IMG/VR virus record: IMGVR_UViG_2617270876_000003
Span: 32,001-96,000 of that record
Reading direction: 5' to 3' (one strand)
DNA from: a virus
Taxonomy: Duplodnaviria; Caudoviricetes
Length of the DNA stretch: 64,000 nucleotides
The translations under genes were made by a program, and so were the position numbers. The notes below the pieces were generated by a model. That model worked only from the letters and a program-made list of their open reading frames with translations, ran no database searches and had not been told where the DNA came from. Numbering within the stretch: the stretch's first letter is position 1; the number at the start of each line of letters is the position of its first letter. This document shows positions 1 to 64,000 of this stretch, one piece after another.

Positions 1-280
1 AACACTTTCGACATAGTGATTTACTTGTAAGTGCTTTTGGAAAAGGGAATACTCTACCCTCTTTGTAAATATCTCTTGTTTTTGTCTTACATTCATCACA
101 CTGATGATAAATAATTTTCTCTGCGCTATATGTGGGTTCAAATTCTACAGTTATTTCGAATTCTTTTTCGCACTCTTGACATGTCCAGTCCAATTTATTA
201 TCACTTGATAAACCGTCACATAGGGCATCTGTCATATCATTTTCATATTCGCAATACGGACATTCTACTGTATCGTAAAT
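1..280 (-). CDS. Zn-ribbon protein, runs off left edge; probable ATT start
   Basis: Not in ORF track. SD AAGGAGGGG then ATT TAC GAT; reads (M)YDTVECPYCEYENDM...WTCQECEKEF...CDEC...LCRKC with four CxxC pairs. Confidence 0.65.
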   Translation of the reverse strand, partial: MYDTVECPYCEYENDMTDALCDGLSSDNKLDWTCQECEKEFEITVEFEPTYSAEKIIYHQCDECKTKTRDIYKEGRVFPFPKALTSKSLCRKC

Positions 281-295
281 ATCAATCCCCTCCTT

Positions 296-529
296 TTATT
301 CCGAGTAAAATCCAACAAGTTTAAAATGTTCATGATCTTTGTCAATCCACTCTCTATCGGCACCGTCTGAATAGATTCCGAAATCATCTAATGCTTCCAA
401 ATATCCTGCAATGCGGCTTCCGATACCATTATGATATTGGTCTCCTTGCAATAACACTTTCCCTTCATCTAAATCAAACAAAGCCTTTTCGTCCTCGAAT
501 TCTTCGTTGACATAAATAACTAGGTTCAT
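296..529 (-). CDS. hypothetical phage protein
   Basis: AAGGAGAAG SD, co-oriented, acidic 77 aa. Confidence 0.6.
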   Translation of the reverse strand: MNLVIYVNEEFEDEKALFDLDEGKVLLQGDQYHNGIGSRIAGYLEALDDFGIYSDGADREWIDKDHEHFKLVGFYSE

Positions 530-568
530 TTTTTTATCTTCTCCTTTTTAATCAAACTTGTATTTTAT

Positions 569-886
569 CTATTCTTCTACTGGTTCATATGTCTGCTCGA
601 ATATGTCTGGTTTACATGGATAGAATTCGTTGCCTACGCCTTTTATAATCCAATCGCCTACATCTGCTCTCATAGTTCCTTCGAGAGTAGGAATCTCAAT
701 AAATGTTAATCCTTCTGGTTCGCCATTTGGCTCAGTACCAACTCGAACAAATTGATTATGTGCAGATACAAAATCAATAATCTCAAAGTCGTTGTACTCT
801 TTGTGAATGCCGTATTTACATGGAATTTCTTTAATCACCTTGAACTGCATAGCTTCGATCACTACTGGCTTTTTTCGGAATTTCAT
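569..886 (-). CDS. conserved phage protein of the KFRKKPVVIEA...YPCKPDIF family (copy 1)
   Basis: Motifs KKPVVIEA, IPTLEG, GDWIIKGV, EFYPCKPDIFEQTY; GGAGG SD. Confidence 0.8.
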   Translation of the reverse strand: MKFRKKPVVIEAMQFKVIKEIPCKYGIHKEYNDFEIIDFVSAHNQFVRVGTEPNGEPEGLTFIEIPTLEGTMRADVGDWIIKGVGNEFYPCKPDIFEQTYEPVEE

Positions 887-1004
887 TATAAACCTCCTAT
901 TATTTTATCTTTATAAAACAGTTCTTTCATGAGGAATTTACCGTCAAAAAACCCTTTATTCATGCGGTTTTTAGACATAGCCTTTGCAAAATATGATGTT
1001 TTAC

Positions 1005-1250
1005 TTAATAAACCTCGCAGCCTTGATAATATTTATGTCCTTTCCCTCTATATCTCTGTTTAGAAATAAATGTCTTAACGATAATCAAGTTTTCAGACAC
1101 TTTAAGAAGAACAAGTACACCTTTTTCTGTCATCCATCTAATTTTACCTTCAATGTTTTTGATACAGGATACCTCTTTGATAAGGTATCCCATTCTAACT
1201 CCGCTCTTCTTGATTCTTTCTCTTGCATGTTGAGTGAATTTTATCTTCAT
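1005..1250 (-). CDS. small basic protein, possibly DUF4258/RNase-like fold
   Basis: N-terminal FTQHARERI and C-terminal IIVKTF pattern. Confidence 0.4.
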   Translation of the reverse strand: MKIKFTQHARERIKKSGVRMGYLIKEVSCIKNIEGKIRWMTEKGVLVLLKVSENLIIVKTFISKQRYRGKGHKYYQGCEVY

Positions 1251-1508
1251 AGTTATTACCGTTTATTCTGCTTTCTTGCTCGTGCGTATTTAGTGAGCGT
1301 AGAACCCTTCTTTTCGTGTGTTTTTGCTGGAAGAACATATTGGAATGCAAGTCCTTGTTTTGCTGCAATGCGCTTTGATTCACTTTCTGCTCCAAGTCGA
1401 TCAGTTGGAAGATTATCAATTACAATATTCTTTCCTGTTTCAGTTGTTGCAATCCCGTAAAATGTTGTCATATGTATTATTTCTCCTTTTAAATATATGT
1501 ATTTTTAT

Positions 1509-3149
1509 TTAATTGATAATTCTGTAATCGTCGATCAGTACCTGCATTGTCTTTTCAATTCGGAAGCGTGGTTTATAGAATTTCCAATAATTCATGTTGA
1601 GGTTACCCAGCACTTCAATTTCAGAAAATACTGGAAAGTTGTTATAATATTCTTCATCAATCTTGAACTTCATTAGTTTAAGATTTTCATTAATTTTTAC
1701 TTCTAGAGTGTCTTTGTTTTTTCCTCTTAAAATTCTGTCATCAACAAAGATTCCTTTTATAAGAAATTTTCCATCCTTAAAGTTTCTACCACTCACTCTA
1801 TAGAAGTTACAAATGTGGAGAATTAATTTTTCATTGAGTTCGTTTATATTAAACTCAAGATCATAATACTGTGTGTCATCAAATGATGTATTGGCAAGTA
1901 TTTGATTCAATTCCTCTTGAAGATTGCCTAAGTTATTTTTATTTGTAGCTGTGCCTCCTGCCCCTTCGTGTCCTGCTGCATACAAAGCATTCTTACATGT
2001 GCTCAACAGCGACATCATGGGGAACTCATCATAACCTCTAAAACTACCCGCATAGATATCGTCACTCTTACCATTTCCCAATACAATCGCTGGTCTGTTA
2101 AAGTGCTTCGATAAATCTTGCGCAACTAATCCATTGTACCCCTTACCAATGGTAGGATCATAACAAATAACACATTTATTGCGAGTATCAACCGTTGGTT
2201 TTAATCGTTGTAAGGCTTCTCTTTGAACATTTTTTCGCTTTTCATTGACTTCAACAAGTTGTTTTACAATACCTTTTAGATTTGGACCGTTCTCATCGCA
2301 CATCATAAAGTCTTTAGCGAGAATAATTTTATCGTCCCTTGTTGCCGCTGTTACTGCTGGTGATAGTCCATAAACAAAGTCATTCGCGTAAAGGTTGTTA
2401 ATGTCTTTGCCCAATGCAGTAAACAGTTGCTTGAATCCCTCGTGTTGCACATTCTTTAATGAATTTTTAAAGAAGAATCTATTTTCAGGTTCAGTCATCG
2501 ACATCATATCAGCAGCTACTGAAAATCCAGCCATGTCTACGTATTTAATCGAGTAATATGTATTCATAATGTCATCTAATACAGAACATACCTTCCAAAC
2601 AAGCAGACCACCTGAAGCATTCTTGTTTGGATATTTGCAATCTGATTGTTGTGGGTTAACAATGGTTGCATATGGATTTGCATGAGTGATTTCATGGTGG
2701 TCAATAATTAAACAATCAATTCCCTTTTCGCTCAGAAGTTTCATCTCTTCAACATCATTACTACTACTATCAACGGCAATATACAAATCGATATCTTCGG
2801 GTACTTGGTCAATAATGTATTCAGTACCGTGTCCAGCGCTTCTCTCCACAAACTCTAATGTAACCTTGTCGTTATATTTCGAGATGCATTTATACATCAT
2901 CGTTCCTGCTGCTAATCCATCCCAATCACAATCTCCAAAGATAAAAATCTTTTCACCATTTCTGATTGCTTTAATAATTCTTTGTGCTAGTAAGTCGATA
3001 TTTTTCAGCAAATATGGACTATGTACAACATTACTCAATGGATTCAGAAACGCATCAATATCTTCAATTCCATTAATTTTAGCCAACTTAGAATACAGGT
3101 TATCGTGTTCATCATACGGAATTTTGGGTATTTTCTTTTTCCACGCGAT
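1509..3149 (-). CDS. recJ: RecJ-like DHH/DHHA1 ssDNA exonuclease (YorK-like); probable ATC start at 3149
   Basis: GDCDWDG, AVDS, IIDHH, NPQ, ADMM, GSFR, GHEGAGG motifs; frame open upstream of the 3086 TTG to an ATC preceded by AAGGGTGAG. Confidence 0.9.
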   Translation of the reverse strand: MAWKKKIPKIPYDEHDNLYSKLAKINGIEDIDAFLNPLSNVVHSPYLLKNIDLLAQRIIKAIRNGEKIFIFGDCDWDGLAAGTMMYKCISKYNDKVTLEFVERSAGHGTEYIIDQVPEDIDLYIAVDSSSNDVEEMKLLSEKGIDCLIIDHHEITHANPYATIVNPQQSDCKYPNKNASGGLLVWKVCSVLDDIMNTYYSIKYVDMAGFSVAADMMSMTEPENRFFFKNSLKNVQHEGFKQLFTALGKDINNLYANDFVYGLSPAVTAATRDDKIILAKDFMMCDENGPNLKGIVKQLVEVNEKRKNVQREALQRLKPTVDTRNKCVICYDPTIGKGYNGLVAQDLSKHFNRPAIVLGNGKSDDIYAGSFRGYDEFPMMSLLSTCKNALYAAGHEGAGGTATNKNNLGNLQEELNQILANTSFDDTQYYDLEFNINELNEKLILHICNFYRVSGRNFKDGKFLIKGIFVDDRILRGKNKDTLEVKINENLKLMKFKIDEEYYNNFPVFSEIEVLGNLNMNYWKFYKPRFRIEKTMQVLIDDYRIIN

Positions 3150-5050
3150 AGTGTAGGCTCACCCTTTCTATACATATTAACCAATGCTTATTTTGAAGTT
3201 TTCAGGCAATGCAATATTATCATAGCTATCCATTGCCTTCATGAACTTATATGTAAGTAACTTGTTCTCTCTTCCTGTGTTCTTGTTAATGATTCGAATA
3301 TTCGCTTTACGTTTCATAAGAATCACTCTCCAAAATAGGATTTAGTTTTCAAGCAAATTGGTAATAATCTCGATGCGTTCAGATTTATTTAACTTGGCCC
3401 ACAACAAAGAAATTTTATTGTAGATTGCATCCAAATCTTTTCCGTCTGTCTCGACTCCAAATTCCTTGAGAATATCAGTAAATGTCATAATTCTCACCTC
3501 CTTGATTTGATGAAAGATAAGTTTTATAAGCAAATGATTAAAAATTCTTTCTCTTTTGCTTTAATAAAAGCATAGTATTTACTTTTATGCTCTAGATTAT
3601 ATAAATTCCTATTATGATCTTCCATATTCCTAAATAATTCAACTACTTCTGGAATTTCAGGATTAGCAGCAAGATCGTCTAAATTATAACTCACAGTAAT
3701 TCCAGACTCTCTTCTTTTTATATTTTCCAATAAAAAGTCATAAGCATCTCTTTTTGGGGGATCTAAAACCTTGTCAGGATATTTTCCTATGTATTGAATT
3801 ATATTGTCTCCTTTCCATTTAATCTTATTTTGTTCAGCGTGCACATCTATCTCAGACTGTTTTTTATATGATTTTCATATGTCCATTTCTTCACTTCGTC
3901 CATAACCTCTCTATTGCTTTTCAAAATATTCTCTACTGTGTGCTCATTAATTAATTCTCCTTCGGGATTTTTGATTAATACCTTCAACAATACCTCGTCG
4001 TTCTTTTTAAAACTCCTTTTAACATCGATTTTCCATCCGTGGTATTTCGCGCTAAGAATATTTGTTCTCATCTTTTATCTCCTCTATATTGTTTTTTTCA
4101 TGAAAGTATGTTTTTATTAAGTCCAATACTCTTGTTCTTCATCCGCATACTCTTCCATCTTGCAATAGCGCTTGTAATGATCCCAGTTGTCTAAGTCTAA
4201 TCCTTGCTGCTTTGCGTGTTCGTAATCTTCATCTGAATATGGTTTATCCATGTTCATTACTTATCTCCTTTGTTTTATGACCATTTAAAATTGCAATGAA
4301 TCATCCTGCCATGTAATTCCCCTTTTACGATTACCACATCTTCAATCTCTAGTTCAGCAAGAACATCTTGTGTTCCAGCATAGCAACGTCCAGAATATTT
4401 TCCTTTTCTATCTTTATGAATATAATAGATGCCATCATCAATTTTAATAAAAACCAATGAGGCTTTTTCTATGACGGTCATTTAATAGGTCTCCTTTTGT
4501 TTATGTATTTTTTCTACTATTCAGAAATTGCATCACAGAATACTTTCCATTCAGTTTTTTTATTTCTCTGAACTTTTTTAAGTCCTTTGTAATGATTACA
4601 AGGAAAAATTCCTCCACCAAACGCACTTTTATAAATACAGGTGCATTCTTCTCTTTTTTCGCCTTTATTTTTGCCAAACATAGTTTCTACTTCTCTGCTT
4701 CCATATTCTCTTTGGATTGGACATTCTGATTTCAAAACATGAACCTCTTCGGTTCCACCGCCTATTGCACAACAGCTCGAAAAAATCTCTTTTTCCTTCA
4801 ATTATATTCATCTCCCTATATTTATTATTTTCATTACAGGTATTCAATGACTTCTATGTATTCATCTATCTCCAAGTAATCGATGCATACTTGGTCTTTA
4901 ATTTCATCAATCACTCTTTCGTTACCAGACCACCAGACCTCATGTTTTCCGTGAGGATAATAATAATCCTTTAACATCTTTACTCTTGCTTTCATCTACA
5001 TCACTATTCCTTTTCTCATAAAACTATTCTTTTATCAGTTGTGCAACGTT

Positions 5051-5449
5051 CTAATCAATATAATCAAAATCAACAGGGAACAAATATTTTGGGTTGTAGT
5101 TAATTGTGAACTTGTATTTTGATACTTGCTTCACTCGTAGCTGTTCACACGTGTAACCTATTTCGGAGGACAGGTAAACAAAATGTTTATAGTATCCGCC
5201 GTCATCTTCACCTACAATTGCCAAATCTCCATCGCCTTCTTTTTGCAATGAAAAGTTGCCTACTGCAACAAAAACAACTTCTCCCGTTCTTTGATTGAAT
5301 GCCGTTAGCTTGCGAGTAATATTAAAGCTGTCTGCTTCCTGTGATAAATTATTGCTAACCCTATCTGCCTGTGTACATCCGGTCATAATTACAGTCATTA
5401 GCAAAGCAAGCAACAATACTTTTATTGATTTTTTCATTTTGACATACAC
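5051..5449 (-). CDS. phage lipoprotein
   Basis: Basic N-terminus, hydrophobic stretch, lipobox MTG-C, then QADRVSNNLSQEADSFNI. Confidence 0.75.
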   Translation of the reverse strand: MYVKMKKSIKVLLLALLMTVIMTGCTQADRVSNNLSQEADSFNITRKLTAFNQRTGEVVFVAVGNFSLQKEGDGDLAIVGEDDGGYYKHFVYLSSEIGYTCEQLRVKQVSKYKFTINYNPKYLFPVDFDYID

Positions 5450-5502
5450 TCCTTTTTTATATTTTTTATGTATTGTTTATACTATCTCAATAACTTATTC
5501 GA

Positions 5503-6048
5503 TCATCTTACATAACCAACAAATTCGACTCCTCTATTGCAAAATTCTTTAACCATAGCACACACTAGACCAAACGACATGCCTGAGTGACCTTGACTAT
5601 CAATTTCTCTCTTTGCTTCATCAAGACTGCCGTTTTCGTTTAGAATTTTTACAATATCTAAGCAGCATCCCAATTCCATACCATGATATAAATCACCAAG
5701 TCTAATGGGAACAATTTTGTCCCAATAATCCCATTTATCTTGATCCAGCACTTGTCTGCCTTTTGCTTCCCATTCTTCTGTAAGAGAAGGAATGCTTTCT
5801 TTAAATTCCGCTTCTCTCTTTTCGGTATCCTCCCTCACTTTTTGGTGTGCTTCATCGAATTCAGTTTTGGTTTTTCCGGTAATCGCCTTATATGCGCCAT
5901 CCATTGTTACTGTGTCTGAGTACAGCGTGATACCATTAAATTTGCCGCAAGCTAAAGCCCCATTATTTCTAAAATCCCAAAGTTCACGAACCGCCCCTTC
6001 GATGGTGCTACCTACCAAAAAATCAATCTCTAAATATTTTTTATCCAT
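5503..6048 (-). CDS. conserved hypothetical phage protein
   Basis: AAGGAGG SD, 181 aa, C-terminal QGHSGMSFGLV. Confidence 0.65.
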   Translation of the reverse strand: MDKKYLEIDFLVGSTIEGAVRELWDFRNNGALACGKFNGITLYSDTVTMDGAYKAITGKTKTEFDEAHQKVREDTEKREAEFKESIPSLTEEWEAKGRQVLDQDKWDYWDKIVPIRLGDLYHGMELGCCLDIVKILNENGSLDEAKREIDSQGHSGMSFGLVCAMVKEFCNRGVEFVGYVR

Positions 6049-6097
6049 AAATTATCCTCCTTTTTATTTTCATTTTCTTAATTAAACTCTTATTTGA

Positions 6098-6388
6098 TCA
6101 CTCTTCCACTCGCTCATATGTAAATTCAAAAATATCTGGTTTGCATGGATAAACTTCTCCTGCGACTCCTTTAATAATGTAATCTCCGTAATCGCCTCGC
6201 ATAACGCCTTCCAACGTTTTGATTTCGCAGTGTGCTTTTGTGAGTTTAAATGAATCGTAACTGGAGCCACCCTGTGCGTAATAGACAACAATCTCATTCT
6301 CATTAACCTTATCTTGGAACCATTCGGGACTTGATTCAATACCCATTCGAAAAGCTTCAATTACTACTGGCTTCTTTTTAAATTTCAT
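6098..6388 (-). CDS. conserved phage protein of the KKPVVIEA...YPCKPDIF family (copy 2)
   Basis: Clear paralog of 569..886. Confidence 0.8.
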   Translation of the reverse strand: MKFKKKPVVIEAFRMGIESSPEWFQDKVNENEIVVYYAQGGSSYDSFKLTKAHCEIKTLEGVMRGDYGDYIIKGVAGEVYPCKPDIFEFTYERVEE

Positions 6389-6422
6389 TTCATTTTATCC
6401 TCCCAAATTATGTTTATAAAAT

Positions 6423-7103
6423 TCAAATTTGGTTAGCTTTTTCTAAAAAGTTCTTATAATCTTCTGTAACCCATTTTATTAATTTCAACAAACGGTCTTC
6501 TCTAAAATTTGTATTATCTTCGTCGTACCATTCAATTAGTTCAAATTTATGTTTACTACTATTACAACTTTGACATGCAGGGACACAATTACTCAGATCG
6601 TTTGATCCATTACAATCCACATGTTCTCTATGTAATTGTTGATTTAATGTTAGTCTATGTTCTTCTTCAGTAATTCCGCAGTATGCACACATGTAATTGA
6701 AATATTTTTTACATGAATCCCATTCACTGAATGTTATTTCGTGCTTCTTATTTGAGTATCGCTGTCGATTATATTCTTTCAGTTTTTCAGGATTTACTTT
6801 TCTCCACTCACTTTGATACCCGTTAATTCTCTGTTCTTTAGAATGTTCTCTTTCCCTCTTCCTCCATGATTCACTGACTTTAGTTTGATTTGTATTATAG
6901 ATATGTTTCTGTTGTAAGTAGTACTCATGATTGTCCGACTGCCATTTTAACGACCTTCTGATACTGCACTCCTTACATTCAGGATAATAATAAATATATT
7001 TTCCACGCTTTTTAGATTTTTTGGTTTGTGAATAGAACATATTATAATCTTTTAACTCTTTACATGTTTTGCAAATTTTTATTTTACGTCCAACCTTCCT
7101 CAT
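6423..7103 (-). CDS. HNH homing endonuclease
   Basis: CAYCG...HREHV...NCVPACQSCNSSK HNH/Zn motif and N-terminal CKTC...CKEC finger. Confidence 0.85.
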   Translation of the reverse strand: MRKVGRKIKICKTCKELKDYNMFYSQTKKSKKRGKYIYYYPECKECSIRRSLKWQSDNHEYYLQQKHIYNTNQTKVSESWRKREREHSKEQRINGYQSEWRKVNPEKLKEYNRQRYSNKKHEITFSEWDSCKKYFNYMCAYCGITEEEHRLTLNQQLHREHVDCNGSNDLSNCVPACQSCNSSKHKFELIEWYDEDNTNFREDRLLKLIKWVTEDYKNFLEKANQI

Positions 7104-7519
7104 AATTATGTATTTGGCTTTGTCAATAATTCACCAACAAAGCCATCATTTCCTAATCAGCTATATAACTTCATATGTATTTGCATTTCCATTAGCTGAT
7201 TTACTGCTATTTATTTTTACTTTATTTATTTATTTCACTTTATACATTTGTGTCTTACACATCATATCAAATCCGTAACACTCTTGCCCTAGATCGTCTA
7301 TGATATACTGCTCTCCATTCATAAAGTTATTCATTGTTGTGGAAGTTTTATAGTGCATCCTCCTTATCTCATATATTTTTCCTTCAGTAAAATCTCCAAC
7401 AGGGAACAGCTTTTCTACAATTTCAACGTACTGAGCTTCTGACTCATCTTCTGTGACTTGTAATTGTGACTTATCTATTAATGATGTCAAAGGAACAACC
7501 CCTCTCGTTTACAATTCTA

Positions 7520-7548
7520 ATTATATTTACTTTATAAATGATTGTCAA
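7520..7548 (-). promoter_or_regulatory. consensus sigmaA promoter
   Basis: TTGACA-17 nt-TATAAT on minus strand upstream of ORF 7230..7490. Confidence 0.8.
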
Positions 7549-7646
7549 CATTTATTTTTACTATTTATTGGTGGTATTTTAGCCGGAAAGTCAGTGTGAA
7601 ATCTTTATTTATACGAATAAACAAATGGAGGATTTATGCCTCATTA

Positions 7647-8616
7647 TTAATATAATTTATGTCGTTCTTCTTGCAGTTTGTATTTGTGCAACTCGAAGAA
7701 ATCAACACAATATTTGATTAAAGTTTCTCTTTCTTTATTTAAGCGTATAAACTCTTTTGGATCAAAAGAATGTCTTGCATACCTTTTTTCAATTTCAACT
7801 AATTTATCTCTTTCTTTTGATATTCTATTATCGATTTTTTCAAATAAACCCTTGCTAAATGATAATCGAGACAAATCTTGAACAAAGAAAAAGAGTGACT
7901 TCCACTTTAATTTCCGATTTACGAAATAAAAATCATACACATATTTATATGGGTGTTTCAATACCGCTTCCCATTTATCAATTTTCTCTTCGACTAATTT
8001 TAGTTCTTTTTCTTTATCTTCTCTTTGTCTTTTATTTTCAGCATTAATTTCATCTTCTAATTTTGGCTTATCCCTAATTCCATACCATTGTTTGTAGATA
8101 TTAAACTGGGCAATTTCAATATCACCACAATAAATAGCAAAAATCGATGGGAATGACATTGGCTGTCGAACTTTTACTGTTAGATCATAGGTACATTGCT
8201 TCTGAAAATAAGTGTTCATTAATTCGGCGAGATACTCTTGAAACTTATGCAGTTCTCTCTTAACCGAAGTAAATATTAATGATTTACTACCTTTTAATTC
8301 TTTATCTGCGGTTGTGAACAACAGTACGGGTGTTTTGGTCGCAGCTTCAATAAACCGTCTTTGAGATGTTAACTCTTCAATGGCTTCGTCTATGCTTGAT
8401 TTAAAATTATCAAAACTCAAATTATCATTCCTTTTCATATTTTGATAAAACCTATATTTGATCAATATCTTTCCCAGTTTTAAGCCAATATTTTAAGTCT
8501 AATAAAGCAATTTTTCTTTGGGTATAAATGACCTGATAATAAGGTCGTTTTTCCTTATCGTACTCATAAATTATTTGATCTAACTTCTTGAGTGGTTTTC
8601 TTTTAAATATAAACAT
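7647..8616 (-). pseudogene. hypothetical coiled-coil protein, possibly split by a frameshift near 8455-8495
   Basis: ATG at 8616 with GAGGTGG SD gives a 54-aa ORF stopping at 8452-8454; the 272-aa ORF overlaps in another frame with no good SD. Confidence 0.4.
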
Positions 8617-8631
8617 TCTTCACCACCTCAT

Positions 8632-9711
8632 TTACAATGGAATCTTAAATTTATTTTCACTATATAATTTCTCGAAGACTTCCTTCCCCTTATCACATGG
8701 GCTATCCTTATCCTCGAACAATCCGCTTTTATCCCATAAAGCATAGACATTTCTCGTCTTACCAAACTTAGCGGCCTGTTTCTTTATATCTTCAATCCTC
8801 TTGTCCTTGTCTAAAGCAATAACAATGTCGATTTCATTCCCCAATCCCCGAATCAAATTAACTTGCCATTCGCTCAAATCATCTCCACTTATGGCTACAC
8901 AGTTTCGAAAACCATACTGAGAACTCAGCCATGTTGTTTTTTCACCTTCATAGATAATAACCTCTTTCCGCTCTAAAATGTAATACAAAGCTCTATGCCA
9001 GTTATACAATTCAACCATCTTATTAAAATTATAGAGATAAAGAAATTTATAAATATCTCTCTCCTCATAATCTTCAAAGATGGTTCGTCCTTTTATGGAG
9101 ATTATCTCCCCATACTGATTATGTATAGGGAAGATAATTCTTTGACTTTTTATATCGTAGCCGATCTGGAATTCGACCTGAATAGCATATTCAATGCCTT
9201 CGTCTATGTATTTTTGATGTGGTAGCATTACATATTGCTCAAGTATCTCTTCGTCATACACTTCGTTTTCTATTTCCGTTAAATTCCGTTTCTTTATACG
9301 TTGTCTCTTTACATCTTTAAGCCATTTTAAATGGTTTGCTGTAGGTGATGGAGTATATGAACCATTAAGATATTCTTTATACTCCAGCTTCTCACATATC
9401 CACTTCTTTGATTTATAAAGGTTTTTACTGCGTTCATCTTCAGAATACAGGTCAAACACTATGTATGATACTAATCCGTATATGTCTAAATCTGATTCAC
9501 CAAATGAGCGAATCCGACTAGAAAGACTTTCATTCAAATAAACCTGAACAGACCGTTTGTTTGGAGAATTGAATTTTAATGGAAGTTGAGCTTCATAACG
9601 ATTATTTTTCTTTTGAACATGTTCACAATCCATTAGTTCAAGCAATTCACCAATACGTTCGTCTTCCAATAGTCTTATTTTTATTTCTTTTAAATCATTT
9701 CCATTCTGCAA
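8632..9711 (-). CDS. DnaG-type DNA primase (YorJ-like)
   Basis: RIIFPIHN...ISIKGR, TOPRIM IIYEGEK and IVIALDKD. Confidence 0.9.
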   Translation of the reverse strand: MQNGNDLKEIKIRLLEDERIGELLELMDCEHVQKKNNRYEAQLPLKFNSPNKRSVQVYLNESLSSRIRSFGESDLDIYGLVSYIVFDLYSEDERSKNLYKSKKWICEKLEYKEYLNGSYTPSPTANHLKWLKDVKRQRIKKRNLTEIENEVYDEEILEQYVMLPHQKYIDEGIEYAIQVEFQIGYDIKSQRIIFPIHNQYGEIISIKGRTIFEDYEERDIYKFLYLYNFNKMVELYNWHRALYYILERKEVIIYEGEKTTWLSSQYGFRNCVAISGDDLSEWQVNLIRGLGNEIDIVIALDKDKRIEDIKKQAAKFGKTRNVYALWDKSGLFEDKDSPCDKGKEVFEKLYSENKFKIPL

Positions 9712-9713
9712 AC

Positions 9714-10544
9714 CTATCCCACCTTAATAGGTACGGTGAATTTCTCTGGAGTTACTACTCTATTCAAAATAACTGTGTGAATTAACTTATAATCCATAGT
9801 TTCTTTTGCTAACTTTCCAAATTGACTTTCTTTCATCAAATAAGAAAGGCGATAACTGTCATATACACTAAATACCAAAGTCTTGTCTGCTTTTCTCCAT
9901 TTTGGATCGTGCTTTAATCTAGGTCTAACTTTAAATTTTTCTAAAAATTGTTCCTGAGCATATTCAGCTTCTTCTAGAGAAAAACGAGAGATCGATAACT
10001 CGTAAAATGAGTTTCTATTCTTCCCCTTTGGATAATTATGATATCCGTCATCTAAAAACCAAATGGTCAAGGAGTTATCATTTAGTAAATTTAGTGTCTC
10101 AATAATATTCAAATCAAAGTATGTATTTAAGCATGACATTGATTTCGTTGTAAACGAATATTGATCTTGTCTGTTCTTGCTGTCGGTTTCTCTACTTCTA
10201 TCAAGAAAATATAGGTCTTCGTGATTGCACAGATTTCTTATAATTTGTAATTTAGCGTTCGCGTATTCTTTTTGATCCTCACAGTGAGATACGGTTAATA
10301 GGGTCAAATTATTTTTCTTTTGTAAATGTCCATCACCCAACATGCTTCCAACAACTAAATCCTTCTGTAAATCTGATAATTGATTAAATTTCTCTTGTGT
10401 TTCTGGTGTTATATTATATCTTAATAATTTATTTCTTATGGTTGTAGCTGCACATCCATACTTCTCTGCAATCTGATAAGATGATAATTGATTTATAACA
10501 TAATGCTTATATAATTCATCTTTATCAATAAGTACTCCTCTCAA
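9714..10544 (-). CDS. free-standing double-motif LAGLIDADG homing endonuclease
   Basis: VVGSMLGDGH and LTIWFLDDG motifs, N-terminal HTH (SSYQIAEKYGC), own GGAGG SD. Confidence 0.85.
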   Translation of the reverse strand: MRGVLIDKDELYKHYVINQLSSYQIAEKYGCAATTIRNKLLRYNITPETQEKFNQLSDLQKDLVVGSMLGDGHLQKKNNLTLLTVSHCEDQKEYANAKLQIIRNLCNHEDLYFLDRSRETDSKNRQDQYSFTTKSMSCLNTYFDLNIIETLNLLNDNSLTIWFLDDGYHNYPKGKNRNSFYELSISRFSLEEAEYAQEQFLEKFKVRPRLKHDPKWRKADKTLVFSVYDSYRLSYLMKESQFGKLAKETMDYKLIHTVILNRVVTPEKFTVPIKVG

Positions 10545-10555
10545 ATAAGCCCTCC

Positions 10556-12055
10556 TTAAAACATTGAATTAGATTTTTTGCCCATCTGTGCATATGCAAC
10601 CTCTCTGAAGGAATTTATGCCATAGTTGACTTCATAGATAATCTGCTCTGATGTATCACCTGAGCGGTTCTTGCAAATGAAGATTATTAGATATGTCTTT
10701 TCTGGATCTAGTTTATATTCTTTCTTATGCCACTTGCCATCAAAATCACTTTTTTCCCAGTTGTAACAGAACAATTCTTCTTTCTTTCCGGGGTATTCAT
10801 CTGCAAATAACAACCTTCCCATCAATACAGTAGAGGCCACTTCAACAATTTCTAATGATTTACCGATAGCACTCATATCTAAATATCTGTATTCCTTACC
10901 GATCTTCAACTGTACCGTAGCAAGCATTCCTACATTGTTTGCTTCTGGTTTAATACAATCAAATATGGCCTGAGCATCATTGCTGAAAGCTTCCCATCGA
11001 GCCATCTCTGATGACGAACTGGCTTTAAATGTGTCTAATCCGGCATATCCGTATCCAAGTGGGCGCATCATCTGAATTCGACTAATGACATCTTCTGCCC
11101 TATACTTTTTGAGATCATAGAATTTGATGATATCTTGAGGCTTCTGTTCCAACCATTCTTTGGCTGCGTTCAGTCTTTCTAACGTCTTCTCGTCAAAATT
11201 GCCCTCAATTAACTTTTCCCTATTAATTGGCTTATTTAATATCTTAGAAGCAATCGTTGCCAAGGTAAGATTTCTTGTCTTCCACACATTCTCTTCATTA
11301 GCATACACCATGCCTTTTTCATTATTCTCAAGCAAGGCCAGGATGAACTTTTCCATAAAAATAGAACTTTTGCCGATCCCAGAACTAAGAATCAGATATA
11401 TTAATTCTCCTCTTCGCCAGCCTTTTATCTTTTTACTAAGCCTTGGAGAATCATGTAGCGGTAATCCCATTGCTTCGCCTTGATTCATCTTATCAATTGC
11501 AGTATCAAGATCGTCAATCAGGTTATATTCAACAACCTCACCGCAATTAATATGAGAAAAAATCTGGCTGGTCTTAAACTGGAAGAATGACTGCATCTGC
11601 TTAAGAGTCATCTTAGTTAACTTTGTTACTAATTCCCTATTATTTACGTCAACCAAACTTTCTACTTGGAATTTACGTAAGCTTTCGTATTTTTGGATTT
11701 CGGAAAAATGGTACTCGTCATTTCCTTTATCCTTCTGGCACTCTTCTTTAATTTCTTCAATTGAATTGTATCCACCGTATTGATTATAATAATCAAAGTA
11801 TGATTTTCTCCCTGTTTCAATTGGGCGCGATGTTAAGAAAGAATATGTTGTAGTATCATCAAATGTTCTAATACCATTCTCGTACATTTCTTTACCTATG
11901 TAATAGAAAAACCACCAGATGCCATCAGTGAAAGTGTCCTTGGTAATCTCATGATTACGGTATTTTTCGTATAAAGAAGGCGCACTCCATAGATAGCCAA
12001 CAAACAAAGACTCGTGAATTTTGGACGGTTTTACAAACTCTTCTATGTATTCTAT
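10556..12055 (-). CDS. DnaB-like replicative helicase (YorI-like); probable ATA start at 12055
   Basis: Walker A SSGIGKS, ANEE, LDTFK, ATVQL, ICKNRSG; GGAGG SD 7 nt before an in-frame ATA. Confidence 0.88.
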   Translation of the reverse strand: MEYIEEFVKPSKIHESLFVGYLWSAPSLYEKYRNHEITKDTFTDGIWWFFYYIGKEMYENGIRTFDDTTTYSFLTSRPIETGRKSYFDYYNQYGGYNSIEEIKEECQKDKGNDEYHFSEIQKYESLRKFQVESLVDVNNRELVTKLTKMTLKQMQSFFQFKTSQIFSHINCGEVVEYNLIDDLDTAIDKMNQGEAMGLPLHDSPRLSKKIKGWRRGELIYLILSSGIGKSSIFMEKFILALLENNEKGMVYANEENVWKTRNLTLATIASKILNKPINREKLIEGNFDEKTLERLNAAKEWLEQKPQDIIKFYDLKKYRAEDVISRIQMMRPLGYGYAGLDTFKASSSSEMARWEAFSNDAQAIFDCIKPEANNVGMLATVQLKIGKEYRYLDMSAIGKSLEIVEVASTVLMGRLLFADEYPGKKEELFCYNWEKSDFDGKWHKKEYKLDPEKTYLIIFICKNRSGDTSEQIIYEVNYGINSFREVAYAQMGKKSNSMF

Positions 12056-12067
12056 GTCTGATCCTCC

Positions 12068-12643
12068 CTATAGGAAACTCGATATATCCATATCATCATT
12101 ATTAATATATGTATTTTTACTTTTTAACTCTTGTTTTATTGTTTTATCTTGAGTCGTTGTTTTTCTAATCTGCTTCTCATGTTCCTTTTTTCTTTTCCTT
12201 CTCGCAAATGCCTCATTCAACTTATCAATCATAATACTAATCCCATAATTAATAGCCTTAGTGTCTTTGCTGCCGTCCAATTTGTTTACAATACACCATT
12301 TAATACTGTCGTCTGCCAAGAGATATGCCTCCAGCATTAGCCCATAATCCGGGCCAGTTCTCCATTGCCTAACTTTCTGACCATTCTTCATTAGATATCC
12401 AGCCCTTAGATCCTTAAGTCGCGTGATATTCCCTTTTGGAAGAACAATAATATCATGCAATTTAATGATATACTGATACAATGCATCCCATTGTTCATTC
12501 TCAATTCGTGTTGCTTCCCTATCCTTCAACCAGCGATCATGACAATACTCCTTGTGATAATACCGCTTATCCTCCTCTCGAATCATATCCTCCTTCTTGC
12601 CATACTGCTCACACACAGGACACTTCAATAAACGTTCAGCCAA
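12068..12643 (-). CDS. Zn-finger replication protein (YorH-like, putative helicase loader/initiator)
   Basis: CPVC...YYH...C motif, position before helicase, C-terminal DISSFL. Confidence 0.6.
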   Translation of the reverse strand: MAERLLKCPVCEQYGKKEDMIREEDKRYYHKEYCHDRWLKDREATRIENEQWDALYQYIIKLHDIIVLPKGNITRLKDLRAGYLMKNGQKVRQWRTGPDYGLMLEAYLLADDSIKWCIVNKLDGSKDTKAINYGISIMIDKLNEAFARRKRKKEHEKQIRKTTTQDKTIKQELKSKNTYINNDDMDISSFL

Positions 12644-12656
12644 CTTATCACCCCCT

Positions 12657-13484
12657 TTAAATTAAAAAGCGTTCAAATACAGGTAATCTCAACATACCAT
12701 TCTTAGTAAATCCTCGATGCTTAACGAGACATCTCATCAAAGGTTGAGTGTACACGTAATCCTTTGTTTCTTCGGTCTTATATTTTTTCATCATTAAATA
12801 TCCAGCTTTTCTTTCCTCTGAATTTGGCCCATACTCCATAGTTCCTACTATTCCATTCCCGTCAGACAACAACCATCCAAATTTATCTTTTCTAAATCCA
12901 GCAAGATAAAACTCGCCCATTTCATAAGCAATGACCTTCTGCCAATACTTACTCTTCTTACCGATTATATATTTTGAATCTGCACGTTTTAATACGATTC
13001 CCTCTAAACCTTGTTGCTTAACTGCATTGAAATACTCTATCCCCTTACCAGTTAAATATCTTGATTTAACAAAGTAATCATTGTCAACAAATGAATCCTC
13101 AAGATACTTTTTACGTTCAGTTAAAGGCAAGTATGTCATATCTCTGTTTTTATACTTGATAATATCGAAAGCAACAATTGTAACTTTATGCTTACTTTTA
13201 CTTGATTGGAATCTTTCCATCGTAGCAGCAAAATCAGCCTTTCCTTCAGCGTTCGGTACAACAAGTTCAGAATCAAGAATTGTTCCACTAGGAATAGGCA
13301 TACTCTCAATAAGTTCGGGAAAATTGGCAGTTATCTCGTTTTCATGTCTCGTATATAGTCTTGGACGATTAATATTCCTAGGAACTAATCTGATTCCATC
13401 CCATTTTAGTTCGGTTATATATTTATCATCATTAAATGGTTTATTGTCCGCTGCGTATTCTAGGAGCATTGGAGATACAAACAT
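12657..13484 (-). CDS. ligB: ATP-dependent DNA ligase
   Basis: ELKWDGIR (KxDG), LDSELV, AFDII, EGIVLK, WQK, LRLPVF. Confidence 0.92.
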   Translation of the reverse strand: MFVSPMLLEYAADNKPFNDDKYITELKWDGIRLVPRNINRPRLYTRHENEITANFPELIESMPIPSGTILDSELVVPNAEGKADFAATMERFQSSKSKHKVTIVAFDIIKYKNRDMTYLPLTERKKYLEDSFVDNDYFVKSRYLTGKGIEYFNAVKQQGLEGIVLKRADSKYIIGKKSKYWQKVIAYEMGEFYLAGFRKDKFGWLLSDGNGIVGTMEYGPNSEERKAGYLMMKKYKTEETKDYVYTQPLMRCLVKHRGFTKNGMLRLPVFERFLI

Positions 13485-13784
13485 TTTTCATCACCCACTA
13501 ATAGTATATCAAAAGTGTATATACTGGTTTAGCGGTAAGTTATGTATGTTAAACCTCGAAGCAATCATATCCAAGGTTATCGATTAAATGTAATTGTGTA
13601 GCAACAATCTTTCCATTATCGTCCTTTAGATTTATCTGAGACTCGTATTTTAAATCAATGTAAATTCCATGTTCATAGGACAGATTCTCTAAAGCTTCAA
13701 TAAAGTCAACAATTTTATCCTTACTCAATATGATTCCTCCTTCGTTTCATGGGTTGATGAAATACCTCTTTCATGAGGTTTTAT

Positions 13785-13831
13785 ATACTACATATAGATA
13801 ATCATTAATAAATATATACTACATGTTGTAT
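13785..13831. promoter_or_regulatory. tandem NrdR-box-like sites
   Basis: ATACTACATATAGATA and ATACTACATGTTGTAT 31 bp apart. Confidence 0.5.
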
Positions 13832-13857
13832 TAAACATCATAAGATTAATTTTAAAT

Positions 13858-15048
13858 TTAAAACTTATCAAATGTACATGGCTTTGCTTCCAAGATTTCT
13901 TTAAGATATGTATGTGCGTTTTCAGCAGTTAATTCTATTCCCATTATGTATTCAATCTCTTCTCTCACATCTTTTGGAATCATGTTGATCAGAGCATTAC
14001 CGTAACCAAGATTGTAAACCATTGCATTATATACTTTTTCATGGTTTATTCTCATCCATTGCATATACCCATATTTCACAGGTATTGGACACATCATACA
14101 GCCTGTTCGCGGAGTAAATATTTTGAATCCTAACTTTTCTAGCATCATTGCTTGTTTTCTATTTACTGTTTGAGTTTGTCTGTCGCCTAAATCGTAATAA
14201 TCAAGTTCATATTCTTCTATTAATGACTTATTAGCAAAAACAGTTTCTTCTGTGTTTTCAGGATACTCCTGGATCAAGTTCATTTTATAGAGATCGTTAA
14301 ATGGTATATTCTCTTGTTCTACATAGTCCCAAATGTCCTTCTCTCTCCACCACAGGATTGGACGACATACATATGACTTCCATTCAGCCACACTATAGAA
14401 GTATTCACCATCTCTAAGTCCGGCCTGAAGTCGCTGACTAGACTCGTCTGCTCTAAGTCCAACGATGAGCAAGTCCCAACTATTTTCCTTTACTGCTCTT
14501 TTCATGGGTTCGTGTTTAAGCGTTCCACAACATCTCTCACTCAGTGGCCTTCCGTTTCTTCGGTCTCCTTTTCTAGCCGTAAAATAATCATCTGTAATGC
14601 CACCGTTGCGGTCAATGATATGTTTCAATGTTCGTTTGGGTTTAGTAATTGTCAGTCTGAGGTTCCATAGATTTGTTAGCATTTTTTGATACTGGCGAAC
14701 CTCTCTAAATTCGTTTGCGGTATCATTCCAAACAATATCGATGTCCGAAGGATCTCTCCCCAGTTCTATTAGTGATTTTCTGGTTAGATAAATATCAATA
14801 ACACTATCTATACCAAATGAGCAAGAAATAACTGGTTTCTTTGCTCTCTGTAGTGCCATTTTTATCAAATCAATTGATAATCTCTCTTTTTCATCTAAGG
14901 ATATTGACTTATGTATGTTGAAATTTGCATATCTTGTTTCTTTATCTGCCCTTGTTTGGTTATACCTTTGCTTAGATTTCCCTTTATCATCTAGGTACTC
15001 TTCTTTTGTTGGGTTAATCTGTAACCCATACTGTTCAGATATATTCAA
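13858..15048 (-). CDS. PAPS-reductase-family (PP-loop) protein
   Basis: SCSFGIDS, WNDT, CCGTLKHEP, GLRADES, RTGCMMCP. Confidence 0.88.
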   Translation of the reverse strand: MNISEQYGLQINPTKEEYLDDKGKSKQRYNQTRADKETRYANFNIHKSISLDEKERLSIDLIKMALQRAKKPVISCSFGIDSVIDIYLTRKSLIELGRDPSDIDIVWNDTANEFREVRQYQKMLTNLWNLRLTITKPKRTLKHIIDRNGGITDDYFTARKGDRRNGRPLSERCCGTLKHEPMKRAVKENSWDLLIVGLRADESSQRLQAGLRDGEYFYSVAEWKSYVCRPILWWREKDIWDYVEQENIPFNDLYKMNLIQEYPENTEETVFANKSLIEEYELDYYDLGDRQTQTVNRKQAMMLEKLGFKIFTPRTGCMMCPIPVKYGYMQWMRINHEKVYNAMVYNLGYGNALINMIPKDVREEIEYIMGIELTAENAHTYLKEILEAKPCTFDKF

Positions 15049-15301
15049 ATACTCACCACCTTATTATTTTTACTAATGTAGAATTTCTTAGTTGTTCTAT
15101 TTACATAAATCAAACTCTTGCCGAATAGACTATCTATCCCCTCAAACAGAATCAGATTCTCTGTTTCGGCCTTTATTTTCTCAGTCTTGAACGTACAATC
15201 ATTTTTAAGAAATGAAAGTATATCGAAAAAATTGAGAATTTGTCCTTCACACATTGTTCGACTGGTTTCAATGACATGGATATTCATATTCGCGCCTCTC
15301 T

Positions 15302-15673
15302 TTAAGTGTTTTTTAATAATACTGGTGCGAACTTTTTCAATTTGCTTAATCCCTTTTCAAAATCATTAAAAAGAAATAATGAGCAGCAAGCAAAGAATGG
15401 ATCGATATAGCTCTTTTCCCATACTGTAATAATTGGGATATTGTTTTCAAATGCAGTTGCACATTCCCATGTAGCGCCAAATCCACTTGGATTATCTTTT
15501 TCCATGTAACAAAACACTAAATCCGACTTTTTAACTTGTTCGATATCTTCAAGTACAAAACGATAAGAGGCTGTTTGTTCTACGGATCTTGGATCAAAAT
15601 ATGTCACCCCCTCAATTTTTGGTAACTTATCTTGCCATGTTCCATACATTCCACCTGAAAGGTAAATTTGCAT
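15302..15673 (-). CDS. nucleoside 2-deoxyribosyltransferase-like protein
   Basis: IYLSGG, FDPR, D...SDLVF, GATWE motifs. Confidence 0.75.
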   Translation of the reverse strand: MQIYLSGGMYGTWQDKLPKIEGVTYFDPRSVEQTASYRFVLEDIEQVKKSDLVFCYMEKDNPSGFGATWECATAFENNIPIITVWEKSYIDPFFACCSLFLFNDFEKGLSKLKKFAPVLLKNT

Positions 15674-15722
15674 TAGATGTCTCCGTTCTTGTTAGTATTT
15701 CTTGATAAAATGAGGGTTTTAC

Positions 15723-16616
15723 TTAAACATTTTTCTTATTCTTCAACCACTCTTGGACATACCAAAGCATTCCGCAGCCGCCTCCGATATCGTCCTGTCC
15801 TGCTGGATCAAACATTCTAACGTTGTATCCATCTTCCAAAAACTTATTCATGAACTCTTTAATTACGTTGTGATTTCGGTATCCGGCATCTTTCATGGTT
15901 TCGTCAGCACTACAGACAACACTAAAAGTTAAGTTGAAGAACATGGGGCTAAACAAATCTTTAAGCCTGTTTAAATGATCATCTGTTACATTGGTTCCAT
16001 CTACACAATAGTTGAGGTAAACCTTTCTTCCAGTTTCTTTGCTCCAAGTGATTCCAGCGTCACGGATCTTTCGCAATGGCATCTTATTCTTAAATGGAAT
16101 CAACGTATTTCTTTCTTCTTCGAATGCTTTATGTATAGAAAACTGCAAACCTACTTTATCAATTTGCTTGGACAATTCAATCATCTTGCTAAATGTTTTG
16201 TCGTTATTAATTCCAACTGTAGATATCAAAAGTTGTGCGTTCGGATAAAGAACATTTAGAAGTTTAATTGCTGATTCTACATTATCCCAATTAAGCATTG
16301 GTTCACCCATAGACATGAACATGATTTGAAACTTATCAGACGACAACACATCGTTAGCAATCTTCATGTCTTCGATCATGTGTGTAACCTGATAAATGAT
16401 TTCATCTGGTTTTAAATTTCTAATAAACTTCTTGCCTGTGCCACAAAATTTACATCCTACAGGACATCCAGATTGTACCGAGCAACAGATAACGGTTCGA
16501 TTTTTGAACGATTCATATTTGTATAGAACAGCTTCGGTTACAACTTCTTCTGTTGTGAAAACATACTTCCATACATTTTGTTCTGAACTATCAAATCTTT
16601 TAACTTCATTAAACAA
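15723..16616 (-). CDS. RlmN/Cfr-like radical SAM methyltransferase lacking the N-terminal domain
   Basis: CCSVQSGCPVGCKFC, FMSMGEPMLN, ISTVG, SIH, GQDDIGGGCGML. Confidence 0.85.
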   Translation of the reverse strand: MFNEVKRFDSSEQNVWKYVFTTEEVVTEAVLYKYESFKNRTVICCSVQSGCPVGCKFCGTGKKFIRNLKPDEIIYQVTHMIEDMKIANDVLSSDKFQIMFMSMGEPMLNWDNVESAIKLLNVLYPNAQLLISTVGINNDKTFSKMIELSKQIDKVGLQFSIHKAFEEERNTLIPFKNKMPLRKIRDAGITWSKETGRKVYLNYCVDGTNVTDDHLNRLKDLFSPMFFNLTFSVVCSADETMKDAGYRNHNVIKEFMNKFLEDGYNVRMFDPAGQDDIGGGCGMLWYVQEWLKNKKNV

Positions 16617-16831
16617 TTAATCATCTCCTATGTATTTTTATTATTTAAATCAATACCACAAACATGACAGTAATTCAGTTCGATATCGGTATATTCAAAA
16701 CTATCATTACTATAATCCCACGAATTTCCCTCTACTCTTAAATACCATTTCTTATTTTGATAATCAAACCAAATATTTTCATCACAGTTATGTTCCACTC
16801 TTTATCCTCCCTTCAACATGAAACTGAACTT

Positions 16832-18040
16832 TTATTCCAACTCAAATGGACATTTGTAGTCTTCTAATTCTTCATTCTCCCACTTTTCATATTCCGCTTT
16901 AGGCACTTCTCTTGTCACAATGCAACTTTTTGCCAGAACTTTATCTGAATTCTTAATGTAAAAATCTGTGTATGGAATTGTTGCTTCAATTAACACAGCA
17001 TTTCTGCTATTTGAATAACTGGAACTTGAAATTTCTAACTTCTCATTGAAATACAGGTAGTCATCTCTCTTGGGAGTGGCCTTCTGATCTATCTTGTATT
17101 CAAATTCCTTGTCCCAGAAACTAAAATATTTATCTCCCCTTTTTTCAACGAACTTGTAGAATTTCCGATTCGCGATAAACTCCTCTCCGTTGTATCCAAC
17201 TTTATTCTTTGGCGTGTTATCAATTTGCTTTAGAGTCCCATCTTTTTTTATTCTATATGTATAGTCATTAATTGTTACTACTTTAGTTGGTTCCTTGCTT
17301 ATGTATTCGATAATCTCTTCAACATCATTAAATTTAACTTTTTCTGGTTCCTTGAAATAATCATCATTTATTGAAAGATCAGCTATCTTATCAATGATTA
17401 AATCAAGAGAGAATTCTTCACCTTCTTTCAGTTTGATTAATTTATCGTAGTTGATTCCATACATTCCACCCAAATGCTCTTTTAAATGCTCAATTGTCTC
17501 GATCTTCATGCCCATGCACTTTAGTGCAATCCGCAAAAATTCCGGCTTGGAAATTGTGTATCCTTTTTCTTTATATTTATGTACTCTAAGCAAAGAAACG
17601 ACTGGGTATGCAGTGTTTTTGTTGAACTTGAGAATCCGTTGTGAATTATGTTTTAGGAAGTCTTCGTGTAAAACGAACTCCTCTGAGAAAAAGTCGAATG
17701 CACCCATGCATACCGTATAATCAAAACTGTCAAATATCTCTTCCGCATTCTCAAAATATCTGAAATGAATCATTTGTACTTCTTTATCATCGATTCTTAC
17801 AAGGAGCGCTTTTGTGGTCAGAGCATTGATCCAGTCATTCCCATCCTCATATACTTCTTCAATAAATTCATTGAGCAGTTTTTCGCTACGAAAATAAACA
17901 TCAACATCTTTAATTTCTTTATTATTGAATAGACTAGTAATTAATCCCCCAGCTATAAATACCCTATATTCCTTAAATACATTGACTAAATGTTGCCCCA
18001 AGTAATTGTACAGTTTATTCTTTTCAAATTGGAAGTTCAT
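16832..18040 (-). CDS. nucleotidyltransferase-like protein (CCA/poly(A) polymerase head-like)
   Basis: FIAGG..SL....IKDVDVYF, FDYTVC, RVHKYKEKGY. Confidence 0.65.
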   Translation of the reverse strand: MNFQFEKNKLYNYLGQHLVNVFKEYRVFIAGGLITSLFNNKEIKDVDVYFRSEKLLNEFIEEVYEDGNDWINALTTKALLVRIDDKEVQMIHFRYFENAEEIFDSFDYTVCMGAFDFFSEEFVLHEDFLKHNSQRILKFNKNTAYPVVSLLRVHKYKEKGYTISKPEFLRIALKCMGMKIETIEHLKEHLGGMYGINYDKLIKLKEGEEFSLDLIIDKIADLSINDDYFKEPEKVKFNDVEEIIEYISKEPTKVVTINDYTYRIKKDGTLKQIDNTPKNKVGYNGEEFIANRKFYKFVEKRGDKYFSFWDKEFEYKIDQKATPKRDDYLYFNEKLEISSSSYSNSRNAVLIEATIPYTDFYIKNSDKVLAKSCIVTREVPKAEYEKWENEELEDYKCPFELE

Positions 18041-19088
18041 TTATCTTCTCCTTTATAATATCATTAATTATTATTTATGTATATATTTATTTTTACTTTA
18101 TTGAATTATAAACTTGAATCCAGCAGCCACAACTACAATTTAAATCATGATCCACTTTCTTCTTGTTTGGTAGTAGCAACCTTGCCGATGGAAAACTATA
18201 TGGTCTGTTAGCATATTGCAATCTTCCTTCTTGATATTCAATCTCATCAAGAATTTCTCTTAATTCTCTTTTGTCTTTCCTTTTTGGCTTCACTTTAATC
18301 TCATCTTTTAACTCAAGTGCTCTCATCTTTAATGTTTTTGTGCTGACTCGATATAACATCTCGCCCCAAACTCCCATACTCAACCTCTACTTTCTTCATA
18401 AAATCGGGCTTTCATGCGCTTTTAGTAATCAAAAAGTCCAGTGTTTATAAGGTTTTCTTGCATTAACAAGCTACGAAACATGTATTGCACCACTTCTTCG
18501 TACTGTGCAACTAATTTTGGAACCAGACAGGGCTTAAAGAAACAATTTCATCAATTTCGCCAGCTAACATTCCATTGACTGATACATAGCTGTCATTCCA
18601 TTCTTCTTTCGAGCAAGTGGAGAGACAAAATACCTTAAAATAATTTCCGTTAAGAGTAAACACCTTGTAAGTTGTGTCAATGATAGTCTTATCCTTGTAC
18701 GGCGTTTGCACATACTTCTGCGCAGCCAGAAGCTCCGCATTAGGGGTGCTGTTCAAATACGAATTAACAGACTGCTGGAGACTTTCGGGGCAATCATTGA
18801 GTTTGATTTCTTCTTTCATAGTTTAATCACTCCTTCGCTATATGCGTATGCCATACTTCATACCTCAAATCGGTCTGGCAATAAATTAAATACTTGCTTA
18901 CGATAAACAGATCTTCTAAATAACTCTTCGGGACAATCCAGGCATTTAATCACAAGATCTTTTTCAATTCCTCCACTCTCTAATTCGTTCCCTGCCGGAA
19001 AATAAGCGGCAATATGTTTATGTGCGCAATCCAACCAATCACCAACTTTCTGATCAAATCAAGCTTTGATGAAGATCTTTAAATCACT

Positions 19089-19745
19089 TTAACTTCTGAT
19101 TTTTCTTGTTCTATTTTTTATTTGCTCCCTCTCTCTTCTGTCTTGTGTTTCATAGATGCGAACCGCTTTCCGAATATGCTGTTCTATTTTATCTATGTCC
19201 TTATTTAGATCGTGCAAACCTTTCTCTTTAATTGAAAAATTCCCTTTATACATATTCAGATCCAGCACATATGATCTAGAATAACTAATTGAATCTATAT
19301 CCTGATAATCGATTTGAATATCGAAAGAAGGAAAGTTTCTTTCTTCATCCATAACTTCTATAAAACTACCCGCCAAAGCGTTTATGGTTTGACCTGGAGC
19401 TAAAAATGCGACACCTTCGTTTAGCATATGTGCATTTTTTAAATCTTTAGGAAGCCAGCCTCCATTCTTTGTTGTTAAATTGATTTTGATGTTTTTCGCA
19501 GCATTCTCACCTCTGTTAGTTAATTTAAATGAAACAAATTGAAGATCGTTAGAATCAAAGTAACCAATAACATTGGGCGTGTTATTTTCTTGACGAATTT
19601 TTTCATTATGCTTCAGCGATTCAGCGCTATACTTTTGTGAATTTCGAGCAAACCACACGTTAAGTGCGGTCAACAGAATAGTAAGGGTAATATTGAAAAC
19701 ACCAATTAAATTAACATTCTCTGTTGCCCATTGGTTAAAATTCAT
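19089..19745 (-). CDS. single-pass membrane accessory protein
   Basis: One N-terminal hydrophobic helix; bracketed by palindromes at 19053 and 19767. Confidence 0.65.
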   Translation of the reverse strand: MNFNQWATENVNLIGVFNITLTILLTALNVWFARNSQKYSAESLKHNEKIRQENNTPNVIGYFDSNDLQFVSFKLTNRGENAAKNIKINLTTKNGGWLPKDLKNAHMLNEGVAFLAPGQTINALAGSFIEVMDEERNFPSFDIQIDYQDIDSISYSRSYVLDLNMYKGNFSIKEKGLHDLNKDIDKIEQHIRKAVRIYETQDRREREQIKNRTRKIRS

Positions 19746-20192
19746 ATTGTGATTCTCCTATACTCTGTGAAAGTAAACTTTCATCTTATTTTCTCACTTT
19801 AATTCTTATAGTTATCTCTAATCGTTCATTGGATTCTGGGTCATAAATTGGCATATTCTCCTTAATCCAATCCTTAACACGTTCGATTGGGTCTGATCCA
19901 TCATAAGTTATGATTGTTATCTGTTCACCTACTAATCGTTCATCCTCTTCAAACATCTACTTGCCTCCAATTCAACTATTCCAGCGATTTAAGTTTCGAG
20001 CTTTCCTTGATCCAATCGAATAATTTTCTAGTATCATTGGATGTACATTCATCCAAAAAATCATCTATGTCAATGTTAATCATTCTATCGTCTAGATACG
20101 TTTGTACTTCTTCCCTACTGACGTAAAAATGAAACTCACCAAATTGATTATATGTAGTTAGTTGAATCTTAGTTGTCTTATTGCTCATGATT

Positions 20193-20299
20193 GAAATCTC
20201 TCCAGTCCCGATGTTGGTTTATTTTACCTCTTAACATCATAATACCTTATCTTGTTTAATACAGCATGAGGTAAAATAATCCTGTTGGAGAAAGATTTC
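20193..20299. repeat. long nested inverted repeat
   Basis: TTATTTTACCTC 20219-30 / GAGGTAAAATAA 20268-79 plus outer stem 20193-204 / 20286-99. Confidence 0.7.
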
Positions 20300-21512
20300 G
20301 CTCAGTCTGTTTCGTCATCTATATCATTACCATCACTATCAGTATGTATTACTTCTTTTAGTTTTCCGCCTTCCCATATTTGCAGTATATGAGATGAGTC
20401 TTCACTGCCTATATACTCTTCTGGATTTACATCATGTATCGTGATACCTTTAGCAATTTGTTGATCGTCTCCAGCATATAAAATCTGATAATACTCTATT
20501 TCCTCAAATATTTTCACATAGGTTTTATTCATTCTTGTTCCTCCATTTCTACGTAAAAGAAAGATTTTATCCAATATATATGATTTCTTCTTTAATGATT
20601 ACAGACTCAAATTCATTTATAAAAACTCTGTTCAGCACTATATCTTTTTGAGAGACATTTAATCTGGTAGTTTTACTTATTCCTTCCGCCGCTTTCTTCA
20701 GACTCATATAGTCACGGTATCCATCATTAATGATTTTCCCATTCTGCTTTAAGATACATTCATAATTTACTCTAACGAATTTTCCTTTTCTTTGCTGGAC
20801 TACTCTTTCTATCCCAATGACCAATTCCTCATTTCTTCATGGCTTCAAAATGTTTTATAGTATAATGCCGTGCTGGTCTTCCAATGTGTTTGATATAGCC
20901 CTTAGTAAACAAATCACTTTTATCAAGCGCTGATAATACACGATTATTGATTTTTAACGGATGATGATCTCCATGCTTATCATACATTCCTGCACGATTA
21001 GCACATTCGTGAATTTCATCCAAATCTCCATACCAAACTGAATTTCGACCATTTTCAATTAAAATGTCATACATATGCTCTGCAATAGTTTTCTTCATAT
21101 TCACTCCATGTCTTCATCGCAGAAGAAAATTTCACGACCTCTCAAGCCATTCAAGTGTTTGTGATTGATCCATGTAAAAAGAATTTTCAGTAAGATTGTA
21201 TTTTACAAACACATCGGCTCCAGCAGTACCCTGATTAAACCCATTGAAATCAGCATCAACAAACATTCTTGCTATAATATAGCCGCCAATTATCTTATCT
21301 TCATAATTCTTTATGTAATCACTTTTAATTGGTTCATATACATCACCAAACGCTAAATCGAGAATATAGCCAAGTTCTTTTAAGTTTCTTTTTCCTTTAT
21401 AATAAACTCTTTCACCATATTCATTCTCTTGAAATTTATCAGAGAAAAAATAATTCCTCAAGTTGCTTTTTCTAGCCTCAAACTCTGACGATTTCAACCA
21501 ATCATCTCCATT

Positions 21513-21776
21513 CTAATATAGTTTCTGCCCCTTTCCAGTTGTTAACTTCCACGCATGGAGACATCCAACCTCTAGTTCCTGTGCATCTGTAAAGCAAGCC
21601 TTACACTCTCCAGACTTATAGTATTCACAACCTTTAGATACAATCTTTCTAAGTTGTTTCTTAGACAATACTCTTGCGGTTGGCCCTCTTAAGTATCTAT
21701 CTTCTGTATGAACAATAATATATTTTGGGTCAGTTGCTAATTCGTGCGCCTTTTTTCTCATTGTCTTCACTTCCAT
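21513..21776 (-). CDS. Cys-containing small protein (paralog A)
   Basis: High similarity to 22984..23241. Confidence 0.75.
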   Translation of the reverse strand: MEVKTMRKKAHELATDPKYIIVHTEDRYLRGPTARVLSKKQLRKIVSKGCEYYKSGECKACFTDAQELEVGCLHAWKLTTGKGQKLY

Positions 21777-22983
21777 TTCTTAATGAAAGGAAAATTTCAT
21801 AAGTTTTTAATTCAAACATGGTTATGATTCATAAATATTAAATATATTCGTAATGACCATGAGAAACCACATCTGGACACTCACCATTTTTCTCAACAAT
21901 TACTTGGACACCAATATCTCTGTATTTATGAGCGTCTTTAATATAGTACTCTTCATTAACATTGTACCAATTCCAAGATTCACTTTTTGTAATAATAATT
22001 TTCTTCACTTTTAATTTCCTCCCTTAATAATACTAAATTTTTTCTACTTTATACGATAGCCATCTTTCCATCTCTTGGTTGTATGCTTGTTCAACATCGT
22101 CTTCATCCAATTCCTCGTCTAGGTTTTTAAGTTCTTCTATTACTTCTTTGTACGTTCTCAAGCCATATAAGCCAGCGCATTTTTCATACTCTTCTACGGC
22201 ACGTTCATAGGCATAATCCATTGCTTCGTCTTGTGAATCAAAGTCTTCTGTCGAACCATACTTTGCTCCACCAAAACCGCCGCCAAGACCGTAGTATATT
22301 TTGTAATTTACCATTATATGCAACTCCCTAAATATTTTTAATGAAAGAAAATTTTATTTGATCTTAACGAATAACTCCGATAACTCTTCATCTGTAATAA
22401 TATAATCTGCAAAGTCTCGATTTGCTCCAAGCGCATGTTTCCCGTCATTTGTTTTATAACAATAAAAATAAATTGCCTCATTATATTTGTGTTTATATAG
22501 CACACTATCTCATCCTTTCTTCATGAAATGTATGATTTATCAACTTTCCTCCTTCCACTTAGTTTTAAAACCCAAGTACTTAGTCATAGAAATTTTTGCT
22601 CCTCTTAACGATCTAAAGTTGTCGTGATAAGCGATGCTCATTCCTGTTGCAGATAAGTAATTCTTACCAGGATAAAACTGTGTAGAATACAGTTGAGTAT
22701 TAGGATTGTATATTATTGAAGCCGACTCTCCGTCTTTAGGATTAATCAGTTTCCATGTCTTTTTCATCTTCTACCCCATGATTTGATGATAAAGTATTTG
22801 TTTTATTCGAAGTCAAATCCATATCTTTCTAGCAGTTTTGTAACAACATTGATATCAGACTTATTTATCCATTCAATGAATTCCTCTACTGTTTCATAGT
22901 CTTTTTTAGGAACATTGGTATTCCATCCATGTTCTTTTTCCCAAGCAGTACCGTCGGCTAAACTCATAAATCATTCTCCTTCT

Positions 22984-23241
22984 TCAATAAAGTTTTTGTC
23001 CTCTTCCAACCGTCATCTTCCAGGCAAATAGACATGTATACTCCAACTCTTGTGCATCAGTAAAGCAACCATTGCACTGACCCTCCTTGTGGGCAAAGCA
23101 CTTTTCAGCAGCAATTTTTCTCAACAATTTTTTAGAAATGACTCTTGCAGCTTGCTTGGTCAAATACCGATCCTCGGTATGGACAACAATATACTTTGGA
23201 TGTTCGGTTAATTCGTGTGCTTTTCGTTTCATACTGCTCAC
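22984..23241 (-). CDS. Cys-containing small protein (paralog B)
   Basis: Shares KAHEL..PKYI.VHTEDRYL, CFTDAQELE, AWK.T.G.GQKLY with 21513..21776. Confidence 0.75.
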   Translation of the reverse strand: MSSMKRKAHELTEHPKYIVVHTEDRYLTKQAARVISKKLLRKIAAEKCFAHKEGQCNGCFTDAQELEYTCLFAWKMTVGRGQKLY

Positions 23242-23633
23242 TCATCTCTATATGAAATGCCACTTTTATCATGATTTATGTATCAAGAAACCCTTATTCT
23301 ATGCGGTTATTTTGATTATTATTTTCTATTTCATTCTGTTATAGACCTTACGTGCATCTGTATGTAAAATCGTTGGACTAATGATAATATTCTTGCCGAT
23401 CAGGTCTGACCAGTCTGCATCCCAAGTTCTTCGATCATTTAATTCAACAAAATAATTCTCTGTTAATTTCTCCGTTTCAGGCCAAGGCATTCTCCATTTT
23501 AAAATAATTAGATCGCTTGTTTTGGGATGTCTGATAACACCAGTAGTCACAAATTTTAAAATGTTGTAGCTTGGCAATCCCAATTTAATTGCATCAATTT
23601 CTTTATCATCTAATGTAGGCAATACCATCATAA

Positions 23634-23930
23634 TTATCTCTCCTCTTCTTTTATAAATTCAAAGTATTCATTGATATCATCAATTCCCGTTTTATCATCT
23701 GACCAGCCAACCCACTCCTTATCTTCCTCAGACCATTCCTCAACGACTGTAGTATTGGCATAGTCAGGTTTGATTCGATTCTCATAGTGGAACAGGTCAT
23801 AATCTGCAAGCGTGTTATAGAGCAGTCTAGCCTCTTGTAAATTGCCTGCTTCTACTTCAAATGGTTTTGCTCCGATTTGCGGATAGTGTACAATTCGTAG
23901 TTTTTTATTTGACACGGCTTCTCTCCTCAT
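23634..23930 (-). CDS. P22 gp17-like protein
   Basis: LRIVHYPQI..KPF.VE...LADYDLF.YEN.IKPDYAN signature recalled from P22 gp17. Confidence 0.7.
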   Translation of the reverse strand: MRREAVSNKKLRIVHYPQIGAKPFEVEAGNLQEARLLYNTLADYDLFHYENRIKPDYANTTVVEEWSEEDKEWVGWSDDKTGIDDINEYFEFIKEEER

Positions 23931-24973
23931 TAATCATTTTTAATAAGTCATTATGTTCTTTAATCCACTTCAAGCTTTTAGAGGTTGTGTCTTCAGGATA
24001 TTGGGCAAACCACAGTAGATCATCGTAATTGTTTCGATGCAATTTAAATCCACTGCCAAATTCTCCTCCAAGACGATACTGGTTTCCCTGTTTGTCTACT
24101 ACAAACTGTTTGAAACTATATTCGTCATAAGAACATTTGAGTGGTTCTATGTAATTTAATATTTCCTCATATAATTGTTCTCTGTCCATCCTTGTACCCC
24201 ATTTCATGAAATCATATTTTATTCAACTTTGAAAATTCGCCTGGAATAAATCCATCAACCAAACCTTTTGCGTCTTTGAATGTTAGTGGTACAATATTAT
24301 TGATTGAACACAACGTTAAATAATGTTCGTATGCAGCCTCATCAAATTTTGCTGATGGTTGGCTTTCTGCAAATTCGATAATACTATCGAGCGAAGCATT
24401 TTCAACCAACCATTCGCCGTTATGTTCAATATAATATTTTTCTCCCAAACTCCAGTGATTAATTCGGTATCCATTTACTGTTGTAATATAGGTATGAGTC
24501 ATAGTCTAAACTCCTTTTTTCATTTCTTAATGAATTTCACATTTCTTTATGAAAGGTAATATAATCAAAGTCGTGTTCTACATAGAAACCAATGTGTAGC
24601 TCTTCGAGATGCTTTTCGAATCTAGAACTCAGTTCATCGCTACCATTAGAAATAATTAAATATCCCAGGTTAATAAACGATTCAAAACTAAATGACAACC
24701 ATTCATCAACATTCATTTAACCTCGCCTACTTTTACAAGTTCCCATTGTTGATTCATGAAGGTATCAGTGAGGCAAACCCAACCTTCATATCCCAAAGAG
24801 ATATTAATTCTACCTTCTGTATCACAATAAATGAAGTTTCCAGCGCTATCTTTTGTGACCAACCTTCCATCTTTTGATTTCGCAATTATTCTATTATTCA
24901 TCGAACCAATCATTTCAATCGTGTTCATTTGATTATTCTCATCTCCTCATAAAAGATTGTTTTTATCTGGATT

Positions 24974-25537
24974 TTATTTCTTTATTTTTCTCTCATCATT
25001 CTCCAGATAATATTTATGTAAAAATCTCCTTTTCAATGTATCATCTAACTCGCGTTTTATCCAAGGCTTAGCCTCATTTTTAGATCTTTCCCAGTCATAT
25101 TTTAGCAGAGTTCCGACACAATAACGAAACTCTTCCAAAACCTCTTGCTTTCTATTTCCTCTTTCTATCATCCCTAGCAACTCTCTAATTCTATTATCGA
25201 GATTGTTATCCGATGTATATTGGAGAGGATTTAAACTCAAGATCAAATGCGTAATAGTGTATTTTTCAGTTTCTTTTTCATTGTACTCACCAGAATATAT
25301 TTTTGAGGCGCTGATTTTAACGAATTCTCTCCACTTCGCTCTCTCTTCTGTTATATACTTTAGAGATTGATTTTTATCATTTGATACCTTATTGATTAAA
25401 TTGGCAAATAATGCAGTCACAAGAGATACAGGGAAAGCTATTGTCAATAGTTTATTTAGAAGATCTGTTGTTGTTTCTGGACTCATAGGCAATCTCCGAT
25501 CTTTGAAAAAATTGGTTGTGGTATAGATTAGCCCCAT
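24974..25537 (-). CDS. membrane-anchored accessory protein
   Basis: N-terminal TM, YITEERAKWRE and LLKYDWERSK motifs. Confidence 0.6.
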   Translation of the reverse strand: MGLIYTTTNFFKDRRLPMSPETTTDLLNKLLTIAFPVSLVTALFANLINKVSNDKNQSLKYITEERAKWREFVKISASKIYSGEYNEKETEKYTITHLILSLNPLQYTSDNNLDNRIRELLGMIERGNRKQEVLEEFRYCVGTLLKYDWERSKNEAKPWIKRELDDTLKRRFLHKYYLENDERKIKK

Positions 25538-26239
25538 CCATTCTCTTCAAATTTATGAATTGCTGCATCTATACCAGATCCAAATCCCACTCCATAAGCT
25601 ATTCTCAGAATTTCTTTTTCATCTTCTGTAAGTTGTCTATCCATTTTCAAAGTACATACCATTTCAACTTCATCATAATTATGTTCTTTGTTCATTGTTT
25701 ACCATCTCCGTGAATTCCAGTTACATTGAATCTTTCCTCTTCACAGAACTCAATTGCTTCCTCTCTCGTCGAAAATGAATTTACCCAAAACTCTGTTCCT
25801 TCAACTTGTACTGACCATTGAAACACAGCAGCGTCATCGCCATATATGATAAAAACATCAGGTTTTTCCTGATATACTCTATCAAGTGCCAAGTTATCTT
25901 TTTCTTTTCTTGAAATATCTTCTCTGTCATAAACTTCATTTATGTATTGCTTAAGTGACATACACTTTTCCTCCTTTAGCATGTGACTATACAGATAATA
26001 TTTCCACACTATGATTTTGACAAACTTCTTGTAATTTACAAGCCCAAGTAAAGTGAAACTGGTTAACTACTTCCTTTTCTTTTTCACTTAAAACATTACC
26101 CCATACTTCTTCTTCTATATAATCAGGACATTCAAATAAATAGTATGTAACTACTTCACCAAATGGGTTATAGCTTGCTGGCCCAATAATCACTTTATCC
26201 ATTTATTTCTCCTTTCGTTTTTCTCATAAAAGGCTAATT

Positions 26240-26713
26240 TCATTTACTATTGATAATATAATTCTTCGTGACTTTCCCCGTAGATAAAATCACTTTATTA
26301 TTGCCTTGTGAGATGGACTTAGTAAGGTTAACAACAAAATGCCTTTTGATGTATATATGTGAGTAAAAGTTGGCCATATCGTTTTGAGGTTTTTTATTGT
26401 AAATCACTTTATCATTAACTACAATAACCAACGGATCGGAACTATTCACGTACTTGCCATATATGTAAAATTCCCTTGTTTTATCTGAGTACATGCTAGT
26501 ATCTATAGATATATTGTTCTGGTCATCCAATTCAAATTCCTCGTCATATGCCCCTCCTTCTCCTTGCTTGATAATGCCCAATCCAACGCTATAAAAAAAT
26601 GTATTTGGTTCCCCAAATTTCTTTTCAATTTTATATCTGAGATTGTTTGGCACTTGAAAAAAGATCAATACCGTTACCAATGCAATTATGCAAATGAAGA
26701 TCTTCTTTTTCAC
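26240..26713 (-). CDS. secreted or membrane-anchored protein
   Basis: MKKKIFICIIALV signal-like N-terminus; TGA stop inside palindrome 26226-43. Confidence 0.6.
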   Translation of the reverse strand: MKKKIFICIIALVTVLIFFQVPNNLRYKIEKKFGEPNTFFYSVGLGIIKQGEGGAYDEEFELDDQNNISIDTSMYSDKTREFYIYGKYVNSSDPLVIVVNDKVIYNKKPQNDMANFYSHIYIKRHFVVNLTKSISQGNNKVILSTGKVTKNYIINSK

Positions 26714-27412
26714 TTCAGCATTCCTTCTCTCAGTAAAAGAATTGTTTCATTAATATACCAACGATTTTTTATATTTTGAAAACTTCGGTGTATCCCTTTT
26801 CGGAAAACTGCTTATATATATTGAGTTTGTCTCGTTCTGAGTCATAAATGAAGAACGATCTTATTTTATTGAAGCATTTGATAATTTCAGCATTGACCGA
26901 CTTCTGAATAAAGCAATTTGATGAAGGGTCTCTTTCTATGTAGTCGATAAACGTGTTTGATGATTTATCGAATAAGTAATAACCTTCTCCATAATTCCCT
27001 ACAAATAATGCATAAGCATCTTTAAACTCATAAAGATGGCTCGCCATTTCATCCACTCCTTATGAAAGTATTATTTCGTACTGATTTCCCATAACTCGTT
27101 TTCGAGTGTATAGCAGCTCTTTGCCCAATTACAGAAATCCTCAATACCGCATATACCTAAGACATGTCCTCCTCTAGGGTTTTCAATGTATTTAATGACA
27201 TCTTTTGATACGTCAATTGACTGAATCATTCGCACACTTTTATTGTCCGTGTAACGCTCACCTTCTGCTAATTCATATGGCTCCATCATACATCGCTCCT
27301 TATTAATATGTATTCTTCAATACCGTAGCACTTTCCTTGCTATAACTTAATAATACACCAAATTAATAGTATATTCAAGTTATTTATTTTTACTTTATAA
27401 ACTCATTCTGTC

Positions 27413-27799
27413 CTATTCTCTTTTAATTTTCTCTATATCAACGCTCATAAATTCAGCAATTTTAATTTCTAATTCAGCCTTCACTCTAGTCATAAGCATC
27501 GTTATTCTACCTTTATATCCCCGACATAAATAATCGGCCGTTATTTCTTTTTTATTCCTTACTGGTTCAAACACTTTTATACCCCTGTATCTCAGCTCTT
27601 TGCGTATCTCGAATAGTTCCTGACTAATCTTATCCGTCAACGATTCCAATTGTAAGACAAATAGCTCACCAAATCTTAAGTGTGAGTTATTTGTCTTCTG
27701 AATATTATCTTGGAATGCATCTAATAAATACGGATATATAAGATACTTCTTAATAAGCGTTAATTCTTCTTCGTTCGGTATTTGTATTCGACTCTTCAC
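27413..27799 (-). CDS. conserved protein downstream of yolD
   Basis: ATGA overlap with yolD; ELRYRGIKV and YLCRGY motifs. Confidence 0.65.
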   Translation of the reverse strand: MKSRIQIPNEEELTLIKKYLIYPYLLDAFQDNIQKTNNSHLRFGELFVLQLESLTDKISQELFEIRKELRYRGIKVFEPVRNKKEITADYLCRGYKGRITMLMTRVKAELEIKIAEFMSVDIEKIKRE

Positions 27800-28152
27800 A
27801 TATAGTCGCTCCCTGAACCAATCAAATGAGATGATACAATTTCATCAAAGTCAATCCACTCATATCCATTTTCAATTTCGATCCGAAGTTTACTTGATAA
27901 TTCACTAACAGCTACGACCGTTCCACTTATCCGTCTATTTTCATAAATCCCAAATATCTCAATTGAAATTTTTTCTCCTTCATGTAAAGATGTTAGGATA
28001 TTTTGGGCAATAATTTCTTTTTCATCATTATGTAAAATCGGTTTTGTTTTCTCACCCAAATCTAATCGATGTTCATTGACCCTTTCCTTATGTTGAGGCA
28101 GCATCATTCTGCTTGATTCCCATATACCATTTCCTTGAAGTTTCTTAGTCAT
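27796..28152 (-). CDS. yolD: YolD-like protein (UmuD functional analog)
   Basis: GNGIWESSRMMLPQH, KPIL..DE; overlaps the Y-family polymerase stop. Confidence 0.85.
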   Translation of the reverse strand: MTKKLQGNGIWESSRMMLPQHKERVNEHRLDLGEKTKPILHNDEKEIIAQNILTSLHEGEKISIEIFGIYENRRISGTVVAVSELSSKLRIEIENGYEWIDFDEIVSSHLIGSGSDYM

Positions 28153-29396
28153 TTATAATGCCCTCCAATTTTTTCCGCTCTGTCAACGGCCTGACCGGCG
28201 TCCGTTAATGAACTTGCTCTAAGAATGGATACCTCACCAAATCGATCTTTAATATTATCCATCACCTTGTCTATTGCACGTTGACGTTCTTTATTGTCGA
28301 ATAGAGTTAATTGATAAATATCGTCCTTAACTAAATCCGATAACGAAACGCCAACCCTTCTTACAGGCTGTCTGTCCCAATAATCGTAAAACAGTCTTTT
28401 TGCTGTTTCATATACATCCAAGGTTATATTTGTTGGATCAACAACTTTTATTTGTCTGCTAAAGCCTGTTTTGTAATCAAAGTCTGCACCAGATATGCTT
28501 ACAGTAATTACGCTTCCCATTAACCCTTTCTTTCTTGCTCTTCTGCATACTTCAGAGCATAAGTCTAAAAGGACTACTTCAATTTCGCTGCCTGTTCTAT
28601 AATCTCTGGGAAGGGTCATTCCGTTGCCTATATCCTTTTGCATTCTGTGAGTGTCCACGGACACAGGTGAATTATCTATTCCATTAGCTGTACGCCAAAT
28701 AACTTCTCCATTAACTCCCCATTTGTTGCGAAGTGTGCTGAGTGGAGTTTTTGCAAGATCTCCAATTGTTAAAATACCCATCTTCCAAAGATGTTTCTCC
28801 ATTCTGGAACCAATACCCCACATCTCCCTTACAGGATTATGCCATATGTGTTTATCTAACTCCTCTTTTTTCAAGTCGAATATTCCACCAGAAATTTTCT
28901 TTGCAATCATGTCGCAGCAAAGCTTACTGATTATTTTGTTCTCTCCAATTCCTGCCCGAGCATATATTCCTGTTTCACTGAGTATCTTGGTCTGGATATG
29001 TTTAGCTAGATGTATTGGATTATTTGCAAAAAGGTGCATTGATCCTGTAAACTCACAGAACATTTCATCTATACTGTACGGTTCAACTAAATCAGTGAAC
29101 GATTCAATGATTTCAACAATTTGCATCGATACATCGATGTATTCCTGCATATGAGGTCTTATTACAATCAAATCAGGACACTTCTGCAACGCTTCCCATA
29201 ATGCTTCAGCCGTTTTTACACCTTTCTGTTTAGCCAAAGGACATGCAGCCAGAATAATACCTGAACGCCTTGCTGGATCACCTGCTACTACTAGAGGTTT
29301 GTTTTTGTATTCTGGATGCTTTGCTTTCTCTACACTGGCATAAAAACTTTGCATATCAATCAGCATTACTGTTCTTTGTTTTTTCGACATGTACAA
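28149..29396 (-). CDS. uvrX: Y-family DNA polymerase (UvrX/PolY2/DinB-like)
   Basis: DMQSFYASVE, YSIDE, WGIG, DNIKDRFG. Confidence 0.93.
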   Translation of the reverse strand: MYMSKKQRTVMLIDMQSFYASVEKAKHPEYKNKPLVVAGDPARRSGIILAACPLAKQKGVKTAEALWEALQKCPDLIVIRPHMQEYIDVSMQIVEIIESFTDLVEPYSIDEMFCEFTGSMHLFANNPIHLAKHIQTKILSETGIYARAGIGENKIISKLCCDMIAKKISGGIFDLKKEELDKHIWHNPVREMWGIGSRMEKHLWKMGILTIGDLAKTPLSTLRNKWGVNGEVIWRTANGIDNSPVSVDTHRMQKDIGNGMTLPRDYRTGSEIEVVLLDLCSEVCRRARKKGLMGSVITVSISGADFDYKTGFSRQIKVVDPTNITLDVYETAKRLFYDYWDRQPVRRVGVSLSDLVKDDIYQLTLFDNKERQRAIDKVMDNIKDRFGEVSILRASSLTDAGQAVDRAEKIGGHYK

Positions 29397-29409
29397 AAAC
29401 CCCTTGTTA

Positions 29410-29453
29410 AGAACATGTGTTTGTATCAGTATTATACACCGAACACACGTTCT
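29410..29453. promoter_or_regulatory. two LexA (Cheo) boxes over the uvrX promoter
   Basis: aGAACatgtGTTTg 29410-23 and cGAACacacGTTCt 29440-53 flank a minus-strand TATAAT at 29431-36. Confidence 0.85.
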
Positions 29454-30078
29454 TTATGCAAGAGGAATTTTTTAACTTGGATCGAATATGTAATTGTTTG
29501 ATTAGCAATATCTTATATTTTTCTTAAAACGATACTTTTATCTGGTTTTCTGTTTACAATTTAATGTTTTTATGAGTTTTTCATATCATTAATAATGAAT
29601 TTTACGAACATATTCGTTGATTGCATCGTTTAAGCCCTGATGCAACATACAATATTGTTCTACGGTTAAAATTTGTTGAATTTCCTTTTCACTGACATTT
29701 TCGCGCCAACGATAATCGGAGTCATAAGCTGGTGACTTAGAAATTTTCTCAATATGTTCGTCCTGGTACTTTAACATTTCCTCCATAGTGAGGAACGCAG
29801 CTTCAAACTCATGCTTATCTTCTTCGTAAAGATTATAGATAGTGACATAAAGTAAAATGTAATTTTTAGATTCATAGTCTTCTGACATTGCTAAATCTCC
29901 TCCTTTATAAAAGCCCAATTTTATCAACTCTCTGATTGCCTGTTTAATGCTTCAGCAATTAATTCTGCATCATCTTTTTTTAGTCCTTCGGCCAAGTATC
30001 TGCTTTCTGTGGTATCGAAAATCGAATATTCATCTTTTAACAATCTTTTGTCTACCTCATATCGATAATACACGTTCA

Positions 30079-30708
30079 TTAATTATCCTCCTCAATATTA
30101 AAATACTCTTCGACCAATCCTTCAATATCTAACTCCATATCCCACCATATCTTGCCCTCTTTTACTTCTGGATCTTTATGTAGTGTTAATTGATTGTCAT
30201 ATCGATAAACATCTTGACCGTATAATTTTCCATAAGTCATGCCATATCTTGTTCCACCGTCAATGACTCCTTCGTTCTTTACTGTAACAATTTTGGGACA
30301 TAGCCTTGCCAATAATCTATCTCGTTCAATTAAGCGCCTAGAGAACTGACTTAATCCCTTCTCGTTGCTTTCTATGGCCTTACTGGCGAATGGATGTATA
30401 ATGCATCCAAATTGTCTGATTTGTTCTGCTAGGGCTTTGTTTTGCCAAGGATAGATGTCTTGCTCAATAGGTGTATTAACAATAGCTATTGTCTGCCCCC
30501 TTGCTTCAATTGCTCCTTTGTGTGCTGCTGTATCGATATTTTTTGCTAGTCCTGATACAATCTTGTATCCCTGAGAGGCCAAATTGTATGAGAAATTAAA
30601 GGCTGTTTTATATTCTTCGGTTGAAGCATTACGTGAGCCAATTATAGCAACCCATTTTTCTCTATTCTTTAAATCAACATTAATTCCTGAGACTTTTATG
30701 TAGTTCAC
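30079..30708 (-). CDS. DprA/Smf-like Rossmann-fold protein (core domain only)
   Basis: VAIIGSRNAS, IVSGLAKNIDTAAHKGA, ERDRL, GGT. Confidence 0.85.
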   Translation of the reverse strand: MNYIKVSGINVDLKNREKWVAIIGSRNASTEEYKTAFNFSYNLASQGYKIVSGLAKNIDTAAHKGAIEARGQTIAIVNTPIEQDIYPWQNKALAEQIRQFGCIIHPFASKAIESNEKGLSQFSRRLIERDRLLARLCPKIVTVKNEGVIDGGTRYGMTYGKLYGQDVYRYDNQLTLHKDPEVKEGKIWWDMELDIEGLVEEYFNIEEDN

Positions 30709-30866
30709 TTCTTTCTATCTGGTAATTGATTCGCTAATTACATATATCTCTTTATTTTGTTCGTCGTATCCATATACTAAAGTTACATCTTCAAGTTTGT
30801 TGACAACGATCTTTAGAGTCTTTCCATCTAAATCTTCAAAATTAAAGGTATCAATATGGTTAAAAA

Positions 30867-33338
30867 TCAGTCCCACCATCCTTGAGATTTTTCAGAAATA
30901 ATTTCAAAAGCTCGTTTCATATCTTCTGCTTCTTGCTGTTCTGCTCTATCCATTCCTTCGCTCCAGATTTTATAGTTTTCATTGTCTGTATTAAAATTCA
31001 GTTTATCATTATTAAAACTGATAAACTCATCAAATTTAAAATCGACTTTTTTAACACGAGAACCATCTATTATGTTATACAGAAGTTCTTTTGCCTCCAT
31101 TATCTCTTCTGCTACTTCAGGTGCATTAGCCGAATATGTACGTTCACTTCGGAAAAATTTTTCCATGAATGAAAGCTTTTTATGTAAAATCCGATAAAGA
31201 TATGCTTGGTCAAAGTCGCGGTCATTCCATATTACTGGAAGCCATTTAATAAGATTAGAGAGTCCTTCTGTTAAATTATAATATTTACCTTTAATCAATT
31301 TGATTATTTTCATTTATATTATCTCTCCCTGGTTATTCTATTACTTCAATTCTTACCTTCTTGCCGTGAAGTCTGCGACAAATTTCTGATATTTCTAAAT
31401 CATCAATCATATAATCACACTCATAGCCATTATTTCCCCAAACTTTACCTTCATATTTAGTATTTAAATATGGTAAAATTGCTTCCTCTTCTAAACGTTG
31501 ATAAGACGAATATATAAAATCATCAAATTTCCAATACTCTTCTTCAAAGCGCACTGTAATACCATTGGGAAGTAAACCACTAAGATTAACATCTACAAAC
31601 TCTACGATACCACTAATATCATCATCGACCCAAACTTCCGCCTTTCTAGTAATTATTACAAGCCCATATTTTTCTTTTAATTTCGTTAGTGTCTTTTCAA
31701 ATTCAATTTTCACAATTGCGTCTTTATCCAGGCATTCTACTTCGTGATCAGCACAATCAAATGGTGTATCAAATTCTTTATCGCAATTTTCACATTTATA
31801 GACTTCTCTAGGCATTAATAATTTCCCCTCTCATATTTTCTTAAAATGTTCATTTAATCAGCTTTTATCTTTAGCATCCACTTACATGATTCATAGTTAA
31901 GTCCTGCGACGAATGAATCTCGGATTCTTGTCATAATGAGTCTCAAGTCGTCATCCTCTGAAAATAGGTTTCCATCAATTGGACTAAACAACTTATGAGA
32001 AACACTTGCTATCATTTCTTTGAAATCATTGCTTCCGATTATCTTATTAATCTCACTGTTGATTATTTTTGTATCCATAAACACTCCTCATTTCTTCGTA
32101 AAATATGTATTTCTTATAGAATTATTTATTATTCCTGCAAGACAAGTTTGTTATTTTCCCAATGTCCCATTCTAGCCCTGTCGCTTTCGATCTCATTCAA
32201 ACTATTCATAACCTTCAAAGCTTCCTCGTAATTTGAAGTTGCAGAAAACACAATTCCACTTCTCCCCTGGACCACATACACTTCTCCCTTCGTAGATTTT
32301 ACATTCTCTCTATGCTTCTTAACTTCATTCATTAATCTATAAATTAATACATCATCATCATTTGGATTCATGGGAATTCGAATTACTGCTGTTCTATTTA
32401 TAAGTCTGGTTAGTGCTGATCTGGCCATTGATAAATCAACTGGTTCTTTGCATTTCTTATCGAATTCATCTTGATTCATTATTTGGTCTCCTTATAAAAA
32501 TAATGTTCTTCGCCATTTGTGTGAGTCCATCTGTATTTCCAACCTTCTTTGATCAACAATGGAATTACTTCCTCTAGACTCTTACTGGTGCTTCGAATAA
32601 GAGGCTTTGCTTCATTGTTGTAATTGAACCTCCAAGTTCCTATGTCATCTAAATATACTGTGGCTTGTATTTCATTAGGACTATTCTGCTTTTCAATTTC
32701 AGTTGCCACATCCAATATCTCTTTAGAAATCTTCCTCAACTTATCAGCAGTCCAAGTTGTTCCTCCACGACCACCAAAATTCAATCCACTATGCAATATG
32801 TATGGATGATTCGATGAATCCTTATTACCATCATTCTTTTTGATTGTTCCTGATACAAAGTTTCCTTTTACGATAATCTCATTGCTGAACATTAAATCAT
32901 CTCCTTAATCTCTACAGAAATAAGCACATACTTTCCAATGTACTGAGCCAACATGTTCTCAATATTATGTCCGCCAATGATTAAGTTTTCGGTACTAAAG
33001 TAAGAAATCGTCAATTCCGAATATCCAATCCAATCTACCTGAACATCTATTTCTCCCATTGAACTTAAAATGTGATAGTTAATTGCCTCATCGGGTGTAA
33101 ATTCTTTTTCGTTCAAGTAAATTTGAACAAAAGCCAGAGGAGATGAAAAGTGTTTAAATATCCCATCGCCGCCAATAGCTTTTCGGTGATAATCGCCATC
33201 ATAATCTGGAAATTCAATATCTGTTAATTTGTTTGCTATGTATTCCCCTAAATTTATTCCGTTGATGATGATGCCGTGGCCTTCTTCTTTATCAATGATT
33301 CCACTTAATATTATTTTATTAATCATTTGCTCATCCAT
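30867..33338 (-). other. run of six small hypothetical phage genes
   Basis: Co-oriented ORFs 30867-31313, 31333-31815, 31854-32084, 32129-32479, 32479-32892, 32892-33338 with SD sites. Confidence 0.6.
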
Positions 33339-33565
33339 TTCAAAATCTCCCTCGTTCTTTTATTTACTTCATTTTACTCACTTGATTAACCACATGAAAC
33401 ACGCATTTCATTTAGAAATAATAGAATCGAATAATTCATTATACATTATCTTTAGGTGCGTATAACTTTCTTTTTTATTATTATATTTATTATATAAAAC
33501 TATATTCATTATTAAGGATAACACTAATACAAATATCAATATGTACCGAAGATATCTGTTCATAT

Positions 33566-33943
33566 TCAATCCTCCTTCCTATTCTTCAACAATGCTAAGT
33601 CATATCCAGATTCAATAAATTTTAATGTCTTCTTTCTGTTACAATCGTTCCCCAAATATGTATATATCTCGTGCATATCTTCTAAAGTAAAGTCTGTTCC
33701 CAAATATTCATTTATAATTGCTCTAATTCGTTTTTGCCAATACTCACTTACACCCTTACATGCGGGTCTTGATAACCAAGCCAACACTTTCCGTTTAATA
33801 TCGATGTCTGTCTCAACGTCTTCTAGAAGGAAGTAGATATTATTTTTAGGTTCAACGATCAATTCAAAATTTGAATTAATGAAGACATTTGGCGAATGGT
33901 TCTGTACAATTTTCATAAACTTTTGGATTTCAATTAGGTTCAC
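33566..33943 (-). CDS. conserved phage protein
   Basis: KVLAWLSR, LGTDF..EDM..IYTYLGN..N motifs. Confidence 0.65.
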   Translation of the reverse strand: MNLIEIQKFMKIVQNHSPNVFINSNFELIVEPKNNIYFLLEDVETDIDIKRKVLAWLSRPACKGVSEYWQKRIRAIINEYLGTDFTLEDMHEIYTYLGNDCNRKKTLKFIESGYDLALLKNRKED

Positions 33944-34691
33944 TTCAGCCCTCCTCCACGTAGAACATTAGTTAACTTTTTTATTCCTTCGTCAAAATAT
34001 TTTCTTGATTCTTTAAATTTAGTAAATGTAACTGGTTCATATCCTTGTGATCTTGCATGATTACAATAGTGACCATACTTTTTGAACATGTAACGGCGTT
34101 CATCTTCAATCATTTCTCGGTATGCGATCATCCTTTTAGTTCCTCCAATGCATCTTCAAGATTATCTGTCCAACCCCACGTTCCCCCTTGAAGCAATGTT
34201 TCTCCTGTATTTTCATCACTCAAATAAATTTCAGAATACTCTTCTCCTTCTTCATTTGTGTAATTTAACCACCAAATGTCTACATATTTTAAATCTTTGT
34301 TGTTTCTTAACTCTGCTTGAATTTCTTTTGGTAGTTCATCGATCAATACGAATGTCATCTATTCACCCACATTTGTTTTATTTTTACTTTATTTATGCTG
34401 CATAAACATTGCCATGAACGAAAATAGTATGATGCTCGCAAAAAATGCTACTGTGACACTAATCATTCCATCTACAAAGCCGATGCTAAAGAGAAACGAA
34501 AAAAGTGATGATAGCACAAGAAATATTAAACAGAAAACCATATCACCTTTATTGATCTTCTTCATTTCTTTCTCCCTTCTTGATAAAACGTGCCTTTCAT
34601 TAACAAGAGTGCTTTTTGTTTTATATTTATATTTACTCATTAATTCAATTTGTGCGTGTATAGAACTAATCCACACACGCACAAATTCTCT

Positions 34692-36236
34692 TTAAATATG
34701 TTGCATGATGGTTTCACTTACAAGGCTCAAAAAACTTTCGCTCTCAATTATTTCTCCTTCAATTCGAGCCCCCATAACATTAATTTCAATTAAAACCTTA
34801 TCCAAATCTTTTAGTTCAACAGCGAAAGGCTCTAATAAATTAGCTGGCTTTTGATACCACGATGACAACTTGTTCTTCATCATATACCATGATCCATAAA
34901 GCTCACCCTCACCTCTTACTAATATTAAATTAAATCCTCTACCATTCACAACTTCTATATAGCCCCAAGCAACGATAAGTCGATCTTTTAGTTTTGGTCG
35001 CCGTACCACTTTTCTCTTTGTCTCAAAAAAACGATCTTCCTCTATCTTTTCAAAATTCTTGTCATACAAAATTTCAAATTTTAGTGTTCCTCTTTCTCCA
35101 GAAGGAAATCTAATATCAATATTGATTCTGTCTTGTTCAAGGCTTCTTATATCTCCAAGATTAATTTGTCCTTTTGTGTATTTCGTATTAAACTCATCAA
35201 TAAATTCTCTAAGCGGAGAATATATTTCTTGTTGGAATTGGTAGTTAATTTCTTTAATGTATTCTAAATGTTCTTTTCGCTTTCTTTCTGCTTCGAGTTC
35301 GAGTGTTTTAAACGAGTCATCCTTACTCACTCTAATGTTCACCAAATTATCTATTAAACTAGAGTTAGAGGTGGGAGGTATATCATCAATTTGCATGGTT
35401 GCCTCTACTTCATTCCAGTTCTTATATCTTCGGGCCACATTTTTTTCCAACATAGTAGTAATCATCTGAATCATTCCATTTGGGATGGAGTCATTGATTT
35501 GTTTTATTGGCTTGATATTTTGATAGAAATGCGCTTGTTGCCAGCTATGCATATCATCGATTGCAACATCATATGGATGTTGCAATGTAGCCAATTCATA
35601 GAACACAATTCCCATAGAGTAAATATCATTCTGTATGGTATTTGTCTCTTGTCTCCACCTTTCTGGTGCAGTATATTTTATTGAACCATCTGCTTTAAAT
35701 GTAAGTTGTCGCGTACCTTCATTAGCGTTTTTAGAAATGCCAAAATCAGCTATTTTTAAAATTCCATCTTTAATAAGTATATTCTCTAGTTTTATATCTC
35801 TATGTACTAAATGCTCATCCTCATTTATTGCTTTCATACCGTTTATTAATTGTGAATAAAGACCCTTTAACTCTGCCACATCAAAAAACTCGCCTTTTTG
35901 TTTTTGCCTTGTAACTGCATCTAATAATGTACCTTGATTGGCAAACTCCATGATTAAATATGGTGGAAGTCCTTTGTAGGTCTCTCCATCGTGTACATAA
36001 AAATATTTTAAAACATTAGTGTGATTAACTCTAAGTGCTGCCTGACATTCATTAAAAAAGGCATCATATGAGTGGGCCGAAGGGAATCCTGTAGGAAGTG
36101 TTTTTAGTGCGGATATGGAATCATCGACCGTATTTCTTAAACGGTACACAAACCCAAATCCTCCTCTTCCTATCATTTCTAAAACCTCGTAGGCTGTCTG
36201 GGCATGGTCAAATGCAATTGTTCCAGGTGTTATCAT
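34692..36236 (-). CDS. Hanks-type Ser/Thr protein kinase with soluble C-terminal domain
   Basis: IGRGGFGFVY, ALK, HRDIKLENIL, DFG, YTAPE, DIYSMG. Confidence 0.93.
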   Translation of the reverse strand: MITPGTIAFDHAQTAYEVLEMIGRGGFGFVYRLRNTVDDSISALKTLPTGFPSAHSYDAFFNECQAALRVNHTNVLKYFYVHDGETYKGLPPYLIMEFANQGTLLDAVTRQKQKGEFFDVAELKGLYSQLINGMKAINEDEHLVHRDIKLENILIKDGILKIADFGISKNANEGTRQLTFKADGSIKYTAPERWRQETNTIQNDIYSMGIVFYELATLQHPYDVAIDDMHSWQQAHFYQNIKPIKQINDSIPNGMIQMITTMLEKNVARRYKNWNEVEATMQIDDIPPTSNSSLIDNLVNIRVSKDDSFKTLELEAERKRKEHLEYIKEINYQFQQEIYSPLREFIDEFNTKYTKGQINLGDIRSLEQDRINIDIRFPSGERGTLKFEILYDKNFEKIEEDRFFETKRKVVRRPKLKDRLIVAWGYIEVVNGRGFNLILVRGEGELYGSWYMMKNKLSSWYQKPANLLEPFAVELKDLDKVLIEINVMGARIEGEIIESESFLSLVSETIMQHI

Positions 36237-37448
36237 TAGAAATCCTCCTTTGTCGATTATGTTCTAATTATACAATATTTGAAAGCAATGCATCATCAAA
36301 GGATTTTGAATGAAATAGACCTTTCAACGTCTTTTTTCTCAGCACCATTCTTTTTGAGTGTTGCCACATTTACGACATTCAATATAAACTTCATTTTCAT
36401 ATTCTCCGGGATTACAAGAGAAATAAATATCTTCACTCCCACAATTATCACAAATAATTGCAAATCCTTTATTCACATCTTCATTCATTTATCTCTTCTC
36501 CTTTTCTTAATGAATGAACTCTTTTACTAATCTACAATATTATTGTTGACTATTAGTTAATATTGTTTAATCTTTGTGTTTTTCACTTGATCCTCCTCCT
36601 TAGGTAAAAACAGCAATTCATGTAATAACACCATTCTCTCACTACCATCTTCTTCAACAGCATAGAACCCTGGCTTATCTGAGTTTAATTCACATTCAAT
36701 TCCACACTTATCCGCGATACTTAGAACTTCTTCCAGAGTTTTATCAAACATTTGTATTTTCCTTTCTTTTGACTAAAAATTCATCTAAACTCTTTTCTGT
36801 ACTTAAAGTTAATCTTATATGTATATTCTCCTGTCGGGCTTGTAGCTAATGGTGTTCCATCTTTCCTCCAAAATCCTGACACCACACCAGTTTTGTCAAT
36901 TGTTATATCTTTTACATCACATTTCATTAAGTGACCTTTGATTATTGAAAACATAGAATCAATCAATGCCTCTTTTTGTTCTTCTGTGTATGCGAATTCT
37001 GATAACTGATATGGCTTATCTAGATATTCGGCAACTCCCGGTATTTCTCTTACTTCTCTCATAAAATTTTTAAAATCTTGTCCAAGTTTTTTATCTTTCA
37101 TCTCTCAATTCCTTTTCTTATTTTTTTTAAATTACTTCATTTATTTTTACTTAATAATATCAATCGAACTCAATGGAACTACATCCTCAATACCTTTAAT
37201 GTTGGTGCTCTCTGCCCATAAATAATCTACAACTGCGTTTTCTCGATAAAAGACTATTCCGGTTACAATATCGCCCGTATCAAAAGCCTTAAAACGCTCT
37301 CCGTTATTATCCCAATATACGTCTTCTTCAACTTTAAAATTAACCTCTTTCATATGTATCATCCTCCAAATAAAATAGGTGGTAAATAACTTCACTAAAG
37401 TCATTATACCACCTTGTAATTCTATTGTATATACTTATTTTTACTTTA

Positions 37449-37955
37449 TTAACTGAATCTAAGATGTTTTTTGTCCGTTATAAGTTCAACGCCATCAACA
37501 ATTTTTCCGGCCTTAGCATCAGCAAGCAGTGTTTTAGTATCTACTTTTGCTGGTTGCGGAATTTTATAAACTTCTGGGATCTTTTTCTCATCCAGCACAT
37601 TAATTGACGGAGGATTCTTTTGTAATCTCACCTTAAAGATGCCTGCATTAACTTTTTCAATGCCGTTTGCCTCAAGCAATGATTGCACATAAGCTTTAAT
37701 TCCGTCATATCTGCATTGCAATGTCTTGCGTTTCTTTGCAAGCCGCTCTTCTTCGTCTTTGTAGATTTTAATTTCTGATTCAATATTTTTCAATAACTTT
37801 GTTGTGTTCTCTACCTTTACCTCAATCATATCCTCAATTGACTCCAAACTGTCGAGCAATGTCTGAAGATTGTCATCATCGAGATCACCATCTAAAGCAT
37901 CCTCAATGTACTGATTGAGTAAAGTATATTTATCCATTAATTCGTATAATTTCAT
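37449..37955 (-). CDS. Siphovirus Gp157-family protein
   Basis: MKLYEL, coiled coil, EEERL, LQKNPPSI.V.DE..IP. Confidence 0.85.
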   Translation of the reverse strand: MKLYELMDKYTLLNQYIEDALDGDLDDDNLQTLLDSLESIEDMIEVKVENTTKLLKNIESEIKIYKDEEERLAKKRKTLQCRYDGIKAYVQSLLEANGIEKVNAGIFKVRLQKNPPSINVLDEKKIPEVYKIPQPAKVDTKTLLADAKAGKIVDGVELITDKKHLRFS

Positions 37956-38020
37956 TATTTTATTACTCCTTTATGTATATTTATTAATTAATTTTATGAT
38001 GAAACTTATGTTTTATCGGA

Positions 38021-38944
38021 TTATTTTTCTTTCTCTTTGTAATTAAAGTCATCAAGTATATTTTTTATATCTTGTGTTCGCTCATCTTTTCCATATCCAA
38101 GAGTGTAATTTTTGCTTGTTATTCCAAACTGAATAATTTTATGGTTCCCATTCGACCATTTTTCCTCTAGGACACTAAAAGAAGTGATTGTATTCTTCCC
38201 CTGTGAGAGATAAATTCGCTCATCTCTTTCTTTGTCTTTATTATAATTGTCTATGTATTCTTTAATCAGTCTTACTTCTTCCTCAAATTGAGGATTGTTG
38301 ATAAATCCAAATTTATTAGTGACTTTATGGTTATTTCCAAACATACTCGATTTTGCTCCGCATTTGGGGCATCCTGAAGGATAATAGCCATCACCCATCA
38401 TAGTAGGTTCCTTGGTCATCTCAGATTCTTGTATTTCAGTATTGCAACTATAACAAATCCTAATGTCATCTTTAAGATATTTTCCTAGTTTGTAATCATT
38501 CTTCATGATTTCAATTTTCAAATCATTATCAATAATATAATCAATTATTCTCTCTTTTACCTTCTTTTCTCTGCAACATTCAAGACACATATCACCATGA
38601 CCGGAAATGGTAATAAAACCCTCGTTGAACTTGATTCCGCTGTAGTAAATTGGTTTATCGAAATTCTTGTCGCCTTTGCTATGATACCGTCCTGATCGTG
38701 GATAACGCTTATAATCGGGTTTCTTGTCACAGTAACCACATGAACGGATGCTCTTATATGTCCATGTTAGTTTACCATTCTTTTCGGATTGCTTAATAAT
38801 CTCATTGATAATGGGTAGATCATCAAACCCATAGGATGATTCTTTTTTTGCTTCATCAATGATTTTTTGGGCAGACTCTGATACTTTGCCATCTAGCTGA
38901 AGTAATTCGTTGATTGTAAGTTCAATTTCAAACTTTTTAGAAAT
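38021..38944 (-). CDS. Zn-binding hypothetical protein; probable ATT start
   Basis: CGYC, CLEC, CYSC, CPKC; AGGAGGAG SD 5 nt before ATT TCT AAA. Confidence 0.6.
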   Translation of the reverse strand: MSKKFEIELTINELLQLDGKVSESAQKIIDEAKKESSYGFDDLPIINEIIKQSEKNGKLTWTYKSIRSCGYCDKKPDYKRYPRSGRYHSKGDKNFDKPIYYSGIKFNEGFITISGHGDMCLECCREKKVKERIIDYIIDNDLKIEIMKNDYKLGKYLKDDIRICYSCNTEIQESEMTKEPTMMGDGYYPSGCPKCGAKSSMFGNNHKVTNKFGFINNPQFEEEVRLIKEYIDNYNKDKERDERIYLSQGKNTITSFSVLEEKWSNGNHKIIQFGITSKNYTLGYGKDERTQDIKNILDDFNYKEKEK

Positions 38945-39494
38945 ACTAACTCCTCCTTTTTGGTGATGAAATTTAGATTTTGTTTGCTCTCTCATAAACC
39001 GCGCAATATCCAAGCACAAAAATCTTAAAATTAGTGTACAATTCTTCAATTGAATTTGCCGAATTCATAATTGACGGCGTTCCACAAAACATAGGGAACT
39101 GAAATTCTTTTGAATATCCATTCTCATCCATGAAAGTTGTAAATGCATTCAAAAGATCCATGAGATAGGCAGATTCTCCATTTTGATTTTTAAACATATA
39201 GTGAGTTTCAATTCCAAGCATGTAGAGCTTACTTTTTCTATCATATGTAATGTCAATATCATTCATTGTGTAGATACTTGCACTCTTACCCGTTAAATCG
39301 TCCCATGATTGAAGACCCCATACATGCTTCAGAGAACCAACATTAAATTCATTATCTTCGTAATCTGGATATAGTTTCTTACACTTTTTTACCTCAAAAT
39401 AATGTTGTATATTCCAAAACTTATCCTCAAAATACCATTTAATTCTGTTTATAAATTTCATTATTCATCTCCTTATGAAAGTTATATTTCATCA

Positions 39495-40424
39495 TTAATG
39501 TGATTTGTATTTATTGAAAGTAGTCTCATTAAAATTATAATTCACATTTCCAATTACAAATGTTGATTTTTTATAAATCCCTTTTCGATCTTTTTGTTTA
39601 TAAAAATCTCCCACTAACCTAAAATTCTCGTTCAAGTAACTCTCAATCAAGCCTACGGCTACAACTGAATAATAAACCGCAACTCCTACTTCCCCCGTAT
39701 ATATCTTTTCTCGTCTAACGTTGATGAACTCATCCTTATAGCCAATAGTGTTATTGTAAATTCTTAATTCTCTGGCAATCGCATCGACAAACATAAAGTG
39801 GGGCTTATTGCTAGTAGAGAACAGCTTGTATCTTCGTGCGATATTATCATTGGATACAAATCCTTCATTAACCTGTTCTTTGTTAAATTCTTCTTCTAAA
39901 CGCTCAACTTTATTGCCTATTTTAACTATTTTTTTATCTTGCTCTAAATTCTTCTTATCCTGTTCAACCATGAAGTTTACAGTTGCTTGTAAAATTTCCA
40001 ATTCTGTAGGGATTTTTATTGGCACAATATTACCAGATTCCCTCATGTCAAAATACTCATCTAATATTTGATCATATACAGACCATGAATGTTCGTCATC
40101 AAATATCTTTATTAACTTTGCATATCCTCTTTCAGATAATAGGTAGATATTTTTTGCTGCATTAATCGAATTAATTGTAAAAATCTCGCGGTCGACCAAA
40201 TCGACTGCGAAATCTAATCCTTTCACATCAATAACATCTACACCGTCAATAAATCTTTTTCTGTTACTATTGATTGCTTCATTTACGTGCTTCAGTTCTT
40301 TCTTGTGCATTTCAGCGATATGCTTCGCAAGCATTGCTCTTTTGTCTATCCCGAAACCACCCGATATATGTGGAATTGTTTTTCCACGAACAATCACATT
40401 ATTATTAATAGCTAAATTCTCCAA
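39495..40424 (-). CDS. ORF6N-domain antirepressor-like protein
   Basis: GGFG...MLAKHIAEMH, IYLLSERGYAKLIK, coiled coil. Confidence 0.8.
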   Translation of the reverse strand: MENLAINNNVIVRGKTIPHISGGFGIDKRAMLAKHIAEMHKKELKHVNEAINSNRKRFIDGVDVIDVKGLDFAVDLVDREIFTINSINAAKNIYLLSERGYAKLIKIFDDEHSWSVYDQILDEYFDMRESGNIVPIKIPTELEILQATVNFMVEQDKKNLEQDKKIVKIGNKVERLEEEFNKEQVNEGFVSNDNIARRYKLFSTSNKPHFMFVDAIARELRIYNNTIGYKDEFINVRREKIYTGEVGVAVYYSVVAVGLIESYLNENFRLVGDFYKQKDRKGIYKKSTFVIGNVNYNFNETTFNKYKSH

Positions 40425-40460
40425 ATATCTATCTCCTCATATTTTGATTAAATCACGATT

Positions 40461-41169
40461 TTATGACCCAAAATGCTCCAACTGGTTATTCTCCAGTATT
40501 TCAATCTCACGCTCACTAAACCCAACGTCATTGAGTCTCAGGAGCATCTTACTGACCTCTTTATTACTTACTGTCATTCCTTCTTTCAACAAATCGTGGG
40601 AGCCTTACAATGGTTCCTACGATGTCCCTGGCCCTGCCCTCGTTGTAATAGATCTTATTCCCTCTTACGAATTTCCAATCGCTCAAGCAAACAACTTTTC
40701 CATTCTTCCAATACGTCATATTGTGCTTGAAGTCAAATTGATTGATCACCTCTTCCGGCTTTCCAATCCATTGAGTAATGATCTGGTATCTCCCAAGTGA
40801 GATTGCATTTTGAGTAATAGTCATATTGATGTCTTTGTACAATCCACCGCTTCGTAAATCGCCTTTGTAGGTTGTTTGGTTCAAGAAATACTCCCTAAGT
40901 CGTTCACCCAAATAATCCGACTCTACAAAAAAATCATAATCCTTCGGTTCCTTACCATGATAAAGACTGTAAATGCAGCCACCAGAGATGTATGACTTAT
41001 CAAAGAATTCTTTTCGCAATCCTTCTGGTAGCAACTTAATTAGGTCATCTTTGACATATAGAAGCTCATTATTGATCTTATTAATCTTCTCATTATGTAT
41101 TTGTTCTGGTGTTTTATATGCATTCTTAAAGATTCCCATCTTCAATAACAATTGTTTAATTCGTTTCAT
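40461..41169 (-). pseudogene. second nucleotidyltransferase-like gene with a 1-nt frameshift near 40580
   Basis: YISGGCIYSL....PKDYDFF; removing one A restores FVERGMTVSNKEVSKMLLR...HFGS, ending at TAA 40461-63. Confidence 0.65.
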
Positions 41170-41618
41170 TCTATTCTCCCCTCAAAATTCTTGATCAAAT
41201 TCTCCATTTATCAAGTTTTTTGTTCATCTTCATCTTCAATGTCATCCTCAGTTTCGTTATAATATTCATCCAACGAATAATATCCCGTATTGCTTCCACT
41301 GTCTAGCAATCTTTTCTCATGGACGCATGACTTAATGAAGTCAAACAGACAATCATCACACACATTGATTACGAACTCACTTCCGTCCATCTTACTACCA
41401 TAGCCAGCACGATAATGGTTTGGAGAAAGCTCCCATACTTCGTTTTGTAGATACCATTCAGAATGATTATCGTCTAGTGAATACTTTGTTTCTTTGCCGC
41501 ATTTGTCACAAATATGAGTATGTAAAACCCCACATTCTTTTTCATGTTCGGTGCATTGGTATTCATTAGAGAATGTCTCGTTGCATTTTTCGCATTCATA
41601 TGTATTATTAATTTTCAT

Positions 41619-41903
41619 TCATTCGCTCTCTTTCTTGTTTTTATTCTTATGCATTTCCTTGAATCTCTCACTTGCTGCCTGTTTTTGCTCATCGCTCATA
41701 TTTCTTTCTTTGCCTGTTCTAAAGGACACTTGATTAAACTTTAGATCTTTATAATAATGACCTCCATCCGAATCAACTTTATAGGCTTCTGCACCTACTT
41801 TACGCAATTTTGTAATGATTGTTTGCTGTAGTGTGTACACAGACCACGTTTTGCAGTCATCGTCGGAGCGAATTATTGTTTCTCGTTCTTCTGCTGTTGC
41901 CAT
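41619..41903 (-). CDS. conserved small phage protein
   Basis: EERETII, W.VYT, MSDEQKQAASERF. Confidence 0.65.
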   Translation of the reverse strand: MATAEERETIIRSDDDCKTWSVYTLQQTIITKLRKVGAEAYKVDSDGGHYYKDLKFNQVSFRTGKERNMSDEQKQAASERFKEMHKNKNKKESE

Positions 41904-44126
41904 ATGTATTAATCATCCCTTCTGTTTAATGATGAAAGTTTCATTTTATTCGACTATTTCTAACTTTACTTTTTTGCTTCTGTTGGCAAATCCAGATATA
42001 TCAACACCATCAATAGTTATTTTTGTACTATATTCTTCTCGAACGATCTCCATTTTACCGATGATAGAGGTATTGACATATTGCTCAAAGTTTTTAACAA
42101 ATCCTTCAATATCGCCAAACTTATATTCTTCATGTTCTTCGTATTCATTAAGATTAAATCTGAAGTTAATAAGATGTTCCCCTTCACCTGAAGCTTCCCA
42201 CATTTGATGAACATTTAGCTCAATACCAAATCTCTCGTTGACCTCTTTAATAATTCTCTCGCTAAATTGGAAGAAGTCACCGTAGTGCCTAACTGCCTGT
42301 TCAATATCACTAAAACGGTGATAATAATAATTCCACTCTCCTTCGCCAATCTGAAAAGAGAAATCGCAAATATCTGAATCTAGTGAAACTAGGTAGCCAC
42401 CATCATCTAGATCTGTTTTAACTTTAATATCAACATATTCAGGAAGTGAGCTTCGAAATTTTTTATAAATGTTTTCTATACTTAAGCCATTTTCATCTTC
42501 TACTGAATCAACTTGTTTAACATATGTATTTTTTAAATATTCTATCAACTCGTCTTCACTCAAAAATTCCGTACCATCGATCTTAGAAATATATTTCTTC
42601 ATGCGTTTCCTCCATTTATTTTTAAGTGAAATGCTGATTTTATTTACTCTTCGACAAGCATTTTAATTTCCCATTTACGCCCATCTTTGTCGGTTATGGT
42701 TGCTACGGCAGTATTTTCAATCAAATGTGTGCCAGTCATCTGTGCCTTCTTGCCAAAGAACTTTGTAAGTTGATTATAAAAATAGATTGAATTATTTGCG
42801 TCCATACCAACACCATCCTTCCGGTTCATCTTCTCCTAATTTCCAATCATCATTTTCACATGCTTCACAACCAGGACATGGACAATAATCATCTACATCA
42901 ACCGCATATCCAATTTGACCAGTTCCATTACAGAGATTCATTGCCTGATTGGAACTCAAATCGACACCAATATAATAGCCTTTTCCTCTTATATTCATGT
43001 TAGATTGCTGAATCTGAATTTTACTACCATTCGCAAGCACGATTTCATCCACCAACTACACACCTTCTTTCCTGATAAATGATCCATTTTACTGGGACAA
43101 AATTTTGGCAATATGATGCAAAGACTCACTCAGACGCAAAGAACCATCGACTGTTTTCTTAACGATTTCAGTAGTAGCTAAAATCTGTTCCTCCAGCAAT
43201 TTATCTTTTACGGCTTGGATAAAGTTATTTCGACCTCCATTTAATTCAATATACTCTTGATAAGTTAGACTTCCCAAAACTTCCTTTTCAATTTCGCTTC
43301 TATTTTTAGACATTGCCTATCTCCTTTCTAAATGAAATATCAATTTTATCTGCTTAATAACTTTGCCGCTACTCCATGCAGATTGTTGACTTTTTGTATC
43401 TCCTTCTTCAAAATTCTTTTAAATTCATTTTGGTCACTCACATCTGAAATTCCTTTATAGGAGAAATATGAATAACCTCTTTCGAATTTCCCTTCAGCAG
43501 AGAATTCGACTATATATTTGTAATCATCTTTCCCCAATAGTACATTTGTGGTGACAACTACGTATTTTTTGTCTTTGTGAAAACAACTAATCTCAATTGA
43601 TTCTGGATAGTAAAGTTTATATCCGTAATCAATGTAAAACTGCATGTCTCCGATAATTTCTATGCTCTCTGTTTTAATTACTTTGGGATCAATCTTATTC
43701 TGATTATTCATTTTTATCTTTTCCTTTCCAGCCATTAATCCATCCAACCAGCCCCTTAGACGAATAAGAAATTTCACCACCAAACAAACCGCACCAGACC
43801 AACGAACCACCTACACAGGTTAAAATCCAGAAGTATGCCCAAGCAAAACCACCACTCATCTCAACTGTTACATTGGGATATAGAATGCTGAAGACTATAA
43901 ATGGAATTGCTAAGAAAAACAAAAACCAGTTGTTCTTAAAATAATTTTTCATTTTCAAATTTCTCCATTCCTTAAAATTGGCCTTAATTTGCCTTACGCA
44001 CCGAAAATTACTATAACCTTCCTATGTTGATCATACAATTAACTCCTTGTTTCACCATTGGTTGCAGTTTGTAGAAATCAAATCAAATATGTATGATTAA
44101 AATAACTTAATGAGGAGGTGTTAAAT

Positions 44127-44270
44127 ATGGTACAAACCATTTATCAAATGATCAATAAGAAAACAAACGCTCGTACTGAATGTACCAAAAAATACATTCA
44201 GAAATGGACCAAACTTGGTTTTGAAATCGAATCAACGCGCTTTGGAAAACTATTGGATGAGGAGGTGTAA
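44127..44270 (+). CDS. 47-aa protein on the opposite strand with its own promoter and terminator
   Basis: Not in ORF track. TTGTAG-17-TATGAT at 44069-97, GAGGAGGTG SD, MVQTIYQMINKK...WTKLGF...DEEV, hairpin AGGAG/CTCCT followed by T-run. Confidence 0.7.
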   Translation: MVQTIYQMINKKTNARTECTKKYIQKWTKLGFEIESTRFGKLLDEEV

Positions 44271-44834
44271 CCTCCTTTTCTGCGTGAAATCCTTATTTTA
44301 TGGTTCGATATATTTGCTTACTTCTTCATATGTATCAAACATGCATCCTGAATCTTGAACAATTTCTTCTCCTTCTTGATTCAGATACTCAAAGTCAACA
44401 TCCAAGATTGCATGTTGTTTCATTAATCTAACCAAAACTTCTCTTCGAATCTCATGACCTTCTTCAATTAGATTTCCCTTGTGATACAAGCCTTCCCAAT
44501 CATTTAAACCAACGACAATGAATTTGTTTTCCATTTTAACCACCTCTACATTGTTTTGTTGTACATATATTTCATTTCTTCTTCTAATGATTCATATCCA
44601 AATCTATGTTTTGTTTGTGGAAAGATAACCTTACTAAAGGCTAATCCACAATGCTGAATTGTAAGAATAATTTTATGATCAACGTCTTTACCGCCTGTTT
44701 CCTCTTTTTCATAAAGAAGACTAACCGTAAAGATTGGAGGTTCTTCATTGTCTTTATATTTTTCATTAACGATTTTGTCTACTTGTGTTTGAACACACTC
44801 AAAAATATCCACTATTCGCCTGTCTCCTTCTGTT

Positions 44835-45059
44835 TCATTTATACACCACTCTTAAATTGCCATCATACGGACTACACAATCCTTCATCTTCCATGCGCTG
44901 CATGATGTGCATACTGGCATACCAATTAAGACCGAATACTCTATTGATCCATCCGTATGTGATTGTGCCGTTTTGAATGGCTTTGTTTACGACTTGTTCA
45001 TAAATTAAATCGGACTTATCAATTGAGTTGTCCATGTATTCCTGGGTAAATTCTATCAT
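44835..45059 (-). CDS. stand-alone FtsK gamma-domain-like winged-helix protein
   Basis: IYEQVV...GTITYGWINRVFGLNWYASMHIMQRMEDEGLCSPYDG..R.V follows the FtsK gamma pattern. Confidence 0.65.
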   Translation of the reverse strand: MIEFTQEYMDNSIDKSDLIYEQVVNKAIQNGTITYGWINRVFGLNWYASMHIMQRMEDEGLCSPYDGNLRVVYK

Positions 45060-45422
45060 TGGCTATCTCCTATTGATATTGGATTTTATCAATTCGTTTT
45101 TGAAGTTTCTGCTTTGCTCTACGCTTCTTAGTGCGTTGCTGAATCTTTTGTAGGCGCTGAATTTCTGAACTTTTTTCAATTACCTCTACAAAGCGTTTGC
45201 CGTCTACTTCAATTGGTTTAACTTCAATGCTATTAGTTACTTCGACAATATCGTTTTGCTGAACCAAAGACTTTTCTTTCTTCTTAAACAGATTTCTAAG
45301 ACAAAATGCCATATTATTATTCTCCTTTTATTTTTATTTTCTTAATCAAATACGAATTATATAATTATTGAAAAAAATTAATTTACATGGTATAATCTTC
45401 TTCCAATCTTGGGGAAGAAAGG

Positions 45423-45629
45423 GTGTTGTGCGTGGCTACTCTTTATAAAACACACGAACGTGCATTATTGGATTGGGCAAGCGATAAGGTTTCCGATCCT
45501 GTAGAGATGGGTAAAATTGCTCCATTGATTGCTCAATCACTGAATCGAACCGAATGTGCAATTCGGAAGCAAATTGAAGAGCGTAAGAAAGCCAAAGGTC
45601 ACAGGGAATTCTTCTGGGCTAACACATAA
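45423..45629 (+). CDS. small Myb/HTH-like protein on the opposite strand
   Basis: TTGAAA-17-TATAAT with extended TG at 45368-96; IAQSLNRTECAIR resembles the RsfA helix LNRTQAAC. Confidence 0.6.
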   Translation: MLCVATLYKTHERALLDWASDKVSDPVEMGKIAPLIAQSLNRTECAIRKQIEERKKAKGHREFFWANT

Positions 45630-46456
45630 ACTCAATTTCTCCCCTTCATGGGGAGTTTTTATTTTGTCTTTCTTAATTCATCCACCAATTGCTGCACCTT
45701 CAGGCCATATTCCTTTCGACTATCCAGTGATGCAGCAATGATGTTGTTTACATCCCATTTATTCTGTTTAATATCGTTCAGGATTTTTTCAATTGGCGTT
45801 TCTGCTATGTATTTTATAGTGTTAAGTCTGTTCATGACAATCATATTCCAAATTCACAATCTCAAATTCTATATTTAGTGCTTTTAGTACATTCATCAGT
45901 AATCCTTTGTTCACTTCACTATATTCACTTACCAATTTATCATTAACAAAAATTCTTGTGCCATATTCTCCACTAAAAGGGTCTCCCTTTGTATAATCCC
46001 AATCCTGAAAAAATATCTTATCCATTACTTCTTCTCCTTTTCTCATAAAATAACAGTTTGATCAAATTAACACTTCATGTATCATAAGTCTCTTATCGTA
46101 TTGTTTCTTTGTTAATTCATACAATACATAGTAATTTGGTGTGTCTATTACATATCCGGTAATTAAATAATATCTAGGAACATTTCCATCTGGAACAATG
46201 ACGTGTCTGTTTATTTCAGAAAATAGTGGTGAACTGATTAACTTTCTTGACGGAATTCCCTTAATTTCCTCTTTAGTTAGGTGATTAATCAGCTTCATAT
46301 TGATCCATTTTTCTTTCAACATCGTCTTTAATATCTTTCAATTTATCTCTAAACTCAATCATGTCACTGTACGTCAAAACATCGTCTTCATAATCCATAA
46401 GAAGTTCTTTGAAAATATCTAAATTAACAGACATAATTATCGCTCCTTGATCAATT

Positions 46457-46990
46457 TTAGACTTCTTCGTTCTCAGTTTTGATTATGAATTCAATGATTT
46501 TTACGGCTTTATCAAAATCATAATTAACAACTTTATAATCAAACTTTTTATCTCTGAACTTGATACCATCTTGAGTAATGCGACTTAGAATTTTATCCAC
46601 ACTATCACCACGTTTTTGCATTCTTTTAATTCTCGTACTCTTGTCAACTTTAATATAGATTGTGATGAACTCAATGTCTTTAGTTTTTTGCTTGAGGTCA
46701 ACAATTCCATCAGGATCACAAACATATATATCCGTGTTATAAAGCTGATTTTTTGTACTAAAGTAATGATTCCCTTCAATTAACGAGTAAGCCGCAATTT
46801 CGCCTTTACTCTTAAATTCTTCATATTCTTCAGCAGTGCAGAACATATGTCCATACTCATTTTCATAGCGTGGTTGACGAGTTGTATATGATTGAAGGAC
46901 ATTATATCCTTTCGTTTCTAGGTGTTTAGCAATCTCTGTTTTTCCCGCTCCAGAGTAAGCCATTAAAATATACAATTTCTTCTTCATCAA
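46457..46990 (-). CDS. gmk: guanylate kinase-like protein
   Basis: AYSGAGKT P-loop, SYTTRQPR, RM.KRGD. Confidence 0.85.
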   Translation of the reverse strand: MMKKKLYILMAYSGAGKTEIAKHLETKGYNVLQSYTTRQPRYENEYGHMFCTAEEYEEFKSKGEIAAYSLIEGNHYFSTKNQLYNTDIYVCDPDGIVDLKQKTKDIEFITIYIKVDKSTRIKRMQKRGDSVDKILSRITQDGIKFRDKKFDYKVVNYDFDKAVKIIEFIIKTENEEV

Positions 46991-47565
46991 ATCTTCCCTT
47001 TCCCCATTTTGATAATTCTAACCTTTAAATTCCTAACGCCAAAGTTTAATGCTTCTTTATGACTTTCTATGTATAAATCCAAACGTCTGCCACGAATTGC
47101 GGAGCCAGAATCGGTAATTGTTCTAATCCCAACGGACTCAATTTCAATAACCGTTCCTATTGGCAAGATGTTTAAATCTGCGCTAACTGTGCGCCCTTCT
47201 TTGACCTTTTCTCCAGATTTGGTAATCCTATAACCTTTATCTCCTGGACTTTTACCTGTGGATTGTACACCAGAATCATAGGCAGTTATTCTGTACGTCG
47301 TCCAATTATCATTATTCTTCTTTTTATTAATTATTTTTTCAGCAGTTTTCTTCGTTTCTGATTCAGTCTTAAGTTTATTTACCATTCCAACTTGCTTAAT
47401 ATGTATTTGTTTTTCTTCTCTTTCGTCGTCCTTAACGGCTTGAGCAACTTGATTAATCGTCACTGTGTTTTTCATTTCTTTTATTACGTCTACGCTTTGC
47501 ACTGTGTTAAAGTGTGAGCTAGGTAGTACGAATAAAAGAGAGAGTAATAATCTCTCTAGCATCAT
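46987..47565 (-). CDS. secreted 3D-domain (MltA-like) cell-wall protein
   Basis: Signal-like N-terminus; TAY, TVSAD, LPIGT, DSGSAIRGRRLDLY. Confidence 0.88.
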   Translation of the reverse strand: MMLERLLLSLLFVLPSSHFNTVQSVDVIKEMKNTVTINQVAQAVKDDEREEKQIHIKQVGMVNKLKTESETKKTAEKIINKKKNNDNWTTYRITAYDSGVQSTGKSPGDKGYRITKSGEKVKEGRTVSADLNILPIGTVIEIESVGIRTITDSGSAIRGRRLDLYIESHKEALNFGVRNLKVRIIKMGKGKI

Positions 47566-47583
47566 AACCTCCTGATTTTAAAT

Positions 47584-47611
47584 ATAGCCCCACTTGTTAC
47601 AGTGAGGCTAT
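47584..47611 (-). terminator. hairpin, probable intrinsic terminator
   Basis: ATAGCCCCACT / AGTGAGGCTAT stem with one G-U pair on the minus strand. Confidence 0.5.
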
Positions 47612-48225
47612 TGTATTTTTATTTACTTATCATTGCCTTTCTACTTCAAACCATATCCCCATACTACTATCATTTCTAATTTTCATTGCATGATTAAAAG
47701 CAGAAGTATGATTTTCAAATACTAGATGATTATTGTTACTGTCAACAGCATAACTACTCATTTTTCTACCTACATTAATTTTTACTTTATACAAAATATC
47801 ATAACTCTCTTTAATGCTTACAGCATCCCTTTACTTCTTCAACTTTTACTTGTCCAAGTGGAGTTACAATTACCGTAGCATCAGACAGAGTGAGTTTCTT
47901 TTCGGTCAATGTTGTGTACACTCCAGCGTTAAATTTTGCATTTTCTTGATCTGGCGCAACAAGTTTAGCGTCAATAATAATTTCCTTCTGTTTTGTTACT
48001 ACAATAACCTGATATAGAGTTTCCATTTTTTCATTCTCCCTTAGATTATAATTATTAAATGATGTTTTCAGTACAACATCTCCTGATTGAGTTGTCGTTG
48101 TGGTTCCACTAAGGATGTTGCTAATCTTATCACTAGTAATCCAACTACCTGAACTAATCGTAGGGTTTAAGATTGCAAATCCATCATTATGATTATACAT
48201 ATTTTCTCCTATTCTTAATATATTT

Positions 48226-48273
48226 TTGCTATATATAGTTTGTATAATTTGAGTAACATACTATATATAGATG
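48226..48273. promoter_or_regulatory. tandem NrdR-box-like sites
   Basis: Two CTATATATAG-centred 16-mers 32 bp apart abutting a minus-strand TTGACA at 48272-77. Confidence 0.55.
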
Positions 48274-48317
48274 TCAAATCACGTTAAAATCTGTCTTTTA
48301 TTCAAACCTATGTATTA

Positions 48318-49310
48318 TTACTTTACTTCTTCAAGTGCTTTTACTTCATCATTCAATTCATCAAGAACGCCAACCATCATTTCTACATGATTTTTCGTAA
48401 AGTCAGTGACCTTTTTACCTTTACCAAGTCCATTTTCAATAATTTCAGTAACAACATCGCCCTTATTATTTGAATGAAGAAGTTTACCAGCAGCAATAAT
48501 TTCGGCTTTGAGTTTTTCGAAATCCAAAACTTCTGATTTTAGTGTTTCTTTTTGCTCATTGTAAGATACTGCTTTAATCCCCTCTACTTCTTCTTGACGC
48601 TCAATGGCTTTAATAATTGCTTCCTCAAGAGCTTCTGCTGTAAATTCTTGTAGTCCAGTTTGGATGTAATCAAAACGACTACGAGCAAAGAATTTATCGG
48701 TCTCGGCAAGGAAAGCAGACGACTTAATGACTTGATTCTTTTCGTCTGTACCATTAGAACGAACATGAACAACAATATCACTATTATCGATGATTGGTGC
48801 CAGTGCTCTCTTATCTCCTTTAGGCCATACTTTACCTTCCTTATCTTCTGTCTGGTGGGCAATGAACACAACCGTAAATCCTGCACCGATCAACTTGTCG
48901 ATTTCTTCCCAGTATGCAGTTTCATATTCCTTCCATAGACCAAATCCATCTCGACCAGAAGCAATCGTATCAGAATCATATTTGTCGCAAATGAATTTAG
49001 AGCAATAACGTGCAGATGCTTCAACCTCATCAAAAATAATTGTCTGATAAAACTCTTTTGCTTTCTCTACTGTTGATTTATGTGTAAGCTGCTTATTAAC
49101 TTTTTTAAAATCAGACCAGTTATTGATAGCAGCGAATGGTACACCAGCAATAGCATTTAAACCTTTTTCAAAGCCAAGATAGTACGGTTTCTTAAAACGT
49201 GTTGCTTGCTTTGTCTTACCTAAGTTATTGCTTCCGTAAATCGTAATGATTTTTCCCTCAAGACCTTTTGCTACCTTGGAAACAACCGGATTAAAAATAT
49301 CTAGTGACAT
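48318..49310 (-). CDS. AAA_24/Sak4-like ATPase (YorG-like)
   Basis: YGSNNLGKT, IIFDE, VFIAH, ARSRF; adjacent to SSB. Confidence 0.85.
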   Translation of the reverse strand: MSLDIFNPVVSKVAKGLEGKIITIYGSNNLGKTKQATRFKKPYYLGFEKGLNAIAGVPFAAINNWSDFKKVNKQLTHKSTVEKAKEFYQTIIFDEVEASARYCSKFICDKYDSDTIASGRDGFGLWKEYETAYWEEIDKLIGAGFTVVFIAHQTEDKEGKVWPKGDKRALAPIIDNSDIVVHVRSNGTDEKNQVIKSSAFLAETDKFFARSRFDYIQTGLQEFTAEALEEAIIKAIERQEEVEGIKAVSYNEQKETLKSEVLDFEKLKAEIIAAGKLLHSNNKGDVVTEIIENGLGKGKKVTDFTKNHVEMMVGVLDELNDEVKALEEVK

Positions 49311-49346
49311 ATTTATAAAATCTCTCCTTGTTCAGTGATTTTTGTG

Positions 49347-49375
49347 TGGGTAGTCATATACCAAATGACTACCCA
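49347..49375. terminator. 11-bp perfect hairpin after the SSB gene
   Basis: TGGGTAGTCAT-ataccaa-ATGACTACCCA. Confidence 0.55.
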
Positions 49376-49412
49376 ATATTAGAATTTTAGTTATTACATT
49401 ATTTTTTACTTA

Positions 49413-50381
49413 TTAAAAAGGCAAATCGTCGTCCGAGATATCAATTGGCTTTCCTGCTCCGAACGTATTTTCATCAGGCGCAAACGGATCTTTCTTTGTG
49501 TTTGCACTAGAGAAGGGGTCATTATTATTGTTTCCACTGCCACCATTCCGCTGCTCTTTTGCCTTCTTCTTGTCTCTCATGCCTTGAATGTAAACTTCTT
49601 CACGATACTTTAGGGCTTTTTTAACCAGTTCTACATCAAAAGCATTTTTATCGTCTTCATCAAGGGGAACAGATCCACCTTCTACGAGGTATTCACGAAC
49701 TGTTTTGCGGTCAATCTTTTCTTGTGGTTCTCCAAAACCCACTTCAACTAGACGTTTTGTTACAATAGTTTGATTGACAATTTTGCCATGAACCGATACC
49801 GTCAACCCTTTCTCATAATTATTTGTAACGTAATTAACTGCGTGAGGATTAGCCACAACCACTTCAAAAGGAATTACCGATCCATTGTACATAGGAATGT
49901 AGCCTTTGATGATTGCCCGACCTGTTTCTTCTCCATCTTTTGTTTCCTCTTTAACATTTGCCACCATCATATCTAGCGAAAAAGTAGCTTGAGGATTAAA
50001 TTCTTCATTATCTTTTACTCGATTAATAAAATTGGAGTTGATTTTTGGATAAGATTTCAGTTTGTCGTCTTGTCCAATGTATTCATTGAGATCAACCTTG
50101 CCTTGAGTAACACGAACTCTGTCTCCCTCTTTTAGCTCTTCTTGAATTGTTTTGATTCCTTTGTAAATGGAATTAATATCTGTAGTGCCTTTTTTTAGTT
50201 TAAAGGAAAACACATTGATTGTATGGATAGAGTTTTCATCAACTTGAATATCAACCTCACCCTTAATCAGTTCCCGTCCATCTGGCATAGGCAGTTTATC
50301 TTCTTCAATACGAACTTCTTTTACGATACCTTCAATATGTACAACATTTTGCGCCTCTTGCAAAGTTTTTTCATTAGTCAT
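49413..50381 (-). CDS. phage ssDNA-binding protein (YorF-like)
   Basis: Two OB-like halves and acidic tail DISDDDLPF. Confidence 0.8.
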   Translation of the reverse strand: MTNEKTLQEAQNVVHIEGIVKEVRIEEDKLPMPDGRELIKGEVDIQVDENSIHTINVFSFKLKKGTTDINSIYKGIKTIQEELKEGDRVRVTQGKVDLNEYIGQDDKLKSYPKINSNFINRVKDNEEFNPQATFSLDMMVANVKEETKDGEETGRAIIKGYIPMYNGSVIPFEVVVANPHAVNYVTNNYEKGLTVSVHGKIVNQTIVTKRLVEVGFGEPQEKIDRKTVREYLVEGGSVPLDEDDKNAFDVELVKKALKYREEVYIQGMRDKKKAKEQRNGGSGNNNNDPFSSANTKKDPFAPDENTFGAGKPIDISDDDLPF

Positions 50382-50507
50382 TATTAATTTATCTCTCCTA
50401 TAATATGTATTATTTTAGTTTTTAAAAGATTATATTTTAGTTTTATCAGCGCGTTTATTGTTTAGGTGGACTTCGCATTGAACAAGTATCTATGCCCTCA
50501 CATCCTT

Positions 50508-51443
50508 TCAAAATCCAAATTTATTGAATCCTTCTTTTATAACTTCATTATCTTCCTCGAATGGTGAACCAGTTATCGTTCGTGGCTCCAAATCTTCTTT
50601 TGAGTATTTTTCAGACTCTAAGACACTCCCACCTGTAACAACTAATTCTTTTATTGATGTGCCAACAACAACTCGCTGTCCTTCATCATTTGTTGTTATT
50701 GGCACATAATGCCGTATGTTTCCATACACCTTGATTAACGAACCAAAGTGAATTTTATTGCTCAAATAATCAATTAATTCAGTGTTATCGCCTGATTTAT
50801 AAACGATAAAGTTGTAAGGAATTGCTCTAAAGCCACTCGACTCTTTAATAACTATTTTTCCAAATAAACTATATTTATTTTTATCTATTTGCTCAAAACC
50901 CACAAAAATAACTTCCTGGCTAAAATAAGCCGATATAAAATATTTTTTATCGTCAAAGTTGATTGGATCGTAAGAATAAATACTTTTGATAGTAAACTTT
51001 TCTTGTATTTCTCCATTATAATCTTCAATCTTCGTTGTACCTCTGATCAGTATGGTGTCTCCATCATTTAAATTACTGTTTAGATAGGTGATTGCGTCAT
51101 AACTCATCTGCACTAAATCAGATGGTTCATCATTGATATTTATCTTTATCATATTCGGAATCTTATATTTCTTAGTAATGAATTTATTTAATTCGTTCCA
51201 ATCAACCATTATGTATTTATTATCTTCTCTATTACCATATGCTTCATATACTTTAACCCTTGATGTTTTCATACCCATCAATTCCACATATACAAAGGCG
51301 TTATGGCTTACCTTTATTCCGAATTGTAGTCTTTTCCATTGGCAATCTTCCTTCTCTCCTTCTGTTACGGATTTCGTACTGGACAATCCAGTTACAATTC
51401 CTATTGCTTCGAAGTAACCGTATGTCGGCTGAAGTTCCATCAA
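50508..51443 (-). CDS. OB-fold SSB-like paralog (YorE-like)
   Basis: Similar layout to the neighbour (GDTILIRG, GSLIKVYGNI, ELVVTGG). Confidence 0.6.
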   Translation of the reverse strand: MMELQPTYGYFEAIGIVTGLSSTKSVTEGEKEDCQWKRLQFGIKVSHNAFVYVELMGMKTSRVKVYEAYGNREDNKYIMVDWNELNKFITKKYKIPNMIKININDEPSDLVQMSYDAITYLNSNLNDGDTILIRGTTKIEDYNGEIQEKFTIKSIYSYDPINFDDKKYFISAYFSQEVIFVGFEQIDKNKYSLFGKIVIKESSGFRAIPYNFIVYKSGDNTELIDYLSNKIHFGSLIKVYGNIRHYVPITTNDEGQRVVVGTSIKELVVTGGSVLESEKYSKEDLEPRTITGSPFEEDNEVIKEGFNKFGF

Positions 51444-51925
51444 CTCACTACCTTAATAAATTTATCTAAAGTCTTCCGCAGGAACCCAAGCTTCATACCC
51501 ATTATCGAATTCAACTCTCAAGTCCTGCTCGTAGCAGCCATTAAACAAATCTGATTTCTCGTCGATTACAACCCCACAATCACCATACTCGATTTCACCC
51601 TCACTATCATAACTATGTGAGAACAATTCTACTCTGTCTCCTACTTCATAAAATAATCCCTTCAATGTACTACCTCCTAAATATTAATCGTTTATGTAAT
51701 CGTGCAACTTCACACGTTATTTTAGTACTTCCTCGCTTCAATATCTTTATAAAAGTATTCTTTCAATTAATTATTATTTATTTTTATCTTATAAAGTAAT
51801 TCTATATATTAACGCCTCTAGAAAGCGATACATATTATCTTTAATCTCAGAATAACATACAATATATTAATTATCAATACTTATTTTTACTTTATAAGTT
51901 TAAGCCGAACTCTTTAGTCCGGCCA

Positions 51926-52333
51926 TTATACATACAGTAAGCATTCCATGTACCAGATGTCAAAATTAGACTTACTATGTATGTTGTACAAGTGTGCAGG
52001 ATCGTGCTGTAAAAGAGATATCTTTTTATGATTCAAAGGTTCCTGGAATAATTGCTGCAAAGCATTCTTTTTATCCTTCTTGAAAAATGAAACAAATTCA
52101 TCGCTGGAATTAAACCTATTTTCTTTTAATCGTTTTTTTCTTAAAGAGAAGGTATGTAATTCAATCTCTCTTCTATTTTTACTTTTACATTTATCAATAA
52201 ATCTGGCTTGTTTCTCTTCGTCCCCTTCTGTTACAAATTCAAACATCTCCCAAAATCCAGTGGCGTTTTTGTTGATTTTTAGTGCTTCGCAATAATCTGA
52301 TTTCATTTGCTTCTCTCCATTTTCTGTTTTCAT
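51926..52333 (-). CDS. hypothetical protein immediately downstream of the LytTR gene
   Basis: 135-aa ORF followed by hairpin GCCGAACT/AGTCCGGC at about 51904-51923. Confidence 0.6.
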   Translation of the reverse strand: MKTENGEKQMKSDYCEALKINKNATGFWEMFEFVTEGDEEKQARFIDKCKSKNRREIELHTFSLRKKRLKENRFNSSDEFVSFFKKDKKNALQQLFQEPLNHKKISLLQHDPAHLYNIHSKSNFDIWYMECLLYV

Positions 52334-52570
52334 ATTTTTGTAGTACTTATCACCTATTTCTTATTTACTAGTTTATAATTTCACCCATTTTTATGCAATA
52401 AAGTTAAGTTTGGGACGAATATTTGTTGACAATTACCCATAACTCGTCTTTAAAGTAAATAAATGTCGATTAGTGTCATAAATAAAGTCGAATGAAGGAC
52501 TATTGTTCTATTTATGTAATATATATCACCAATATATAATAAATCATCTTTTTATTTGTCCTTATTCTTG

Positions 52571-52954
52571 TCAAACTTTTTTCTTGAATAGTCGCTCAAG
52601 ATAATCCTTTACGGCTTGCACTCTCTTTTCGGCAACAGTAATTGTCCGCTTGGTTTGGTTCTTCGACTCATATATTAATAAATCATATTTATGATCATAA
52701 TCAGGTTTTTTATTTAAATTTGCTAAAATCCCTCTGTCAATCTTCACCATTCCTTCTTCTTTTTCTAGCAAAGCATACTCTTTATCAACGGATGTGCAGT
52801 TTCTAAATCTTCCCCTACTAGTGTAATATACCTTAAAAGATTTTTCTTTTTTTGTTGATTCTGTATTTATGTAGTCTATTTCGTCTAAACTTATCCATTC
52901 AGCTTCATCACTCATTTTCTCTCCATCCCACTTACAAACTATGAATGACTTCAT
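52571..52954 (-). CDS. stand-alone LytTR-domain transcriptional regulator (no receiver domain)
   Basis: ISLDEIDYI, VYYT..G.F, GMVKIDRGILANL, ITVA..R LytTR pattern; ATG 52954 after GGAG. Confidence 0.8.
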   Translation of the reverse strand: MKSFIVCKWDGEKMSDEAEWISLDEIDYINTESTKKEKSFKVYYTSRGRFRNCTSVDKEYALLEKEEGMVKIDRGILANLNKKPDYDHKYDLLIYESKNQTKRTITVAEKRVQAVKDYLERLFKKKV

Positions 52955-52974
52955 GTTGACTCCCACTCTCCTTT

Positions 52975-53017
52975 AAAAAATATGTGCATATACCAATAAA
53001 ATATGTATATGCACATA
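52975..53017 (-). terminator. intrinsic terminator between agrD and the LytTR gene
   Basis: 13-bp perfect IR TATGTGCATATAC 52981-93 / GTATATGCACATA 53005-17 followed by U6 on the minus strand. Confidence 0.75.
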
Positions 53018-53023
53018 CCGTTT

Positions 53024-53149
53024 TTATTTCATATCTTCCGGTACATCTTCTCCGTGGAGGATGGTCCAGCTTGCTGTTGCGGTTTGAACTACTGCAAAAA
53101 CAGTCAAAACTGTTCCAAGAATACTCATAATTTTATACTTACTCTTCAT
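53024..53149 (-). CDS. agrD: AgrD-like cyclic lactone autoinducer precursor, 41 aa
   Basis: Not in ORF track. MKSKYKIMSILGTVLTVFAVVQTATASWTILHGEDVPEDMK; AAGGAGGTG SD; overlaps agrB stop; leader, S-x4 core and acidic Pro tail. Confidence 0.9.
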   Translation of the reverse strand: MKSKYKIMSILGTVLTVFAVVQTATASWTILHGEDVPEDMK

Positions 53150-53690
53150 TAACTATCACCTCCTTTGCTGGAATATGGATCAAAGTCAAAGCCTGCATAA
53201 ACATTGCCAATGTTACAGTTGGATTCTTTAGTATTAATGAAAAAATAATCAATATTAAAGAAATTATCTTAAAAATATGGAAATTTTCTTTTCTGATTCT
53301 TGTACTATTGTTTATTTTAGAAGGAGAAAATATTAAACATAATAAAAAACTAATAATATTAAAAACAATGGAAAGTGAATCATTTACATATACCGAAATC
53401 TCCGTTATTGACAAGATTAAAAGTGTTGACGCAACAATACAAATATCAGCATTTTTCAAGTGGAATCCACCTGAAAATTGACGCAAGATTGAAAATGACA
53501 ATAAACATATTAAACATTTTATGAGAGTATCAGAATATAGACCATATCCAAATATTAATAACAATGGAAGCAGATTAGTAATAATTAACTTGATCGAATA
53601 TCTAGTTTTTTGATATGATGGCATTTCATCTTTGTAATTATTAGTTAGCCATCGAGCAATAAATTCAGAAAAATAATTAATCAATATCAT
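53139..53690 (-). CDS. agrB: AgrB accessory gene regulator B peptidase
   Basis: FSILRQFSGGFHL...C (catalytic His/Cys motif), FSPS, multi-pass membrane. Confidence 0.92.
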   Translation of the reverse strand: MILINYFSEFIARWLTNNYKDEMPSYQKTRYSIKLIITNLLPLLLIFGYGLYSDTLIKCLICLLSFSILRQFSGGFHLKNADICIVASTLLILSITEISVYVNDSLSIVFNIISFLLCLIFSPSKINNSTRIRKENFHIFKIISLILIIFSLILKNPTVTLAMFMQALTLIHIPAKEVIVNEE

Positions 53691-54330
53691 CCCTCATTTG
53701 TTTTTTGGTTTCAAGAACATAAATATTAAAAATACATAATATCCAAAACAGAATTTCTACTATTATATTATTAAACCTTGAAATATTGAGAAACATTATT
53801 ACAACCACTATAGAAGAAAGTATCAAAATTGTGTTTACTTTTGTGAATTTAATTTTATATGAATAATCATAAGGGAGAGTAGTAAAGTATAATCTTTTTC
53901 TTCTCATCAAAACACTTGATAATATCATAATTGATCCACTAATAATTTGAAGTAAACATCTTAAAAAATCGTTCTCTTGAATTTCTGAAATATTTGTATG
54001 TATAACCATAGTTGTAATAAGCACCAATACCAATTGAATTATCGCCTGTGAAACAAATCCTATTATTGTTAATCTAATAGATGAAAATACTGAAATTCTA
54101 AAATAAAATAATAACGATAAAAATAATAATATTAAACTGAACACAGATGTATAATTTTGAAAGTTATCGTGTTGGCTCAAAAAATAATTGCCAGTTGATA
54201 TAATAAACGCCGTAAGGAATATTTCTTTCCAATAACTTTTTAAATCAACTTTGAATGATCCAAAAGCAAATGTCAGAATTGAAACACCATCAATCATTGA
54301 AAACAGTATGTATACCAAAGCACTTCCCAT
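53677..54330 (-). CDS. polytopic membrane protein resembling an AgrC sensor domain without a kinase domain
   Basis: 217 aa, about 6-7 hydrophobic helices, no H/N/G boxes, overlaps agrB start. Confidence 0.7.
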   Translation of the reverse strand: MGSALVYILFSMIDGVSILTFAFGSFKVDLKSYWKEIFLTAFIISTGNYFLSQHDNFQNYTSVFSLILLFLSLLFYFRISVFSSIRLTIIGFVSQAIIQLVLVLITTMVIHTNISEIQENDFLRCLLQIISGSIMILSSVLMRRKRLYFTTLPYDYSYKIKFTKVNTILILSSIVVVIMFLNISRFNNIIVEILFWILCIFNIYVLETKKQMRDDID

Positions 54331-54381
54331 TACCCTTCCCCCGTTCGATTTATAAAGTAAATATAATTAACTTATGAATTA

Positions 54382-54409
54382 ATAATACCACAATATTCTA
54401 GCATGTCAA
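54382..54409 (-). promoter_or_regulatory. sigmaA promoter of the agr-like operon
   Basis: TTGACA-16-TATTAT with TGn extension. Confidence 0.65.
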
Positions 54410-54420
54410 CACTAAAATTC

Positions 54421-54454
54421 AAAAAAAAAGAAACGGGCTATTCTCCCGTTTCTT
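54421..54454 (-). terminator. intrinsic terminator after the repressor gene
   Basis: AAGAAACGGG / CCCGTTTCTT 10-bp stem followed by a U-run on the minus strand. Confidence 0.8.
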
Positions 54455-55442
54455 CGTCACCAATTAGTGGGTATAAAGATTCAATAGTTTCAATGTTTAG
54501 GAAGTCTGTTGTTAAGCGATTTACTCCTTTATAATCAATGTCAAACTTTCTACATACTTTCATTAGCTCTGTGCGTTCAAACTTGCCACTCTCACGATAA
54601 AGCTCATTTGCGTACTTCAACATACCCGATTTTCTGATATTAATTGGTGTTAAGTATGGGTAATCGAACCATTTGGCTATTTTTTTTATTCGTCTTGAGA
54701 CCAAGTTCGGTGGAGCATTATCTATATATTTTACATTTAATGCAACTGGTCTAAATACATAAGGAGACTCAATTAACTCTGCATCTCTAGCTTTAATAAA
54801 AACACTTTCGTTTCCGTTTGACTTATAATACACGGTTTGATGTGCAGCACTATATAGTAAGTTCATTAATTTTTGACTTATTTCTATTTCCCTTGTTTCC
54901 AGTGGCCCTTCTGCTGGTTTATTGCGAAGCGTAATATAACCATTTCCCCGGTCTACATCTTTCTCTAAGATATTTAATATTTCTGAGTATGCTCTTCCCA
55001 TTATCCCCTCGAATAAACACTGTATCAATGCAGAGTCTTGGGGATTGACAATGCGCCCAATAAACGAATTAATTTCTTCATCCGAAAACAAATATTTATT
55101 ACTTGTATCCACATAACTTTGTATTAATTCATCAGTTAGAGCTGCATCTAAAGGATTTATATTGTCAGCCCTAAGGTCTTCTTTAATTGCCCATCTTATA
55201 TATCTTCTAATTGTTAGTATCTGTGATTTACTTGACAAAAAAGTTGTTGGTGAAAGTAATTTCATTAACTGCCCAATTTCATACAAATTAAAATTAAATA
55301 AATCTTTGTTTAATTGCTCTTCTAAATAAGAGGCTCTTTTCAATACCCTAGAATAAGTATTGTATGTAGATTCCTCTAATCCCTTTAGATATCGATCTTT
55401 CTGGGGTTTATTAAAAAATTTATCTTCATATATTTTATTCAT
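54438..55442 (-). CDS. tyrosine-recombinase-fold repressor, YopR/MrpR-like
   Basis: EEQLNKDLFNF, YIRWAI, NPQD.ALI..LFEG..G...SEILN, INIRKSGM with degenerate catalytic motifs; ATGA-coupled to yopQ-like gene. Confidence 0.8.
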   Translation of the reverse strand: MNKIYEDKFFNKPQKDRYLKGLEESTYNTYSRVLKRASYLEEQLNKDLFNFNLYEIGQLMKLLSPTTFLSSKSQILTIRRYIRWAIKEDLRADNINPLDAALTDELIQSYVDTSNKYLFSDEEINSFIGRIVNPQDSALIQCLFEGIMGRAYSEILNILEKDVDRGNGYITLRNKPAEGPLETREIEISQKLMNLLYSAAHQTVYYKSNGNESVFIKARDAELIESPYVFRPVALNVKYIDNAPPNLVSRRIKKIAKWFDYPYLTPINIRKSGMLKYANELYRESGKFERTELMKVCRKFDIDYKGVNRLTTDFLNIETIESLYPLIGDEETGE

Positions 55443-56764
55443 TTTTTCTCCCCGCTTTCAACAAGAGCGTTGAAATATTTTAATACCTTTTTTCTTAAGG
55501 CTGATGAATTAATACCTCTTTTAGTATCACTAAGCAATCCATTTAGCTCTTCATCTTTTAAATTTAAGTTTTCAACATAGTTCTTTAATTCTTTTAATTC
55601 AATATTGTTGTCTTGAAAATACTTGGCAATTACAGTATATCCAATAAACATCAAAGGATGATTAATATTTGTGTCTTTGTATTTTTGAGGGCTTAATAAA
55701 AACTGGTCAACAAAACTTCCCGTCAGATAATCATAAAATTTAATCAGATATGTCGCCACTTCTCTTGCTTCAAGATTACTTTTTGGCTTAAATACATTTT
55801 CAATAGCATAAGACATTATATCAAATGTTGTAAGTTGCCCTGCAATTTCTGAAATTTTTGGCGATGATGCAATTTTTCCTTTTAGGTCTGACTTTTGTTG
55901 AAGTTCCTGTACAACAATGTCTTCTTTTCCTTCTGAAATCAATTCTTTTCTTCTTTGTTCCGGCACAACATTTATCGTATTTATTTGACCAAAAAATCTT
56001 TTTGCTGTTTCATCATTATAAACCCTAATCGACAAACCCATCATTTGAGGAAGTTCTGAATTAATTGATATAGCTCTAATCCCACCTTGAAGTCGATGAA
56101 ATCCATCAAGAATCGAAATTATCACATTTTCATTTATTATAAGTGTTTTCGCTTCCTCATTATATTCTACTGGATTATCACTATCTGAATATATATTTAA
56201 TGTTATGGTATCGTCCAAATAATTTTCTTTTAACATCTCTCTGGAAATGTCTTCAACACTTGATGGATTAATATCTGGTACCTGTACAATCCCATCTCTT
56301 CCTGCTATATATTTTGCGCTTCGTTGAGTTTCGAATTTATAAATAATTAATTGTGAATGAAACATTTGCACTAAATAAGACATCTCAACCTTGGTCAAGT
56401 AACTATTCTGTGTCACTCTTATTACATCATTAAATGCAATTGGCAAATATATTCGGTTTTCTTTTGTGTAAAGTGATCTAGCGTGTTTTTTAGATGTTTC
56501 AATCTCATTCTCAGTAAACCACTCCTTAGGATCTACATCCTTATAACCTGTAATTTGGTAAATTCCATCTGTTAATAAACAAAGAACAGGAGACTCAATT
56601 AAAGATACTTGTTGTATACCTTTAACGATATCTTCAAATGTTCCCAGTGGAATTCCATACTCCAAAAGATAACTACTTATATTGAATATTTTCTTTCTCG
56701 ATTTTTTTACTTCCCTTATTCTTTCTTGAATATGCAATTCAAGTTCTTCCCGATCTTTTAACAT
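55439..56764 (-). CDS. DGQHR/DndB (ParB-like) domain protein, YopQ-like
   Basis: ETQR, ILDGFHR, FFGQIN; directly upstream of yopR-like gene. Confidence 0.78.
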   Translation of the reverse strand: MLKDREELELHIQERIREVKKSRKKIFNISSYLLEYGIPLGTFEDIVKGIQQVSLIESPVLCLLTDGIYQITGYKDVDPKEWFTENEIETSKKHARSLYTKENRIYLPIAFNDVIRVTQNSYLTKVEMSYLVQMFHSQLIIYKFETQRSAKYIAGRDGIVQVPDINPSSVEDISREMLKENYLDDTITLNIYSDSDNPVEYNEEAKTLIINENVIISILDGFHRLQGGIRAISINSELPQMMGLSIRVYNDETAKRFFGQINTINVVPEQRRKELISEGKEDIVVQELQQKSDLKGKIASSPKISEIAGQLTTFDIMSYAIENVFKPKSNLEAREVATYLIKFYDYLTGSFVDQFLLSPQKYKDTNINHPLMFIGYTVIAKYFQDNNIELKELKNYVENLNLKDEELNGLLSDTKRGINSSALRKKVLKYFNALVESGEKK

Positions 56765-56818
56765 ATTTTCACTCCTTCTTTATTTAAATTATAACACAAA
56801 AATAAACTATGTTATAAT

Positions 56819-57610
56819 TTAAATGATTTTTCCCTTAAATATAGTTAACAAATTTTTTTGATTTAAACTTGTGTAAATTATTTTTTGACTAATATCTATC
56901 AAGGTATGTCTGTCCATATTTCTAATATTATCAACTATTTTTTGTCTATATATTTTAAAGCATTGATCGCAATATATTTCACTTTCATCATTTGGTGTGA
57001 ATTGCCTAAAACAATTGTGTTCAGCACACACTTTATCTTTAACACTCACAGATGTCCCATATGGCCTGTATCCAGCTTTCTTCATTGCTTCTGTCCAAGA
57101 CACCCCTAATGTACTTAAAGCGTCTCTAGATGGCTTTAATTTGTTCTGCTTGTATTCATCGCTAGTTGGTATGTACCCAAGTTGTTTAATTGTATTTTTC
57201 AACTCTCTAACAGCATCATCCACTGACAAGTACTTACTATTCGCTAATTTAACATTTGCTACTTTGGCTATTTCATCCCAACCATAATGCTTGCTAATAT
57301 AGTCACTGCTGGGAGTTAAACTTGGCTTATAATTATCATATAATGTCTTTGATACTTCTCCGCGTTCAAGGTTTATGATCTTAAAGTTACTTATTGCTTT
57401 AATCCTATTCTCCTTTTTTAAAAACTCATCTTTGTTGTCTATCTCGCACAAATTTAACAACTCGGAGAACTCAATATTTAAGTTCTTTTTTAGTATTTCC
57501 CAACTTGGCAAATCTCCTCTATGCTTATCATAAAGCATTGTTGTTAAATATCCACCAGCTTGATTTGCAGCATATTGTATTTTCTTTATTACTACTTTGT
57601 CTAACTTCAT
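56819..57610 (-). CDS. homing-endonuclease-associated repeat protein
   Basis: Three repeats of type LGYIPTSDEY...PS...SWTEAMKKAG plus C..C...YCDQC. Confidence 0.7.
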   Translation of the reverse strand: MKLDKVVIKKIQYAANQAGGYLTTMLYDKHRGDLPSWEILKKNLNIEFSELLNLCEIDNKDEFLKKENRIKAISNFKIINLERGEVSKTLYDNYKPSLTPSSDYISKHYGWDEIAKVANVKLANSKYLSVDDAVRELKNTIKQLGYIPTSDEYKQNKLKPSRDALSTLGVSWTEAMKKAGYRPYGTSVSVKDKVCAEHNCFRQFTPNDESEIYCDQCFKIYRQKIVDNIRNMDRHTLIDISQKIIYTSLNQKNLLTIFKGKII

Positions 57611-58101
57611 GACTGCTCCTCTTCATTATTAGAATAGTAATAAGCCTTACCTTTATTAGTATTAATCATTCCCAATTGTTCCTGAAGATAAACTTTCGAT
57701 TTACACTTAGTACAGATAGTTTCAGGCATCTTATAGATCAAATCGGTTGTATATTGTGTACTACATTTTTTACATTCGACTCTTGCAACAATCTGTTTTA
57801 CTTCATATGCTTCTAATAATTCTTTACTCTCTAGTATCTCTTTTGGTTGGATAACTTCTAGTTGTCTACGTTGTTCTGAATATACATTATGTACTTTATA
57901 GTCAGCTACGCAGTTTGGATTTAGTCCAAAATGCTCATCCCCAACATAGGTCACAAACCTAGTTCCAATTTTAAAACAATCAATCCACTCTTTTATCTGT
58001 ACAAGAGATAGGTTTACCGTACCTTTAATACCACTATTAAGTGTGTAAGTCATTGTATATAATGTATCCACTTCAATCAATTTATCACCTCCAATTCTCA
58101 C
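57607..58101 (-). CDS. hypothetical protein with C-terminal Zn ribbon
   Basis: CKKC...CTKC. Confidence 0.6.
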   Translation of the reverse strand: MRIGGDKLIEVDTLYTMTYTLNSGIKGTVNLSLVQIKEWIDCFKIGTRFVTYVGDEHFGLNPNCVADYKVHNVYSEQRRQLEVIQPKEILESKELLEAYEVKQIVARVECKKCSTQYTTDLIYKMPETICTKCKSKVYLQEQLGMINTNKGKAYYYSNNEEEQS

Positions 58102-58260
58102 ATTACTATAATTACAATAAATTGCAAGACTTTTTCGTGCTCCAGATTCTAGTTGTTAAAAGACAAAAAGACCCCACATATTATTTTCAATATGTATAGG
58201 ATCTTTAATCTAATAATTTATTGCTATGCAGTTGTTGTGAAATGCCAATTTTATATATTT

Positions 58261-59616
58261 TTAAATTGCATTACCGAGTCCACGAATTTCATTTAATTCC
58301 TGTATAGTGTATCGCTTTCCCTCAATACCAAGATAATATTCTTCATCCTTTATTACCTTAGCTTCTTCATAATCCTCGATGGCGTATTTCTTCACTTCAT
58401 CAATAAAAATGCTTAATTTATAAACCAATACTCGATTTTTTTCAATATCTACTATATCAACTTCATCCCTTATGTGTGATTCATCATGAATTCTAAAACT
58501 TAATTTACGTTCAAAGTATTGGAATCTATCATTTACTAATTCTAAAACTATTTCCTTTGAGTTGTTACTGTAGATATTACTTATTTTTAACAAATTCTTC
58601 ATATTAAGCACTGCTTTGGGCTTGCTATCTAATAGCAAATGACCAAAATAATCAACAATTTTTTTGAATGGGCAGCTAATCCATATGCCACCTGCATACA
58701 CATTTAAACTCATAATGAATTCTTCGGCATCGTAATTAATGTCTTCAACGTCTAGTTCTAGTGTTTGTAGCATTGAAACAATCTCTGGTTCAATCCGTTT
58801 TATAAAACTTTTCTCATGAATGAATTCTATTGTGCTAAAATCTATGTACCCTGTTTCTTTTAATTGCTTTATCACAGTATCCTTTTTATTTCTATCAAGC
58901 CATCTAATTATATTTTTAGTTGCTACAAATTTGCTATTTTTATGAGTAGTCTCAAACTGATTCATTTCCTCAACAAACCCATGATATCTTTTGAACATTT
59001 TCCCAATCACTTCGAATGTCGAATCGTTATATTTAAGATTTAGAAACCCTTCATATTTTTCTTTTATTTGATCTCTTAATTGTAAATATGGTATCCGAAT
59101 TGAATTTGGTATTAAAATATCATAACTGTCTAATTTCCTTTCCCATGTTTCAATAATATTATCTATTCCATTAAAATGTTTATTAACATCTCCCATACGT
59201 TTAACTTTCCTGGCTTCTGAAACTAGTTGAGAACGTGTCTTGCCATATTGAAGACCCTCAAAATCAACAAACTCATTAATGCAATCACTACCAACATTCA
59301 AAGTAATTCCATTCACCTTATTTTTAATATAATGAATAAGTCTGTTGGGAGTACCACACAATGCACAACGGATACGTTTATCTCCTAAATCTTCAACAGG
59401 ATAAAGTAGATCCTCGTTCCCTTTCCATTCTTCACCAGCTTGTTTGATAATAAAAGGTGCTACATTAATAAAATCGCTGTGATATTCATCCCCAACGTCA
59501 CTTGCAATAAGTTTCGTATTCTTTTTCAGTAGTTGGAAAAGCCAAGGAAATTCTTGAGTAACAGCACTATTGAGCAACAAATTTCGTTGTTTCTTACTGA
59601 TCTTTAATTCACTCAA
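58261..59616 (-). CDS. 451-aa accessory protein with Zn-binding motif
   Basis: CALCG...H.I.N..NG..LNVGSDCI; bracketed by palindromes at 58237 and 59725. Confidence 0.65.
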   Translation of the reverse strand: MSELKISKKQRNLLLNSAVTQEFPWLFQLLKKNTKLIASDVGDEYHSDFINVAPFIIKQAGEEWKGNEDLLYPVEDLGDKRIRCALCGTPNRLIHYIKNKVNGITLNVGSDCINEFVDFEGLQYGKTRSQLVSEARKVKRMGDVNKHFNGIDNIIETWERKLDSYDILIPNSIRIPYLQLRDQIKEKYEGFLNLKYNDSTFEVIGKMFKRYHGFVEEMNQFETTHKNSKFVATKNIIRWLDRNKKDTVIKQLKETGYIDFSTIEFIHEKSFIKRIEPEIVSMLQTLELDVEDINYDAEEFIMSLNVYAGGIWISCPFKKIVDYFGHLLLDSKPKAVLNMKNLLKISNIYSNNSKEIVLELVNDRFQYFERKLSFRIHDESHIRDEVDIVDIEKNRVLVYKLSIFIDEVKKYAIEDYEEAKVIKDEEYYLGIEGKRYTIQELNEIRGLGNAI

Positions 59617-59742
59617 AAAAAAGTCCTCCTAAACAAAATAAGAATATATGTTTGTAAGAATATTTTACCATAACTAACTCAATAGTACAAACCAATTACC
59701 CATTTTTTGTGATTCGAAATACTCATAAAAACGATATTTCAA

Positions 59743-60270
59743 TCAAAATTCTACTCGTTTTCTTGCTACAAAATGTTCTACTTTATTAATTTTATCTAGA
59801 GTTATTCTACCTGTAACTCCCTGTAACCACTCGCCTGTTCCACTCCAGTTTGAATTAATATTTCTATTCAAATCAAATATTCTTTCCCAACTTTCTTCTT
59901 TGGTTATGCTTAGTTCTCCTCTGTAAAACGCTTCGTATTCATCTTCACTATCTGCGTTAAACGAATCGTTTAATACCATATGCCAGTTCTCAAAATCCGA
60001 AATAAGAACATCTTTTTCGTCTAATTCAACAGTTAACCTTACACATTTGGTCCCACTCTCAAAATGACTTGTAGACCTCATATCTGGCTTTTTGAGCCAC
60101 AACCACACTGGGTACTCTCCATTGTATTCAGGAAGTCTCAAAGCCATCTGCTGCATCATCCATTTATATTCTTCTGGATATAGAGCATACTCTTCTGAAC
60201 CTTCAATATACCCCAATTTTTTGAATTCATTCCAAACTTCTTCGGTTTTAAGTGTCCAATATTTTGTCAT
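59743..60270 (-). CDS. DUF3841-family protein
   Basis: YKWMMQQM, YPVWLW, KPDMR, VLISDF..WH.VLN, SWERIFD. Confidence 0.8.
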   Translation of the reverse strand: MTKYWTLKTEEVWNEFKKLGYIEGSEEYALYPEEYKWMMQQMALRLPEYNGEYPVWLWLKKPDMRSTSHFESGTKCVRLTVELDEKDVLISDFENWHMVLNDSFNADSEDEYEAFYRGELSITKEESWERIFDLNRNINSNWSGTGEWLQGVTGRITLDKINKVEHFVARKRVEF

Positions 60271-61165
60271 CTATGCATATTCCTTCGAAATGTTGTTTTT
60301 ATTATAATCCCAGTTTTTCAAATCTTTCTTCCGCCTCAGTTTTAGGTTTAATTGGTACACCTCTAGAAGTATCCCATCCAAGCGTAAACACCGTACTTTG
60401 ATGTCTCTCAACGGGATGCCCGTAGTCAGTTGTGTGAATATTTAAAAGTACCCACCCTGCTTATAGGAAAAGATTAATTTTTTCTGTATTATTGTCTTGA
60501 TAAATCTCTATATACTTTTCTAAATTTATACGAACAATTTCTTTGTCATACATTATTATCATTCCTCTCTATCAAATCATCGCTTTATGATTTTTCTTTG
60601 TTCTTTTTTAACATCATAGCCAATGCTCTGTTCCGATACTTTTTTCTATAACAATTGTATGACCATCAATAAAAGTCAATTTTCCTGTCATTAGAACAAA
60701 ATTATCAACTTTTTCAGGATTGACTCTATAGCGTCCTAAGTCCACATAATTTTGATTCTTCGCAATTTCCTCCATGTCATAATCCTTAAGTGGATAAAAA
60801 GTTTCTCCTTTGGCTGTATGGATTATTACGTCTCTATTGATTTCTGGTTTGTCGTTCATGGCTCCAATCTTCCTTTCTTTTAAAACCGTTATTTCAAAGA
60901 TATTTTATCGATCTTAGCCTTACACTCCAGCCATGTTTCAAGCAGCCAATCCTCTACCTCTCGACCTCTATATGCCTTAATATCCTTCTCGCCACTCTTT
61001 GAAAATATAATTGTTCCGTCACCAACAAAGGTGGAAGCCCATCCATTATAGGGAAAGTTCTTGATTACATGATAATTAATTTCTTCATTGGTGATTAAAT
61101 CTCGCTTCGCAATAATATCATTGAAATCACTCATCTTAATATCAACTCCTTATAAAATAGTCCTT

Positions 61166-62194
61166 TTACAAATTCAATTGAAGCAGTGTGTTCAAAACGA
61201 GTTTATCAGGTCTCAGATAATTCTTATAGTATTCATGATTACTTTTCTTGATTTCCATTAATAGTTCTTTATCTTTGTAAAGTTTCCTCACTTGTTCTAC
61301 ACACTCTAAAGGGTTGTTAAACTCTAGATAATGCTGATTATTATAAAAACTTGGAACATAATAATATAACTTCTCTGCAACAATTGCTTTGCTGGCAGCA
61401 ACATATTCAGCAAGCTTCCAGCCGTTAGATTTATGAAGTCCGATAGTTGATATGCATATATCGGAATCTCTAACTAGTCTTATATAATTTTCTTTTTTTG
61501 TAGCTGAATCATCTAATACACAATCTGAATATAGTTCTAAGGCTTCTTTTCGTGTTGAAAATCCACCAGTAAAGTCTTCACCAAACTCCTTGCGTAGCAT
61601 CCGAATACATGTGGCTCTTGTATCATTAATATGTCTGAATTCGTCTTGTTCTAAGCCTGGAGCTTCATCGATTCCCCACGTTCTAGCCATAAATAGAATC
61701 CTTGGCTTATTAATTGGCTCCTTTGGATCATGTTCGAATCTATCTACATAAAACTGTTGATGATAATTCTTGCCCATTGCCTCTTTTATGCACCAATTCA
61801 TACGTTCGCTAAAATTTTTATATGTTTTATCCATAATATTGTTCTTGGTTGTTACAAAATAATTTAATCCAAGTGGACGAACTTTCTTAGCAAAGTCATA
61901 ATGTGAGTGTTCATTTTCATTAAAACTTCTTTTAAAAACAAAATTGGAACGCTCAATAACTTTTTGAACTCTATCTAAATCAAAATGATAACCGTCTGCC
62001 ATATCATAAGCAATTCTTATGCTCCCATTAACTACAACTTCTATAATAGACAAAATACAAGAGTCAGATATCTCAACATCGAGATTTATTAACCTCTGAT
62101 CAGCAAGCATTTTGTAACCTGTAATAATTTGATGTAAGTGACCTTCTGTTCGTCTAGGATGTGGAGTGTATAATCTGCAACTGTACTTTGTCAT
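61166..62194 (-). CDS. GT-B fold glycosyltransferase-like protein
   Basis: YI.LVRDSDICIST.G....GWKLAEYVAASKAIV C-terminal GT pattern. Confidence 0.7.
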   Translation of the reverse strand: MTKYSCRLYTPHPRRTEGHLHQIITGYKMLADQRLINLDVEISDSCILSIIEVVVNGSIRIAYDMADGYHFDLDRVQKVIERSNFVFKRSFNENEHSHYDFAKKVRPLGLNYFVTTKNNIMDKTYKNFSERMNWCIKEAMGKNYHQQFYVDRFEHDPKEPINKPRILFMARTWGIDEAPGLEQDEFRHINDTRATCIRMLRKEFGEDFTGGFSTRKEALELYSDCVLDDSATKKENYIRLVRDSDICISTIGLHKSNGWKLAEYVAASKAIVAEKLYYYVPSFYNNQHYLEFNNPLECVEQVRKLYKDKELLMEIKKSNHEYYKNYLRPDKLVLNTLLQLNL

Positions 62195-62743
62195 ATACTT
62201 GCTCCTTTTTTTAATAGATTCAAATGTTTACCACACAATTATATCCTAATTTATGTATAAACACAGATTGTTTTTACAGGATTATTATATCAAAAATCAA
62301 TATTATTATCTATTTATTTTTACTCTATAAATGAAAAACTGCCTTATTTTATTGGCAGTCCGTTTTCATCGTATTTAATTTTATAGACCCAGTTTAAATG
62401 AGTGTCATAAATACGATAGTTGTTCACTAAAAAACTAGAAAGTTGAAATGGATCATCTACAGACAGACATGTTCGTTCCCATCGTTCAACATTCGTTTCT
62501 TCGTTATATTCAATCAAATGTTCTAGTACAAATCTTTTCATATTGTCACCTACTGCAATAATTATCCTTTTTAATTTTATAAAATCTGTTATTATAGTTC
62601 TATATGCATAATTGTACAGCAAATACTCCCTTTGATTGTCATGGGGAGTGTTTCGTATGCCCAAAAAATGAAACGTTTAGCGTTTCACCTATAATATACA
62701 TCTATGTATAATCCATGTCAATACTCGTTTTGGAGGAGAAATA

Positions 62744-62977
62744 ATGTCATCAGTCGAAATATTACTAAACGACATACTTGATCGAAAAGACATCTCAAGA
62801 CGAGAATTATCTCGTAGAACAAAGATTAGACAAAGTACAATCAATGAAATGTGCAATAATACAATAAAAAGACTTCCATTAGAAAATATAGCCTTAATAT
62901 GTGATGAACTTGAGATTGAAATCCACGAACTATTACGTTTGAAAAAAATAGATTCAAACGTTAAAACTCCAGATTAA
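62744..62977 (+). CDS. XRE/Cro-C1 HTH regulator (YozG-like)
   Basis: ISRRELSRRTKIRQSTINEMCNN...ICDEL; GGAGG SD. Confidence 0.9.
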   Translation: MSSVEILLNDILDRKDISRRELSRRTKIRQSTINEMCNNTIKRLPLENIALICDELEIEIHELLRLKKIDSNVKTPD

Positions 62978-62990
62978 ATATTCTGGAGTT
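62963..62990. terminator. hairpin between convergent XRE and mazF genes
   Basis: AAACTCCAGA / TCTGGAGTTT 10-bp stem. Confidence 0.7.
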
Positions 62991-63021
62991 TATTTTTTGG
63001 ATTTTATGTACGTTTCTTCTG

Positions 63022-63501
63022 TTATCTAAAATTTGTTCTGTTGCTATAATATTTTTTATTCCCTAACATGCTAATCATCCACGCTTTTTCTAATTCATCA
63101 TGATACTCTTCAGGTATATGTGTCAACTTCCTATTACCAATTAGTTCTGTATCTTTACTTAGGGTGAATATTTGTTCGAATTGAATAATACTATCACGTT
63201 GAAAGCCAACATCTTCTGCTGAGATATGTACCTGTGTCGGTAATTTGTTTTTAGTTTTGCTACTTGTAATAGGAGCTACAATAACCACAGGAGATCTTTG
63301 ATTTCCAACATCATTGCTAATGACAAGGACTGGTCTTTTTCCACCTTGAACATGTCCATTTGATTCTCCTAAATCTGCAAACCACACATCATATTGTTTA
63401 ACATCTTTTAATTTATTTTTATTTTCATAAGTTAGTGTACTCATATTATTGCCTCCTAAAACATGTCTTATATGTACTGTAGCTACTACTTTATGTTTCA
63501 T
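63022..63501 (-). CDS. mazF: PemK/MazF (NdoA-like) endoribonuclease; alternative start at 63444
   Basis: DVWFADL, QGGKRPVLVISND.GN..SP.VIVAPITS, LPT.V, EQI.T..K. Confidence 0.9.
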   Translation of the reverse strand: MKHKVVATVHIRHVLGGNNMSTLTYENKNKLKDVKQYDVWFADLGESNGHVQGGKRPVLVISNDVGNQRSPVVIVAPITSSKTKNKLPTQVHISAEDVGFQRDSIIQFEQIFTLSKDTELIGNRKLTHIPEEYHDELEKAWMISMLGNKKYYSNRTNFR

Positions 63502-63550
63502 TCTTCCCTCTTATGTATTTAATTATACTTATCTTTTAAATTATCTCAAG

Positions 63551-63564
63551 GGAACATTTGTTCT
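63551..63564. promoter_or_regulatory. LexA box upstream of mazF
   Basis: gGAACatttGTTCt next to minus-strand TTGAGA-16-TATAAT at 63522-49. Confidence 0.75.
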
Positions 63565-63691
63565 AAATAATATTTAAATTTTGATATGTCAACCCCATTT
63601 CACAGGCTACGAATTTTCTTCCAGAATGTGAGAATAGTCTATTGACTTTTTGGATATATATGTTATTAAGACAAATTTAGGGGGGATTGAT

Positions 63692-64000
63692 ATGACAACT
63701 GTGAGGCAGGACGCATGGAGTCAATCAGACGACGATACATTGGCCGAGACAGTGATTAGCCACATAAGTAATGGTAGAACCCAGTTGGAAGCCTTTGATC
63801 AGGTAGCAAGTCAATTAAATCGCACTCAAGCTGCTTGTGGCTTTCGCTGGAATAGCGCTTTGCGGAAAAATTACACAGTAGAGATTCAACAGGCCAAAGA
63901 GCAGAGACTAAATTCTAAGCCAAACAATCGGCAAACAAAGAGGATAGACAAGTCGGAAATTAACATTGACAATGTTATCGATTTCTTAGTATCAATTAAA
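63692..64000 (+). CDS. rsfA: RsfA-family transcriptional regulator, runs off right edge
   Basis: Not in ORF track. MTTVRQDAWSQSDDDTLAETVISHISNGRTQLEAFDQVASQLNRTQAACGFRWNSALRK. Confidence 0.88.
   Translation, partial: MTTVRQDAWSQSDDDTLAETVISHISNGRTQLEAFDQVASQLNRTQAACGFRWNSALRKNYTVEIQQAKEQRLNSKPNNRQTKRIDKSEINIDNVIDFLVSIK

Follow-up and report, generated by a model that had tools for sequence, protein, structure and literature searches.

What is the function of short palindromes that recur between the early genes of a large prophage with one fixed spacing of their arms? The window analyzed here, a stretch of 64,000 nucleotides, is part of an approximately 197 kb SPbeta-like prophage with 33% GC inside a genome with 50% GC. 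The original prediction for this window had described more than 30 palindromes with 6-bp spacers at gene boundaries and had regarded them as an integron-like system of gene acquisition or shuffling or, alternatively, as repressor roadblocks resembling stoperators.

Palindromes of fixed spacing at early gene junctions

The palindrome has a length of 18 bp and consists of inverted 6-bp arms around a 6-bp spacer (ATRAAA-N6-TTTYAT). Exact copies were found 18 times in the window, compared to 0.40 times (sd 0.67, maximum 3) in 100 dinucleotide shuffles, and copies with up to one mismatch were found 42 times, compared to 7.74 times (sd 2.67, maximum 16). The predicted number was thus confirmed against a composition-matched control. 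The enrichment was bound to the arm spacing of 6, at which the window had 18 exact sites and the whole prophage island had 39; the other spacings from 0 to 15 gave just 0-2 and 0-4 matches, respectively, and swapped or direct arms gave at most 4 and 7.

Exact palindromes lie at 913-930 (intergenic), 4100-4117, 5018-5035, 13757-13774, 21783-21800, 24949-24966, 29907-29924, 37999-38016, and 39475-39492, and palindromes with one mismatch at 551-568 (ATCAAA..TTTTAT, intergenic), 15705-15722, 22523-22540, 26733-26750, 27062-27079, 29524-29541, 42626-42643, 46045-46062, and 48284-48301, in addition to those discussed below. The copy at 8445-8462 (one mismatch) is partly coding in our gene model. Five of the 42 palindromes are wholly coding in this model, namely those at 26284-26301, 50933-50950, and 60669-60686, which have one mismatch each and are probably chance matches, the one at 38966-38983 (one mismatch), and the exact copy at 34583-34600. 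The latter becomes intergenic if an alternative gene start is used. About 8 of the 42 palindromes may be chance matches.

In agreement with the predicted location at gene boundaries, the palindromes nearly always fall between the stop codon of one gene and the ribosome-binding site of the next one, and the median distance to the downstream start codon is 25 nt. Stop codons are inside an arm at the predicted positions 3524 (minus-strand gene; exact palindrome 3510-3527), 16832 (exact, 16818-16835), 20567 (one mismatch, 20553-20570), 26240 (exact, 26226-26243), 41946 (exact, 41932-41949), 43346 (exact, 43332-43349), 44298 (one mismatch, 44284-44301), and 61166 (one mismatch, 61152-61169), and also at 22803 (one mismatch, 22789-22806) and 33408 (exact, 33394-33411). 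Two other positions on the predicted list were less clear, as the palindrome at 43089 has two mismatches, and position 40461 does lie in a one-mismatch palindrome (40447-40464) but is not the end of any open reading frame of at least 45 aa. As had been noted for the primase-ligase and yopQR-agr blocks, there was no palindrome with up to one mismatch between 8445 and 13757, where YorJ-like and ligase-like genes are encoded, or between 51749 and 58237, which comprises the yopQR-agr block. Bracketing of foreign-looking cargo was found for the kinase gene (34692-36236), which has the palindrome at 34583 downstream and another one upstream (36310-36327, one mismatch), and for the gene at 58261 (58237-58254 and 59725-59742, one mismatch each), but not for the gene at 19089, which has a single flanking site (19767-19784, one mismatch).

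The early part of the island holds 90 of its 106 palindromes, and the late part holds 16. The palindromes are set in long co-directional gene arrays that are poor in promoter-like and terminator-like signals (72 versus 90 expected and 6 versus 6.7 expected, respectively, in 13001-33000). These aspects agree with the main rival to a recombination function, which is an array of operators or roadblocks. In such an array, a conserved phage regulator that acts as a dimer would bind the arms at about 100 junctions and thereby silence or time the long early operons, comparable to stoperators or to the KorB operators of plasmid RK2. The SPBRE, the MrpR/SroF box of SPbeta and phi3T, is placed likewise, as it is found directly upstream of the yopM, yopV, and yonX ribosome-binding sites in SPbeta. 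The symmetric arm-N6-arm geometry would also fit helix-turn-helix dimers, for which the 434 operator is an example. Mycobacteriophage cluster A stoperators are similar in that tens of copies occupy the short intergenic gaps of long operons, where they reportedly often overlap stop codons. They differ from the palindromes in being asymmetric 13-14-bp elements that are oriented with transcription, bound by the immunity repressor, and devoid of a variable site-specific centre. Taking all evidence together, we regard an operator array as possible, albeit rather doubtful.

The symmetry most likely acts in the DNA

The constant placement just 5' of the Shine-Dalgarno sequence could also point to an element that controls how the polycistronic early mRNAs are translated or processed, such as a hairpin or a site bound by a protein close to the ribosome-binding site. 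Among six folded palindromes, the arm hairpin was the best fold in two (-2.9 and -4.4 kcal/mol), and the other four did not form it. At the sense-strand positions 3/16 (n = 109), the non-pairing combination A/C was the most common one (33), followed by G/T (30), A/T (29), and G/C (17). Based on this non-pairing and on the folding, the symmetry most likely acts in the DNA and not as an RNA structure. Furthermore, the spacer position 7 is 'not A', which is mirrored by 'not T' at position 12, and such a reverse-complement-symmetric degeneracy is a mark of double-stranded DNA recognition. No match to an Rfam family was obtained, and we consider an mRNA element highly improbable.

The T4-type PeSL mobile regulatory cassettes are related to this question, as their repeats also lie on either side of small accessory genes, in early regions that are plastic, and are said to have been proposed to mediate shuffling. 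However, a PeSL combines an early promoter with a stem-loop and acts through homology, whereas the palindromes show neither promoter enrichment nor a stable hairpin, and the identity among them is confined to the 12 arm bases.

Spacers are unique within genomes and shared between genomes

Besides this prophage, five other large phages are marked by the same palindrome. Its 16-bp core also marks SPbeta, phi3T, and seven of nine further relatives, with counts versus control of 36/3 in SPbeta, 34/5 in phi3T, 30/6 in pW2, 29/5 in Tsamsa, 52/6 in Perkons, 42/10 in E3, 14/1 in KKP_3916, 39/6 in phi6255, and 37/11 in c-st. The core was not enriched in the five unrelated phages SPP1, SPO1, phi105, phage K, and phage G.

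The spacers had been described as freely varying, and this view had to be corrected: they differ from site to site, but each of the approximately 100 copies between the early genes of the prophage has its own conserved 6-base middle. We compared 456 palindromes with up to one mismatch from the six phages, using 300 column shuffles for the expectation. Within any one genome, there was no pair with identical spacers (8.9 expected, maximum 18), and between genomes there were 330 such pairs (42 expected, maximum 58). In 258 of these 330 pairs, the identity of both 40-nt flanks was below 24/40, and in two four-phage alignments the palindrome with its spacer was the sole invariant block. At the exact palindrome 18398-18415, the site and the 40 nt upstream in sense direction were kept in the phages G402 (37/40) and G403 (27/40) and the downstream flank differed. 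At 23252-23269 (exact), the site and 37-39/40 of the upstream flank were kept in both, next to an unrelated downstream flank. At 3510, G403 has the same spacer and the same downstream flank. The slot between the consecutive spacers GGCTGC and ACTGAA has a length of 0.5 kb in our prophage (two ORFs), 1.36 kb in G402 (four ORFs), and 0.98 kb in G403 (four ORFs), and the two ORF pairs from this slot that were compared showed no similarity.

An operator array predicts neither the site-specific conservation of spacers across diverged phages nor their uniqueness within a genome. For tyrosine recombinases, such as lambda Int, Cre, Flp, and XerCD, the overlaps must be identical in both partner sites. 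As every spacer is different, a genome of this kind could not delete or invert itself by such recombination, whereas exchange with a related phage could take place wherever a junction has the same spacer in both. In this model, the recombinase would be bound by the 6-bp arms, and the overlap region would correspond to the 6-bp spacer, with cleavage presumably at the spacer borders.

With their inverted arms around a 6-bp centre, the palindromes indeed resemble tyrosine-recombinase core sites (XerCD/dif, lambda core) and engineered lox and FRT variants, and as with heterospecific lox and FRT sites, the spacers would act as partner addresses. They differ from core sites in that about 100 natural sites are found at gene junctions per genome instead of one, and in that 6 bp per arm are conserved, which is short for a tyrosine recombinase. 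We know of no natural arrays of heterospecific recombination sites. It also has to be considered that selection for recombination with relatives is a weak force, which poorly explains identical spacers amid decaying flanks.

Palindromes, gene order, and homology breaks

Early junctions whose gene adjacency is conserved in a relative carried a palindrome in 0/8, 0/12, 1/12, 3/34, 0/23, 2/26, 2/26, and 3/27 cases, as compared to 24-41% of the junctions with one shared gene and 30-50% of those with none shared (Fisher p 0.058 to 6e-5 for conserved adjacency, in comparisons that are not independent of each other). This avoidance of conserved adjacent gene pairs is not predicted by an operator array either.

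Other aspects of gene order speak against recombination at the palindromes. In the three closer phages, ends of DNA homology blocks were found at 33/66, 30/61, and 35/69 site-bearing junctions versus 90/231, 95/228, and 92/210 other junctions, which is not a significant enrichment (odds ratio 1.3-1.6, p 0.12-0.33). Block ends did pile up at the palindrome edges, but this can be an artefact of BLAST extension through the conserved arms. The breakpoint comparison among relatives that had been suggested as a check did not favor the palindromes: among the 30 simple insertions that distinguish close relatives, 25 had a palindrome at neither end, four at one end, and one at both ends. Of 280 replacements, 183 had none, 88 had one, and nine had palindromes at both ends. 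One of 101 palindromes had an upstream-only plus a downstream-only homologous partner.

Integron attC sites are likewise palindromic elements that delimit small accessory genes, with stops overlapping the site and variable cargo. They are imperfect palindromes of 57-141 bp, which IntI recombines in a folded single-stranded form next to attI and Pc. The 18-bp palindromes are not attC-like, an integron platform is not present, and the simple insertions are mostly unflanked by sites. Integron-style insertion is therefore not supported, and neither the insertions nor the homology breaks favor this analogy of the original prediction.

Candidate binding proteins

The palindromes are most simply read as double-stranded DNA sites for a protein with two-fold symmetry that the phages of this lineage would encode themselves. 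The best candidate is a conserved Xer-type protein similar to YopP/SroD, the gene of which is located approximately 38 kb away from the window (4367213-4368280 of the host genome sequence G000). The solved structures that match it best are those of XerD, XerA, and a XerC-like protein, and the catalytic hexad R-K-H-R-H-Y, as read from the sequences, is complete in all six motif-bearing phages. Of 50,697 phage records, 66 contain a YopP-like protein (E <= 1e-8), and almost all of these 66 belong to the SPbeta-like group. A second low-GC island of 53 kb in the same genome has six exact palindromes, with the spacing 6 only, and encodes a YopP-like paralogue (45% identical) but no MrpR homologue. 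Against a role of YopP in recombination at these sites, SPbeta's own YopP has the second catalytic Arg replaced by Lys and, by alignment, the catalytic Lys replaced by Gln, although SPbeta kept the palindromes, and phi6255 and c-st have the palindrome but no YopP-like match at E <= 1e-8. In addition, plasmid-type maintenance has been proposed for the homologous gp19 module in the Tyrovirus paper (PMC9703825).

The original prediction had suggested the YopR-like protein as the binder of a stoperator-like array. This MrpR/YopR(SroF)-like protein of 334 aa (54438-55442, minus strand; Pfam MrpR_N_CB 6e-23 and MrpR_C_cat 2.4e-14; PDB 9rd5 and 8a0a) has a tyrosine-recombinase fold in which three of seven catalytic positions are absent (R-I, His, and the nucleophilic Tyr, which is replaced by Phe). 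If it were the master repressor of the palindromes, these would be equivalent to the SPBRE. SPbeta MrpR is described to bind a dispersed repeated element (PMC10516654); an MrpR homologue was found in every motif-bearing phage, though the phages had been picked by this homologue, and one SPbeta palindrome adjoins the SPBRE at the aimR promoter. Like the palindromes, SPBREs are dispersed in early regions of the same phage family, often just upstream of ribosome-binding sites. However, SPBRE-type boxes are long, oriented, phage-specific, and monomer-bound, as in the case of SroF, a single molecule of which occupies an asymmetric box of 26 bp, whereas the palindrome is symmetric, lineage-wide, and constant in phages with MrpR proteins that are 42-54% identical.

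Both element types coexist in SPbeta and in our prophage, whose oriented repeat TATAAAGTAAAAATAAAT (reference copy 27382-27399, minus strand) is outside the palindrome family. It has copies with one mismatch at 7209, 7550, 12109, 18085, 37139, 47774, 51879, and 62312, and with up to three mismatches there are 24 matches, 21 of which are on the sense strand, compared to 2.8 in shuffles. A copy at 51776-51793 is 10 nt away from the palindrome 51749-51766 (one mismatch). Such a long oriented box is different in each phage, and the one of our prophage, its probable MrpR box, has both A-tracts of the SroF box published for phi3T. SPbeta has 36 palindromes versus ten MrpR ChAP-seq peaks, which are at genes earlier found with SPBRE (PMC10516654). 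Moreover, the second island has palindromes without MrpR. The prediction is not supported in this form, and MrpR as the palindrome binder is very unlikely.

Two other regulators were considered. The YopQ(SroE)-like protein of the DndB/ParB clan (441 aa, 55439-56764, minus strand; Pfam DndB 24.4 bits, below the cut-off of 29.1; 26% identity to SPbeta YopQ, E 4e-35) is a candidate that would suit an operator array, as would a small protein. SroE is reported as a second repressor of SPbeta-like phages without a known DNA target (bioRxiv 10.1101/2025.11.27.690993). This candidate is weakened by its distribution, as no YopQ-like protein was found in pW2, Tsamsa, and KKP_3916, all of which have the palindrome. 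The Cro/C1-type HTH protein (77 aa, 62744-62977, plus strand; Pfam HTH_26 1.5e-13) is conserved in all six phages. We judged it not to be the binder, as upstream of its gene a 7-N5-7 palindrome, TGAAACG-N5-CGTTTCA (62669-62687, just upstream of TATAAT), varies between phages and is likely its own operator. MrpR and the HTH protein thus each probably have their own site, which weakens an operator array further.

Finally, the palindromes could have another DNA-level role, for instance in DNA structure or bending, in replication, or as the target of another conserved protein, and the spacers could be conserved for another cause. The A-tract and T-tract are in helical phase, and the conserved core proteins include the HU-like YonN-like protein, with an identity of 48-69% among the six phages and of 56% to its SPbeta counterpart. 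As no specific prediction of such a role accounts for unique and conserved spacers, we consider it unlikely.

Possible addressed joints between early genes

The unique yet conserved spacers, the avoidance of conserved adjacencies, and the conserved Xer-type recombinase with its full hexad are in line with the predicted gene shuffling at sites of tyrosine-recombinase geometry, without the integron. On these grounds, the palindromes look more like addressed recombination sites than like repressor sites, and we tentatively suggest, with somewhat less than even confidence and from sequence comparisons, that they are heterospecific tyrosine-recombinase core sites that address the exchange of modules. 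If so, the palindromes would be addressed joints in an ordered scaffold, and the early accessory genes of these phages may be swapped between these joints.

The window lies in an SPbeta-like prophage

The window corresponds to G000:C1:4264714-4328713 in a bacterial genome of 5.87 Mb and 50% GC (G000), where it belongs to an island of low GC content (33%) that spans about 197 kb (roughly 4,232,000-4,429,000). On the basis of its MrpR/YopR-like and YopQ-like genes, further SPbeta homologues (YorL, YorK, YorJ, YorG, YorF, YoqV, YosS, YopP, YonO, YonN, and YonR), and a large serine recombinase at one island end, this island is assigned by homology to the SPbeta-like prophages. A composition gap of 33% against 50% GC is unusually large for a resident prophage. 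At the DNA level, the window matched no phage record, and the MrpR-like protein reached at most 31% identity in these records. Our gene models, which came from a home-made ORF scorer using codon and Shine-Dalgarno signals and on which the junction counts depend, assign about 270 island genes to the minus strand, which is the early side and takes in all of the window, and about 69 to the plus strand, the late side.

The early region contains a eukaryotic-type Ser/Thr protein kinase (window 34692-36236, minus strand; Pkinase 3.4e-44) and a Y-family DNA polymerase (28149-29390, minus strand; IMS 1.6e-44). Just downstream of mrpR, an AgrB-like protein (53139-53690, minus strand; Pfam AgrB 7.9e-22) and a 41-aa ORF (53024-53149, minus strand) are both kept in related phages and may constitute an Agr-type peptide signal of the phage in the place where SPbeta has arbitrium.

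A palindrome with a fixed 6-bp spacing recurs at gene junctions

The recurrence of ATRAAA-N6-TTTYAT at gene junctions, as put forward in the original prediction, was borne out far above shuffles and throughout the lineage. The window contains 18 exact palindromes versus 0.40 in shuffles, and 42 versus 7.7 when one mismatch was allowed. When the half-sites were kept and their spacing was varied from 0 to 15, spacing 6 yielded 18 window and 39 island matches, as opposed to 0-2 and 0-4, respectively, at the other spacings, and arm arrangements other than the palindromic one gave no peak at any spacing in either stretch. The same preference for spacing 6 was seen in the five other phages analyzed. 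The whole G000 genome has 51 exact sites, of which this island accounts for 39 and a second low-GC island for 6, the other 6 lying outside both. When one mismatch is tolerated, the main island has 106 sites, 90 in its early and 16 in its late part, most of them in intergenic gaps, and 132 of the 148 exact sites in the six phages are intergenic.

At ten window sites, the upstream gene ends on the TRA of one arm, which supplies its stop codon. Eight of the ten stop codons that had been predicted to lie within an arm were found there, and two further window sites have this arrangement. In the six phages, the median distance from a site to the next gene's start codon is 25 nt, and the flanks contain little information beyond the 18 bp.

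The palindrome marks the SPbeta-like phage lineage

The clustered 18-mer, at spacing 6 only, was found in five further large phages. G344 and G289, prophages from other genera within the same family, have 15 and 10 exact sites, and G401, G402, and G403, complete IMG/VR phages of 164-175 kb with terminal repeats, have 27, 30, and 27, with 0-1 in the reversed control. Gene sharing with G000 is about a quarter (89 and 87 reciprocal best hits for 338 genes, median identity 42-44%). Among early proteins, conservation between G000 and G344/G289 is highest (77-78% identity) for a cREC_REC receiver-domain protein of 120 aa encoded just outside the window (L076:854-1216, window coordinates 64854-65216; 5e-30), which was not among the proteins common to all of G401-G403. 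Another dispersed element is the 9-mer ATACATATG, with 34 copies in the island stretch, about 31 of them co-oriented with the local genes and mostly within coding sequence (for example at window 1469, 7172, 37351, 41597, 41901, 42521, and 44327); related 10-mers rank near the top in frequency in each of the five other phages.

For known phages, counts of the 16-bp core TRAAA-N6-TTTYA were compared with those of a reversed-pattern control. The core was abundant in SPbeta (36 versus 3), phi3T (34 versus 5), pW2 (30 versus 6), Tsamsa (29 versus 5), Perkons (52 versus 6), Geobacillus E3 (42 versus 10), KKP_3916 (14 versus 1), phi6255 (39 versus 6), and c-st (37 versus 11), weak in a Staphylococcus SPbeta-like phage (20 versus 10), and not enriched in Sundance (7 versus 5). 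The unrelated phages SPP1 (0 versus 2), SPO1 (1 versus 0), phi105 (0 versus 0), phage K (5 versus 5), and phage G (44 versus 32) were scanned in the same way. The palindrome is thus a mark of the SPbeta-like phage lineage. In SPbeta itself, 29 of the 36 core sites are located in the early region at 69-133 kb, and 50 kb of this region contain 17 sites at spacing 6 versus 0-5 at other spacings. In the annotation of the SPbeta record, yoqG, yoqS, yoqY, yorT, mtbP, yorZ, yosC, yosF, and yosR have their stop codon in the TAA of an arm.

The second low-GC island of the host (G000:C1:3257000-3310500; about 53 kb, 31-36% GC) has six exact palindromes, again at spacing 6 alone, and lacks an MrpR homologue. 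Common to this island and the main prophage are tail genes, a YopP-like recombinase (45% identity), and AgrB-like, MazF-like, and HTH proteins.

No description of the palindrome was found in the available portions of the literature searched (PMC10516654, bioRxiv 10.1101/2025.11.27.690993, PMC5467207, PMC8270828, bioRxiv 10.1101/2021.11.22.469490, PMC8612738, PMC9703825).

The symmetry is that of double-stranded DNA

Arms, R/Y degeneracy, and spacer-edge preferences all obey reverse-complement symmetry; A is rare at position 7 (52 of 456 sites), as is T at its mirror, position 12 (35 of 456). This is the symmetry of double-stranded DNA. An RNA element at the sites was rejected, as Rfam families did not match the window and there was no pairing signal: at positions 3/16 of the sense strand, 109 sites had the non-pairing combination A/C in 33 cases, G/T in 30, A/T in 29, and G/C in 17, and the arm hairpin was the minimum-energy fold in only two of six sites folded. 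Sigma-A promoters or terminators were not enriched at the sites, with 72 promoter-like sites versus 90 expected in window 13001-33000.

Spacers are unique within genomes and conserved between phages

The spacer had been called freely varying, which does not describe it well: it is private to each site within a genome but kept between phages. We compiled the spacers of 456 sites with up to one mismatch from the six phages, oriented them by the early-gene strand, and derived expectations from shuffled spacer columns. Within any one genome, not a single pair of identical 6-nt spacers was found, versus a mean of 8.9 and a maximum of 18 in the shuffled sets, whereas 330 identical pairs were found between genomes versus 42 expected (maximum 58). 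In 258 of these 330 pairs, both 40-nt flanks were at the random level of identity (below 24/40). Example shared-spacer pairs are collinear along G000 and G402, and in two four-phage alignments, the site with its spacer is the sole invariant block in otherwise unalignable surroundings.

An example is the slot between the sites with spacers GGCTGC and ACTGAA, which measures 0.5 kb in G000 (two small ORFs), 1.36 kb in G402 (four ORFs), and 0.98 kb in G403 (four ORFs). Forced alignments of the slot contents resulted in 11-29% identity; of the two best ORF pairs, one gave no alignment at E <= 100, and the other gave E 0.03 over 26 residues. Conserved spacers amid changing slot content indicate that the sites exceed the intervening genes in age and stability, as judged from these comparisons. 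The combination of uniqueness and conservation shifted our reading toward addressed recombination sites.

MrpR and other candidate binders

As an alternative, the original prediction had considered an array of stoperator-like sites bound by the YopR-like protein. The corresponding gene (window 54438-55442, minus strand; Pfam MrpR_N_CB 6e-23, MrpR_C_cat 2.4e-14) has its start overlapped by a YopQ-like gene (55439-56764; 26% identity to SPbeta YopQ, E 4e-35). In the MrpR-like protein, three of seven compared catalytic positions are missing (the first Arg, the His, and the nucleophilic Tyr, which is replaced by Phe), and it therefore cannot be the recombinase acting at the palindromes. Its own binding site is probably a second repeat family, TATAAAGTAAAAATAAAT, which from its sequence features we regard as the MrpR/SroF box of the G000 phage. 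This family has 24 window matches with up to three mismatches versus 2.8 expected, 21 of them on the sense strand; copies are at 27382-27399 (reference), 7209, 7550, 12109, 18085, 37139, 47774, 51879, and 62312, all on the minus strand. The box includes both A-tracts described for the phi3T SroF box, is often followed after 4-6 nt by a TTGAYA -35-like hexamer, and in the copy at 62312 is ahead of the operon leading to mrpR.

The long boxes of the other phages are AGTATTATTTTATCATAATTAA in G289, ACAAAGATAATAC in G344, and ACATATATTTATTCATTAA in G401-G403, and SPBRE, the MrpR box of SPbeta, is different again. The palindrome, in contrast, is identical in six phages whose MrpR proteins share 42-54% identity. 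As the long box differs from phage to phage, in line with what has been published for SPbeta and phi3T, and the palindrome is constant, MrpR is very unlikely to be the palindrome binder, and the YopR-like stoperator array is not supported. The published monomeric and asymmetric binding of MrpR also stands against it, as do the ten peaks of SPbeta MrpR ChAP-seq, which in the available part of that report are at genes earlier found with SPBRE, versus 36 palindrome cores in the same phage (PMC10516654). The closest MrpR homologues (G348, 56%; G205, 48%; G316, 46% identity) are in small low-GC islets without motif clusters and were uninformative. In the aimR promoter region of SPbeta, a palindrome (L005 16172-16187; SPBc2 76171-76186) is about 10 nt upstream of SPBRE; by our reading of the sequence, both elements may thus be present in the PaimR fragments used in published reporter and EMSA work.

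Other candidates were also examined. A conserved gene for a Cro/C1-type HTH protein (window 62744-62977, plus strand) was rejected because it has its own upstream 7-N5-7 palindrome (62669-62687), whose arms change with the phage (TGAAACG, TGGAACG, and TGTTACC). This gene is divergent from an adjoining gene for a MazF/PemK-like toxin (63022-63444, minus strand; 1.9e-25). The arbitrium circuit of SPbeta and phi3T acts via host MazEF. YopQ/SroE is weakened as a candidate binder, judging from homology searches, as tblastn did not find it in the motif-bearing phages pW2, Tsamsa, and KKP_3916; it was not found in Sundance either. Against a host factor, the motif is absent from the B. subtilis phages SPP1, SPO1, and phi105, and only 6 of 51 exact sites in the host genome are outside the two islands. 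A YonO promoter was likewise rejected, since YonO, according to the accessible part of the respective study, initiates in the late region from a single site, upstream of yonK (PMC5467207), and PamR was rejected because its inverted repeat differs (PMC5730154).

The main rival reading is a regulatory operator array read by a binder other than MrpR, to which we give somewhat less confidence than to addressed recombination sites. Mycobacteriophage cluster A stoperators are asymmetric and have one orientation relative to transcription. The palindromes resemble them in that many copies are in short intergenic gaps within operons, some over stop codons, but differ in being reverse-complement symmetric. 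The remainder of our confidence is spread over other rivals.

A YopP-like recombinase as candidate enzyme

The island encodes three proteins of the tyrosine-recombinase fold, namely the MrpR-like protein, a YopP-like protein, and a third at 4392292 within the structural module; Tyroviruses likewise have three such genes. The YopP-like protein is an Xer-type recombinase of 355 aa, homologous to SPbeta YopP and encoded at the early/late border (G000 4367213-4368280). In an alignment with XerD, its Arg, Lys, His-x-x-Arg, His, and Tyr are in place, and the R-K-H-R-H/W-Y hexad is kept in all six motif-bearing phages. SPbeta YopP deviates by a Lys for the second Arg and, by alignment, a Gln for the Lys.

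At E <= 1e-8, YopP-like proteins are present in 66 phage records out of 50,697, namely 59 for Bacillus, 2 each for Geobacillus and Listeria, and 1 each for Psychrobacillus, Alicyclobacillus, and Lactococcus. For the eleven phages examined for the 16-bp core, co-occurrence of motif and YopP is good, not perfect: both are present in seven (SPbeta, phi3T, pW2, Tsamsa, Perkons, E3, and KKP_3916), both are absent or the motif is weak in two (Sundance and the Staphylococcus SPbeta-like phage), and phi6255 and c-st have the motif without a YopP-like match at this threshold. The YopP-like enzyme is our candidate for the cognate recombinase of the palindromes. In the available text of earlier reports, yopP is an SPbeta-like core gene without assigned function (PMC10516654; PMC8612738), and the homologous gp19 of Tyroviruses was suggested to be part of a plasmid-like module (PMC9703825).

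Proposed gene exchange at the sites

If the palindromes were recombination sites, the arms would be the same at every gene junction and the private 6-bp overlap would serve as the address of that junction. A conserved Xer-type recombinase (YopP/SroD or gp19-like) would exchange gene modules between related phages in register, and intragenomic deletion would be prevented, as no two addresses are alike in one genome. Tyrosine recombinases require identical overlaps in partner sites, and the spacer counts within and between genomes (0 versus 8.9 and 330 versus 42) are consistent with such addressing.

We analyzed early-region junctions of 12-150 nt in comparisons that share genomes and are thus non-independent. 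Where the adjacency of the two genes was conserved in the relative, sites were present at 0/8, 0/12, 1/12, 3/34, 0/23, 2/26, 2/26, and 3/27 junctions; the proportion was 24-41% at junctions with one shared gene and 30-50% at those with none. An earlier, looser version found sites at 0/14 and 0/15 conserved junctions.

The predicted enrichment of breakpoints at sites in alignments of related phages found weak or no support. Among G401-G403, which are 82-98% identical in shared blocks, the ends of homology blocks lay about 10 times closer to sites than did random positions; compared by junction, however, site-bearing junctions exceeded site-free ones by a small and non-significant margin (odds ratio 1.3-1.6). 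Of 30 simple insertions in these phages, 25 had no site at either end and one had sites at both. Two sites border a 1.2-kb insertion in G403, with a 17-bp overlap in the other phage. Block ends pile up at the outer site edges (positions 18-19 from upstream and -1 to 2 from downstream), which is weak evidence, since by our arithmetic about half of the BLAST alignments could extend across a spacer that differs and reach the second conserved arm. Only one site had an upstream-only partner in one phage and a downstream-only partner in another. Between G000 and G344, G289, or G401-G403, DNA identity is 64-98% in patches, with means of about 70%, and these genomes are too diverged for joints to be mapped.

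Comparison with known systems

Integron attC sites are about 57-141 bp long and have paired R''-L'' and L'-R' core sites. The palindromes, with 18 bp, 6-bp arms, and a 6-bp spacer, are unlike them, and gene gain and loss are mostly not site-bounded, again in contrast to integron cassettes. An integron head, with IntI beside attI and a cassette promoter, was not found: the island PF00589 matches at G000 4367387 and 4392292 lie beyond the window and do not head an array. The integron analogy of the original prediction thus fails on anatomy and on insertion boundaries. T4 PeSL cassettes have an early promoter and a stable stem-loop in the repeat, which distinguishes them from sites without promoter enrichment (72 versus 90 expected) and with the hairpin in two of six folds. 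Likewise, the SPBRE/MrpR(SroF) box is long, oriented, and phage-specific, a feature that TATAAAGTAAAAATAAAT has and the palindrome lacks.

The palindromes resemble core-type sites of tyrosine recombinases in their inverted arms around a 6-bp spacer, within the 6-8-bp overlap class and at spacing 6 only, and in an element-encoded enzyme with R-K-H-R-H/W-Y, whose pairing with the sites we infer. Site-specific gene shuffling at tyrosine-recombinase sites survives in part: it predicts the unique and conserved spacers, but the breakpoint and insertion tests gave weak or negative results. It also speaks against recombination that identical spacers between phages need selection stronger than the ability to recombine. 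We tentatively favor addressed recombination sites, at somewhat below even probability, because among the readings considered only this one predicts spacers that are both unique and conserved. It is possible, if doubtful, that SPbeta-like phages, including SPbeta and phi3T, carry a genome-wide natural scaffold of heterospecific sites, at which YopP/SroD or a gp19-like enzyme would swap modules between relatives in register as a dedicated, programmed mosaicism.

Regardless of the mechanism, the SPbeta family has a second dispersed motif beside SPBRE, and at each site the central 6 bp of this motif stay conserved as the genes around it change. As the motif is present in SPbeta and phi3T, it is genetically testable in Bacillus subtilis, and natural heterospecific sites could possibly be used as orthogonal recombination targets. 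Phage genomes are mosaics, which are usually explained by random illegitimate recombination and subsequent selection for joints at gene boundaries. If the addressed-site reading is true, a core recombinase of the SPbeta family would gain a function, and built-in addressed joints would amount to a programmed way of exchanging modules, distinct from the usual one.

Follow-up and report, generated by a model that had tools for sequence, protein, structure and literature searches.

The stretch of DNA analyzed here (64,000 nucleotides in all, called the window below) contains a four-gene agr-like cassette with its own promoter at 54409-52571, on the minus strand of a Paenibacillus prophage. In gene order the cassette encodes a membrane protein of 217 aa (53677..54330), an AgrB peptidase/cyclase of 183 aa (53139..53690), an AgrD precursor of 41 aa (53024..53149) and a LytTR-only DNA-binding protein (52571..52954), and all of these, together with the promoter, lie where an earlier sequence-only reading of the window had placed them. 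An ORF check of the window found the four genes on the minus strand with every frame open and a ribosome-binding site before each. Immediately upstream are two lysogeny-module genes, also on the minus strand, and the claim that the cassette directly follows yopQ- and yopR-like genes was upheld. The first of the two (55439..56764, 441 aa; phrog_5732, 5.4e-106) was matched by SPbeta YopQ in tblastn (26% identity, 2e-30), with a Pfam DndB match below the cut-off (1.9e-5). The second (54438..55442, 334 aa) encodes an MrpR/YopR-like master repressor of tyrosine-recombinase fold (Pfam MrpR_N_CB 6e-23 and MrpR_C_cat 2.4e-14; phrog_5830, 6.5e-79; tblastn with SPbeta YopR, 9e-24), has 29–31% identity to the genes of SPbeta, phi3T and pW2, and matched 76 phage records. 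The prophage is SPbeta-like in having MrpR (YopR) with YopQ directly upstream, in forming a large low-GC island (about 196 kb, GC 33% vs 50%) and in carrying phage replication genes.

The two signal-making genes were recognized as the sequence-only reading had named them. AgrB matched Pfam PF04647 (7.9e-22; 77.9 bits, cut-off 23), and its H77 and C84, which we take to be the residues catalytic in S. aureus AgrB, were invariant in an alignment of eight sequences that included canonical loci. AgrD, on the minus strand like the others and ending in ...TATASWTILHGEDVPEDMK, matched NCBIfam TIGR04223 (23.5 bits, cut-off 19) and has the features of an agr precursor: the Ser of the ring precedes the cleavage site by five residues, and the tail is acidic and of the P-x-E-L type. 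The predicted ring, SWTIL, is closed through Ser, and HGEDVPEDMK follows it in the precursor. The proposal of a Ser ring residue gained support from the ASWT (ASWTxx) motif, kept with the ring Ser in five to six syntenic phage AgrDs, and the related pherotypes near the window AgrD were SWTIL, SWTFL, SWTVI, SWTIV and SWTLI. Ser-type AgrDs also occurred in related kinase-bearing Bacillota loci, in 3 among 9 by a crude scan.

The product of the first gene has seven helices and corresponds to an AgrC-type sensor module without the DHp and ATPase domains. It had no Pfam or NCBIfam match and therefore no HATPase or HisKA domain, and the 14-nt overlap of agrB with the 3′ end of its gene leaves no space for a frameshifted kinase, which bears out the claim that the protein lacks one. 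Its AlphaFold model has a pLDDT of 93.7, it matched phrog_15604 (4.5e-14), and a profile search gathered 570 family representatives, of which the best 150 are all 171–240 aa long. The profile of this family (A4) matched in 52 of 301 Bacillota genomes, and 12 of the matching loci (L110-L121) were examined, with 13 kinases among them, L116 having two. All 13 kinases are 434–461 aa long, match A4 over the N-terminal 200 or so residues (E 7e-8 to 7e-15) and match the kinase catalytic profile at the C-terminus (E 1e-23 to 1e-32). In nine of these 12 loci AgrB is the kinase's neighbor, in ten a LytTR protein of 236–272 aa is, and Pfam analysis of ten proteins from Bacillota agr loci confirmed SPOB_a with HATPase_c(_5), AgrB, and Response_reg with LytTR. 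Comparison of A4 with one agr-linked kinase by hhalign gave 96% probability (E 4.5e-9, 185 columns), and an Atlas structural match was to a HATPase_c_5 kinase cluster (TM 0.61). On this evidence from profiles the membrane protein shares ancestry with the sensor module carried by the agrC-B-D-A kinases of other Bacillota, and this sequence-level kinship is what is new here. The homology appeared only with agr-linked kinases of families other than Paenibacillaceae, and profile comparison of A4 with an orphan AgrC-type kinase of the host gave 0.3%, with the N-termini of 25 Paenibacillaceae HATPase_c_5 kinases 6%. A4 had no match among PDB sequences at E<=10, and the model none in Foldseek at E<=0.001. 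The best VIA-align result (Pex3, Z 8.9) was a generic helical match and was not taken as kinship. A word-indexed protein search returned two Paenibacillus relatives and no relative of 400 aa or more that could represent a fused form, the latter being weak evidence.

The last gene occupies an ORF (52966..52571) of 131 aa if begun at GTG or 127 aa from the ATG at 52954, and the ATG is the likelier start because it lies 5 nt after GGGAG. The claim of a LytTR-only regulator held with a qualification, in that synteny, alignment and AlphaFold favor it and the protein has no Pfam LytTR match of its own (none at E<=1, and absence from a PF04397 search of its own genome). Three of its five closest relatives likewise lack such a match, and of the remaining two one falls below the cut-off. 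Its LytTR identity is that indicated by synteny, by an alignment of 28 sequences in which the 27 syntenic proteins all have the Pfam match (27/28), and by the AlphaFold model (pLDDT 89.7), whose top ten matches in the PDB consist of LytTR domains throughout, with AgrA 4g4k at E 1.5e-4 and TM 0.75. The protein also matched phrog_15081 (9.4e-9), and a word-indexed protein search with it found only itself. The absence of a receiver, as claimed, was supported by the presence of the LytTR fold only and, across the genome, by the finding that none of 66 Response_reg profile matches falls inside the prophage island. Of 73 HATPase_c matches in the genome, likewise, none is in the island; the host chromosome does have an orphan AgrC-type kinase at 1.095 Mb.

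The first gene of the cassette encodes only a seven-helix AgrC-type sensor module, and the last only the LytTR DNA-binding domain of AgrA. Since the membrane protein matches the sensor module of AgrC, the cassette is an agr system with neither phosphorelay module that has retained the gene order of agrC-B-D-A. The Bacillota loci L110-L121 share with it both that order and the homologous sensor module. Canonical agr systems share the AgrB with His and Cys, the AgrD tail of the P-x-E-L type and the LytTR DNA-binding domain. Unlike agrBDCA of Staphylococcus, the cassette has no DHp, ATPase or receiver domains and so no phosphotransfer. A second likeness is to the streptococcal LytTR regulatory systems HdrRM and BrsRM, where a receiver-less LytTR regulator is likewise encoded with a membrane protein; in streptococci that protein inhibits the regulator without phosphotransfer (Zou et al. 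2018, PMC6193735). According to the available text of that paper, the operons of those systems open with the regulator gene, which the membrane gene follows at once. The cassette here opens with the membrane gene and closes with the regulator, and agrB and agrD occupy the middle. In the streptococcal systems, moreover, the membrane proteins are of other kinds (DUF2154 being named for HdrM), the regulators' operons activate themselves through direct repeats, the signal is given as unknown, and AgrB, a term absent from that text, and AgrD are not involved.

The mrpR-like repressor gene ends in an intrinsic terminator that separates it from the cassette (54427..54455, minus strand, found in a hairpin scan), with an 11-bp stem followed by a T run, and an equivalent hairpin and T run follow mrpR in loci L087, L089 and L093. 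Behind it lies a sigma-A-type promoter, TTGACA-16-TATTAT with a TG element (54382..54409, minus strand), which matches 11 of 12 consensus positions and is the best and only such site within 51400-55000, in a scan that overall gave 19 sites against 22.4 in shuffled sequence and hence no excess. TTGAC-type promoters occur at the equivalent place in three syntenic prophages. With a strong promoter of its own behind the terminator of the repressor gene, the cassette is probably expressed in the lysogen, and its promoter looks constitutive. Auto-induction is typical of agr; in four aligned upstream regions no LytTR-type (AgrA-type), TCGAC-type or other direct repeats were seen between terminator and cassette promoter, which gives no sign of such auto-induction. 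Further down, a perfect 13-bp hairpin followed by T6 (52981..53017, minus strand, MFE -23.2 kcal/mol) separates agrD from the LytTR gene and is likely to be a partial terminator or attenuator. A stable hairpin occupies this place in six of six syntenic cassettes, with unrelated sequences, and fits expression of the regulator at a lower level than its presumed membrane partner.

Downstream of the LytTR gene begins an early region, where a -10-like element is followed by a degenerate LexA-box-like site (AGAACAATAGTCCT, 52496..52509, minus strand) with a core mismatch, GTCC for GTTC. Full GAAC-N4-GTTC boxes stand at the homologous position in L087, L089, L093, L107 and L108. Next to this site are TCGAC direct repeats (TCGAC..TGACA..TCGACA, 52456..52491, minus strand), a candidate operator, possibly for the LytTR protein. 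In five syntenic MrpR-type prophages TCGACA-N5-CGACA is found at the equivalent place downstream of the LytTR gene, with a -10 element and a LexA box, and the spacing of the window repeats differs from that of these relatives. No TCGACA repeats were found within 4.5 kb of any of 14 cassette-less MrpR loci. This co-occurrence of repeat and cassette may reflect only kinship among the prophages, three of them belonging to one genus. The repeats lie downstream of the -10 element of the first promoter and not upstream of its -35 element, where AgrA-activated promoters have theirs. Only one copy of the repeat is near the cassette, with two in the 196-kb island against 1.4 expected; allowing two mismatches, the pattern had five matches in the window against 3.6 expected, and TTGTCAAS had 15 in the island against 14.6. 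Neither being enriched, the idea of a multi-copy, SPBRE-like MrpR operator was rejected.

The distribution of the cassette bears on whether its function belongs to the phage. The membrane-protein family is present in 190 of 301 Paenibacillaceae genomes and in 33 of 36 genomes of the same genus, mostly in one to five copies, and the host genome has two further cassettes, one of the three being embedded in ordinary chromosome and not in a large island of low GC. Most copies of the cassette are chromosomal, and its presence does not by itself imply a function specific to phages. Across 30 Paenibacillaceae loci the membrane gene, AgrB gene and LytTR-only gene occur in that order in 29, with an AgrD-like ORF between agrB and the LytTR gene in 26; the LytTR proteins are 109–150 aa long with no receiver domain, apart from one tandem of 240 aa. 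At MrpR-type loci, six of 20 further Paenibacillaceae examples have the cassette directly behind the MrpR-like gene (three of the six in the same order) and 14 are without it, and two of three IMG/VR matches, on viral contigs of 173 and 138 kb, have it in the same position. In searches of the phage collection only AgrB and MrpR gave matches; tblastn with the membrane protein and with the LytTR-like protein found nothing there, nor did the window DNA at 52300-56800. Isolated phages of Brevibacillus laterosporus, Abouo (gp44-47) and Davies (gp44-48), have the same set of four genes, with a small AgrD-like ORF as the third, in unchanged order (Abouo gp44 against A4, 2.3e-41; Davies gp45, 2.6e-43; Abouo gp47, Pfam LytTR 9.7e-7), placed between the integrase and repressor genes in the lysogeny region, with the fourth gene annotated as 'peptidase' in the records. 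The kinase-less "AgrC-like" proteins of Abouo, Davies and Emery were already remarked by Hargreaves et al. (2014, PMC3901668), the available text of which does not mention the fourth Abouo and Davies gene as a LytTR protein. The novelty asserted by the sequence-only reading was therefore overstated, given these isolated phages, the 2014 remark and the mainly chromosomal occurrence in Paenibacillaceae. Those phages are 45 kb long with an integrase and CI-type switch, and the ring position of their AgrDs is occupied by neither Ser nor Cys, in contrast to the Ser-type AgrD and SPbeta-type MrpR/YopQ module of the roughly 196-kb prophage studied here. Literature searches turned up no study of the function of an agr cassette without a kinase; the supplementary list of over 4600 LRS operons in PMC6193735 and Figure S3 of PMC3901668 may be relevant to whether it was described before, and the available text of two papers on P. 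polymyxa AIPs (PMC12180512, PMC13700820) describes the locus there as agrABCD, with a kinase.

The best explanation of these patterns is that the prophage cassette is intact and of peptide-signalling type. With both phosphorelay domains missing, the signal must travel another way. From what is known of the family, AgrB would cut and cyclise AgrD to yield an exported Ser-lactone peptide with the ring SWTIL, which would bind the sensor-only protein from outside the cell. The sensor would pass the signal by direct contact rather than phosphotransfer, keeping the LytTR protein membrane-bound in one state and letting it go in the other, by analogy with anti-sigma factors or the streptococcal LytTR regulatory systems, and the likeliest docking site would be the loop, conserved and basic, that joins helices 5 and 6 on the cytoplasmic side. 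More speculatively, the freed LytTR protein might act on the TCGAC repeats that come right after the cassette. The phage has its SOS-type early promoter at these repeats, so that induction or the lysis-lysogeny choice could respond to how dense lysogens or infected cells are. A role in lysis-lysogeny is plausible, gaining circumstantial support because the cassette recurs behind MrpR and before a LexA-box early promoter. Fitting less well are the failure of the window LytTR protein to match Pfam LytTR and the deviating LexA-like box and repeat spacing. We would give about an even chance to the reading in which an intact prophage agr cassette signals without phosphorelay, the sensor holding or releasing a LytTR protein that acts at the TCGAC repeats.

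An alternative explanation could be lysogenic conversion, with the same kinase-less mechanism and an output directed at host genes or at the cassette's own operon, as is presumably the case for the many copies on chromosomes, the cassette being a moron that occupies a permissive position beside the lysogeny genes and has no part in lysis-lysogeny. This is consistent with the many chromosomal copies in the genus and family, with the host cassette in ordinary chromosome, with the PHROGs category of the membrane protein ('moron, auxiliary metabolic gene and host takeover'), with a private promoter behind a terminator and with the 14 of 20 MrpR-type loci that do without the cassette. It would not account for the recurrence of the cassette between repressor gene and SOS-type early promoter in prophages of several genera, its presence in the lysogeny region of the unrelated 45-kb Brevibacillus phages, or the TCGACA repeats seen beside the early promoter only where the cassette is present, and we consider it unlikely, if deserving of serious attention. 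Still less probable in our estimation is interference or eavesdropping, in which the sensor-only and LytTR-only proteins would make up no pathway by themselves and the AIP is read by the orphan AgrC-type kinase of the host, or the truncated proteins are dominant-negative decoys that soak up host peptide or block AgrA-type boxes. Truncated receptors are a known means of interfering with signalling, the host kinase (424 aa, HATPase_c_5 5.2e-23) adjoins a Response_reg and LytTR regulator with no AgrB nearby, and kinases of this type were present at E<=1e-15 in four of four sampled genomes of the genus. Yet its sensor region has no detectable similarity to the membrane protein in the profile comparisons above, a strong HATPase_c_5 kinase is missing in 32 of 61 sampled family genomes while the cassette family is present in 190 of 301, and in 29 of 30 loci the genes stay together, ordered and intact, as would be expected if the system were self-contained but not if its proteins were two separate decoys. 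That the cassette is a decaying, non-functional agrCBDA remnant that has lost its kinase and receiver domains, as the divergence of the LytTR protein from Pfam and the imperfect LexA-like box might suggest, is very improbable given four open frames with ribosome-binding sites, the invariant AgrB His and Cys, 570 representatives of uniform length, two high-confidence AlphaFold models and an architecture kept across genera and in isolated phages.

If the self-contained signalling reading is followed, a parallel is arbitrium (AimR-AimP-AimX), which works through a linear hexapeptide and a TPR receptor inside the cell. In both, genes for peptide communication adjoin the yopM-R/MrpR lysogeny operon in large prophages of SPbeta type, aimR-aimP upstream of yopM-yopR in SPbeta and the cassette downstream of mrpR here. 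The statement that no aimR or aimP is visible in the window agrees with tblastn of SPbeta AimR and AimP against the whole genome (none at E<=0.01), which is weak evidence from a single AimR query, AimR proteins diverging fast; the large ORFs upstream had no Pfam or NCBIfam match. A phage-borne agr signal-production module is also found in agrBDC of C. difficile phage phiCDHM1, which, from the available text, keeps a full AgrC kinase of 453 aa without a regulator gene (Hargreaves 2014, PMC3901668). It is conceivable, though doubtful, that in the SPbeta-type phages of Paenibacillaceae a kinase-free agr replaces arbitrium, with a Ser-lactone, a bare sensor and a bare LytTR protein at TCGACA repeats through which the density of kin lysogens would gate SOS induction or the lysis-lysogeny choice.

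The kinase-less family is large and conserved, with 570 sequence clusters and occurrence in about two thirds of sampled Paenibacillaceae genomes, and while the genes for signal production, the sensor module and the DNA-binding domain are all retained, the phosphorelay domains are not there. In at least two unrelated kinds of temperate phage a copy is located at the lysogeny switch, and the SPbeta-type copies, flanked by the master repressor gene on one side and an SOS-type early promoter on the other, raise the hypothesis of peptide-controlled induction without arbitrium; to this the window adds a clean Ser-type member with close pherotype relatives. To our knowledge agr, the textbook case of Gram-positive peptide quorum sensing, has always been described as a relay of kinase and response regulator. 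If a kinase-free agr does take the place of arbitrium in these phages, the cassette would be a second means of phage communication, of independent origin, and would add a mode of signal transduction new to the agr family.

The cassette lies on the minus strand behind a 441-aa YopQ-like gene (56764..55439, the upstream-most listed) and a 334-aa MrpR-like gene (55442..54438), with an intrinsic terminator at 54455..54427 3′ of the latter. The sequence-only reading had placed yopQ/yopR-like genes just ahead of the cassette, and this was borne out by tblastn with the SPbeta YopQ and YopR proteins (2e-30 and 9e-24 to the two window genes) and by Pfam, with which both MrpR domains were found in the 334-aa protein (6e-23 and 2.4e-14). 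This protein has 29–31% identity to genes of SPbeta, phi3T, and large B. cereus-group phages, with 76 records matched, and MrpR (YopR) is described as the SPbeta master repressor (PMC10516654). A promoter, TTGACA-16-TATTAT with TG upstream (54409..54382), was the sole 11-of-12 match within 51400–55000 in a promoter scan that overall gave no excess of sites (19 found vs 22.4 in shuffles). It is followed by the 217-aa membrane protein (54330..53677), AgrB (183 aa, 53690..53139, overlapping the membrane gene by 14 nt), AgrD (41 aa, 53149..53024), and a LytTR-like protein of 131 aa (52966..52571), for which the ATG at 52954, 5 nt past GGGAG, is the more likely start and would give 127 aa. The AgrB and AgrD identities were confirmed (Pfam PF04647, 7.9e-22; TIGR04223, 23.5 bits vs a cut-off of 19), and the residues earlier quoted for them, RQFSGGFH...C and TATASWTILHGEDVPEDMK, are correct. 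A stable hairpin follows the agrD stop in all six syntenic cassettes (−21 to −26 kcal/mol, sequences unrelated), trailed by T6 in the window and in the MrpR-linked locus L089.

The membrane protein is, from profile matches, an AgrC-type sensor module. Its AlphaFold model (pLDDT 93.7, pTM 0.89) has seven long helices, and by the positive-inside rule we read the N-terminus as outside and the basic 145–163 loop and C-terminus as inside. No solved structure resembling it was found by profile search of PDB sequences or by structure comparison of the model; in the ESM Atlas, the model matched a cluster of 422-aa HATPase_c_5 kinases (TM 0.61 over 204 residues). With a five-sequence profile, 570 cluster representatives passed E<=0.001 and 335 passed E<=1e-10; the best 150 of the 570 were all 171–240 aa. 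The deciding evidence was a search of 301 Bacillota genomes with a 72-sequence profile of this sensor-only family: 52 were matched, and among the matches listed about 19 fell in open frames of 440–496 aa, spanning profile positions ~3–190 or more. All 12 loci fetched from these matching Bacillota encode proteins of 434–461 aa, 13 in total, each with the family match in the N-terminal ~200 aa and a kinase catalytic profile in the C-terminal ~200 aa. AgrB adjoins the kinase in nine of the 12 loci, ten have a 236–272-aa protein with C-terminal LytTR, and Pfam on a subset identified SPOB_a with HATPase_c or HATPase_c_5 in 5/5 kinases, AgrB in 1/1, and Response_reg with LytTR in 4/4 regulators. Aligned by hhalign with one agr-linked kinase, the family profile gave 96% probability (E 4.5e-9, 185 columns). 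The order in these loci, kinase, AgrB, (AgrD), regulator, is that of the cassette, which is thus an agrC-B-D-A locus minus the AgrC DHp/ATPase and minus the AgrA receiver. Ser-type AgrDs occurred in three kinase-bearing loci in a crude scan of nine, so the Ser ring characterizes the clade and is not specific to kinase-less cassettes.

The fourth protein had been called LytTR-only; the window protein itself had no Pfam match at E<=1 and was not picked up in a PF04397 search of its own genome. It aligns with same-position proteins of 27 other cassettes, with D73 and R74 invariant. Of the 28 proteins in this alignment, all but that of the window have Pfam LytTR at E<=0.01. An AlphaFold model built on this alignment (pLDDT 89.7) had LytTR domains as its ten best PDB matches, including AgrA 4g4k (E 1.5e-4, TM by target 0.75), a B. 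cereus LytTR domain, and ComE; this is supportive but not independent, because LytTR sequences informed the model through the alignment. The five closest relatives (31–48% identity) come from MrpR-linked cassettes; only the protein on the IMG/VR contig L108 exceeds the Pfam LytTR cut-off (25 bits), that on the contig L107 falls below it, and three have no match. Cassette LytTR proteins are 109–150 aa apart from one 240-aa tandem with two LytTR domains in a Paenibacillaceae cassette (L034:2804-3526), and none has a receiver domain. Judged by alignment and model, the protein encoded last in the window's cassette is a LytTR domain of divergent sequence, and we are highly confident of the identity of the cassette parts. 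Another LytTR-only gene (130 aa, Pfam LytTR 3.7e-6; host genome G000 4332347-4332739, minus strand; L014:4348-4740) stands alone in the same low-GC island ~3.6 kb past the window end. Genes for AgrB, AgrD, and the membrane protein are missing around it, and its product has 19% identity to the cassette LytTR protein.

The lack of kinase and receiver domains, claimed earlier for the cassette proteins, extends to the whole island, which contains none of the 73 HATPase_c and none of the 66 Response_reg matches of the genome, and neither profile matched adjoining the two other host cassettes. The genome pairs an AgrC-type kinase with a LytTR response regulator at one place only, 1.095 Mb, with AgrB absent nearby. 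The orphan kinase (424 aa, HATPase_c_5 5.2e-23) lies beside a Response_reg+LytTR regulator (G000 1,095,640-1,097,650), and might sense one of the host's three AIPs in trans. Profile comparison of the membrane protein was negative both with this kinase (0.3%) and with 25 AgrC-type kinases of Paenibacillaceae (6%). SPbeta AimR and AimP as tblastn queries had no match in the host genome.

The cassette is widespread. All three AgrB genes of the host are within such cassettes, one of them on ordinary chromosome, though the surrounding ~10 kb dips to 37–42% G+C. Another, also complete, is located within a separate low-GC island (~55 kb, G000 3,255,000-3,310,000), with an AgrD reading ...STASVIYVYQGNTPNELLK, XRE-type regulator genes adjoining, and a YopP-like recombinase gene ~4 kb away. 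The membrane family was found in 190/301 Paenibacillaceae genomes (the host included), 33/36 of the same genus, and 17/19 genera. Among the best 30 loci, 29 have the order membrane gene, AgrB, LytTR-only gene, with L028 lacking a LytTR match, and 26 have an AgrD-like ORF of 39–56 aa between AgrB and the LytTR gene, the AgrD search window in the remaining four being <60 nt by construction. The same four genes occur between integrase and repressor genes in Brevibacillus laterosporus phages Abouo and Davies, and families exist in PHROGs for three of the four proteins. Davies has tandem membrane paralogues, gp44 and gp45 (L084:2604-4008), both of the sensor-only family (2.4e-37, 2.6e-43); "one or two" such membrane proteins were remarked by Hargreaves 2014 (PMC3901668). 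The AgrDs of the window and its five syntenic MrpR-linked relatives bear ASWT, with rings SWTIL (window and L108), SWTFL, SWTVI, SWTIV, and SWTLI. In another type of AgrD, Cys and Ser are both missing where the ring residue is expected (L012:4870-4998, host chromosomal; L083:4384-4512, Abouo gp46; L084:4525-4644, Davies gp47; and many of the Paenibacillaceae loci L027–L053), and a Lys is conserved a few residues before its HSPE(A/I)P(K/Q)ELRK tail, e.g. ...VLKPLYHSPEIPQELRK. Ring closure may differ in this type, with a lactam as one option.

The window sits within one 5.87-Mb contig, and the closest relatives of its membrane protein are from Paenibacillus. The island of ~196 kb (about 4,232,000–4,428,000) has 33% G+C vs 50% genome-wide and carries phage replication genes (RecJ-like nuclease, DnaB helicase, primase, DNA polymerase) and an anti-repressor; we read it as one prophage, and the two closest IMG/VR viral contigs are 173 and 138 kb. 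Other minus-strand genes of the window include a prophage-encoded 514-aa eukaryotic-type Ser/Thr protein kinase (34692-36236, Pfam Pkinase 3.4e-44), a PAPS-reductase-like gene amid replication genes (13858-15048, phrog_424 2.5e-47, filed as moron), and a PemK/MazF-type toxin gene (63022-63501, Pfam 2.7e-25) with a full LexA-type box, AGAACAAATGTTCC, ~50 nt upstream at 63551-63564.

The cassette recurs beside MrpR-type lysogeny genes. MrpR-like genes occur in 27/300 other Paenibacillaceae genomes, and the best 20 of 30 listed places were fetched. Three loci of one genus (L087, L089, L093) have YopQ-like, MrpR-like, membrane gene, AgrB, AgrD, and LytTR in an order identical to the window, three from other genera (L099, L100, L103) have cassette genes after MrpR in different order or as a partial set, and 14 have no cassette. 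The six-gene order recurs in two of three IMG/VR matches, L107 (58% identity) and L108 (39%). All five closest relatives share, 3′ of the LytTR gene, a −10 element, a LexA box GAAC-N4-GTTC, and TCGACA-N5-CGACA 10–20 nt beyond the box; in L087, L089, and L093 a TTGTCAAG element is also present, as is another promoter-like site. The window has a LexA-box-like site, AGAACAATAGTCCT (52509..52496, minus strand), with one core mismatch, and TCGAC/TGACA/TCGACA repeats (52491..52456, minus strand) spaced differently from the relatives. Downstream of the cassette, after this early promoter region (52334–52570), come two adjacent phrog_2367 paralogues (minus strand, 49413-50381 and 50508-51443; 1.3e-48 and 1.3e-22), the first with an SSB-like acidic C-terminal tail ...DDDLPF. 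The repeat pattern was absent within 4.5 kb of the 14 cassette-less MrpR loci, but prophage kinship may explain its association with the cassette, and the 196-kb island has two occurrences vs 1.4 expected, only one near the cassette. This is unlike the SPbeta MrpR operator SPBRE, described as multi-copy (PMC10516654).

Gene content, homologies, the lack of kinase and receiver domains, and conservation of both order and surroundings are demonstrated. From family knowledge, AgrB would process AgrD into a Ser-lactone and export it, the peptide would be bound on the outer side by the sensor module, and the LytTR domain would bind DNA. The sensor module may control the LytTR protein through contact, a step to which we give even odds or slightly better, and the adjacent early promoter could be the LytTR target; the entire chain is about evenly balanced, and that the cassette takes part in the phage's decision is less likely than not. 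A host-directed moron is an alternative, to be weighed with the cassette on ordinary chromosome on one side and the shared place behind MrpR on the other. Interference with a host kinase pathway is another, for which the genome offers the orphan kinase, to which the membrane profile scored so low. Decay would explain missing domains, but would sit poorly with an order so widely kept.

The novelty was at first overstated: the kinase-less agr cassette in phages has been in print since 2014 (Hargreaves et al., PMC3901668) and genomes hold it abundantly, although a functional study of it was not found in the literature. What the window adds is a Ser-type member inside an SPbeta-type prophage. New are the tie by sequence between the membrane protein and the AgrC sensor module, the C-B-D-A order common to the cassette and its kinase-bearing relatives, and the conserved position of the cassette ahead of a LexA-box promoter.
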